Positions 1 through 64,000 of a stretch of 64,000 nucleotides of DNA are shown here, one piece after another. Under the pieces are notes generated by a model. That model was not told the DNA's origin. It ran no database searches and saw only the letters and a program-made list of their open reading frames with translations. Every line of letters begins with the position of its first letter. Position 1 is the stretch's first letter. The DNA is taken from contig OZ024740.1 of NCBI GenBank assembly GCA_964016885.1, positions 6,510,001 to 6,574,000 on the forward strand. Reading direction: 5' to 3'. The DNA comes from Eledone cirrhosa (lineage: Eukaryota). A program made the translations under genes and the position numbers.

Positions 1-905
1 AAAAGTTCAGAGAGCTTATACCACTAATGGCCGCTAAAGAGTTCTCTCTAAAAATGAAAGGCAGGCTGTATGATGCCTGCATACGAACAGCAATGTTACA
101 TGGCAGTGAGACCTGGGCATTGTGTGCAGAGGATATACGCAGACTGGAGAGGAACGAAGCGTGCATGCTCCGCTGGATGTGTAATAGTAATATACGTGAA
201 CGGCAAAGCATAAACGAACTAAGGGAGAAATTAGGAATAAGAGGGATCAGATGTTGTTTACTCGAGAGAAGGCTACGTTGGTATGGTCACGTGATGCGCA
301 TGAAAGACGACAGCTGTATAAAAACGATAAAAATAGACGGTAGACACGGTGTAGGCAGACCCAGAAAAACCTGGGATGACTTGATAAATTCCGACCTCAC
401 ACACTTACACCTCTCCAAGACAATGTCACTGGACCGAGATCTTTGGCGCTACACAGTAGTAGAGAAGACCCGCCTTACCTAAGTACAAAGCGAAACCTAC
501 AGTCAGTAGGCACCTCTAACAAAAATACACCCCTGCCGCACTACCCCCATCCCATCCACACCACCCCCTTAAATGTTAAGTTATGTTGGTACCACAACAT
601 CCAGTCCAAACAAATGAGGTCGTGTAGGTGTCACGACAAAAACCCGCCAGATGTGTAGGTGTCACGACAAAAAATCACACAGTCCACGCTGTAATGTGGC
701 CGTGTAGGTAGCACGGTAAAAACCTCCCTGTCCACACTGTAAACGTGGTTGGTGTTAGGAAGAGTATCCAGCCGTAGAAAACCTGCCAGACAGTCCTATA
801 CGAGCAGGACAACCAATCTTGCCTCAAGTGGGAAAACTCCCATCCAAACCCATGCAAGCGTGGAAGATTGACGTTAAACGAAGATGATGATGATGATGAT
901 GATGA
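1..905 (+). mobile_element. RTE-clade LINE, 3' end: C-terminal ORF (to 482) plus 3' UTR ending in (GAT)n tail
   Basis: ORF 27..482 has RTE C-terminal motifs (LYDACIRTAMLHGSETW, RRLRWYGHVMR, GRPRKTW). The UTR ends in gatgatgat at ~883-905. The element runs off the window's left edge. Confidence 0.88.
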
Positions 906-997
906 TATATATTTATATAATATATATATATAATATATATATATAATATATATATATAAATATATTTATTTACCTTGTATTAAGAATATATATATAT

Positions 998-1512
998 GTT
1001 CAGAGATGTGCAACCAAGCCCATACCCTCCATCAGACACCTACCCTACTCTGAACGCCTTGCTTCTCTGGGCATGGATTCATTGAAGCTCCGACATCTGG
1101 CAATGGACTTGGTAAACACCTACAAAGTTGTTAACCATGTTGCCAACAACAACCCTGAGCACCTTTTTGATCTCCATGTGTCTAACACACGTGGACATGC
1201 CTACAAAGTCAGAAAACAGCACAGCTCCCATGACTTTCGGAAACATTTTTTTCACGCTCAGAGTTGCTGAAGCATGGAACAAACTGCCTGCGTCAGTTGT
1301 TAGCTGCCGAGACACTGCATCCTTTAAAACCCTCATGCTTCCCGAAATTCGCCAAAACTACACCTGATGTATCCCTTCCATACACATGCACACATGTGTA
1401 TATCATGACTCATGCGCTGTTCATTTTTCTGACGTTTGTACATTACCCTATGTACTATACATACACTTTTTGATGAGTTGTAGTGCACCTGAGCACTGTA
1501 CACAATATTTCA
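998..1512 (+). mobile_element. CR1-type LINE 3' fragment (decayed ORF2 C-terminus plus UTR)
   Basis: Translates as VQRCATKPIPSIRHLPYSERLASLGMDSL..DLVNTYK, NTRGHAYK, then after a frameshift FFTLRVAEAWNKLPASVV. These are typical CR1-group ORF2 C-terminal motifs. Confidence 0.8.
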
Positions 1513-1513
1513 T

Positions 1514-1664
1514 AGGGTCGGGCGCCATGCTTTCCAGCATAGTTACATCCCTTTCCATTCTGAGTTCAAATCCCGCCGAGGTTAACTTTGCCTTTCATCC
1601 TTACGGGGTCGATAAAATAAAGAACCAGTCATGTACTGGGTAATTGCTGGCCTTGTGCCACAAT

Positions 1665-1670
<6 letters not shown>
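1514..1670 (+). mobile_element. tRNA-derived SINE family A, 5'-truncated copy
   Basis: B-box-like GAGTTCAAATCCC, shared core ACTTTGCCTTTCATCCTTACGGGGTCGATAAAATAAAG and (ATT)n tail; matches the copies at 6331-6517, 15171-15366 and 15691-15899. Confidence 0.85.
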
Positions 1671-1705
<35 letters not shown>

Positions 1706-1706
<1 letters not shown>

Positions 1707-2683
1707 CATGGTCACCCGGATAGTAAACCAAGTCATACAGAATGGGGTTGTTCCGAAGGACTGGCGTAGCAGCATCATCATTAACTGCTACAAGGGTAAA
1801 GAAGACGCCCTAGATAGGAGTAACTATAGAGGCAATAAATTAATCGACCAGGTCATGAAGGTCACGGAAAAAGTAGTAGCGCAACTAATCAGAGAGAGAA
1901 TCGATCTAGATGAAATGCAGTTCGGGTTTGTGTCAGGCAAAAGTACCACAGACGCTCTTTTCATTGTACGACAACTACAGGAGAGTACCTAGCTAAAAGT
2001 AAATCCCTATACTTAGCTTTCGTCGACTTGGAGAAAGCCTTCGACAGAGTCCCCCGTTCCATTATCTGGTGGGCTCTTAGAAAACTAGGTGTTGATGAAT
2101 GGCTTGTGAGAGCTATACAAGCCATGTATAAAGAAACAGTCAGCAAGGTTAGAATTAACAACGAATATAGTGAAGAGTTTAGCGTAAAAGTTGGTGTTCA
2201 TCAGGGCTCTGTTCTTAGCCCCCTACTATTTATTATTGCCCTTCAGGCTATAACAGTGGAGTTCAAGACAGGCTGCCCATGGGAACTCCTATACGCAGAT
2301 GATCTAACGCTCATAGCTGAATCAATGGCCGAGCTAGAGAAGAAATTCCAAACATGGAAGCACGGCCTAGAATCAAAAGGCCTTAAAATTAACCTGGCTA
2401 AGACTAAAGTTCTAGTTTGTAGGAAAGAAAATAAGGCGCCGGTCCCTTCCGGGAAATGGCCATGCTCAGTGTGTAGGAAAGGCGTAGGTAGAAACTCCAT
2501 TTTATGTCCCAAATGCAAAGTATGGGTGCATAAAAGAGGTAGTGGGATCATAGGTAAGCTAACTAAGAACATAGATTTTACGTGTGGCCGGTGCTCTGGT
2601 GCAATAAGTAGCAGCAAGTGCCCACAGAATACTAGCTCTTTCAATTGCGTAGAGGGTTCTATAGAAATAGTGGACAGCTTCCG
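1706..2683 (+). pseudogene. RTE-clade LINE reverse transcriptase fragment, frameshifted (ORFs 1708..1992 and 2028..2687), 3'-interrupted
   Basis: Motifs NYRG, MQFGF..GKSTTDA, FVDLEKAFDRVP, GVHQGSVLSPLLF, LLYADD, GLKINLAKTK, followed by a Cys-rich insert (CSVC..CPKC..H..CGRC). Frameshift near 1985. Confidence 0.9.
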
Positions 2684-4110
2684 TTAGGAAAATTTTATAG
2701 TGTGTTTGTTAAATATTTTACTATAGATATGTGAGGGAGGGAAGCATTTATTTAAGGCACTAAAGAATAATTTAGGAATATTGTTATTAATAGAGATGGA
2801 GAAAGGAGCATTATACCAGATTATGTGTTTGTATCTAGGTCTTTTATTAAAATTATTGGAATGATCAAGATTAATTATTCTACTGTAAGTTTTTCTAGAA
2901 TTTGTTTCTTTACTATATTTGATTTTATCAGGATAGCCGGCTTTAGAAAGCGCGTTATTATAGTAATTGGCGTTAGCATCAAAGATGTTTTTATTAGAAG
3001 ATAGGTTAGATATTCTTTTTCCAATATTACTAACTATAGCATTCTTGATATTAGTAGGATGGTTAGATTTAAAGTTAACATAATTTAGGTTCTCATTGTT
3101 TTTATGGTAAGGGTAATATAGGCCAGTGTCAAGATTAAGAGATACATCCAAGAAATTAGCTAGTTTGATGCTGTTATCAAATTCAATTTTTAGGTTATGT
3201 TGGTTAAAGAGATTACGTATATTGTTCTTAATAATATTAAGGTTAACTATGTTGCAATTTAAGATAGTAAAGAGTCCATCGTCACGATAAATTCCACCGC
3301 GAAGTTGAAGAATTTTCCGACTCAAAGAGTTCAAAATAAAGATACCAATTAAATCTTTCAATTGGGATGAATCGGATGCTCCCATTGTGATGTCGAAGTT
3401 GTTAGAGGTATCGGCTCTGGTCCAATATTCGTTGTTGAACTCTAGGATGGTTTTACGTGCGGTGAGAATGATGTGAAGTTCATCTGTGGTGATGTCAGAA
3501 TATTTAAGTGCGAAAGATAGAGCATTATTGAGAAGTGAAGGCGAAATAGAAGAATAGTAGCTGGCAATATCAAATTGAACAAATTTTAGTTTGTTTTTAT
3601 TATTCAATTCGTTGAACCAGCTAATCACTTCAGAAGTACCAAACCATAATTTAGGTTCAAAGAAGAGCAATTAGAACGAACCCGTGGGATAATTCTATCC
3701 AAGATGGCTTTACTAACAACCCCCAGATCTGATTTAGAGGGGGCGATTAATCTAACAGGTAGTTCAGTGCGAAAATTGTTTTTGTGATCCTTGAGATTTA
3801 TCCTCGGAGTTCTTGGGAGGAATGGTTCTGTCTTTTTTTCAATGCCAAGTTTTGACATAATCTCAGAGGCTTCAAAGTTTATGTATTCTAAATTTTCATG
3901 GTTGGTTTTACAATATTTTTTCCTAAGTTCCTTTAGGATAAGGTTGTTATAATTATCCTTGGAAATACCATATAAGTTATTGGTTTTGTCAGAGTGAACT
4001 AAATGCGCATAATAAAATACATGGAACTCTTTTAACCATCTTTTGTTCTTATATATTATGTATACTCCAGTCCTACAAACTGTAGAGTGCTTATTATCCG
4101 ATATCTGCAT
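2684..4110 (-). mobile_element. Penelope-like element (PLE) reverse transcriptase fragment, frameshifted, truncated before the GIY-YIG domain
   Basis: ORFs 3625..4110 and 2684..3670 carry LKDHK..P.RLI.P.KS, FDIASYYSSI, ITMGASDS, IYRDDGL, NFLDVSL, SNHP and IIWYNAPFS, which are PLE RT and thumb motifs. Confidence 0.85.
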
Positions 4111-4207
4111 TGCTTTATTGTACTACAATAAAACTCACCTCCTACATTATATACATGCATATATATACATACATATATACATACACATATATATATATAT
4201 ATATATA

Positions 4208-4292
4208 TATTACAAAGTAAATTACAAAGTAAAATTACAAAGTAAAATTACAAAGTAAAATTACAAAGTAAAATTACAAATTACAAAGTAAA
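4208..4292 (+). repeat. 12-13-bp minisatellite (TTACAAAGTAAAA)n, about 6-7 copies
   Basis: Directly visible tandem units abutting the RTE 3' UTR fragment. Confidence 0.9.
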
Positions 4293-4789
4293 AACCTACT
4301 ACAGTCAGTAGGCATCTCTATCAAAACACCCCCCCCCCCGTTCCACCACCCCACCCCATCCACACCGTCCCTTTCAATGTAAAGTTATGTTGGTCCCACA
4401 ACATCCAGGCCGAAACAAATGAGATCGTGTAGGTGTCACGACAAAAAAACACACAGTCCACGCTGTAAATGTGGCCGTGTAGGCAACACGGTAAAAACCT
4501 CCCAGCCCCACACTGTAAATGTGGTTGGTGTTAGGAAGGGCATCCAGCTGTAGAAAACCCGCCAGACAGTCCACGCTGTAATGTGGCTGTGTAGGCAACA
4601 CGGTAAAAACCTCCCAGCCCCACACTGTAAATGTGGTTGGTGTTAGGAAGGGCATCCAACTGTAGAAAACCCGCCAGACAGTCCTATGCGAGCAAGACAA
4701 CCACTCTTGCCTCAAGTGGGAAAACCCCCGTCCAAACCCATGCAAGCGTGGAACACGGACGCTAAACCTGATGATGATGATGATGATGA

Positions 4790-4793
<4 letters not shown>
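4290..4793 (+). mobile_element. RTE LINE 3' UTR with internal tandem duplication (~112 bp) and (GAT)n tail
   Basis: Aligns by eye to 493-905 (acagtcagtaggc..., tgcctcaagtgggaaaa..., (gat)n). The segment acagtccacgctgtaa...gccag occurs twice. Confidence 0.88.

Positions 4794-4860
<67 letters not shown>
4793..4860. repeat. (GA)n microsatellite
   Basis: Direct reading. Confidence 0.97.
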
Positions 4861-4863
<3 letters not shown>

Positions 4864-5074
4864 TACAATTTCCCTTTAAAAAGTATTCAATAACATTATG
4901 AAAGAAGAAATAAATATATTGTTTATGAGAAAGTACGTTCTTGTCTTGAAAATATGATTCCTGTTATTGGAAACATGGAAAGGTTTTTATTTCTCTACAG
5001 ATTCACCAAGAACCAATAAAATAAAGTCACCATTTAGATTATAGTTATTTTATCTCTTTATATATTCTATTTTT

Positions 5075-5165
5075 TATTCATCCTTACGGGGGTTGATAAA
5101 ATAAAGTACCAGTAATACACTTGGGTAATTGCTGGCCTTGTGCCAAAAGTAGAAAAAAAAATTAT
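5075..5165 (+). mobile_element. SINE family A, 3' fragment
   Basis: ttcatccttacgggggttgataaaataaagtaccagtaatacacttgggtaattgctggccttgtgcc matches the family core and tail. Confidence 0.8.
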
Positions 5166-5865
5166 TTCTTAATTTACCATCATCATCATCATTCTCATTG
5201 TTTTCATTACCACCACCATCACCACTATTGAGTACTCCCATGATTAGTGGTCTACCCGGTATCAACACCGCATGCTTTCCTCTCTCTCTTTAATATTATA
5301 CATATAGGTTTGGGCTTACTTCTCTACCCTTTGCCTTGTCACGTTTACCCCGTCCGTTATCACACGCACTTGTACATTCACCCTTAGATTCCTATGGTCA
5401 GAAACATATACTCTTGCAGCTGATACAGACCAACTAATTACGCACACACACCTCCACTCTTCCCTTCACTGCTCTGTATACACACATACACACCCTTATA
5501 TTAACATACTTTTGCTCACAGCTTCGTACTTACAAGCACACACATTCTTTTACATACATATACACACACATATCCTCTTAGCTTCAAATGGACATATAAT
5601 AACATGCATATACACACACGCATGCACACACACATGCATATACAATGGCACACGTATATCTCTATCTACAAAATGTGTTTTTTTTCTATTTCAGGTAGAC
5701 GCAATCCATCATCCACTTTTCTAAAAAAATAAATCATACACAAAACGCCAGCACCAACAGTTTTACAAGAGATATCAACATGAATGGACCTGTTATTTTT
5801 ATCTAAAGACATTTTTTCCAATTCCAACCCGCGCGTCCCCTCAATCTTTCTAATTTCACATTCTT

Positions 5866-5901
5866 TCTTCTGATGAAGGACCAGCGTCCAAAACGTTGAG
5901 A
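5866..5901 (+). ncRNA. Degenerate minimal hammerhead motif (PLE pLTR-like relic)
   Basis: CTGATGA-A-GGAC-CAGC-GTCC-AAAAC-GTT: intact CUGAUGA, 4-bp stem II and palindromic AACGTT, but GAAA is mutated to AAAA. Confidence 0.45.
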
Positions 5902-6062
5902 CCTTCTTCCTGCTATTTCAAGCGTTAACCTAATATATCCCTTCCATATACTGTACTGATTGTATTGTTATTTCTGTTTACCTTTTACATATATATATAC
6001 ATATATATATATGTAAAAGGTAAACAGAAATACAAAGCAAATGGCACAGTATATTTACACAT

Positions 6063-6093
<31 letters not shown>

Positions 6094-6178
6094 CATATAT
6101 ACATATATATATGTATATGTGTGTGTGTCCTGGTTCAAACCACAGTAAATAAGGTACTCAATACATAGCAGAGTATAA

Positions 6179-6298
6179 ATATTTAATATAGAAATGGCTT
6201 CGACAGGACTAGAACTGTTTCATTCAAAGGAAATAATCAGGAAAGCCCTTCAAATGAAACAGTTCTAGTCCTGAAGAAGCCATTTCTATATTAAATAT
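6179..6298. repeat. 46-bp inverted repeat (44/46 match) with 28-nt spacer, overlapping a decayed minus-strand hammerhead (6196-6247)
   Basis: Arms 6179-6224 and 6253-6298. The minus strand reads GGCTTTC-CTGATTA-TTTCCTTTGAAT-GAAACAG-TTCTAGTC-CTGTC-GAAGCC. Confidence 0.85.
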
Positions 6299-6330
6299 AT
6301 ATATATATAAATCTAATCTGAGTTCTTTGA

Positions 6331-6517
6331 ATATTAATAATTGTTTCTACGTTTAGCACAAGGCCAGCAATTACCCAGTACATTACTGGTACTTTATTTT
6401 ATCGACCTCGTAAGGATGAAAGGCAAAGTTAACCTCTGCGGGATTTGAACTCAGATCATAAAGGGACGTAACTATGCTGGAAAGCATGTCTGACCCTCTA
6501 CCGATACTGCCAATTCA
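6331..6517 (-). mobile_element. SINE family A, near full-length copy
   Basis: Reverse complement: ttggcagtatcggtagagggtcagacatgc...gagttcaaatcccgc...ctttgcctttcatcc...tggccttgtgc, then an ATT tail. Confidence 0.88.
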
Positions 6518-6590
6518 ATGATATTTGATTTTTAAAGCCATGTCAGTAGAATGAGCCCCTCATTCTTGTTCTTGTGTTGGCATGTAAACA

Positions 6591-6640
6591 GAACTGCAGA
6601 CACTAATGTTTCTGGGTATTACCCTTCATCAGTACAGCTC
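6591..6640 (-). ncRNA. Type I hammerhead ribozyme (copy 1 of pair)
   Basis: GAGCUGUA-CUGAUGA-A-GGGU(AAU)ACCC-A-GAAACA(UUAG)UGUC-UGCAGUUC: 8-bp stem I (2 G-U), stem II, 3-bp stem III and GUC site. The A/A junction at the base of stem II is atypical. Confidence 0.72.
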
Positions 6641-7033
6641 AATGTTCACCTGCCAACTGTCAGAGCTAGTGAAAATATATTCTATTTTCTAAAATATAGT
6701 GACTGATCGGCCTGATTTGCATATTAGAAGACTGGCTGATCAGTCAGATCTGCATATTAGCAGATCCACTGATCAGCCAAATTTGCATATCTGCAGACTG
6801 GCCAGTCAGTTTCCTGTATACGAGCGATCAATGGCTGGCTTTGCCACATTCAAATAAAAAAAATTAAAACAATTTTTCGCTCTACATGGCTGAATACAAT
6901 AAATGCAATCTGAGTATTTCGAATATTAATAATAATATTCGATTTGTTTGCAATTATGCAAACAAGCCTCATTTTTAAAGCCATGTCAGTAGAATGAGCC
7001 CTTCATTCTTGCCCTTGTGTTGGTATGTAAACA

Positions 7034-7083
7034 GAACTGCAGACACTAATGTTTCTGGGTATTACCCTCCATCAGTACAGCTC
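7034..7083 (-). ncRNA. Type I hammerhead ribozyme (copy 2 of pair; core reads CUGAUGGA)
   Basis: Same fold as 6591-6640 with one A>G substitution at core position 9. Confidence 0.6.
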
Positions 7084-7329
7084 ACTGTTCATTTTTCTTT
7101 TTAAATTTATTTTTTAAAATATATATATATATATATATATATGGCAGATCTTTGTAGACACTGTCACAAATATATGTGCAAAACACACCCCACCAAGACC
7201 TGTGAACAAAACTAAGTGCAGTGTCCCCCAAAACAGAAAAACTATTATCAGAAAAATAAAAAGAACAAACAAAAAATTAACACACTAAACAGCAACACAC
7301 ACATTCGATGGCTATCGCCCTGCTTCAAT

Positions 7330-9300
7330 CAAATAAATATTACCTCCAACAATGCATGAAGACCATCATCAATAACCAAAGAACAGCTGAGGAGAAATGG
7401 GCCATTGAGAAAATCAAACTCAACCCCAAAGTGTTCTTTTCTTTTGTGAAATAACACAAGGTCACCGTCTCCACTGTTGGCCCTCTAGTTGATGAAAATA
7501 GCACTCTCTTAGATAATGCCAAAACCATGGACGGGATACTGCAGAAACAATACTGCTCTGTTTTCAGCAATCCTGATATGGCCGATCTGGGCCGTATCAG
7601 TGATATTAACCCCCAACACACTATATCGGACATAACGTTTGACGCCCCTGATGTCTTAGCGGCAATAAACAAAATTAAACACAATTCAGCAGTAGGCCCC
7701 TACAGGTTCCCTGCTTGTGTCCTGAAGGTGTGTCGACACCAACTTGCATCTCCTCTTGCTAATCTGTGGAGGAACTCACTGGACACTGGCTATATTCCTG
7801 AAAATTTTCTGTCCCAGTCTTCAAAAAGGGAAATAAGTCCCTTGCAGGGAACTACCGTCCGATCTCACTCACCTCTCATATCATCAAGGTATTTGAGAGG
7901 GTGGTGAGATCACGAATAACCCACTTTCTTGAAAGCAACGGCCTGCTGATCTCCAACCAACTTGGGTTCCGTAATGAAAGGGACTGCCAAACGCAGCTCC
8001 TGCATCAGTTTGACGATGTTTTGAGAGCCTTGGGAGAGGGCTCCAACACTGATGTCATCTACCTTGATTTCAGCAAGGCCTTCGACAGGGTTGATCATAG
8101 GATTCTACTGAAAAAACTACCCAATATTGGTGTCTCTGGAAAGTTACTACAGTGGATCAAGTGTTTCCTGACAGGCAGAACCCAACATGTTGTAGTCGAA
8201 GGAGTAAAATCAAGCCCTGCCAAAGTCCGCAGTGGCGTCCCACAAGGCACTGTGTTGGGCCCACTTTTCATCATCTACATTAATGACATTACTGACAACA
8301 TCAAGCACAGCAACATAAGAATCTTTGCAGATGATTCCAAGCTCCAAAGGGTCATAAAGGAGGTGGGTGACCGGACTTGCCTTCAGTCAGACCTACTGGC
8401 TGTTATCCAATGGGCAGAAAAGAATAATATGCTGTTGAATGAGGATAAGTTTGAATTAATCCACTTTGCAAAATAGGATTCTCTGAAAATACCATACTCT
8501 CTTCCTTCGGGTGAAACTCTAGTGGCTTCCAATAACATCAGAGACCTGGGAGTAATTGTGGACAACAATATAAGCTGGGCCACTCATATAAACAGCCAAG
8601 TTGATATGGCCCGCTGAATGTGTTCCTGGATTCTCAGAACTTTCCAGTCGAGAGATATCCACACTGTTATCCTTCTCTTCTCCACTTTTGCCTGACCCCA
8701 CCTTGAATACTGTTGTTCATTGTGGTCTCCCCACACGAAACAATGTATCATGAAAGTTGAAGCACCTCAAAGGTCAATTACAAAAAAGATAGATGGCATG
8801 ACAGGCCTTGACTATTGGAATTGATTAGAAAAACTCAACCTTTATTCTCTCCAGCGTCGCCGTGAGCGCTACATTATCTGCATGATGTGGAAAATATTCC
8901 ATCAGTATTGCCCAAATGATGTTGACATCATCTTTAGTGTACACCCAAGGCTTGGGCCCATGCTATCTGCCCACTACAAAAATCTCACTCGCATCTCATA
9001 ACAACAATACGGCACAATTATTTCACCTCAATTGGCCCTGCTCTCTTTAACATTACACCAAAACACATTAAAACAGAAACAGACCCCATAAAGTTCAAGA
9101 AGTCTTTGGACAAATTCCTTCAAGAAATCCCGGATTAACCTCCAACACCCGAATATGTTTCCGTAAAAAAATAAACCTCTACTTGAGTGGGCCATCATAC
9201 CCAAATCCTGATTTGCAAGACTTTGCCAGGTGCTCCTATTAAGTTAGACATGGCCTGGGCCAATACTGGCTGAAACCTATCAAAGTTAGCAAAGTTAAAC
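7330..9300 (+). mobile_element. CR1-type LINE, 5'-truncated, decayed ORF2 (RT) with 3' end
   Basis: ORFs 7527..7907 and 7901..8476 carry QLGFR, DVIYLDFSKAFDRV, SGVPQGTVLGP and IFADDSK. Downstream: RDLGVIVD, HLEYCCSLWSP, LYSLQRRRERY. Multiple stops and frameshifts; boundaries approximate. Confidence 0.85.
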
Positions 9301-9308
9301 ATATACAC

Positions 9309-9341
<33 letters not shown>

Positions 9342-9739
9342 CACATAGGAGGTTATATCCATTGTAGTAGAGCACTCAGTCCACAGGATGAGTTTGGTAG
9401 AAGTTAGTTCCACAACAGTTAATAAACCATTTTCAAGGACGCATGTTTCATATATTAGCAGTAGCACTAACATATAATAAAAAGGTATATATATATATAT
9501 TTCAAATCTGTGATCATGTCACAATTCTCTCAGTAATCTTGTGAAAATACCTGAGATGTGTTTCCAGATTTTTACCTATCATTACTAATATTTCTCACTT
9601 GCTACTCAGACAAGTATAAGCTATATCTTCTATACTTTTGCATATAAATCATCTGCTGGAGATGCACATTTGCATATAGTGTATAAACATAACATAAATG
9701 TCTTCATACACACCTCTAATATATATATGTGTGTATGTG

Positions 9740-9744
<5 letters not shown>

Positions 9745-9810
<66 letters not shown>
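9745..9810. repeat. (TA)n microsatellite, left flank of the 316-bp array
   Basis: Direct reading. Confidence 0.95.
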
Positions 9811-12420
<2,610 letters not shown>

Positions 12421-13466
12421 AAACATACATACATACACACTTATACCTGGAATATATTAGTAACTGTCTCAGTACAAATCCTGAAAAGCTGGGTTTCCAT
12501 TTAGGAAATAAGTACAATCCATGAATGGAACAGTTAAAATATGTAAAACATTTCAAAAATTCTGCATGAAATGACTGCACGTACACATGTGCAGGTACAA
12601 CTCATATGACATGCACATGTATAACTCAAAACATACACATCCACACATACAATAACAACCATACCTACACACATGCACACATGCATACCTAGTTGATGTC
12701 ATCTAAATTCCAATGAGAGAGTCTTGTGTCTATGTTAGAAACCGACCCTCTCTTTTGGTAAAAATTCATAAAATTATAAAACCAGAAGAGCATACATACA
12801 TACTACATACATACATTCATGATGATGGCTGCCCCCTCCTTATAGAGTATGGCCATTGTATGATATAATATTATTAATAATTATCAATTAATGCTATCGT
12901 GCAATGCCTGTGCGTGGAGATTTTTTCTAAAGTGAGGAAAGACTGTGCACTGAGCCAATCCCACTCTCTGAGCTACAGTAGCTATAACCTGAAAAAAAGA
13001 AAAGATCAACATCATCGGTAACTACTGAGCTACAGGTTTTATATCGGAGTTATCCCAGTTTCCTGAGTTGCCTTCTCCTAGAAGAATGCCCTGACAAAGG
13101 CTAGGGGTTCTTCACTCCCAGTGGTTTAACTGGACAATTTGGTATCCAGCCCGATTATTTCTATGTCCCCGCGCATATACATATTATACATATGTATACA
13201 TGTGTATATAGATATATATATGTATATATCATGTATACATTTATACACATGTATATATGTATATACATATTTACACATTTTTGGATGGCTGTTGACTCTT
13301 ATGAGCCAGGTTTTGTTTTTTGTCCTGTAGGATGTCCAAAATCACCCTCCTCACCAAGTAACCTTGGTGGGGTTGCCAGTTTAGTTGCCGACGACCTGAC
13401 CATGCGACAGGTTGTACTGTGTTACATGTTACCAGTAGCACTCTTGAGTGACCCGACATACATATA

Positions 13467-13502
<36 letters not shown>

Positions 13503-14104
13503 TAAATACATATATACATACTTATGTAGGCATTTAAAAGCTAAGTTTCTTTGTCATGATCAATGTCACACTGTTCATACGTTAATTCACTACAATCTCT
13601 CATGTGTTTACCCAGCCGCATTCCCTATATATTCTCTCACAACATATAAGCTCATAAACACACACATACATACTCATATTTATGCACACACATCTATATA
13701 TTAATATCTTTGCCTCAGGCTCAAATTCTGAAAATTTCTAAGGGAAAGCAACACATTGTTTAAGTTTAAGGATTAAGGTAATGCTGCTTAGGAGGAATAT
13801 AAATAGACTTTACTAAATTAATTAAAAAACATAACATAGTAAAAACTAAAACTTTTAGATAAGGCAGGAAATTTACTGAATGACTGAGAATGTGGAGGGT
13901 TTTTAGAATAAACTCATAATTTTGCAGACTTGCCAAATATCTGAAGAATCACACATACTAAAAAACACAATTGCTATAAAAATAAAAAGAAACTTTTGCT
14001 TAAAATCAAAAGAATTACACTTGCTAAAAATATCACAAGCTGAAAATGACAGTAGCTAAAAATTACACTATTTAAAAATCACATTCACTAAAAATGACAC
14101 TAGC

Positions 14105-14500
14105 TAAAAATCACACTGTTTAAAAATCATGCTCCCTAAAAATCACACTATTTAAAAATCATGCTCCCTAAAAATCACACTGTTTAAAAATCATGCTCCC
14201 TATAAATCACGCTGTTTAAAAATCATGCTCCCTAAAAATCACACTGTTTAAAAATCATGCTCCCTAAAAATCTCACTGTTTAAAAATCATGCTCCCTAAA
14301 AATCACACTGTTTAAAAATTATGCTCCCTAAAAATCACACTATTTAAAAATAATGCTCCCTAAAATTCACACTGTTTAAAAATCATGCTCCCTATAAATC
14401 ACGCTGTTTAAAAATCATGCTCCCTAAAAGTCACACTGTTTAAAAATCATGCACCCGAAAAATCACGCTATTTAAAAATCTGGCTCCCTAAAAATCACAT
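14105..14500 (+). repeat. 32-bp minisatellite A (AAAATCACACTGTTTAAAAATCATGCTCCCTA), about 12 copies
   Basis: Period 32 (e.g. atgctccc at 14161 and 14193), built of two 16-bp AAAAATCA-led subunits. Confidence 0.92.
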
Positions 14501-14561
14501 TAGCTAAAAATCAAAAAAACACTCTAATCCCAAACCACATTAACTATAAATCATACTATCT

Positions 14562-14998
14562 AAAAACCACATTAGCTAAAACTTATACAACCCCAAAACC
14601 ACATTAGCTAAAACTTATACAACCACAAAACCACATTAGCTAAAACTTATACAACTGCAAAACCACAGTAGCTAAAACTTATACAACTGCAAAACCACAG
14701 TAGCTAAAACTTATACAACCCCAAAACCACATTAGCTAAAACTTATACAACCACAAAACCGCATTAGCTAAAACTTATACAACCACAAAACCACATTAGC
14801 TAAAACTTATACAACTGCAAAACCACAGTAGCTAAAACTTATACAACTGCAAAACCACAGTAGCTAAAACTTATACAACCCCAAAACCACATTAGCTAAA
14901 ACTTATACAACTGCAAAACCACATTAGCTAAAACTTATACAACCACAAAACCACATTAGCTAAAACTTATACAACCCCAAAACTACATTAGCTAAAAA
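14562..14998 (+). repeat. 32-bp minisatellite B (AAAACCACATTAGCTAAAACTTATACAACCCC), about 13 copies
   Basis: Period 32 (acttatac at 14581 and 14613), built of two 16-bp subunits. Confidence 0.92.
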
Positions 14999-15170
14999 TT
15001 CAACTTATTCAAAGGTTACATTTGCTAAAAACTCTCACAAGCTGAAAATGGCACTAGCTAAAAATCATAAGAGCCCAAAATCTCATTAGCTAAAAATCAT
15101 ACTCCCCCAAACCACATTAGCTAAACACCACACTAGTTAAAACTCCAGCACAAAATCACGCGAGCTAGAC

Positions 15171-15366
15171 ATCATCATTGTTTCTACTTTAGGCACAAGA
15201 CCAGCAATTACCCCTTGCGTTACTGGTACTTTATTTCATCGACCCCGTAAGGATGAAAGGCAAAGTCAACCTCGGCGGGATTTGAACTCAGATTGTAAAG
15301 GGACGTAACTATGCTGGAAAACATGGCGTCCGACCTTCTACCGATACTGCCAATCCACCACCCTAG
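15171..15366 (-). mobile_element. SINE family A, full-length copy
   Basis: Reverse complement begins ctagggtggtggattggcagtatcggtagaaggtcggacgccatg, then B box gagttcaaatccc, the family core and the tail. Confidence 0.9.
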
Positions 15367-15690
15367 ACATCATAATGCTCCAAAGTCAGTCTAATTTTAA
15401 CTTGCATTTGTTAAAAAAAAGATGGCACTTGCTAAAAGCTGTACTAACTAATAAAAACAAACAAACCAGCTAAAAAGTACACTGGACATGTTAAAAATAA
15501 CACAAGCCTAAAATTTTGTGCATTAAAAATCACACTTACTAAAAATTGAAAGAATCAATTGAGCTAAAAATGGTTCTAATTAAAAATAACAAAAGTCGGA
15601 GCAAAGATAAGATTATATATACCTCTGGAGATTGAATGTGCCGTAGCTTGTATTCAACATTTATTGTGATCAACAATTATCATTATGATT

Positions 15691-15899
15691 AGAGCAGTAG
15701 TTTGGCAGCATTGGTAAGATGTTGGACAACATGTTATGTGGCACAGAGTTACGGCCCTTTAAGGTATGAGTTCAGATCCCACCGAGGTTAACTTTGCCTT
15801 TCATCCTTACAGGGTCAATAAAATAAAGCACCAGAAATGTACTAGGGTTGGTTTAATCAACTTTCCCCTCCTTGTGCCGAGATGAGAAACCATTATTAT
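15691..15899 (+). mobile_element. SINE family A, diverged full-length copy directly upstream of the satellite
   Basis: ttggcagcattggtaagatgttggacaacatg...gagttcagatccc...actttgcctttcatcc...cttgtgcc...gaaaccattattatg. Confidence 0.85.
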
Positions 15900-15901
15900 G
15901 G

Positions 15902-18900
15902 TTAGGGTGCTGGGTTGGTAGTATAGGTCAAGGGTCTGACACCATGTTAGGTGGTGGACTGGCAGTATTGGTAGAGGGTCTGACACCATGTTAGGTGGTG
16001 GATTGGCAGTATTGGTAGAGGGTCTGACAACATGCTAGGGTGGTGGATTGGTAGTATTGGTAGAGGGTCTGACACCATGTTAGTGGGGTGGATTGGCAGT
16101 ATTGGTAGAGGGTGTGACACCATGGTAGGGTGGTGGATTGGCAGTATTGGTAGAGGGTCTGACACCATGTTAGGTGGTGGTTGGTAGTATTGGTAGAGGG
16201 TCTGACACCATGTTAGGGTGGAGGATTGCCAGTATTGGTAGAGGGTCTGACACCATGGTAGGGTGGTGGATTGGCAGTATTGGTAGAGGGTCTGACACCA
16301 TGGTAGGTGGTGGATTGGCAGTATTGGTAGAGGGTCTGACACAATACTAGGGTGGTGGATTGGCAGTATTGGTAGAGGGTCTGACACCATGGTAGGGTGG
16401 TGGATTGGCAGTATTGGTAGAGGGTCTGATGCCATGTTAGGTGGTGGATTGGCAGTATTGGTAGAGGGTCTGACACCATGTTAGGTGGTGGATTGGTAGT
16501 ATTGGTAGAGGGTCTGACACCATGTTAGGGTGGTGGATTGGCAGTATTGGTAGAGGGTCTGACACCATGGTAGGGTGGTGGATTGGCAGTATAGGTAGAA
16601 GGTCTGACACCATGTTAGGTGGTGGATTGGTAGTATTGGTAGAGGGTCTGACACCATGGTAGGGTGGTGGATTGGCAGTATAGGTAGAAGGTCTGACACC
16701 ATGTTAGGTGGTGGATTGGCAGTATTGGTAGAGATTCTGACACAATGCTAGGGTGGTGGATTGGCAGTATTGGTAGAGGGTCTGACACCATGTTAGGTGG
16801 TGGATTGGCAGTATTGGTAGAGGGTCTGACACAATGCTAGGGTGGCGGATTGGCAGTATTGGTAGAGGGTCTGACACCATGTTAGGGTGGTGGATTGGCA
16901 ATATTGGTAGAGGGTCTGACACCATGGTAGGTGGTGGATTGGCAGTATTGGTAGAGGGTCTGACACAATACTAGGGTGGTGGATTGGCAGTATTGGTAGA
17001 GGGTCTGACACCATGGTAGGGTGGTGGATTGGCAGTATTGGTAGAGGGTCTGATGCCATGTTAGGTGGTGGATTGGCAGTATTGGTAGAGGGTCTGATGC
17101 CATGTTAGGTGGTGGATTGGTAGTATTGGTAGAGGGTCTGACACCATGTTAGGGTGGTGGATTGGCAGTATTGGTAGAGGGTCTGACACCATGGTAGGGT
17201 GGTGGATTGGCAGTATAGGTAGAAGGTCTGACACCATGTTAGGTGGTGGATTGGTAGTATTGGTAGAGGGTCTGACACCATGGTAGGGTGGTGGATTGGC
17301 AGTATAGGTAGAAGGTCTGACACCATGTTAGGTGGTGGATTGGCAGTATTGGTAGAGGGTCTGACACAATGCTAGGGTGGTGGATTGGCAGTATTGGTAG
17401 AGGGTCTGACACCATGTTAGGTGGTGGATTGGCAGTATAGGTAGAGGGTCTGACACAATGCTAGGGTGGCGGATTGGCAGTATTGGTAGAGGGTCTGACA
17501 CCATGTTAGGGTGGTGGATTGGCAGTATTGGTAGAGGGTCTGACACCATGTTAGGGTGGTGGATTGGAAGTATTGGTAGAGTGTCTGACACCATGTTAGG
17601 TGGTGGATTGGTAGTATTGGTAGAGGGTCTGACACCATGTTAGGTGGTGGATTGGCAGTATTGGTAGAGATTCTGACACAATGCTAGGGTGGTGGATTGG
17701 CAGTATTGGTAGAGGGTCTGACACCATGTTAGGTGGTGGATAGGCAGTATTGGTAGAGAGTCTGACACAATGCTAGGGTGGCGGATTGGCAGTATTGGTA
17801 GAGGGTCTGACACCATGTTAGGGTGGTGGATTGCAGTATTGGTAGAGGGTCTGACACCATGTTAGGGTGGTGGATTGGTAGTATTGGTAGAGTGTCTGAC
17901 ACCATGTTAGGTGGTGGATTGGTAGTATTGGTAGAGGGTCTGACACCATGTTAGGTGGTGGATTGGCAGTATTGGTAGAGATTCTGACACAATGCTAGGG
18001 TGGTGGATTGGCAGTATTGGTAGAGGGTCTGACACCATGGTAGGTGGTGGATTGGCAGTATTGGTAGAGGGTCTGACACCATGGTAGGTGGTGGATTGGC
18101 AGTATTGGTAGAGGGTCTGACACCATGGTAGGGTGGTGGATTGGCAGTATTGGTAGAGGGTCTGATGCCATGTTAGGTGGTGGATTGGCAGTATTGGTAG
18201 AGGGTCTGATGCCATGTTAGGTGGTGGATTGGTAGTATTGGTAGAGGGTCTGACACCATGTTAGGGTGGTGGATTGGCAGTATTGGTAGAGGGTCTGACA
18301 CCATGGTAGGGTGGTGGATTGGCAGTATTGGTAGAGGGTCTGATGCCATGTTAGGTGGTGGATTGGCAGTATTGGTAGAGGGTCTGATGCCATGTTAGGT
18401 GGTGGATTGGTAGTATTGGTAGAGGGTCTGACACCATGTTAGGTGGTGGATTGGCAGTATTGGTAGAGGGTCTGACACCATGGTAGGGTGGTGGATTGGC
18501 AGTATAGGTAGAAGGTCTGACACCATGTTAGGTGGTGGATTGGTAGTATTGGTAGAGGGTCTGACACCATGGTAGGGTGGTGGATTCGTAGTATAGGTAG
18601 AAGGTCTGACAACATGTTAGGTGGTGGATTGGCAGTATTGGTAGAGATTCTGACACAATGCTAGGGTGGTGCATTGGCAGTATTGGTAGAGGGTCTGACA
18701 CCATGTTAGGGTGGTCGATTGGCAGTATTGGTAGAGGGTCTGACACCATGTTAGGGTGGCGGATTGGCAGTATTGGTAGAGGGTCTGAAACCATGTCAGG
18801 TGGTGGATTGACAGTATTGGTAGAGGGTCTGACACAATGCTAGGGTGGCGGATTGGCAGTATTGGTAGAGAGTCTGACACCATGTTAGGGTGGTGGATTG

Positions 18901-21900
18901 GCAGTATTGGTAGAGGGTCTGACACCATGTTAGGGTGGTGGATTGCTAGTATTGGTAGAGTGTCTGACACCATGTTAGGTGGTGGATTGGTAGTATTGGT
19001 AGAGGGTCTGACACCATGTTAGGTGGTGGATTGGCAGTATTGGTAGAGATTCTGACACAATGCTAGGGTGGTGGATTGGCAGTATTAGTAGAGGGTCTGA
19101 CACCATGTTAGGTGGTGGATTGGCAGTATTGGTAGAGGGTCTGACACAATGCTAGGGTGGCGGATTGGCAGTATTGGTAGAGGGTCTGACACCATGTTAG
19201 GGTGGTGGATTGGCAGTATTGATAGAGGGTCTGACACCATGTTAGGGTGGTGGATTGGTAGTATTGGTAGAGTGTCTGACACCATGTTAGGTGGTGGATT
19301 GGTAGTATTGGTAGAGGGTCTGACACCATGTTAGGTGGTGGATTGGCAGTATTGGTAGAGATTCTGACTCAATGCTAGGGTGGTGGATTGGCAGTATTGG
19401 TAGAGGGTCTGACACCATGTTAGGGTGGTCGATTGGCAGTATTGGTAGAGGGTCTGACACAATGCTAGGGTGGTAGATTGGCAGTATTGGTAGAGGGTCT
19501 GATGCCATGTTAGGGTGGAGGATTGGCAGTATTGGTAGAGGGTCTGACACCATGTTAGGGTGGTCGATTGGCAGTATTGGTAGAGGGTCTGACACAATGC
19601 TAGGGTGGTAGATTGGCAGTATTGGTAGAGGGTCTGACACCATGTTAGGGTGGAGGATTGGCAGTATTGGTAGAGGGTCTGATGCCATGTTAGGGTGGAG
19701 GATTGGTAGTATTGGTAGAGGGTCTGACACCATGTTAGGTGGTGGATTGGCAGTATTGGTAGAGGGTCTGACACCATGGTAGGGTGGTGGATTGGCAGTA
19801 TTGGTAGAAGGTCTGACACCATATTAGGTGGTGGATTGGTAGTGATGGTAGAGGGTCTGACATCATGGTAGGTGGTGGATTGGCAGTATAGGTAGAGGGT
19901 CTGCCACCATGCCAGGTGGTGGATTGGCAGTATTGGTAGAGGGTCTGACACAATGCTAGGGTTGCGGATTGGCAGTATTGGTAGAGGGTCTGACACAATA
20001 CTAGGGTGGTGGATTGGCAGTATTGGTAGAGGGTCTGACACCATGTTAGGGTGGTGGATTGGTAGTATTGGTAGTGTCTGACGCCATGTTAGGTGGTGGA
20101 TTGGTAGTATTGGTAGAGGGTCTGACACCATGTTAGGTGGTGGATTGGCAGTATTGGTAGAGATTCTGACACAATGCTAGGGTGGTGGATTGGTAGTATT
20201 GGTAGAGGGTCTGACAACATGTTAGGGTGGCGGATTGGCAGTATTGTTAGAGGGTCTGACACCATGTTAGGGTGGTGGATTGGTAGTATTGGTAGTGTCT
20301 GACGCCATGTTAGGTGGTGGATTGGTAGTATTGGTAGAGGGTCTGACACCATGTTAGGTGGTGGATTGGCAGTATTGGTAGAGGGTCTGACACCATGTTA
20401 GGGTGGTGGATTGGCAGTATTGGTAGAGGGTCTGACAACATGTTAGGGTGGCGGATTGGCAGTATTGTTAGAGGGTCTGACACCATGTTAGGGTGGTAGA
20501 TTGGCAGTATTGGTAGGGGGTCTGACACCATGTTAGGGTGGTGGATTGGCAGTATAGGTAGAGGGTCTGACACCATGGTAGGGTGGTGGATTGGCAGTAT
20601 AGGTAGAAGGTCTGACACCATGTTAGGTGGTGGATAGGTAGTATTGGTAGAGGGTCTGACACCATGATAGGGTGGTGGATTGGCAGTATAGGTAGAAGGT
20701 CTGACACCATGTTAGGTGGTGGATAGGTAGTATTGGTAGAGGGACTGACACCATGGTAGGGTGGTGGATTGGCAGTATTGGTAGAGGGTCTGACACCATG
20801 TCAGGTGGTGGATTGGCAGTATTGGTAGAGGGTCTGACACAATGCTAGGGTGGCGGATTGGCAGTATTGGTAGAGGGTCAGACGCCATGGGTGGTGGATT
20901 GGCATTATTGGTAGAGGGTCTGACACCATGCTAGGGTGGTGGATTGGCAGTATAGGTAGAGGGTCTGACACCATGTTAGGGTGGTGGATTTGTATTATTG
21001 GTAGAGGGTCTGACACCATGGTAGGTGGTGGATTGGTTGTATTGGTAGAGGGTCTGACACCATGTTAGGTGGTGGATTGGTAGTATTGGTAGAGGGTCTG
21101 ACACCATGGTAGGTGGTGGATTGGTAGTATTGGTAGAGGGTCTGACACCATGTTAGGTGGTGGATTGGTAGTATTGGTAGAGGGTCTGACACCATGTTAG
21201 GGGGGTGGATTGGCAGTATTGGGAGAGGGTCTGACACCATGGTAGGGTGGTGGATTGGCAGTATTGGTAGAGGGTCTGACACCATGTTAGGTGGTGGATT
21301 GGTAGTATTGGTAGAGGGTCTGACACCATGTTAGGGTGAAGGATTGGCAGTATAGGTAGAAGGTCTGACACCATGTTAGGTGGTGGATTGGCAGTATTGG
21401 TAGAGGGTCTAACACAATACTAGGGTGGTGGATTGGCAGTATTGGTAAAGGGTCTGACACCATGTTAGGGTGGTGGATTGGCAGTATAGGTAGAAGGTCT
21501 GACACCATGTTAGGTGGTGGATTGGTAGTATTGGTAGAGGGTCTGACACCATGCTAGGTGGTGGATTGGCAGTATAGGTAGAGGGTCTGACACCATGTCA
21601 GGTGGTGGATTGGCAGTATTGGTAGAGGGTCTGACACAATGCTGGGGTGGCGGATTGGCAATATTGGTAGAGTGTCTGACACAATGCTAGGGTGGCGGAT
21701 TGGCAGTATTGGTAGAGGGTCTGACACCATGTTAGGGTGGTGGATTGGCAGTATTGGTAGAGGGTCTGACACAATGCTGGGGTGGTGGATTGGTAGTATT
21801 GGTAGAGTGTCTGACACCATGTTAGGTGGTGGATTGGTAGTATTGGTAGAGGGTCTGACACCATGTTAGGTGGTGCATTGGCAGTATTGGTAGAGATTCT

Positions 21901-24900
21901 GACACAATGCTAGGGTGGTGGATTGGCAGTATTGGTAGAGGGTCTGACACCATGTTAGGGTGGTGGATTGGCAGTACTGGTAGAGGGTCTGACACCATGT
22001 TACGGTGGCGGATTGGCAGTATTGGTAGAGGGTCTGAGACCATGTTAGGGTGGTGGATTGGTAGTATAGGTAGAGGGTCTGACACCATCCTAGGGTGGTG
22101 GATTTGCAGTATAGGTAGAGGGTCTGACACCATGTTAGGGTGGTGGATTGGCAGTATTGGTAGAGGGTCTGACACCATGCTAGGTGGTGGATTGGTAGTA
22201 TTGGTACAGGGTCTGACACCATGTTAGGTGGTGAATTGGCAGATTAGGTAGAGGGTCTGACACCATGTTAGGGTGGTGGATTTTTAGTATAGGTAGAGGG
22301 TCTGACACCATCGTAGGTGGTGGATTGGTAGTATTGGTAGAGGCTCTGACGCCATGTTAGGTGGTGCATTGATAGTATTGGTAGAGTGTCTGACACCATG
22401 TTACGTGGTGGATTGGCAGTATTAGTAGAGGGTGTGACACAATGCTAGGGTGGTGGATTGGCAGTATTGTTAGAGGGGCTGACACCATGTTAGGTGGAGG
22501 ATTGGCAGTATTGTTAGAGGGTCTGACACAATGCTAGGGTTGTGGATTGGCAGTATTGGTAGAGGGTCTGACACCATGTTAGGTGGTGGATTGGCAGTAT
22601 TGGTAGAGGGTCTGATGCCATGTTAGGTGGTGGATTGGCATTATTGGTAGAGGGTCTGATGCCATGTTAGGTGGTGGATTAGTAGTATTGGTAGAGGGTC
22701 TGACACCATGTTAGGTGGTGGATTGGTAGTATTGGTAGAGGGTCTGACACCATGGTAGGTGGTGGATTGGTAGTATTGGTAGAGGGTCTGACACCATGTT
22801 AGGTGGTGGATTGGTAGTATTGGTAGAGGGTCTGACACCATGTTAGGGGGGTGGATTGGCAGTATTGGTAGAGGGTCTGACACCATGGTAGGGTGGTGGA
22901 TTGGCAGTATTGGTAGAGGGTCTGACACCATGTTAGGTGGTGGATTGGTAGTATTGGTAGAGGGTCTGACACCATGTTAGGGGGGTGGATTGGCAGTATT
23001 GGTAGAGGGTCTGACACCATGGTAGGGTGGTGGATTGGCAGTATTGGTAGAGGGTCTGACACCATGTTAGGGTGGAGGATTGGCAGTATTGGTAGAGGGC
23101 CTGACACCATGTTAGGGTGGTGGATTGGCAGTATTGGTAGAGGGTCTGACACCATGTTAGGGTGGCGGATTGGCAGTATTGGTAGAGGGTCTGACACCAT
23201 GTTAGGCTGGTGGATTGGTAGTATAGGTAGAGGGTCTGACACCATCCTGGGGTGGTGGATTTGCAGTATTGGTAGAGGGTCTGACACCATGTTAGGGTGG
23301 TGGATTGGCAGTATTGGTAGAGGGTCTGACACTATGCTAGGTGCTGGATTGGTAGTATTGGTACAGGGTCTGACACCATGTTAGGTGGTGAATTGGCAGT
23401 ATTGGTAGAGGGTCTGACACCATGGTAGGGTGGTGGATTGGCAGTATTGGTAGAGGGTCTGACACCATGTTAGGGTGGTGGATTGGTAGTATAGGTAGAG
23501 GGTCTGACACCATGGTAGGGTGTTGCATTGGCAGTATTTGTATAGGGTCTGACACCATGTTAGGGTGGTGGATTGGTAGTATAGGTAGAGGGTCTGACAC
23601 CATGGTAGGGTGGTGGATTGGCAGTATTGGTAGAGGGTCTGACACCATGGTAGGGTGGTGGATGGGCAGTATTGGTAGAGGGTCTGACACCATGGTAGGG
23701 TGGTGGATGGGTAGTATTGGTAGAGGGTCTGACACCATGTTAGGGTGGTGGATTGGCAGTATTGGTAGAGGGTCTGACACCATGGTAGGTGGTGGATTGG
23801 CAGTATTGGTAGAGGGTCTGAGACCATGGTAGGGTGGTGGATTGGCAGTATTGGTAGAGGGTCTGACACCATGTTAGAGTGGTGGATTGGTAGTATAGGT
23901 AGAGGGTCTGACACAATGCTAGGGTGGTAGATTGCCAGTATTGTTAGAGGTTCTGACACCATGTTAGGGTGGTGGATTGGTAGTATAGGTAGAGGGTCTG
24001 ACACCATGTTAGGTGGTGGATTGGCAGTATTGGTAGAGGGTCTGACACAATACTAGGGTGGTGGATTGGCAGTATTGGTAAAGGGTCTGACACCATGTTA
24101 GGGTGGTGGATTGGCAGTATAGGTAGAAGGTCTGACACCATGTTAGGTGGTGGATTGGTAGTATTGGTAGAGGGTCTGACACCATGTTAGGGTGGTGGAT
24201 TGGCAGTATTGGTAGAGGGTCTGACACCATGGTAGGGTGGTGGATTGGCAGTATTGGTAGAGGGTCTGACACCATGTTAGGTGGTGTATCGGTAGTATTG
24301 GTAGAGGGTCTGACACCATGTTAGGGTGGTGGATTGGCAGTATTGGTAGAGGGTCTGACACCATGTTAGGGTGCCGGATTGGCAGTATTGGTAGAGGGTC
24401 TGACACCATGTTAGGGTGCCGGATTGGCAGTATTGGTAGAGGGTCTGACACCATGGTAGGGTGGTGGATTGGCAGTATTGGTAGAGGGTCTGACACCATG
24501 TTAGGTGGTGGATTGGTAGTATTGGTAGAGGGTCTGACACCATGTTAGGGTGGTGGATTGGTAGTATAGGTAGAGGATCTGACACCAAGCTAGGGTGGTG
24601 GATTGGCAGTATAGGTAGAGGGTCTGACACCATGTTAGGGGTGGATTGGTAGTATAGGTAGAGGGTTTGACACAATGCTAGGGTGGCGGATTGGCATTAT
24701 TGGTAGAGGGTCTGACACCATGTTAGGTGGTGGATTGGCAGTATTGGTAGAGGGTCTGACACAATGCTAGGGTGGCGGATTGGCAGTATTGGTAGAGAGT
24801 CTGACACCATGTTAGGGTGGCGGATTGGCAGTATTGGTAGAGGGTCTGACACCATGTTAGGTGGTAGATTGGCAGTATTGGTAGAGGGTCTGACACAATG

Positions 24901-27900
24901 CTAGGGTGGTGGATTGGCAGTATTGGTAAAGGGGCTGACACCATGTTAGGTGGTGGATTGGCAGTATTGGTAGAGGGTCTGACACAATGCTAGGGTGGTG
25001 GATTGGCAGTATTGTAGAGGGTCTGACACAATGCTAGGTTGGTGGATTGGCAGTATTGGTAGAGGCTCTGACACCATGTTAGGGTGGTGGATTGGTAGTA
25101 TTGGTAGAGGGTCTGACACCATGTTAGGTGGTGGATTTTTAGTATTGGTAGAGGGTCTGACACCATGTTAGGTGGTGGATTGGCAGTATTGGTAGAGGGT
25201 CTTACACAATGGTAGGGTGGTGGATTGGCAGTATTGGTAGAGTTTCTGACACCATGTTAGTGTGGTGGACTGGTAGTATAGGTAGAGGGTCTGACACCAT
25301 GTTAGGGTGGTGGATTGGCAGTATTGGTAGAGGGTCTGACACCATGTTAGGTGGTGGATTAGCAGTATTGGTAGAGGGTCTGACACCATGTTAGGTGGTG
25401 GATTAGCAGTATTGGTAGAGGGTCAGACGCCATAGGTGGTAGATTGGCAGTATTGGTAGAGGGTCTGACACCATGGTAGGTGGTGGATTGGCAGTATTGG
25501 TAGAGGGTCTGACACAATGCTAGGGTGGTGGATTGGCAGTATTGGTAGAGGGTCTGACAACATGTTAGGTGGTGGATTGGCAGTATTGGTAGAGGGTCAG
25601 ACGCCTTGGGTGGTGGATTGGGAGTATTGGTAGAGGGTCTGACACCATGTTAGGGTGGTGGATTGGCAGTATTGGTAAAGGGTCTGACACCGTGGTAGGG
25701 GTCGATTGGTAGTATAGCTAGAGGGTCTGACACCATGCTAGGGTGGTGGATTGGCAGTATTGGTAGAGGGTCTGACACCATGTTAGGGTGGTGGATTGGC
25801 AGTATTGGTAGTGGTTCTGATACCATGTTAGGGTGGCGGATTGGCAGAATTGGTAGAGGGTCTGACACCATGTTAGGGTGGTGGATTGGCAGTATTTGTA
25901 GATGGTCTGACACTGTGTTAGGGTGGTGGATTGGTAGTATTGGTAGAGTGTCTGACACCATGTTAGGGTGGTGGATTGGCAGTATAGGTAGAGGGTTTAC
26001 ACAATGCTAGGGTGGTGGATTGGCAGTATTAGTAGTGGTTCTGATACCATGTTAGGGTGGTGGATTGGCAGTATTGTTAGAGGGTCTGACACCATGCTAG
26101 GGTGGTGGATTGGCAGTATTGGTAGAGGGTCTGACACCATGTTAGGGTGGTGGATTGGCAGTAGTGGTAGAGGGTCTGACACCATGCTAGGTGGTGGATT
26201 GGTAGTATTGGTAGAGGGTCTGACACCATGTTAGGGTGGTGGAGTGGTAGTATAGGTAGAGGGTCTGACACCATCTTAGGTGGTGGATTGGTAGTATTGG
26301 TAGAGGGGCTGACACCATGTTAGGTGGTGGATTGGCAGTATTGGTAGAGGGTCTGACACCATGTTAGGGTGGTGAATTGGCAGTATTGGTAGAGGGTCTG
26401 ATACCATGTTAGGGTGGTGGATTGGCAGTATCGGTAGAGGGTCTGACACAATGCTAGGGTGGTGGATTGGCAGTATTGGTAGAGGGTCTGACACCATGTT
26501 AGGGTGGCGGATTGGCAATGTTGGTAGAGGGTCTGACACCATGTTAGGTGGTGGATTGGTAATGTTAGTAGAGGGTCTGAAACCATGTTAGGTGGTGGAT
26601 TGGTAGTATTGGTAGAGGGTCAGACGCCTTGGGTGGTGGATTGGGAGTATTGGTAGAGGGTCTGACACAATGTTAGGGTGGTGGATTGGCAGTATTGGTA
26701 AAGGGTCTGACACCGTGGTAGGGGTCGATTGGTAGTATAGCTAGAGGGTCTGACACCATGCTAGGATGGTGGATTGGCAGTATTGGTAGAGGGTCTGACA
26801 CCATGTTAGGTTGGTGGATTGGCAGTATTGGTAGTGGTTCTGATACCATGTTAGGGTGGCGGATTGGCAGAATTGGTAGAAGGTCTGACACCATGTTAGG
26901 GTGGTGGATTGGCAGTATTTGCAGATGGTCTGACACTGTGTTAGGGTGGTGGATTGGTAGTATTGGTAGAGTGTCTGACACCATGTTAGGGTGGTGGATT
27001 GGCAGTATAGGTAGAGGGTTGACACAATGCTAGGGTGGTGGATTGGCAGTATTGGTAGAGGGTCTGACAGCATGTTAGGGTGGTGGATTGGTAGTATTGG
27101 TAGAGGGTCTGACACCATGTTAGGTGGTGGATTGGTAGTATTGGTAGAGGGTCTGACACCATGTTAGGTGGTGGATTGGCAGTATTGGTAGAGGGTTTAC
27201 ACAATGCTAGGGTGGTGGATTGGCAGTATTGGTAGAGGGTCTGACAGCATGTTAGGGTGGTGGATTGGCAGTATTGGTAGAGGGTCTGACACCATGTTAG
27301 GGTGGTGGATTGGTAATATAGGTAGAGGTTCTGACACCATGGTAGGGTGGTGGATTGGCAATATTGGTAGAGGGTCTCACACCATGTTAGGGTGGTGGAT
27401 TGGCAGTATTGGTAGAGGGTCTGACACCATGTTAGGTGGTGGATTGGTAGTATTGGTAGAGGGTCTGACACCATGTTAGGTGGTGGATTGGCAGTATTGG
27501 TAGAGGGTTTACACAATGCTAGGGTGGTGGATTGGCAGTATTGGTAGAGGGTCTGACAGCATGTTAGGGTGGTGGATTGGCAGTATTGGTAGAGGATCTG
27601 ACACCATGTTAGGGTGGTGGATTGGTAATATAGGTAGAGGTTCTGACACCATGGTAGGGTGGTGGATTGGCAGTATCGGTAGAGGGTCTGACACAATGCT
27701 AGGGTGGTGGATTGGCAGTATTGGTAGAGGGTCTGACACCATGTTAGGATGGCGGATTGGCAGTATTGGTAGAGGGTCTGACACCATGTTAGGGTGGTGG
27801 ATTGGTAGTATAGGTAGAGTGTCTGACACCATGCTAGGGTGGTGGATTGGCAGTATAGGTAGAGGGTCTGACACCATGTTAGGGTGGTGGATTGGCAGTA

Positions 27901-30900
27901 CTGGTAGAGGGTCTGACACCATCTTAGGTGGTGGATTGGTAGTATTGGTAGAGGGTCTGACACCATGTTAGGTGGTGGATTGACAGTATTGGTAGAGGGT
28001 CTGACACCATGTTAGGGTGGTGGATTGGCAGTATTGGTAGAGGGTCTGATACCATGTTAGGGTGGTGGATTGGCAGTATCGGTAGAGGGTCTGACACAAT
28101 GCTAGGGTGGTGGATTGGCAGTATTGGTAGAGGGTCTGACACCATGTTAGGATGGCGGATTGGCAGTATTGGTAGAGGGTCTGACACCATGTTAGGGTGG
28201 TGGATTGGTAGTATAGGTAGAGTGTCTGACACCATGCTAGGGTGGTGGATTGGCAGTATAGGTAGAGGGTCTGACACCATGTGAGGGTGGCAGATTGGCA
28301 GTATTGGTAGGGGGTCTGACACCATGTTAGGGTGGTGGATTGGCAGTATTTGTAGAGGGTCTGACACCATGTTAGGGTGGTGGATTGGCAGTATTGGTAG
28401 ATGGTCTGACACTGTGTTAGGGTGGTGGATTGGTAGTATTGGTAGAGGGTCTGACACCATGTTAGGTGGTGGATTGGTAGTATTGGTAGAGGGTCTGACA
28501 CCATGTTAGGTGGTGGATTGGCAGAATTGGTAGACGGTCTTACACAATGCTAGGGTGGTGGATTGGCAGTATTGGTAGAGGGTCTGACAGCTTGTTAGGG
28601 TGGTGGATTGGCAGTATTGGTAGAGGGTCTGACACCATGTTAGTGTGGCGGATTGGCAGTATTGGTAGAGGGTCTGACACCATGTTAGGGTGGTGGATTG
28701 GCAGTATTGGTAAAGGGTCTGACACCGTGGTAGGGGTCGATTGGTAGTATAGCTAGAGGGTCTGACACCATGCTAGGGTGGTGGATTGGCAGTATTGGTA
28801 GAGGGTCTGACACCATGTTAGGGTGGTGGATTGGCAGTATTGGTAGTGGTTCTGATACCATGTTAGGGTGGCGGATTGGCAGAATTGGTAGAGGGTCTGA
28901 CACCATGTTTGGGTGGTGGATTGGCAGTATTTGTAGATGGTCTGACACTGTGTTAGGGTGGTGGATTGGTACTATTGGTAGAGTGTCTGACACCATGTTA
29001 GGGTGGTGGATTGGCAGTATAGGTAGAGGGTTTACACAATGCTAGGGTGGTGGATTGGCAGTATTGGTAGTGGTTCTGATACCATGTTAGGGTGGTGGAT
29101 TGGCAGTATTGTTAGAGGGTCTGACACCATGCTAGGGTGGTGGATTGGCAGTATTGGTAGAGGGTCTGACACCATGTTAGGGTGGTGGATTGGCAGTATT
29201 GGTAGAGGGTCTGACACCATGCTAGGTGGTGGATTGGTAGTATTGGTAGAGGGTCTGACACCATGTTAGGGTGGTGGAGTGGTAGTATAGGTAGAGGGTC
29301 TGACACCATCTTAGGTGGTGGCTTGGTAGTATTGGTACAGTGTCTGACACCATGTTAGGGTGGTGGAGTGGTAGTATAGGTAGAGGGTCTGACACCATCT
29401 TAGGTGGTGGATTAGTAGTATTGGTAGAGGGGCTGACACCATGTTAGGTGGTGGATTGGCAGTATTGGTAGAGGGTCTGACACCATGTTAGGGTGGTGAA
29501 TTTGCAGTATTGGTAGAGGGTCTGATACCATGTTAGGGTGGTGGATTGGCAGTATTGGTAGAGGGTCTGACACAATGCTAGGGTGGTGGATTGGCAGTAT
29601 TGGTAGAGGGTCTGACTCCATGTTAGGGTGGCGGATTGGCAATGTTGGTAGAGGGTCTGACACCATGTTAGGTGGTGGATTGGTAATGTTAGTAGAGGGT
29701 CTGAAACCATGTTAGGTGGTGGATTGGTAGTATTGGTAGAGGGTCAGACGCCTTGGGTGGTGGATTGGGAGTATTGGTAGAGGGTCTGACACCATGTTAG
29801 GGTGGTGGATTGGCAGTATTGGTAAAGGGTCTGACACCGTGGTAGGGGTTGATTGGTAGTATAGCTAGAGGGTCTGACACCATGCTAGGATGGTGGATTG
29901 GCAGTATTGGTAGAGGGTCTGACACCATGTTAGGGTGGTGGATTGGCAGTATTGGTAGTGGTTCTGATACCATGTTAGGGTGGCGGATTGGCAGAATTGG
30001 TAGAAGGTCTGACACCATGTTAGGGTGGTGGATTGGCAGTATTTGCAGATGGTCTGACACTGTGTTAGGGTGGTGGATTGGTAGTATTGGTAGAGTGTCT
30101 GACACCATGTTAGGGTGGTGGATTGGCAGTATAGGTAGAGGGTTTACACAATGCTAGGGTGGTGGATTGGCATTATTGGTAGAGGGTCTGACAGCATGTT
30201 AGGGTGGTCGATTGGTAGTATTGGTAGGGGGTCTGACACCATGTTAGGTGGTGGATTGGTAGTATTGGTAGAGGGTCTGACACCATGTTAGGTGGTGGAT
30301 TGGCAGTATTGGTAGAGGGTTTACACAATGCTAGGGTGGTGGATTGGCAGTATTGGTAGAGGGTCTGACAGCATGTTAGGGTGGTGGATTGGCAGTATTG
30401 GTAGAGGGTCTGACACCATGTTAGGGTGGTGGATTGGTAATATAGGTAGAGGTTCTGACACCATGGTAGGGTGGTGGATTGGCAATATTGGTAGAGGGTC
30501 TCACACCATGTTAGGGTGGTGGATTGGCAGTATTGGTAGAGGGTCTGACACCATGTTAGGTGGTGGATTGGTAGTATTGGTAGAGGGTCTGACACCATGT
30601 TAGGTGGTGGATTGGCAGTATTGGTAGAGGGTTTACACAATGCTAGGGTGGTGGATTGGCAGTATTGGTAGAGGGTCTGACAGCATGTTAGGGTGGTGGA
30701 TTGGCAGTATTGGTAGAGGGTCTGACACCATGTTAGGGTGGTGGATTGGTAATATAGGTAGAGGTTCTGACACCATGGTAGGGTGGTGGATTGGCAATAT
30801 TGGTAGAGGGTCTCACACCATGTTAGGGTGGTGGATTGGCAGTACTGGTAGAGGGTCTGACACCATCTTAGGTGGTGGATTGGTAGTATTGGTAGAGGGT

Positions 30901-33900
30901 CTGACACCATGTTAGGTGGTGGATTGACAGTATTGGTAGAAGGTCTGACACCATGTTAGGGTGGTGGATTGGCAGTATTGGTAGAGGGTCTGATACCATG
31001 TTAGGGTGGTGGATTGGCAGTATCGGTAGAGGGTCTGACACAATGCTAGGGTGGTGGATTGGCAGTATTGGTAGAGGGTCTGACACCATGTTAGGATGGC
31101 GGATTGGCAGTATTGGTAGAGGGTCTGACACCATGTTAGGGTGGTGGATTGGTAGTATAGGTAGAGTGTCTGACACCATGCTAGGGTGGTGGATTGGCAG
31201 TATAGGTAGAGGGTCTGACACCATGTGAGGGTGGCAGATTGGCAGTATTGGTAGGGGGTCTGACACCATGTTAGGGTGGTGGATTGGCAGTATTTGTAGA
31301 GGGTCTGACACCATGTTAGGGTGGTGGATTGGCAGTATTGGTAGATGGTCTGACACTGTGTTAGGGTGGTGGATTGGTAGTATTGGTAGAGGGTCTGACA
31401 CCATGTTAGGTGGTGGATTGGTAGTATTGGTAGAGGGTCTGACACCATGTTAGGGTGGTGGATTGGCAGTATTGGTAGTGGTTCTGATACCATGTTAGGG
31501 TGGCGGATTGGCAGAATTGGTAGAGGGTCTGACACCATGTTAGGGTGGTGGATTGGCAGTATTTGTAGATGGTCTGACACTGTGTTAGGGTGGTGGATTG
31601 GTAGTATTGGTAGAGTGTCTGACACCATGTTAGGGTGGTGGATTGGCAGTATAGGTAGAGGGTTTACACAATGCTAGGGTGGTGGATTGGCAGTATTTGT
31701 AGTGGTTCTGATACCATGTTAGGGTGGTGGATTGGCAGTATTGTTAGAGGGTCTGACACCATGCTAGGGTGGTGGATTGGCAGTATTGGTAGAGGGTCTG
31801 ACACCATGTTAGGGTGGTGGATTGGCAGTAGTGGTAGAGGGTCTGACACCATGCTAGGTGGTGGATTGGTAGTATTGGTAGAGGGTCTGACACCATGTTA
31901 GGGTGGTGGAGTGGTAGTATAGGTAGAGGGTCTGACACCATCTTAGGTGGTGGATTGGTAGTATTGGTAGAGGGGCTGACACCATGTTAGGTGGTGGATT
32001 GGCAGTATTGGTAGAGGGTCTGACACCATGTTAGGGTGGTGAATTGGCAGTATTGGTAGAGGGTCTGATACCATGTTAGGGTGGTGGATTGGCAGTATCG
32101 GTAGAGGGTCTGACACAATGCTAGGGTGGTGGATTGGCAGTATTGGTAGAGGGTCTGACACCATGTTAGGGTGGCGGATTGGCAATGTTGGTAGAGGGTC
32201 TGACACCATGTTAGGTGGTGGATTGGTAATGTTAGTAGAGGGTCTGAAACCATGTTAGGTGGTGGATTGGTAGTATTGGTAGAGGGTCAGACGCCTTGGG
32301 TGGTGGATTGGGAGTATTGGTAGAGGGTCTGACACAATGTTAGGGTGGTGGATTGGCAGTATTGGTAAAGGGTCTGACACCGTGGTAGGGGTCGATTGGT
32401 AGTATAGCTAGAGGGTCTGACACCATGCTAGGATGGTGGATTGGCAGTATTGGTAGAGGGTCTGACACCATGTTAGGTTGGTGGATTGGCAGTATTGGTA
32501 GTGGTTCTGATACCATGTTAGGGTGGCGGATTGGCAGAATTGGTAGAAGGTCTGACACCATGTTAGGGTGGTGGATTGGCAGTATTTGCAGATGGTCTGA
32601 CACTGTGTTAGGGTGGTGGATTGGTAGTATTGGTAGAGTGTCTGACACCATGTTAGGGTGGTGGATTGGCAGTATAGGTAGAGGGTTGACACAATGCTAG
32701 GGTGGTGGATTGGCAGTATTGGTAGAGGGTCTGACAGCATGTTAGGGTGGTGGATTGGTAGTATTGGTAGAGGGTCTGACACCATGTTAGGTGGTGGATT
32801 GGTAGTATTGGTAGAGGGTCTGACACCATGTTAGGTGGTGGATTGGCAGTATTGGTAGAGGGTTTACACAATGCTAGGGTGGTGGATTGGCAGTATTGGT
32901 AGAGGGTCTGACAGCATGTTAGGGTGGTGGATTGGCAGTATTGGTAGAGGGTCTGACACCATGTTAGGGTGGTGGATTGGTAATATAGGTAGAGGTTCTG
33001 ACACCATGGTAGGGTGGTGGATTGGCAATATTGGTAGAGGGTCTCACACCATGTTAGGGTGGTGGATTGGCAGTATTGGTAGAGGGTCTGACACCATGTT
33101 AGGTGGTGGATTGGTAGTATTGGTAGAGGGTCTGACACCATGTTAGGTGGTGGATTGGCAGTATTGGTAGAGGGTTTACACAATGCTAGGGTGGTGGATT
33201 GGCAGTATTGGTAGAGGGTCTGACAGCATGTTAGGGTGGTGGATTGGCAGTATTGGTAGAGGATCTGACACCATGTTAGGGTGGTGGATTGGTAATATAG
33301 GTAGAGGTTCTGACACCATGGTAGGGTGGTGGATTGGCAGTATCGGTAGAGGGTCTGACACAATGCTAGGGTGGTGGATTGGCAGTATTGGTAGAGGGTC
33401 TGACACCATGTTAGGATGGCGGATTGGCAGTATTGGTAGAGGGTCTGACACCATGTTAGGGTGGTGGATTGGTAGTATAGGTAGAGTGTCTGACACCATG
33501 CTAGGGTGGTGGATTGGCAGTATAGGTAGAGGGTCTGACACCATGTTAGGGTGGTGGATTGGCAGTACTGGTAGAGGGTCTGACACCATCTTAGGTGGTG
33601 GATTGGTAGTATTGGTAGAGGGTCTGACACCATGTTAGGTGGTGGATTGACAGTATTGGTAGAGGGTCTGACACCATGTTAGGGTGGTGGATTGGCAGTA
33701 TTGGTAGAGGGTCTGATACCATGTTAGGGTGGTGGATTGGCAGTATCGGTAGAGGGTCTGACACAATGCTAGGGTGGTGGATTGGCAGTATTGGTAGAGG
33801 GTCTGACACCATGTTAGGATGGCGGATTGGCAGTATTGGTAGAGGGTCTGACACCATGTTAGGGTGGTGGATTGGTAGTATAGGTAGAGTGTCTGACACC

Positions 33901-36900
33901 ATGCTAGGGTGGTGGATTGGCAGTATAGGTAGAGGGTCTGACACCATGTGAGGGTGGCAGATTGGCAGTATTGGTAGGGGGTCTGACACCATGTTAGGGT
34001 GGTGGATTGGCAGTATTTGTAGAGGGTCTGACACCATGTTAGGGTGGTGGATTGGCAGTATTGGTAGATGGTCTGACACTGTGTTAGGGTGGTGGATTGG
34101 TAGTATTGGTAGAGGGTCTGACACCATGTTAGGTGGTGGATTGGTAGTATTGGTAGAGGGTCTGACACCATGTTAGGTGGTGGATTGGCAGAATTGGTAG
34201 ACGGTCTTACACAATGCTAGGGTGGTGGATTGGCAGTATTGGTAGAGGGTCTGACAGCTTGTTAGGGTGGTGGATTGGCAGTATTGGTAGAGGGTCTGAC
34301 ACCATGTTAGTGTGGCGGATTGGCAGTATTGGTAGAGGGTCTGACACCATGTTAGGGTGGTGGATTGGCAGTATTGGTAAAGGGTCTGACACCGTGGTAG
34401 GGGTCGATTGGTAGTATAGCTAGAGGGTCTGACACCATGCTAGGGTGGTGGATTGGCAGTATTGGTAGAGGGTCTGACACCATGTTAGGGTGGTGGATTG
34501 GCAGTATTGGTAGTGGTTCTGATACCATGTTAGGGTGGCGGATTGGCAGAATTGGTAGAGGGTCTGACACCATGTTTGGGTGGTGGATTGGCAGTATTTG
34601 TAGATGGTCTGACACTGTGTTAGGGTGGTGGATTGGTACTATTGGTAGAGTGTCTGACACCATGTTAGGGTGGTGGATTGGCAGTATAGGTAGAGGGTTT
34701 ACACAATGCTAGGGTGGTGGATTGGCAGTATTGGTAGTGGTTCTGATACCATGTTAGGGTGGTGGATTGGCAGTATTGTTAGAGGGTCTGACACCATGCT
34801 AGGGTGGTGGATTGGCAGTATTGGTAGAGGGTCTGACACCATGTTAGGGTGGTGGATTGGCAGTATTGGTAGAGGGTCTGACACCATGCTAGGTGGTGGA
34901 TTGGTAGTATTGGTAGAGGGTCTGACACCATGTTAGGGTGGTGGAGTGGTAGTATAGGTAGAGGGTCTGACACCATCTTAGGTGGTGGCTTGGTAGTATT
35001 GGTACAGTGTCTGACACCATGTTAGGGTGGTGGAGTGGTAGTATAGGTAGAGGGTCTGACACCATCTTAGGTGGTGGATTAGTAGTATTGGTAGAGGGGC
35101 TGACACCATGTTAGGTGGTGGATTGGCAGTATTGGTAGAGGGTCTGACACCATGTTAGGGTGGTGAATTTGCAGTATTGGTAGAGGGTCTGATACCATGT
35201 TAGGGTGGTGGATTGGCAGTATTGGTAGAGGGTCTGACACAATGCTAGGGTGGTGGATTGGCAGTATTGGTAGAGGGTCTGACTCCATGTTAGGGTGGCG
35301 GATTGGCAATGTTGGTAGAGGGTCTGACACCATGTTAGGTGGTGGATTGGTAATGTTAGTAGAGGGTCTGAAACCATGTTAGGTGGTGGATTGGTAGTAT
35401 TGGTAGAGGGTCAGACGCCTTGGGTGGTGGATTGGGAGTATTGGTAGAGGGTCTGACACCATGTTAGGGTGGTGGATTGGCAGTATTGGTAAAGGGTCTG
35501 ACACCGTGGTAGGGGTTGATTGGTAGTATAGCTAGAGGGTCTGACACCATGCTAGGATGGTGGATTGGCAGTATTGGTAGAGGGTCTGACACCATGTTAG
35601 GGTGGTGGATTGGCAGTATTGGTAGTGGTTCTGATACCATGTTAGGGTGGCGGATTGGCAGAATTGGTAGAAGGTCTGACACCATGTTAGGGTGGTGGAT
35701 TGGCAGTATTTGCAGATGGTCTGACACTGTGTTAGGGTGGTGGATTGGTAGTATTGGTAGAGTGTCTGACACCATGTTAGGGTGGTGGATTGGCAGTATA
35801 GGTAGAGGGTTTACACAATGCTAGGGTGGTGGATTGGCATTATTGGTAGAGGGTCTGACAGCATGTTAGGGTGGTCGATTGGTAGTATTGGTAGGGGGTC
35901 TGACACCATGTTAGGTGGTGGATTGGTAGTATTGGTAGAGGGTCTGACACCATGTTAGGTGGTGGATTGGCAGTATTGGTAGAGGGTTTACACAATGCTA
36001 GGGTGGTGGATTGGCAGTATTGGTAGAGGGTCTGACAGCATGTTAGGGTGGTGGATTGGCAGTATTGGTAGAGGGTCTGACACCATGTTAGGGTGGTGGA
36101 TTGGTAATATAGGTAGAGGTTCTGACACCATGGTAGGGTGGTGGATTGGCAATATTGGTAGAGGGTCTCACACCATGTTAGGGTGGTGGATTGGCAGTAT
36201 TGGTAGAGGGTCTGACACCATGTTAGGTGGTGGATTGGTAGTATTGGTAGAGGGTCTGACACCATGTTAGGTGGTGGATTGGCAGTATTGGTAGAGGGTT
36301 TACACAATGCTAGGGTGGTGGATTGGCAGTATTGGTAGAGGGTCTGACAGCATGTTAGGGTGGTGGATTGGCAGTATTGGTAGAGGGTCTGACACCATGT
36401 TAGGGTGGTGGATTGGTAATATAGGTAGAGGTTCTGACACCATGGTAGGGTGGTGGATTGGCAATATTGGTAGAGGGTCTCACACCATGTTAGGGTGGTG
36501 GATTGGCAGTACTGGTAGAGGGTCTGACACCATCTTAGGTGGTGGATTGGTAGTATTGGTAGAGGGTCTGACACCATGTTAGGTGGTGGATTGACAGTAT
36601 TGGTAGAAGGTCTGACACCATGTTAGGGTGGTGGATTGGCAGTATTGGTAGAGGGTCTGATACCATGTTAGGGTGGTGGATTGGCAGTATCGGTAGAGGG
36701 TCTGACACAATGCTAGGGTGGTGGATTGGCAGTATTGGTAGAGGGTCTGACACCATGTTAGGATGGCGGATTGGCAGTATTGGTAGAGGGTCTGACACCA
36801 TGTTAGGGTGGTGGATTGGTAGTATAGGTAGAGTGTCTGACACCATGCTAGGGTGGTGGATTGGCAGTATAGGTAGAGGGTCTGACACCATGTGAGGGTG

Positions 36901-39900
36901 GCAGATTGGCAGTATTGGTAGGGGGTCTGACACCATGTTAGGGTGGTGGATTGGCAGTATTTGTAGAGGGTCTGACACCATGTTAGGGTGGTGGATTGGC
37001 AGTATTGGTAGATGGTCTGACACTGTGTTAGGGTGGTGGATTGGTAGTATTGGTAGAGGGTCTGACACCATGTTAGGTGGTGGATTGGTAGTATTGGTAG
37101 AGGGTCTGACACCATGTTAGGTGGTGGATTGGCAGAATTGGTAGACGGTCTTACACAATGCTAGGGTGGTGGATTGGCAGTATTGGTAGAGGGTCTGACA
37201 GCTTGTTAGGGTGGTGGATTGGCAGTATTGGTAGAGGGTCTGACACCATGTTAGTGTGGCGGATTGGCAGTATTGGTAGAGGGTCTGACACCATGTTAGG
37301 GTGGTGGATTGGCAGTATTGGTAAAGGGTCTGACACCGTGGTAGGGGTCGATTGGTAGTATAGCTAGAGGGTCTGACACCATGCTAGGGTGGTGGATTGG
37401 CAGTATTGGTAGAGGGTCTGACACCATGTTAGGGTGGTGGATTGGCAGTATTGGTAGTGGTTCTGATACCATGTTAGGGTGGCGGATTGGCAGAATTGGT
37501 AGAGGGTCTGACACCATGTTAGGGTGGTGGATTGGCAGTATTTGTAGATGGTCTGACACTGTGTTAGGGTGGTGGATTGGTACTATTGGTAGAGTGTCTG
37601 ACACCATGTTAGGGTGGTGGATTGGCAGTATAGGTAGAGGGTTTACACAATGCTAGGGTGGTGGATTGGCAGTATTGGTAGTGGTTCTGATACCATGTTA
37701 GGGTGGTGGATTGGCAGTATTGTTAGAGGGTCTGACACCATGCTAGGGTGGTGGATTGGCAGTATTGGTAGAGGGTCTGACACCATGTTAGGGTGGTGGA
37801 TTGGCAGTATTGGTAGAGGGTCTGACACCATGCTAGGTGGTGGATTGGTAGTATTGGTAGAGGGTCTGACACCATGTTAGGGTGGTGGAGTGGTAGTATA
37901 GGTAGAGGGTCTGACACCATCTTAGGTGGTGGCTTGGTAGTATTGGTACAGTGTCTGACACCATGTTAGGGTGGTGGAGTGGTAGTATAGGTAGAGGGTC
38001 TGACACCATCTTAGGTGGTGGATTGGTAGTATTGGTAGAGGGGCTGACACCATGTTAGGTGGTGGATTGGCAGTATTGGTAGAGGGTCTGACACCATGTT
38101 AGGGTGGTGAATTGGCAGTATTGGTAGAGGGTCTGATACCATGTTAGGGTGGTGGATTGGCAGTATTGGTAGAGGGTCTGACACAATGCTAGGGTGGTGG
38201 ATTGGCAGTATTGGTAGAGGGTCTGACTCCATGTTAGGGTGGCGGATTGGCAATGTTGGTAGAGGGTCTGACACCATGTTAGGTGGTGGATTGGTAATGT
38301 TAGTAGAGGGTCTGAAACCATGTTAGGTGGTGGATTGGTAGTATTGGTAGAGGGTCAGACGCCTTGGGTGGTGGATTGGGAGTATTGGTAGAGGGTCTGA
38401 CACCATGTTAGGGTGGTGGATTGGCAGTATTGGTAAAGGGTCTGACACCGTGGTAGGGGTTGATTGGTAGTATAGCTAGAGGGTCTGACACCATGCTAGG
38501 ATGGTGGATTGGCAGTATTGGTAGAGGGTCTGACACCATGTTAGGGTGGTGGATTGGCAGTATTGGTAGTGGTTCTGATACCATGTTAGGGTGGCGGATT
38601 GGCAGAATTGGTAGAAGGTCTGACACCATGTTAGGGTGGTGGATTGGCAGTATTTGCAGATGGTCTGACACTGTGTTAGGGTGGTGGATTGGTAGTATTG
38701 GTAGAGTGTCTGACACCATGTTAGGGTGGTGGATTGGCAGTATAGGTAGAGGGTTTACACAATGCTAGGGTGGTGGATTGGCATTATTGGTAGAGGGTCT
38801 GACAGCATGTTAGGGTGGTGGATTGGTAGTATTGGTAGAGGGTCTGACACCATGTTAGGTGGTGGATTGGTAGTATTGGTAGAGGGTCTGACACCATGTT
38901 AGGTGGTGGATTGGCAGTATTGGTAGAGGGTTTACACAATGCTAGGGTGGTGGATTGGCAGTATTGGTAGAGGGTCTGACAGCATGTTAGGGTGGTGGAT
39001 TGGCAGTATTGGTAGAGGGTCTGACACCATGTTAGGGTGGTGGATTGGTAATATAGGTAGAGGTTCTGACACCATGGTAGGGTGGTGGATTGGCAATATT
39101 GGTAGAGGGTCTCACACCATGTTAGGGTGGTGGATTGGCAGTATTGGTAGAGGGTCTGACACCATGTTAGGTGGTGGATTGGTAGTATTGGTAGAGGGTC
39201 TGACACCATGTTAGGTGGTGGATTGGCAGTATTGGTAGAGGGTTTACACAATGCTAGGGTGGTGGATTGGCAGTATTGGTAGAGGGTCTGACAGCATGTT
39301 AGGGTGGTTGATTGGCAGTATTGGTAGAGGGTCTGACACCATGTTAGGGTGGTGGATTGGTAATATAGGTAGAGGTTCTGACACCATGGTAGGGTGGTGG
39401 ATTGGCAATATTGGTAGAGGGTCTCACACCATGTTAGGGTGGTGGATTGGCGGTACTGGTAGAGGGTCTGACACCATCTTAGGTGGTGGATTGGTAGTAT
39501 TGGTAGAGGGTCTGACACCATGTTAGGTGGTGGATTGGCAGTATTGGTAGAGGGTCTGACACCATGTTAGGGTGGTGGATTGGCAGTATTGGTAGAGGGT
39601 CTGATACCATGTTAGGGTGGTGGATTGGCAGTATAGGTAGAGGGTCTGACACAATGCTAGGGTGGTGGATTGGCAGTATTGGTAGAGGGTCTGACACCAT
39701 GTTAGGATGGCGGATTGGCAGTATTGGTAGAGGGTCTGACACCATGTTAGGGTGGTGGATTGGTAGTATAGGTAGAGTGTCTGACACCATGCTAGGGTGG
39801 TGGATTGGCAGTATAGGTAGAGGGTCTGACACCATGTGAGGGTGGCAGATTGGTAGTATTGGTAGGGGGTCTGACACCATGTTAGGGTGGTGGATTGGCA

Positions 39901-42900
39901 GTATTTGTAGAGGGTCTGACACCATGTTAGGGTGGTGGATTGGCAGTATTGGTAGATGGTCTGACACTGTGTTAGGGTGGTGGATTGGTAGTATTGATAG
40001 AGGGTCTGACACCATGTTAGGTGGTGGATTGGTAGTATTGGTAGAGGGTCTGACACCATGTTAGGTGGTGGATTGGCAGTATTGGTAGACGGTCTTACAC
40101 AATGCTAGGGTGGTGGATTGGCAGTATTGGTAGAGGGTCTGACAGCATGTTAGGGTGGTGGATTGGCAGTATTGGTAGAGGGTCTGACACCATGTTAGTG
40201 TGGCGGATTGGCAGTATTGGTAGAGGGTCTGACACCATGTTAGGGTGGTGGATTGGTAGTATATGTAGAGTGTCTGACACCATGTTAGGGTGGTGGATTG
40301 GCAGTATAGGTAGAGGGTCTGACACCATGTGAGGGTGGCAGATTGGCAGTATTCGTAGGGGGTCTGACACCATGTTAGGGTGGTGGATTGGCAGTATTTG
40401 TAGAGGGTCTGACACCATGCTAGGGTGGTGGATTGGCAGTATTGGTAGAGGGTCTGTCACCATGTTAGGGTGGTGGATTGGCAGTATTGGTAGAGGGTCT
40501 GACACCATGCTAGGTCGTGGATTGTTAGTATTGGTAGAGGGTCTGACACCATGTTAGGTGGTGGATTGGCAGTATTGGTAGAGTGTCTGACACCAACTTA
40601 GTTGGTGGATTGGTAGTATTGGTAGAGGGTCTAACACCATGGTATGTGGTGGATAGGTAGTATTGGTAGAGGGTCTGACACCATGTTAGGGTGGTGGATT
40701 GGTAGTATATGTAGAGTGTCTGACACCATGTTAGGGTGGTGGATTGGCAGTATAGGTAGAGGGTCTGACACCATGTGAGGGTGGCAGATTGGCAGTATTC
40801 GTAGGGGGTCTGACACCATGTTAGGGTGGTGGATTGGCAGTATTGGTAGAGGGTCTGACACCATGCTAGGGTGGTGGATTGGCAGTATTGGTAGAGGGTC
40901 TGTCACCATGTTAGGGTGGTGGATTGGCAGTATTGGTAGAGGGTCTGACACCATGCTAGGTCGTGGATTGTTAGTATTGGTAGAGGGTCTGACACCATGT
41001 TAGGTGGTGGATTGGCAGTATTGGTAGAGTGTCTGACACCAACTTAGTTGGTGGATTGGTAGTATTGGTAGAGGGTCTAACACCATGGTATGTGGTGGAT
41101 TGGCAGTATTGGTAGAGGGTCTGACACCATGGTAGGGTGGTGGATTGGTAGTATTGGTAGAGGGTCTGCCACCATGCTAGGTCGTGGATTGTTAGTATTG
41201 GTAGAGGGTCTGACACCATGTTAGGTGGTGGATTGGTAGTATTGGTAGAGGGTCTGACACCATGTTAGGTCGTGGATTGTTAGTATTGGTAGAGGGTCTG
41301 ACACCATGTTAGGTGGTGGATTGGTAGTATTGGTAGAGGGTCTAACACCATGGTATGTGGTGGATTGGCAGTATTGGTAGAGGGTCTGACACCATGGTAG
41401 GGTGGTGGATTGGTAGTATTGGTAGAGGGTCTGCCACCATGCTAGGTCGTGGATTGTTAGTATTGGTAGAGGGTCTGACACCATGTTAGGTGGAGGATTG
41501 GCAGTATTGGTAGCGGGTCTGACACCATGGTAGGTGGTGGATTGGCAGCATTGGTAGAGTGTCTAACACCATGTTAGGGTGGTGGATTGGCAGTATTGGT
41601 AGAGGGTCTGACACCATGTTAGGTGGTGGATTGGCAGTATTGGTAGAGGGTCTGACACCATGTTAGGGTGGCGGATTGGCAGTATTGGTAGAGGGTCTGA
41701 CACCATGTTAGGGTGGCGGATTGGCAGTATTGGTAGAGGGTCTGACACCATGTTAGGGTGGTGGATTGGCAGTATTGGTAGAGGGTCTGACACCATGTTA
41801 GGGTGGTGGATTGGTAGTATAGGTAGAGGATCTGACACCAAGCTAGGGTGGTGGATTGGCAGTATAGGTAGAGGGTCTGACACCATGTTAGGGGTGGATT
41901 GGTAGTATAGGTAGAGGGTTTGACACAATGCTAGGTTGGTGGATTGGCAGTATTGGTAGAGGCTCTGACACCATGTTAGGGTGGTGGATTGGCAGTATAG
42001 GTAGAGGGTCTGACACAATGTTAGGGTGGCGGATTGGCAGAATTGGTAGAGGGTCTGACACCATGTTAGGGTGGTGGATTGGCAGTATTGGTAGATGGTC
42101 TGACACTGTGTTAGGGTGGTGGATTGGTAGTATTGGTAGAGGGTCTGACACCATGTTAGGTGGTGGATTGGTAGTATTGGTAGAGGGTCTGACACCATGT
42201 TAGGTGGTGGATCGGCAGTATTGGTAGAGGGTCTTACACAATGCTAGGGTGGTGGATTGGCAGTATTGGTAGAGGGTCTGACAGCATGTTAGGGTGGTGT
42301 ATTGGCAGTATTGTTAGAGGGTCTGACACAATGTTAGGGTTGTGGATTGGCAGTATTGGTAGAGGGTCTGACACCATGTTAGGGGTGTATTGGTAGTATA
42401 GGTAGAGGGTTTGACACAATGCTAGGGTGGCGGATTGGCATTATTGGTAGAGGGTCTGACACCATGTTAGGTGGTGGATTGGCAGTATTGGTAGAGGGTC
42501 TGACACCATGTTAGGGTGGCGGATTGGCAGTATTGGTAGAGGGTCTGACACCATGTTAGGTGGTAGATTGGCAGTATTGGTAGAGGATCTGACACAATGC
42601 TAGGGTGGTGGATTGGCAGTATTGGTAGAGGGTCTGACACAATGCTAGGGTGGTGGATTGGCAGTATTGGTAGAGGGTCTGACACCATGTTAGGGTGGTG
42701 GATTGGTAGTATTGGTAGAGGGTCTGACACCATGGTAGGGGTGGATTGGTAGTATAAGTAGAGGGTCTGACACAATGCTAGGTTGGCGGATTGGCAGTAT
42801 TGGTAGAGGGTCTCACACCATGTTAGGTGGTGTATTGGCAGTATTGGTAGAGGGTCTGACACCATGTTAGGGTGGTGGATTGGCAGTATAGGTAGAAGGT

Positions 42901-45900
42901 CTGACACCATGTTAGGTGGTGGATTGGTAGTATTGGTAGAGGGTCTGACACCATGTTAGGTGGTGGATTGGCAGTATTGGTAGAGGGTCTTACACCATGT
43001 TAGGGTGGTGGATTGGCAGTATTGGTAGAGGGTCTGACACCATGTTACGGTGGCAGATTGGCAGTATTGGTAGAGGGTCTGACACCATGATAGGGTGGTG
43101 GATTGGCAGTATTGGTAGCAGGTCTGACACCATGTTAGGGTGGTGGATTGGTAGTATAGGTAGAGGGTCTGACACCATGGTAGGGTGGTGGATTGGCAGT
43201 ATAGGTAGAGGGTCTGACACCATGTTAGGGTGGCGGATTGGCAGTATTGGTAGAGGGTCTGACACCATGTTAGGTGGTGGATTGGCAGCATTGGTAGATG
43301 GTCAGACGCCATGGGTGGTGGATTGGCAGTATTGGTAGAGGGTCTGACACCATGTTAGGGTGGTGGACTGGTAGTATAGGTAGAGGGTCTAACACCATGT
43401 TATATGGTGGATTGGCAGTATTGGTAGAGGGTCAGACGCCATGGGTGGTGGATTGGCAGTATTGTTAGAGGGTCTGACACCATGTTAGGGTGGTGGATTG
43501 GCAGTATTGGTAGAGGGTCTCACACAATGCTAGGGTGGTGGATTGGCAGTATTGGTAGAGGGTCTGACAACATGTTAGGTGGTGGATTGGCAGTATTGGT
43601 ACAGGGTCTGACACAATGCTAGGGTGGTGGTTTGTCAGTATTGGTAGAGGGTCTGACACAATGCTAGGGTGGTGGATTGGCAGTATAGGTAGAGGGTCTG
43701 ACACCATATTAGGGTGGTGGATTGGTAGTATTTTTAGTGGGTCTGACACCGTGGTAGGGGTGGATTGGTAGTATAGCTAGAGGGCCTGACACCATGCTAG
43801 GGTAGTGGATTGGCAGTGTTGTTAGAGTCTGACACCGTGGTAGGGTGGCGGATTGGCAGTATTGATAGAGGGACTGACACCATGTTAAGCTGGTGGATTG
43901 GCAGTATTGGTAGAGGTTCTGATACCATGTTAGGGTGGCGGATTGGCAGAATTGGTAGAGGGTCTGACACCATGTTAGGGTGGTGGATTGGTAGTATTGG
44001 TAGAGGGCCTGACACCATGTTAGGGTGGTGGATTGGCAGTATAGGTAGAGTGTCTGACACCATGCTAGAGTGGTGGATTGGCAGTATAGGTAGAGGGTCT
44101 GACACCATGTGAGGGTGGCAGATTGGCAGTATTGGTAAAGGGTCTGACACCATGTTAGGGTGGTGGATTGGCAGTATTGGTAGAGGGTCTGACACCATGC
44201 TAGGGTGGTGGATTGGCAGTATTGGTAGAGGGTCTGACACCATCTTAGGGTGGTGGATTGTTAGTATTGGTAGAGGGTCAGACACAATGTTAGGTTGGTG
44301 GAGTGGTAGTATAGGTAGAGGGTCTGACACCATCTTAGTTGGTGGATTGGTAGTATTGGTAGAGGGTCTAACACCATGGTATGTGGTGGATTGGTAGTAT
44401 TGGTAGAGGGTCTGACACCATGTTAGGTGGTGGATTGGCAGTATTGGTAGAGGGTCTGACACCATGTTAGGGTGGTGGATTGGCAGTATTGGTAGAGGGT
44501 CTGACACCATGGTAGGGGTGGCTTGGTAGTATAGGTAGAGGGTCTGACACGATGCTAGGGTGGCAGTTTGGCAGTATTGGTAGAGGGTCTGACAACATGT
44601 TAGGTGGTGGATTGGCAGTATTGGTAGAGGGTCTGACACCATGTTAGGGTGGTGGATTGGCAGTATTGGAAGATGGTCTGACACCATGCTAGGTCGTGGA
44701 TTGTTAGTATTGGTAGAGGGTCTGACACCATGTTAGGTGGTGGATTGGCAGTATAGATAGAGGGTCTGACACCATGTTTGGTTGGTGGAGTGGTAGTATT
44801 GGTAGAGGGTCTGACACCATCTTAGTTGGTGGATTGGTAGTATTGGTTGAGGGTCTGACACCAGGTTAGGTGGTGGATTGGCAGTATAGATAGAGGCTCT
44901 GACACCATGTTAGGTTGGTGGAGTGGTAGTATTGGTAGAGGGTCTGACACCATCTTAGTTGGTAGATTGGTAGTATTGGTAGAGGGTCTAACACCATGGT
45001 ATGTGGTGGATTGTTAGTATTGTTAGAGAGTCTGACACCATGTTAGGTGGTGGATTGGTAGTATTGGTAGAGGGTCTGACACCATATTAGGGTGGAGGAT
45101 TGGCAGTATTGGTAGAGGGTCTGACACCATGGTATGGTGGTGGATTGGCAGTATTAGTAGAGGGTCTGATACCATGTTAGGTGGTGGATTGGCAGTATAG
45201 GTAGAGGTTCTGACACCATGTAAGGGGTGTATTGGTTGTATAGGTAGAGGGTTTGACACAATGCTAGGGTGGCGGATTGGCATTATTGGTAGAGGGTCTG
45301 ACACCATGTTAGGTGGTGGATTGGCAGTATTGGTAGAGGGTCTGACACAATTCTAGGGTGGTGGATTGGCAGTATTGGTAGAGGGTCTGACACAATGCTA
45401 GGGTGGTGGATTGGTAGTATTGGTAGAGGCGCTGACACCATGTTAGGTGGTGGATTGGCAGTATTGGTAGAGGGTCTGACACAATGCTAGGGTGGTGGAT
45501 TGGCAGTATTGGTAGAGGGTCTGACACCATGTTAGGGTGGTGGATTGGCAGTATTGGTAGAGGGTCTGACACCATGCTAGGTGGTGGATTGGCAGTATTG
45601 GTAGAGGGTCTGACACAATGCTAGGGTGGCGGATTGGCAGTATTGGTAGAGGGACTGACACCATGTTAGGGTGGCGGATTGGCAGTATTGGTAGAGGGTC
45701 TGACACCATGGTAGGGTGGTGGATTGGCAGTATTGGTAGAGGGTCTTACACCATGTTAGGGTGATGGATTGGCAGTATTGGTAGAGGGTCTGACACCATG
45801 TTACGGTGGCGGATTGGCAGTATTGGTAGAGGGTCTGACACCATGATAGGGTGGTGGATTGGCAGTATTGGTAGCAGGTCTGACACCATGTTAGGGTGGT

Positions 45901-48900
45901 GGATTGGTAGTATAGGTAGAGGGTCTGACACCATGGTAGGGTGGTGGATTGGCAGTATAGGTAGAGGGTCTAACACCATGTTAGGGTGGCTGATTGGCAG
46001 TATTGGTAGAGGTTCTGAATAGGTGGTGGATTGGCAGTATTGGTAGATGGTCAGACGCCATGGGTGGTGGTTTGGCAGTATTGGTAGAGGGTCTGACACC
46101 ATGTTAGGGTGGTGGACTGGTAGTATAGGTAGAGGGTCTAACACCATGTTATGTGGTGGATTGGCAGTATTGGTAGAGGGTCAGACGCCATGGGTGGTGG
46201 ATTGGCAGTATTGTTAGAGGGTCTGACACCATGTTAGGGTGGTGGATTGGCAGTATTGGTAGAGGGTCTCACACAATGCTAGGGTGGTGGATTGGCAGTG
46301 TTGGTAGAGTGTCTGACAACATGTTAGGTGGTGGATTGGCAGTATTGGTACAGGGTCTGACACAATGCTAGGGTGGTGGTTTGGCAGTATTGGTAGAGGG
46401 TCTGACACCATGGTAGGTGGTGGATTGGCAGTATTGGTAGAGGGTCTGACACAATGCTAGGGTGGTGGATTGGCAGTATTGGTAGAGGGTCTGACACCAT
46501 GTTAGGTGGTGGATTGGCAGTATTGGTAGAGAGTCAGACGCCATGGGTGGTGGATTGGGAGTATTGGTAGAGGGTCTGACACCATGTTAGGGTGGTTGAT
46601 TGGCAGTATAGGTAAAGGGTCTGACACCATATTAGGGTGGTGGATTGGTAGTATTGTTAGTGGGTCTGACACTGTGGTAGGGGTGGATTGGTAGTATAGC
46701 TAGAGGGCCTGACACCATGCTAGTGTGGTGGATTGGCAGTGTTGTTAGAGTCTGACACCGTGGTAGGGTGGCGGATTGGCAGTATTGGTAGAGGGTCAGA
46801 CACCATGTTAGGCTGGTGGATTGGCAGTATTGGTAGAGGTTCTGATACCATGTTAGGGTGGCGGATTGGCAGAATTGGTAGAGGGTCTGACACCATGTTA
46901 GGGTGGTGGATTGGCAGTATTGATAGAGGGTCTGACACCGTGTTAGGGTGGTGGGTTGGTAGTATTGGTAGAGGGTCTTACACAATGCTAGGGTGGGGGA
47001 TTGGCATTATTGGTAGAGGGTCTGACACCTTGTTAGGGTGGTGGATTGGTAGTATTGGTAGAGGGTCTGACACCATGTTAGGTGGTGGATTGGTAGTATT
47101 GGTAGAGGGCCTGACACCATGTTAGGGTGGTGGATTGGCAGTATAGGTAGAGGGTCGGACACCATGCTAGGGTGGTGGATTTTCAGTATAGGTAGAGGGT
47201 CTGACACCATGTGAGGGTGGCAGATTGGCAGTATTGTTAAAGGGTCTGACACCATGTTAGGCTGGTGGATTGGCAGTATTGGTAGAGGGTCTGACACCAT
47301 CTTAGGGTGGTGGATTGGCAGTATTGTTAGAGGGTCTGACACCATGCTAGGTCGTGGATTCTTAGTATTGGTAGAGGCTCAAACACCATGTTAGTTTGGT
47401 GGAGTGGTAGTATAGGTAGAGGTTCTGACACCATCTTAGTTGGTGGATTGGTAGTATTGGTAGAGGGTCTAACACCATGGTATGTGGTGGATTGGTAGTA
47501 TTGGTAGAGGGTCTGACACCATGTGAGGGTGGTGGATTGGCAGTATTGGTAGAGGGTCTGACACCATGTGAGGTGGTGGATTGGCAGTATTGGTAGAGGG
47601 TCTGAAACCATGTTAGGGTGGTGGATTGGTAGTATAGGTAGAGGGTCAGACACAATGCTAGGGTGGCAGATTGGCTGTATTGGTAGAGGGTCTGACAACA
47701 TGTTAGGTGGTGGATTGGCAGTATTGGTAGAGGGTCTGACACAATGCTAGGGTGGCGGAATGGCAGTATTGGTAGAGGGTCTGACACCATGTTAGGGTGG
47801 TGGATTGGCAGTATTGGTAGAGGGTCTGACACCATGTTAGGGTGGTGGATTGGAAGTATTGGTAGAGGGTCTGACACCGTGTTAGAGTGGTGGATTGGTA
47901 GTATTGGTAGAGGGTCTGACAACATGTTAGGTGGTGGATTGGTAGTATTGGTAGAGGGTCTGACACCATGTTAGGTGGTGGATTGGCAGTATTGGTAGAG
48001 GGTCTGACACCATGTTAGGGTGGTGGATTGGCAGTATTGGTAGAGGGTCTGACACCATTTTATGGTGGCGGATTGGCAGTATTGGTAGAGGGTCTGACAC
48101 CATGTTAGGGTGGTGGATTGGCAGTATTGGTAGCGGGTCTGACACCATGTTAGGGTGGTGGATTGGTAGTATAGGTAGAGGGTCTGACACCATGGTAGGG
48201 TTGTGGATTGGCAGTATAGGTAGAGGGTCTGACACCATGCTAGGGTGGCAGATTGGCAGTATTGGTAGAGGGTCTGACACCATGCTAGGGTGGTGGATTG
48301 GCAGTATTGGTAGAGGGTCTGACACCATGTTAGGTGGGGATTGGCAGTATTGGTAGAGGGGCTGACACCATGTTAGGTGGTGGATTGGCAGTATTGGTAG
48401 AGGGTTTGACACAATGCTAGGGTGGTGGATTGGCAGTATAGTTAGAGGGTCTGACACCATGTTAGGGTGCTGGATTGGTAGTATTAGTAGAGGGTCTGAC
48501 ACCATGGTAGGGGTGGATTGGTAGTATAGGTAGAGGGTCTGACACCATGTAAGGGTGGCGGATTGGCAGTATTGGTAGAGGGTCTGACACCATGTTAGGG
48601 TGGTGGATTTGCAGTATAGGTAGAGGGTCTGATACCATGTTAGGTGGTGGATCGGCAGTATTGGTAGAGGGTCTGACAGCATGTTATGTGGTGGATTGGC
48701 AGTATTGGTAGAGGGTCTGACACCATGTTAGGGTGGTGGATTGGCAGTATTGGTAGAGGGTCTGACACCATGTTAGGTGGTGGATTGTCAGTATTGGTAG
48801 AGGGTCTGACACCATATTAGGGGGTGGATTGGTAGTATTGGTAGAGGGTCTGACACCATATTAGGGGGTGGATTGGTAGTATTGGTAGAGGGTCTGACAC

Positions 48901-51900
48901 CATGTTAGGTGGTGGATTGGCAGTATTGGTAGAGGGTCTGACACCATGTTAGGGTGGTGGATTGGCAGTATTGGTAGAGGGTCTGACACCATGTTACGGT
49001 GGCGGATTGGCAGTATTGGTAGCAGGTCTGACACCATGTTAGAGTGGTGGATTAGTAGTATAGGTAGAGGGTCTGACACCATGGTAGGGTGGTGGATTGG
49101 CAGTATAGGTAGAGGGTCTGACACCATGTTAGGGTAGCGGATTGGCTGTATTGGTAGAGGGTCTGACAACATGTTAGGTGGTGGATTGGCAGTATTGGTA
49201 GAGGGTCTGACACAATGCTAGGGTGGCGGAATGGCAGTATTGGTAGAGGGTCTGACACCATGTTAGGGTGGTGGATTGGCAGTATTGGTAGAGGGTCTGA
49301 CACCATGTTAGGGTGGTGGATTGGAAGTATTGGTAGAGGGTCTGACACCGTGTTAGAGTGGTGGATTGGTAGTATTGGTAGAGGGTCTGACAACATGTTA
49401 GGTGGTGGATTGGTAGTATTGGTAGAGGGTCTGACACCATGTTAGGTGGTGGATTGGCAGTATTGGTAGAGGGTCTGACACCATGTTAGGGTGGTGGATT
49501 GGCAGTATTGGTAGAGGGTCTGACACCATTTTATGGTGGCGGATTGGCAGTATTGGTAGAGGGTCTGACACCATGTTAGGGTGGTGGATTGGCAGTATTG
49601 GTAGCGGGTCTGACACCATGTTAGGGTGGTGGATTGGTAGTATAGGTAGAGGGTCTGACACCATGGTAGGGTTGTGGATTGGCAGTATAGGTAGAGGGTC
49701 TGACACCATGCTAGGGTGGCAGATTGGCAGTATTGGTAGAGGGTCTGACACCATGCTAGGGTGGTGGATTGGCAGTATTGGTAGAGGGTCTGACACCATG
49801 TTAGGTGGGGATTGGCAGTATTGGTAGAGGGGCTGACACCATGTTAGGTGGTGGATTGGCAGTATTGGTAGAGGGTTTGACACAATGCTAGGGTGGTGGA
49901 TTGGCAGTATAGTTAGAGGGTCTGACACCATGTTAGGGTGCTGGATTGGTAGTATTAGTAGAGGGTCTGACACCATGGTAGGGGTGGATTGGTAGTATAG
50001 GTAGAGGGTCTGACACCATGTAAGGGTGGCGGATTGGCAGTATTGGTAGAGGGTCTGACACCATGTTAGGGTGGTGGATTTGCAGTATAGGTAGAGGGTC
50101 TGATACCATGTTAGGTGGTGGATCGGCAGTATTGGTAGAGGGTCTGACAGCATGTTATGTGGTGGATTGGCAGTATTGGTAGAGGGTCTGACACCATGTT
50201 AGGGTGGTGGATTGGCAGTATTGGTAGAGGGTCTGACACCATGTTAGGTGGTGGATTGTCAGTATTGGTAGAGGGTCTGACACCATATTAGGGGGTGGAT
50301 TGGTAGTATTGGTAGAGGGTCTGACACCATATTAGGGGGTGGATTGGTAGTATTGGTAGAGGGTCTGACACCATGTTAGGTGGTGGATTGGCAGTATTGG
50401 TAGAGGGTCTGACACCATGTTAGGGTGGTGGATTGGCAGTATTGGTAGAGGGTCTGACACCATGTTACGGTGGCGGATTGGCAGTATTGGTAGCAGGTCT
50501 GACACCATGTTAGAGTGGTGGATTAGTAGTATAGGTAGAGGGTCTGACACCATGGTAGGGTGGTGGATTGGCAGTATAGGTAGAGGGTCTGACACCATGT
50601 TAGGGTAGCGGATTGGCAGTATTGGTAGAGGGTCTGACACCATGCTAGGGTGGTGGATTGGCAGTATTGGTAGAGGGTCTGACACCATGTTAGAGTGGTG
50701 GATTGGCAGTATTGGTAGAGGGTCTGCCACAATGCTAGGGTGGTGGATTGGCAGTATTGGTAGAGGGTCTGACACCATATTAGGGTGGTGGATTGGCAGT
50801 ATTGGTAGAGGGTCTGACATCATGCTAGGTGGTGGATTGTTAGTATTGGTAGTGGGTCTGACACCATGTTAGGTGGTGGATTGGCAGTATAGGTAGAGGT
50901 TCTGACACAATGCTAGGGTGGCGGATAGGCAGTATTGGTAGAGGGTCTGACACCATGTTAGGGTGGTGGATTGGCAGTATTGGTAGAGGGTCTGACACCA
51001 TGTTAGGGTGGCGGATTGGCAGTATTGGTAGGGGGTCTGACACCATGTTAGGGTGGTGGATTGGCAGTATTGGTAGAGGGTCTGATACCATGTTAGGGTG
51101 GTGGATTGGTAGTATAGGTAGAGGGTCTGACACCATTGTAGGGTGGTGGATTGGCAATATTGGTAGAGATCTGACACCATGTTAGGTGGTGGATTGGTAG
51201 TATTGGTAGAGGGTCTGACACCATGGTAGGTGGTGGATTGGTAGTATTGGTAGAGGGTCTGACACCATGTTAGGTGGTGGATTGGTAGTATTGGTAGAGG
51301 GTCTGACACCTTGTTAGGGTGGAGGATTGGCAGTATTAGTAGAGGGTCTGACACCATGGTAGGGTGGTGGATTGGCAGTATTGTTAGAGGTTCTGGCACC
51401 ATGTTAGGTGGTGGATTGGCAGTATTGGTAGAGGGTCAGACGCCATGGGTGGTGGATTGGCAGTATTGGTAGAGGGTCTAACACCATGTTAGGGTGGTGG
51501 ATGGTAGTATAGGTAGAGGGTCTGACACCGTGTTAGGTGGTGGATTGGCAGTATTGGTAGAGGGCCTGACACAATGCTAGGGTGGTGGATTGGCAGTATT
51601 GGTAAAGGGTCTGACACCATGTTAGGTGGTGGATTAGCAGTATTGGTAGATGGTCAGACGCCATGGGTGGTGGATTGGCAGCATTGGTAGAGGGTCTGAC
51701 ACCATGTTAGGGTGGTGGATTGGTAGTATTGGTAGAGGGTCTGACACCATGGTAGGGGGTGGATTGGTAGTATAGGTAGAGGGTCTGACACAATGCTAGG
51801 GTGGCGGATTGGCAGTATTGGTAGAGGGTCTGACACCATGTTAGGGTGGTGGATTGGCAGTATTGGTAGAGGGTCTGACACCATTTTAGGGTGGCGGATT

Positions 51901-54900
51901 TGCAGTATTGGTAAAGGGTCTGACACCATGTTAGGATGGTGGATTGGCAGTATTAGTAGAGGGTCTGATACCATGTTAGGGTGGTGGATTGGCAGTATTG
52001 GTAGAGGGTCTGACACCATGTTAGGGTGGCGGATTGGCAGTATTGGTAGAGGGTCTGACACCATGTTACGGTGGTGGATTGGCAGTATTGGTAGAGGGTC
52101 TGATATCATGTTAGGGTGGTTGATTGGTAGTATAGGTAGAGGGTCTGACACCATGGTAGGGTGGCAGATTGGCAGTATTGGTAGAGGGTCTGACACAATG
52201 TTAGGGTGGTGGATTGGAAGTATTGGTAGAGGGTCTGACATCATGTTAGGGTGGTGGATTGGTAGTATAGGTAGAGGTTTTGACACCATTGTAGGGTGGT
52301 GGATTGGCAATATTGGTAGAGCGTCTCACACCATGTTAGGGTGGCGGATTGGCAGTATTGGTAGAGGGTCTGACACCATGTTAGGGTGGAGGATTGGCAA
52401 TATTGGTAGAGGTTCTGACACCATGGTAGGTGGTGGATTGGCAGTATTGGTAGAGGGTCTGACACCATGTTAGGGTGGTGGAGTGGTAGTATAGGTAGAG
52501 GGTCTGACACCATCTTAGGTGGTGGATTGGTAGTATTGGTAGATCGTCTGACACCATGTTAGGGTGGTGGATTGGTAGTATATGTAGAGGGCCTGACACC
52601 ATCTTAGGTGGTGGATTGGTAGTATTGGTAGAGGGTCTGACACCATCTTAGGTGGTGGATTGGCAGTATTGGTAGAGTGTCTGACACAATGCTAGGGTGG
52701 TGGATTGGCAGTATTGTTAGAGGGGCTAACACCATGTTAGGTGGTGGATTGGCAGTATTTGTAGAGGGTCTGACACAATGCTAGGGTTGTGGATTGGCAG
52801 TATTGGTAGAGGGGCTGACACCATTTTAGGTGGTGGATTGGCAGTATTGGTAGAGGGTCAGACGCCATGGGTGGTGGATTGGCATTATTGGTAGAGGGTC
52901 TGACACCATGTTAGGGTGGTGGATTGGCAGTATATGTAGAGGGTCTGACACAATGCTAGGGTGGCGGATTGGCATTATTGGTAGAGGGTCTGACATCATG
53001 TTAGGTGGTGGATTGGCAGTATTGGTAGAGGGTCTGACACAATGCTAGGGTGGTGGATTGGCAGTATTGGTAAAGGGGCTGACAACATGTTAGGTGGTGG
53101 ATTGGCAGTATTGGTAGAGGGTCTGACACAATGCTAGGGTGGTGGATTGGCAGTATTGTAGAGGGTCTGACACAATGCTAGGTTGGTGGATTGGCAGTAT
53201 TGGTAGAGGGTCTGACACCATGTTAGGGTGGTGGATTGGTAGTATTGGTAGAGGGTCTGACACCATGGTAGGGGTGGATTGGTAGTATAAGTAGAGGGTC
53301 TGACACCATGTTAGGTGGTGGATTGGCAGTATTGGTAGAGGGTCTGACACCATGTTAGGTGGTGGATTGGTAGTATTGGTAGAGTGTCTGACACAATGCT
53401 AGGGTGGCGGATTGGCAGTATTGGTAGAGGGTCTGACACCATGTTAGGGTGGCGGATTGGCAGTATTGGTAGAGGGTCTGACACCATGTTAGGGTGGTGG
53501 ATTGGCAGTATTGGTAGAGGGTCTGACACCGTGTTAGGGTGGTGGATTGGTAGTATTGGTAGAGGGTCTGACACCATGTTAGGTGTTGGATTGGTAGTAT
53601 TGGTAGAGGGTCTGACACCATGTTAGGTAGTGGATTGGCAGTATTGGTAGAGGGTCTGACACCATTTTACGGTGGCGGATTGGCAGTATTTGTAGAGGGT
53701 CTGACACCATGTTAGGGTGGTGGATTGGCAGTATTGGCAGCGGGTCTGACACCATGTTAGGGTGGTGGATTGGTAGTATAGGTAGAGGGTCTGACACCAT
53801 GGTAGGGTTGTGGATTGGCAGTATAGGTAGAGGGTCTGACACCATGTTAGGGTGGCGGATTGGCAGTATTGGTAGAGGGTCTGACACCATGCTAGGGTGG
53901 TGGATTGGCAGTATTGGTAGAGGGTCTGACACCATGTTAGGTGGGGGATTGGCAGTATTGGTAGAGGGTCTGACACCATGGTAGAGTGGTAGATTGGCAG
54001 TATTGTTAGAGGGTCTGACACAATGCTAGGGTGGTGGATTGGCAGTATTGGTAGAGGGGCTGACACCATGTTAGGTGGTGGATTGGCAGTATTGGTAGAG
54101 GGTTTGACACAATGCTAGGGTGGTGGATTGGCAGTATAGTTAGAGGGTCTGACACCATGTTAGGGTGGTGGATTGGCAGTATTGGTAGAGGGTCTGACAC
54201 CATGGTAGGGGTGGATTGGTAGTATAGGTAGAGGGTCTGACACAATGCTAGGGTGGCGGATTGGCAGTATTGGTAGAGGGTCTGACACCATGTTAGGGTG
54301 GTGGATTGGCAGTATTGTTAGAGGGTCTGACACCATGTTAGGGTGGCGGATTGGCAGTATTGGTAGAGGGTCTGACACCATGTTAGGGTGGTGGATTGGT
54401 AGTATAGGTAGAGGGTCTGACACCATCTTAGGTGGTGGATTGGTAGTATTGGTAGAGGGTCTGACACCATGTTAGGGTGGCGGATTGGCAGTATTGGTAG
54501 AGGGTCTGACACCAAGCTAGGGTGGTGGATTGGCAGTATTGGTAGAGGGTCTGACACCAAGTTAGGTGGTGGATTGGCAGTATTGGTAGAGGGTCTGACA
54601 CAACGCTAGGGTGGCGGATTAGCAGTATTGGTAGAGGGTCTGACACCATATTAGGTGGTGGATTGGTAGTATTGGTAGAGGGTCTGACACCATGTTAGGT
54701 GGTGGATTGGCAGTATAGGTAGAGGTTCTGACACAATGCTAGGGTGGCGGATAGGCAGTATTGGTAGAGGGTCTGACACCATGTTAGGGTGGTGGATTGG
54801 CAGTATTGGTAGAGGGTCTGACACCATGTTAGGGTGGCGGATTGGCAGTATTGGTAGGGGGTCTGACACCATGTTAGGGTGGTGGATTGGCAGTATTGGT

Positions 54901-57900
54901 AGAGGGTCTGATACCATGTTAGGGTGGTGGATTGGTAGTATAGGTAGAGGGTCTGACACCATTGTAGGGTGGTGGATTGGCAATATTGGTAGAGATCTGA
55001 CACCATGTTAGGTGGTGGATTGGTAGTATTGGTAGAGGGTCTGACACCATGGTAGGTGGTGGATTGGTAGTATTGGTAGAGGGTCTGACACCATGTTCGG
55101 TGGTGGATTGGTAGTATTGGTAGAGGGTCTGACACCTTGTTAGGGTGGAGGATTGGCAGTATTGGTAGAGGGTCTGACACCATGGTAGGGTGGTGGATTG
55201 GCAGTATTGTTAGAGGTTCTGGCACCATGTTAGGTGGTGGATTGGCAGTATTGGTAGAGGGTCAGACGCCATGGGTGGTGGATTGGCAGTATTGGTAGAG
55301 GGTCTAACACCATGTTAGGGTGGTGGATGGTAGTATAGGTAGAGGGTCTGACACCGTGTTAGGTGGTGGATTGGCAGTATTGGTAGAGGGCCTGACACAA
55401 TGCTAGGGTGGTGGATTGGCAGTATTGGTAAAGGGTCTGACACCATGTTAGGTGGTGGATTAGCAGTATTGGTAGATGGTCAGACGCCATGGGTGGTGGA
55501 TTGGCAGCATTGGTAGAGGGTCTGACACCATGTTAGGGTGGTGGATTGGTAGTATTGGTAGAGGGTCTGACACCATGGTAGGGGGTGGATTGGTAGTATA
55601 GGTAGAGGGTCTGACACAATGCTAGGGTGGCGGATTTGCAGTATTGGTAAAGGGTCTGACACCATGTTAGGATGGTGGATTGGCAGTATTAGTAGAGGGT
55701 CTGATACCATGTTAGGGTGGTGGATTGGCAGTATTGGTAGAGGGTCTGACACCATGTTAGGGTGGCGGATTGGCAGTATTGGTAGAGGGTCTGACACCAT
55801 GTTACGGTGGTGGATTGGCAGTATTGGTAGAGGGTCTGATATCATGTTAGGGTGGTTGATTGGTAGTATAGGTAGAGGGTCTGACACCATGGTAGGGTGG
55901 CAGATTGGCAGTATTGGTAGAGGGTCTGACACAATGTTAGGGTGGTGGATTGGCAGTATTGGTAGAGGGTCTGACATCATGTTAGGGTGGTGGATTGGTA
56001 GTATAGGTAGAGGTTTTGACACCATTGTAGGGTGGTGGATTGGCAATATTGGTAGAGCGTCTCACACCATGTTAGGGTGGCGGATTGGCAGTATTGGTAG
56101 AGGGTCTGACACCATGTTAGGGTGGAGGATTGGCAATATTGGTAGAGGTTCTGACACCATGGTAGGTGGTGGATTGGCAGTATTGGTAGAGGGTCTGACA
56201 CCATGTTAGGGTGGTGGAGTGGTAGTATAGGTAGAGGGTCTGACACCATCTTAGGTGGTGGATTGGTAGTATTGGTAGATCGTCTGACACCATGTTAGGG
56301 TGGTGGATTGGTAGTATATGTAGAGGGCCTGACACCATCTTAGGTGGTGGATTGGTAGTATTGGTAGAGGGTCTGACACCATCTTAGGTGGTGGATTGGC
56401 AGTATTGGTAGAGTGTCTGACACAATGCTAGGGTGGTGGATTGGCAGTATTGTTAGAGGGGCTAACACCATGTTAGGTGGTGGATTGGCAGTATTTGTAG
56501 AGGGTCTGACACAATGCTAGGGTTGTGGATTGGCAGTATTGGTAGAGGGGCTGACACCATTTTAGGTGGTGGATTGGCAGTATTGGTAGATGGTCAGACG
56601 CCATGGGTGGTGGATTGGCATTATTGGTAGAGGGTCTGACACCATGTTAGGGTGGTAGATTGGCAGTATAGGTAGAGGGTCTGACACAATGCTAGGGTGG
56701 CGGATTGGCATTATTGGTAGAGGGTCTGACACCATGTTAGGTGGTGGATTGGCAGTATTGGTAGAGGGTCTGACACAATGCTAGGGTGGTGGATTGGCAG
56801 TATTGGTAAAGGGGCTGACAACATGTTAGGTGGTGGATTGGCAGTATTGGTAGAGGGTCTGACACAATGCTAGGGTGGTGGATTGGCAGTATTGTAGAGG
56901 GTCTGACACAATGCTAGGTTGGTGGATTGGCAGTATTGGTAGAGGGTCTGACACCATGTTAGGGTGGTGGATTGGTAGTATTGGTAGTGGGTCTGACACC
57001 ATGGTAGGGGTGGATTGGTAGTATAAGTAGAGGGTCTGACACCATGTTAGGTGGTGGATTGGCAGTATTGGTAGAGGGTCTGACACCATGTTAGGTGGTG
57101 GATTGGTAGTATTGGTAGAGTGTCTGACACAATGCTAGGGTGGCGGATTGGCAGTATTGGTAGAGGGTCTGACACCATGTTAGGGTGGCGGATTGGCAGT
57201 ATTGGTAGAGGGTCTGACACCATGTTAGGGTGGTGGATTGGCAGTATTGGTAGAGGGTCTGACACCGTGTTAGGGTGGTGGATTGGTAGTATTGGTAGAG
57301 GGTCTGACACCATGTTAGGTGTTGGATTGGTAGTATTGGTAGAGGGTCTGACACCATGTTAGGTAGTGGATTGGCAGTATTGGTAGAGGGTCTGACACCA
57401 TTTTACGGTGGCGGATTGGCAGTATTTGTAGAGGGTCTGACACCATGTTAGGGTGGTGGATTGGCAGTATTGGTAGCGGGTCTGACACCATGTTAGGGTG
57501 GTGGATTGGTAGTATAGGTAGAGGGTCTGACACCATGGTAGGGTTGTGGATTGGCAGTATAGGTAGAGGGTCTGACACCATGTTAGGGTGGCGGATTGGC
57601 AGTATTGGTAGAGGGTCTGACACCATGCTAGGGTGGTGGATTGGCAGTATTGGTAGAGGGTCTGACACCATGTTAGGTGGGGGATTGGCAGTATTGGTAG
57701 AGGGTCTGACACCATGGTAGAGTGGTAGATTGGCAGTATTGTTAGAGGGTCTGACACAATGCTAGGGTGGTGGATTGGCAGTATTGGTAGAGGGGCTGAC
57801 ACCATGTTAGGTGGTGGATTGGCAGTATTGGTAGAGGGTTTGACACAATGCTAGGGTGGTGGATTGGCAGTATAGTTAGAGGGTCTGACACCATGTTAGG

Positions 57901-60900
57901 GTGGTGGATTGGCAGTATTGGTAGAGGGTCTGACACCATGGTAGGGGTGGATTGGTAGTATAGGTAGAGGGTCTGACACAATGCTAGGGTGGCGGATTGG
58001 CAGTATTGGTAGAGGGTCTGACACCATGTTAGGGTGGTGGATTGGCAGTATTGTTAGAGGGTCTGACACCATGTTAGGGTGGCGGATTGGCAGTATTGGT
58101 AGAGGGTCTGACACCATGTTAGGGTGGTGGATTGGTAGTATAGGTAGAGGGTCTGACACCATCTTAGGTGGTGGATTGGTAGTATTGGTAGAGGGTCTGA
58201 CACCATGTTAGGGTGGCGGATTGGCAGTATTGGTAGAGGGTCTGACACCAAGCTAGGGTGGTGGATTGGCAGTATTGGTAGAGGGTCTGACACCAAGTTA
58301 GGTGGTGGATTGGCAGTATTGGTAGAGGGTCTGACACAACGCTAGGGTGGCGGATTAGCAGTATTGGTAGAGGGTCTGACACCATATTAGGTGGTGGATT
58401 GGTAGTATTGGTAGAGGGTCTGACACCATGTTAGGTGGTGGATTGGCAGTATTGGTAGCGGGTCTGACACCATGTTAGAGTGGTGGATTAGTAGTATAGG
58501 TAGAGGGTCTGACACCATGGTAGGGTGGTGGATTGGCAGTATAGGTAGAGGGTCTGACACCATGTTAGGGTGGCGGATTGGCAGTATTGGTAGAGGGTCT
58601 GACACCATGCTAGGGTGGTGGATTGGCAGTATTGGTAGAGGGTCTGACACCATGTTAGGGTGGTGGATTGGCAGTATTGGTAGAGGGTCTGCCACCATGC
58701 TAGGGTGGTGGATTGGCAGTATTGGTAGAGGGTCTGACACCATGTTAGGGTGGTGGATTGGCAGTATTGGTAGAGGGTCTGACATCATGCTAGGTGGTGG
58801 ATTGTTAGTATTGGTAGAGGGTCTGACACCATGTTAGGTGGTGGATTGGCAGTATAGGTAGAGGTTCTGACACAATGCTAGGGTGGCGGATTGGCAGTAT
58901 TGGTAGAGGGTCTGACACCATGTTAGGGTCGTGGATTGGCAGTATTGGTAGAGGGTCTGACACCATGTTAGGGTGGCGGATTGGCAGTATTGGTAGAGGG
59001 TCTGACACCATGTTAGGGTGGTGGATTGGCAGTATTGGTAGAGGGTCTGATACCATGTTAGGGTGGTGGATTGGTAGTATAGGTAGAGGGTCTGACACCA
59101 TTGTAGGGTGGTGGATTGGCAATATTGGTAGAGATCTGACACCATGTTTGGGTGGTGGATTGGCAGTATTGGTAGAGGGTCTGACACCATGTTAGGCTGG
59201 AGGATTGGCAGTATTGGTAGAGGGTCTGACACCATGGTAGGGTGGTGGATTGGCAGTATTGTTAGAGGTTCTGGCACCATGTTAGGTGGTGGATTGGCAG
59301 TATTGGTAGAGGGTCTGACACCATGTTAGGGTGGTGGATTGGCAGTATTGTTAGAGGGTCTAACACCATGTTAGGGTGGTGGATGGTAGTATAGGTAGAG
59401 GGTCTGACACCATGTTAGGTGGTGGATTGGCAGTATTGGTAGAGGGCCTGACACAATGCTAGGGTGGTGGATTGGCAGTATTGTTAGAGGGGCTAACACC
59501 ATGTTAGGTGGTGGATTGGCAGTATTGGTAGAGGGTCTGACACCATGTTAGGTGGTGGATTAGCAGTATTGGTAGATGGTCAGACGCCATGGGTGGTGGA
59601 TTGGTAGTATTGGTAGAGGATCTGACACCATGGTAGGGGGTGGATTGGTAGTATAGGTAGAGGGTCTGACACCATGGTAGGGTGGCAGATTGGCAGTATT
59701 GGTAGAGGGTCTGACACAATGTTAGGGTGGTGGATTGGCAGTATTGGTAGAGGGTCTGACATCATGTTAGGGTGGTGGATTGGTAGTATAGGTAGAGGTT
59801 TTGACACCATTGTAGGGTGGTGGATTGGCAATATTGGTAGAGGGTCTAACACCATGTTAGGGTGGCGGATTGGCAGTATTGGTAGAGGGTCTGACACCAT
59901 GTTAGGGTGGAGGATTGGCAATATTGGTAGAGCTTCTGACACCATGGTAGGTGGTGGATTGGCAGTGTTTATAGAGGGTCTGACACCATGGTAGGCTGGT
60001 GGACTGGTAGTATTGGTAGAGGGTCTGACACCATGTTAGGGTGGTGGAGTGGTAGTATAGGTAGAGGGTCTGACACCATCTTAGGTGGTGGATTTGTAGT
60101 ATTGGTAGAGGGTCTGACACCATCTTAGGTGGTGGATTGGCAGTATTGGTAGAGGGTCTGACACAATGCTAGGGTGGTGGATTGGCAGTATTGTTAGAGG
60201 GGCTAACACCATGTTAGGTGGTGGATTGGCAGTATTTGTAGAGGGTCTGACACAATGCTAGGGTTGTGGATTGGCAGTATTGGTAGAGGGGCTGACACCA
60301 TTTTAGGTGGTGGATTGGCAGTATTGGTAGAGGGTCTAACACCATGTTAGGGTGGTGGATGGTAGTATAGGTAGAGGGTCTGACACCATGTTAGGGTGGT
60401 GGATTGGCAGTATTGGTAGAGGGTCTAACACCATGTTAGGGTGGTGGATGGTAGTATAGGTAGAGGGTCTGACACCATGTTAGGTGGTGGATTGGCAGTA
60501 TTGGTAGAGGGCCTGACACAATGCTAGGGTGGTGGATTGGCAGTATTGGTAGAGGGTCTGACACCATGTTAGGTGGTGGATTAGCAGTACTGGTAGATGG
60601 TCAGACGCCATGGGTGGTGGATTGGCAGCATTGGTAGAGGGTCTGACACCATGTTAGGGTGGTGGTTTGGTAGTATTGGTAGAGGGTCTGACACCATGGT
60701 AGGGGGTGGATTGGTAGTATAGGTAGAGGGTCTGACACTATGCTAGGGTGGCGGATTGGCAGTATTGGTAGAGGGTCTGACACCATGTTAGGGTGGTGGA
60801 TTGGCAGTATTGGTAGAGGGTCTGATATCATGTTAGGGTGGTTGATTGGTAGTATAGGTAGAGGGTCTGACACCATGGTAGGGTGGCAGATTGGCAGTAT

Positions 60901-63900
60901 TGGTAGAGGGTCTGACACAATGTTAGGGTGGTGGATTGGCAGTATTGGTAGAGGGTCTGACATCATGTTAGGGTGGTGGATTGGTAGTATAGGTAGAGGT
61001 TTTGACACCATTGTAGGGTGGTGGATTGGCAATATTGGTAGAGGGTCTCACACCATGTTAGGGTGGCGGATTGGCAGTATTGGTAGAGGGTCTGACACCA
61101 TGTTAGGGTGGAGGATTGGCAATATTGGTAGAGGTTCTGACACCATGGTAGGTGGTGGATTGGAAGTGTTTATAGAGGGTCTGACACCATGGTAGGCTGG
61201 TGGATTGGTAGTATTGGTAGAGGGTCTGACACCATGTTAGGGTGGTGGAGTGGTAGTATAGGTAGAGGGTCTGACACCATCTTAGGTGATGGATTGGTAA
61301 TATTGGTAGATCGTCTGACACCATGTTAGAGTGGTGGATTGGTAGTATAGGTAGAGGGTCTGACACCATCTTAGGTGGTGGATTGGTAGTATTGGTAGAG
61401 GGTCTGACACCATCTTAGGTGGTGGATTGGCAGTATTGGTAGAGGGTCTGACACAATGCTAGGGTGGTGGATTGGCAGTATTGTTAGAGGGGCTAACACC
61501 ATGTTAGGTGGTGGATTGGCAGTATTTGTAGAGGGTCTGACACAATGCTAGGGTTGTGGATTGGCAGTATTGGTAGAGGGGCTGACACCATTTTAGGTGG
61601 TGGATTGGCAGTATTGGTAGAGGGTCAGACGCCATGGGTGGTGGATTGGCATTATTGGTAGAGGGTCTGACACCATGTTAGGGTGGTGGATTGGCAGTAT
61701 AGGTAGAGGGTCTGACACCATGTTAGGGTGGTGGATTGGTAGTATAGGTAGAGGGTCTGACACAATGCTAGGGTGGCGGATTGGCAGTATTGGTAGAGGG
61801 TCTGACATCATGTTAGGTGGTGGATTGGCAGTATTGGTAGAGGGTCTGACACAATGCTAGGGTGGTGGATTGGCAGTATTGGTAAAGGGGCTGACAACAT
61901 GTTAGGTGGTGGATTGGCAGTATTGGTAGAGGGTCTGACACAATGCTAGGGTGGTGGATTGGCAGTATTGTAGAGGGTCTGACACAATGCTAGGTTGGTG
62001 GATTGGCAGTATTGGTAGAGGGTCTGACACCATGTTAGGGTGGTGGATTGGTAGTATTGTTAGAGGGTCTGACACCATGGTAGGGGTGGATTGGTAGTAT
62101 AAGTAGAGGGTCTGACACCATGTTAGGTGGTGGATTGGCAGTATTGGTAGAGGGTCTGACACCATGTTAGGTGGTGGATTGGTAGTATTGGTAGAGTGTC
62201 TGACACAATGCTAGGGTGGCGGATTGGCAGTATTGGTAGAGGGTCTGACACCATGTTAGGGTGGCGGATTGGCAGTATTGGTAGAGGGTCTGACACCATG
62301 TTAGGGTGGTGGATTGGCAGTATTGGTAGAGGGTCTGACACCGTGTTAGGGTGGTGGATTGGTAGTATTGGTAGAGGGTCTGACACCATGTTAGGTGTTG
62401 GATTGGTAGTATTGGTAGAGGGTCTGACACCATGTTAGGTAGTGGATTGGCAGTATTGGTAGAGGGTCTGACACCATTTTACGGTGGCGGATTGGCAGTA
62501 TTTGTAGAGGGTCTGACACCATGTTAGGGTGGTGGATTGGCAGTATTGGCAGCGGGTCTGACACCATGTTAGGGTGGTGGATTGGTAGTATAGGTAGAGG
62601 GTCTGACACCATGGTAGGGTTGTGGATTGGCAGTATAGGTAGAGGGTCTGACACCATGTTAGGGTGGCGGATTGGCAGTATTGGTAGAGGGTCTGACACC
62701 ATGCTAGGGTGGTGGATTGGCAGTATTGGTAGAGGGTCTGACACCATGTTAGGTGGGGGATTGGCAGTATTGGTAGAGGGTCTGACACCATGGTAGAGTG
62801 GTAGATTGGCAGTATTGTTAGAGGGTCTGACACAATGCTAGGGTGGTGGATTGGCAGTATTGGTAGAGGGGCTGACACCATGTTAGGTGGTGGATTGGCA
62901 GTATTGGTAGAGGGTTTGACACAATGCTAGGGTGGTGGATTGGCAGTATAGTTAGAGGGTCTGACACCATGTTAGGGTGGTGGATTGGCAGTATTGGTAG
63001 AGGGTCTGACACCATGGTAGGGGTGGATTGGTAGTATAGGTAGAGGGTCTGACACAATGCTAGGGTGGCGGATTGGCAGTATTGGTAGAGGGTCTGACAC
63101 CATGTTAGGGTGGTGGATTGGCAGTATTGTTAGAGGGTCTGACACCATGTTAGGGTGGCGGATTGGCAGTATTGGTAGAGGGTCTGACACCATGTTAGGG
63201 TGGTGGATTGGTAGTATAGGTAGAGGGTCTGACACCATCTTAGGTGGTGGATTGGTAGTATTGGTAGAGGGTCTGACACCATGTTAGGGTGGCGGATTGG
63301 CAGTATTGGTAGAGGGTCTGACACCAAGCTAGGGTGGTGGATTGGCAGTATTGGTAGAGGGTCTGACACCAAGTTAGGTGGTGGATTGGCAGTATTGGTA
63401 GAGGGTCTGACACAACGCTAGGGTGGCGGATTAGCAGTATTGGTAGAGGGTCTGACACCATATTAGGTGGTGGATTGGTAGTATTGGTAGAGGGTCTGAC
63501 ACCATGTTAGGTGGTGGATTGGCAGTATAGGTAGAGGTTCTGACACAATGCTAGGGTGGCGGATAGGCAGTATTGGTAGAGGGTCTGACACCATGTTAGG
63601 GTGGTGGATTGGCAGTATTGGTAGAGGGTCTGACACCATGTTAGGGTGGCGGATTGGCAGTATTGGTAGGGGGTCTGACACCATGTTAGGGTGGTGGATT
63701 GGCAGTATTGGTAGAGGGTCTGATACCATGTTAGGGTGGTGGATTGGTAGTATAGGTAGAGGGTCTGACACCATTGTAGGGTGGTGGATTGGCAATATTG
63801 GTAGAGATCTGACACCATGTTAGGTGGTGGATTGGTAGTATTGGTAGAGGGTCTGACACCATGGTAGGTGGTGGATTGGTAGTATTGGTAGAGGGTCTGA

Positions 63901-64000
63901 CACCATGTTCGGTGGTGGATTGGTAGTATTGGTAGAGGGTCTGACACCTTGTTAGGGTGGAGGATTGGCAGTATTGGTAGAGGGTCTGACACCATGGTAG
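15902..64000 (+). repeat. 44/45-bp G-rich tandem satellite (TTAG(G)GTGGTGGATTGGCAGTATTGGTAGAGGGTCTGACACCATG), ~48 kb, ~1,080 monomers, continuing past the window edge
   Basis: Uninterrupted head-to-tail monomers in a single orientation, with recurrent variants (ACAATGCTAG, GGTAGT, TATAGG, and a 42-bp CAGACGCCATGGG form). Copy number estimated as length divided by ~44.5. Confidence 0.98.

Follow-up and report, generated by a model that had tools for sequence, protein, structure and literature searches.

Tandem copies of a 45-bp SINE head form dispersed distal arrays in Eledone cirrhosa that may have spread by conversion between insertions

As a class, satellites derived from SINEs are already known, and the closest described are sSat1-3 of squamate reptiles (Vassetzky, Kosushkin and Ryskov 2023, PMC10702118). 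GC-rich subtelomeric minisatellites of mammals also include SINE-derived ones, both Alu-associated arrays and a mouse B1-derived VNTR family (PMC9659126). For octopuses, CORE-type tRNA SINEs (OR2) have been named (PMC4758252) and SINEs were found to make up 11.6% of a genome (PMC13282606), the passages on SINEs in both papers being without mention of a satellite from such elements. It has long been asked how satellites arrive at new places on chromosomes, and the credit usually goes to transposons or DNA circles without direct traces. Subtelomeric minisatellites of mammals undergo conversion-like turnover in high-recombination regions, and mouse LINE-1 elements carry a variable number of tandem 5' promoter monomers with a truncated first unit, these Pol II promoter units being carried via RNA and spreading with the element. 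Here we describe arrays of a SINE head whose extra units were probably (at a rough probability of 60%) copied into the heads of already inserted SINEs by ectopic gene conversion from arrays, and then expanded in place.

The window, by which we mean the whole stretch of 64,000 nucleotides that was analysed, contains from 15902 to 64000 on the + strand a tandem array of 45-bp SINE heads, as seen from TRF (15901-64000, period 45, 1080 copies, 89% matches), from the unit spacings and from reading on past the window. The first unit starts at 15902, and among 1074 unit spacings in the window 678 were 45 bp, 332 were 44 bp, 32 were 43 bp and 22 were 41 bp, a 44-bp variant with a one-G deletion accounting for about one third of the array units. 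The array continues for ~83.6 kb beyond the window to G000:C1:6,657,582 and totals ~131.7 kb instead of the 48 kb given in a preliminary description. Reading covered the window together with the following 10 kb, the final 4.6 kb and 2-3-kb probes in between, and all of these were array. No N gaps were present in the array stretches read, and fragmented unit calls from 2-kb probes of this main array were left out of the counts. Its units show a mean identity of 94% to the array consensus (n = 1386), fall into 380 types in the window and are the most derived, CpG-free ones (0.03 CpG per unit). At its far end the array abuts a ~4.8-kb (CAC/CAA)n tract, beyond which lies a Helitron fragment. This end had been proposed as the place to look for the rest of the SINE, but neither a host SINE body nor a resumed array was found there or in the 55 kb beyond; the nearest + strand body match lies 25 kb beyond the far end, and + strand copies farther out have heads of their own. 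A search for a paralog of the 5' flank that could show a shorter version of the locus found none, and G-quadruplexes are weak candidates for a driver (mean G4Hunter score 0.65, with 0.6% of array windows at 1.2 or above).

The array monomer is the 5' A-box head of a genome-wide SINE, as had been claimed. This short, dispersed element of ~190 bp, with matches on many contigs, has an A-box-like motif at ~+13 and a B-box-like motif at ~+80, and target-site duplications and a simple-repeat tail were visible in the 30 loci inspected. Array monomer and SINE head consensus agree at 39 of 43 positions, with all four differences at CpG sites. The monomer keeps the A-box-like motif, and no match to the B-box consensus was found in 58 kb of array on either strand, in agreement with the earlier observation. 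That the head belongs to the family at large is evident from the 29 other best genome-wide matches, all of which have it (35-40 of 43 positions), and from 27,936 exact copies of head plus body start. The unit ends after position 45, just before a run of 3-4 T. No tRNA match to the head was obtained by Rfam at E <= 10 or by ARAGORN, nor a special RNA fold (z -0.23). In layout and core the element presumably resembles the octopus CORE-type tRNA SINE OR2, reported by Ohshima and Okada in 1994.

A young single-headed copy lies in the window at 15175..15364 on the - strand, with an A-box-like motif in its head, a B-box-like motif, core, tail and its own target-site duplication. The segment 15366-15322 (- strand) matches the commonest monomer at 40 of 45 positions, compared to 27 for the best of 100 shuffles of the 15.9-kb flank (mean 23.9), although its first two letters, 15366-15365, which had been taken as the SINE start, are part of the target-site duplication and the element begins at AGGG. 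While the head of this copy is indeed shared with the array, the same can be said at best loosely of the two other copies for which it was proposed. One, at 6340..6517 (- strand), is a 5'-truncated single-headed copy (88% to the young copy, SINE positions 10-190) with 30/45 ungapped matches to the monomer, and the other, at 15691..15899 (+ strand), is old and diverged, with 30/45 after a 2-nt shift, 79% identity to the young copy over 136 nt and closest relatives elsewhere merely 77-89% alike. A further + strand copy at 1516..1659 (90% over SINE positions 32-175) is 5'-truncated, with most of its head gone. The array begins directly after the ATT-rich tail of the copy at 15691..15899, as previously noted, and this tail is where the array's host SINE landed, the copy not being the array's parent; landing behind another SINE's tail is common for the family (12 of 64 single-headed copies). 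Neighbouring SINEs were considered as parents preserved in place and rejected, the 15366 copy being inverted, with a target-site duplication of its own, and the 15691 copy too diverged. The real host of the array is the SINE whose head opens it. Its remnant would be the degenerate first unit at 15902..15946 (+ strand), a putative assignment by analogy with 63 closed arrays elsewhere, both of whose ends could be seen, because the window's array has no body of its own; a matching body and second target-site copy for a host headed at 15902 were looked for and not found.

The same head-to-head junction recurs at ~200 or more loci, where heads number from 2 to thousands, and is also present in contigs from at least two other organisms, which is at odds with a birth junction preserved in the window. 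Junction, head and body start together gave 197 matches, and the best 30 of these were all many-headed, 9 having exactly two heads, 12 two or three, and the longest 34 or more. Their layout is target site, first head (often truncated), n full heads, body, tail and target site again. Searches blind to the body recovered 14 arrays, 13 of which end in a SINE body, the exception being the window's array, and 5 of 6 more arrays from an allele search (below) also end in one. Forty-one sampled arrays had at least 9 scored units, and arrays of comparable size are found elsewhere (at least 84 kb and ~100 kb), the window's array being the largest many-headed SINE copy seen. In 33 of the 63 closed arrays at least 9 nt are shared across the whole element, where ten mismatched pairings gave 1-9 such arrays, and at C1:3.02 Mb a 34-kb array is enclosed by a 14-nt duplication. 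Target-site duplications and truncated first heads are equally expected from many-headed retrotransposition. The first head is without the SINE's first 7 nt in 21 of the 63 closed arrays, and the added units have these bases wherever units were printed, which speaks against a purely local head duplication. Many-headed copies occur on three body subfamilies (64 bodies, 34/12/18) that are intermixed with single-headed copies in a tree, rough as some bodies were cut short, and this speaks against one retroposing master.

Short arrays (e.g. L232, L236, L237, L240) often hold private changes common to their units. The array at C1:4.07 Mb has a private change in common between its first unit and last block with an interior of the long-array type, as would follow from replacement of the interior, and both it and the array at C3:368.86 Mb contain blocks of one unit type between host-like ends. 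Array length correlated with CpG loss at rho -0.64, a relation confounded because short arrays had been found with CpG-intact and long ones with CpG-free queries. The TCTG allele common to long arrays is also found in a single-headed SINE subfamily (2123 copies; 26 of 30 checked were single-headed), so that part of the allele sharing could come from the hosts.

On contigs C1-C4, taken as whole chromosomes, 36 of the 39 many-headed loci fall within the outermost 15% at one end or the other, compared to 5 of 20 and 1 of 17 SINE controls (Fisher p 2e-7 and 4e-10), and all five two-headed copies seen there are distal. These distal zones are broad (up to ~55 Mb) rather than strict subtelomeres, and just one locus, C4:182.6 Mb, is truly central and has a distal paralog at 99%. 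SINE density is 3.1/Mb in the first 32 Mb of C1 vs 9.3/Mb genome-wide. That the loci are dispersed and distal and range from 90 bp to 132 kb speaks against a centromeric satellite. A rare G-to-A allele, present in just 41 body-attached heads genome-wide, occurs at C1:429.7-435.2 Mb, where seven arrays have it in their added units (6/6, 26/26, 12/12, 20/20, 1/7, 11/14 and 28/51). These arrays have different flanks and bodies, and five of the seven keep the ancestral base in the first head. The allele was dominant in none of 41 arrays sampled elsewhere and in one array of the other arm (C1:26.09 Mb, 31/34), the search having covered 100 of 214 matches, so that other clusters may exist. A genome-wide test for greater likeness of nearby arrays fell short of significance (permutation p = 0.059 with 41 arrays and a 3-Mb window).

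From these patterns we infer a conversion step, which may have operated as follows. The head-to-head junction would have arisen once, when this species and at least two relatives had yet to separate. A tandem array, often perhaps a nearby one, would serve as template for the repair of a break in or close to a resident head, and repair synthesis that crosses a junction and re-anneals out of register would add one or more units while leaving the host's target site, 5' edge and body in place. As such events would need frequent recombination, chromosome ends and small chromosomes would be expected as their sites. Arrays would then grow, likely by unequal exchange, lose CpGs and exchange interior units, and the window's array may be an extreme product with kilobase-scale block duplications whose body was lost at a rearrangement or insertion. 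Most likely it is selfish or neutral DNA for which we claim no function, and because it has no B box it would not serve as a Pol III template. Chances seem about even that the satellite can be viewed as a parasite of the SINE, in that a once-formed 45-bp head-to-head junction homes by conversion into tens of thousands of resident heads, moves from neighbouring arrays along recombination-rich ends and seeds loci from 2 units to 130 kb.

The main rival is mobilisation of many-headed SINEs as RNA, either by a Pol III start at an upstream A box or by a reverse transcriptase jump onto head-only RNAs ending at the T run after position 45, with at least two heads per insertion and later expansion. 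It would account for the enclosure of whole arrays by target-site duplications, for the often truncated first heads and for the 9 of 30 listed loci with exactly two heads, and a unit ending before the T run would suit a short terminated transcript. We still regard it as unlikely, since even two-headed copies are distal whereas ordinary copies are mostly central and LINE-driven retroposition is expected to show no local-hopping bias, and since three intermixed body subfamilies also count against it, as does a regional allele shared by unrelated hosts whose first head is ancestral. Next in plausibility, and likewise unlikely, is an assembly artefact in the length or far end of the window's array, the repeat family itself being real; as this bears just on the size and the missing body, the family-wide model would be untouched. 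Exact 120-mers that recur in this array at fixed offsets of 8683, 5667, 2944 and 3736 bp would fit an artefact, as would the sudden switch to a low-complexity tract where 13 other arrays keep their body, but gap-free stretches, the diversity of unit types and the comparable arrays elsewhere do not. Extrachromosomal circles shed by arrays, amplified by rolling circle and reinserted by homology into SINE heads would have the same outcome as conversion between chromosomal loci, with the circle as donor. They would keep the host's target site and body, add full-length foreign units in one step and could explain the one-type blocks at C3:368.86 and C1:4.07 Mb and the kilobase periodicities in the window's array; we consider them quite unlikely, as many loci gained just one or two units (12 of 30 with 2-3 heads) and chromosomal donors are simpler for the regional allele sharing and distal restriction. 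Independent head duplication within each SINE copy, at identical breakpoints, is improbable: private changes common to the units of short arrays do point to local copying after the first step, but the 21 of 63 hosts without bases present in their added units largely refute it, no microhomology is visible at the junction and an allele is common to unrelated neighbouring hosts. Birth of the satellite once at the window site from neighbouring SINEs is hardly credible, for although the family head does make up the monomer and a SINE tail directly precedes the array, the junction recurs at all those loci and in other organisms, the neighbours are refuted as parents, being inverted or old, and the window's units are the most derived.

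If conversion did spread the heads, the route of a satellite into new places could be traced, which is rarely the case. The retroposon insertion around each array is dated and marked by its target site, heads range from two to ~2,900 in one genome and donor and host alleles can be separated; at every new locus the host's target site, body subfamily and first head would serve as labels, and satellite dispersal could be read locus by locus. For a lineage possibly without linkage maps, our results also suggest the density of many-headed SINEs as a marker of regions rich in recombination. The host-to-host spread would be the new part, as neither a cephalopod SINE-head satellite nor conversion-driven transfer between SINE copies was found in the literature searched, mostly papers open without subscription.

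Compared to sSat1-3, whose tRNA-type parents likewise lent part of a SINE to the unit, the head arrays also occupy many loci with few to more than 1000 units, share the unit across loci and prefer chromosome ends, here as the broad distal zones. The terminal unit continuing into the SINE is a further common feature, true here for the family and not for the window's array, and, as in the definition of sSat, the unit is shorter than the SINE and there are at least four middle monomers per locus at many loci. Differences are that sSat units, in that account, are ~70-290 nt long and in most cases contain the B box, the body or the 3' part, with the 5' or tRNA part covered by minor variants, whereas the unit here is limited to the A-box-bearing first 45 nt; that whole many-headed elements keep target-site duplications; and that the hosts belong to different phyla, with arrays here reaching ~2,900 units. 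Duplication, amplification and concerted evolution are invoked in the account of sSat, which is not known to show regional alleles, truncated hosts or the movement of units from one SINE insertion to an unrelated other. With the mammalian minisatellites the head arrays share a strand-asymmetric unit below 100 bp, clustering toward the ends and many loci from one retroposon family. Those minisatellites expand from short motifs already inside each element, whereas the head-to-head junction is absent from single-headed SINEs, and the many-headed unit must be imported for this reason. The monomers of mouse LINE-1 have in common with the head arrays a variable number of 5' head units and a truncated first unit, but travel with their element via RNA, while many-headed SINEs are confined to distal regions and cross subfamilies.

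The 45-bp unit of the array corresponds to the head of a SINE family, that is, to its first 45 nt with the A box. The commonest array unit is identical to the head of the SINE at 15366-15322 (minus strand) at 40 of 45 positions, with shuffled flanks reaching at most 27, and as 29 of 29 other best genome matches to this SINE carry the head, it belongs to the SINE family. The array consensus agrees with the head consensus of these 29 matches at 39 of 43 positions, all four differences being CpG sites. The identity of the monomer as the SINE head, as put forward in the preliminary description, was thus confirmed, and the possibility that SINE copies genome-wide lack the head was dispelled by 27,936 occurrences of the exact head-plus-body-start pattern in the 3.0-Gb genome of Eledone cirrhosa (window at C1:6,510,001-6,574,000; C1 is the contig holding it). 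The SINE starts with AGGG, has an ATT-type tail and target-site duplications, and contains motifs resembling the A-box and B-box consensus. Neither Rfam nor ARAGORN gave a tRNA match to the head, and the host presumably resembles octopus CORE-type SINEs. The ATT tail of one copy is a frequent insertion site for another, leading to tandem SINE runs (e.g. loci L008, L014, L016, L024 and L028). Remnants of decayed LINE-like reverse transcriptases were recognised by visual inspection at 1-480, 1700-2690 and 7250-9200.

Within the window the array extends from 15902 to the end at 64000 (1080 copies, 89% matches; unit lengths 45, 44, 43 and 41 bp) and it runs on to C1:6,657,582. Its total length of ~131.7 kb, corresponding to some 2,900 units, is estimated from the window, the adjoining 10 kb, the final 4.6 kb and probes in the stretch between. 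An assembly artefact in length or far end appears unlikely. At the far end the array breaks off partway through a head and abuts a (CAC/CAA)n tract of ~4.8 kb, followed by a Helitron Rep fragment (C1:6,657,590-6,667,500; Pfam Helitron_like_N, E 9.5e-28) that is split by a ~2.5-kb TG-rich minisatellite. The rest of the SINE, for which the far end had been named as the place to look, was not found there, as the 55 kb beyond contain neither a host body nor a resumed array. No B-box motif was detected in 58 kb of array, in agreement with the preliminary description, and the array would therefore not be a Pol III template. CpG is nearly absent (280 observed versus 2487 expected), exact block duplications occur at offsets of 1.5-8.8 kb, and the main unit-plus-junction has 2,673 exact genome copies, ~1,030 of them in this array (scaled from the window). 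TTAGGG, the usual animal telomere repeat, reaches ~8.4/kb on one strand of 15902-64000 versus 0.6/kb in the flank, because the unit junction creates the hexamer; binding of telomere proteins would be speculation. The dispersed distal pattern of arrays does not suggest a centromere role. Directly upstream of the SINE pair, 14013-15142 holds nested 16/32-bp minisatellites with strong A/C skew, and at 9801-11869 a 316-bp unit is repeated 6.5 times at 99% identity between TA microsatellites, explained either by local amplification in the very recent past or by an effect of the assembly.

A monomer search of the genome revealed arrays at many other places, with a uniform anatomy of target site, first head, n more heads joined by CATG[C/T/G]T-AGGG, ordinary body, tail and target site. 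Of 14 arrays from body-blind searches 13 end in a body (one beyond a 2.3-kb insertion, one fused by deletion), the window array being the exception. A pattern of junction, last head and body start gave 197 genome matches at ≤1 mismatch, a number that misses all diverged many-headed loci and slightly overcounts those of its own type, since a few matches fall inside one long array (C2:21.86 Mb). The first 30 of its 49 exact matches were all many-headed, with 2 (9 loci) up to at least 34 heads, as were 16 of 16 one-mismatch regions examined. Of 63 arrays for which both ends could be read, 33 have at least 9 nt in common between the two sides, versus 1-9 in mismatched pairings, and a 34-kb array is enclosed by a 14-nt duplication. 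Other long arrays measure 56, ≥84 and ~100 kb; the last (C1:10.317-10.417 Mb) is interrupted by an insertion, the end sequence of which is found twice within the array, so that the array may exceed its measured length. The trend of array length with CpG is confounded by the way loci were found. A second array of 148 units lies 22 kb upstream (C1:6,497,044-6,503,689); its units are of the TTGG type with CpG partly retained, its body is decayed, and it shares variants with the C1:5.02 Mb array, not with the window array. Genome-wide, array likeness tested against proximity gave p = 0.059, which counts against the conversion reading given below. The SINE was present in all four sequencing runs searched, and contigs from the runs of two other organisms, B and C (records 15 and 23, respectively), bridge the junction. 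At the junction base in B, a variant rare in Eledone cirrhosa accounts for 97% of depth; organism D shows it more weakly.

We consider it probable (roughly 60%) that ectopic conversion copies heads into resident SINEs, whose arrays would then expand locally, a reading drawn from sequence patterns. The strongest single clue is a G-to-A allele found in only 41 body-attached heads genome-wide. It occurs in added units of seven arrays at C1:429.7-435.2 Mb with different flanks and bodies, five of them with the ancestral base in the first head, and was dominant in 0 of 41 arrays sampled elsewhere; a targeted search led to one more array, on the other arm. The C1:4.07 Mb array has a host-private change at both ends and a foreign-type interior. 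The body-attached head lacks the TCTG allele in 12 of 16 TCTG-dominated arrays, several of which came from queries favouring that outcome, and, as a further point against conversion, TCTG also occurs in a single-headed SINE subfamily. The sole central many-headed locus (C4:182.65 Mb) and a distal one (C2:392.29 Mb) are inter-chromosomal duplicates with 99% identity that differ in head number (4 versus 21) and in body. The four heads of the central locus sit on the body of what, in the distal copy, is another SINE with a single head, pointing to recombination that moves heads between bodies. This duplicate is a natural before-and-after pair.

That many-headedness arises at the RNA level and is retroposed would equally explain target sites and truncations; it is unlikely in view of chromosomal position. 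The matches listed for the large contigs C1 to C4 comprise 39 many-headed loci, of which 36 fall within the terminal 15% on one side or the other; the count presupposes a complete listing, and such listings can skip places. Two SINE controls gave 5 of 20 and 1 of 17 (three many-headed matches excluded from the latter; 9 of 9 checked were single-headed), and single-headed density on distal C1 is 3.1/Mb versus 9.3/Mb genome-wide. This distal position argues against any RNA route, and one retroposing many-headed master fits poorly, because the 64 many-headed bodies form three subfamilies (34, 12 and 18), and a rough tree places them among single-headed copies. Reinsertion of heads into SINEs by circles is rather improbable. 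Repeated independent duplication of heads is very improbable, as 21 of 63 arrays open with a head from which the initial seven SINE bases are missing and the added units inspected keep them, so that local duplication alone fails. Birth of the satellite at the window site from its neighbours, proposed in the preliminary description, can practically be dismissed, with the 15366 copy inverted and provided with a separate target site, the copy at 15691 old (head 30/45, best relatives 77-89%), and the position directly behind another SINE's tail shared by 12 of 64 single-headed copies.

The family is real, and SINE-derived satellites are already known as a class; retroposon-derived minisatellites have been reviewed (PMC9659126, in the part available). 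Our literature search found no published report of such a SINE-head family, which is unmentioned in the accessible parts of octopus and mollusc repeat papers (PMC13282606, PMC4758252), nor one of the putative head transfer between unrelated SINE insertions; any function of the array is conjectural. According to the available part of PMC10702118, squamate SINE-derived satellites terminate on one side in a SINE remnant and are found preferentially in subtelomeres. As far as that part goes, the Eledone cirrhosa family shares every feature testable here, except for the window array without a body, but differs in using the first 45 nt only, in hosts that are kept whole and target-site-flanked, and in the evidence that heads pass from one insertion to an unrelated one.
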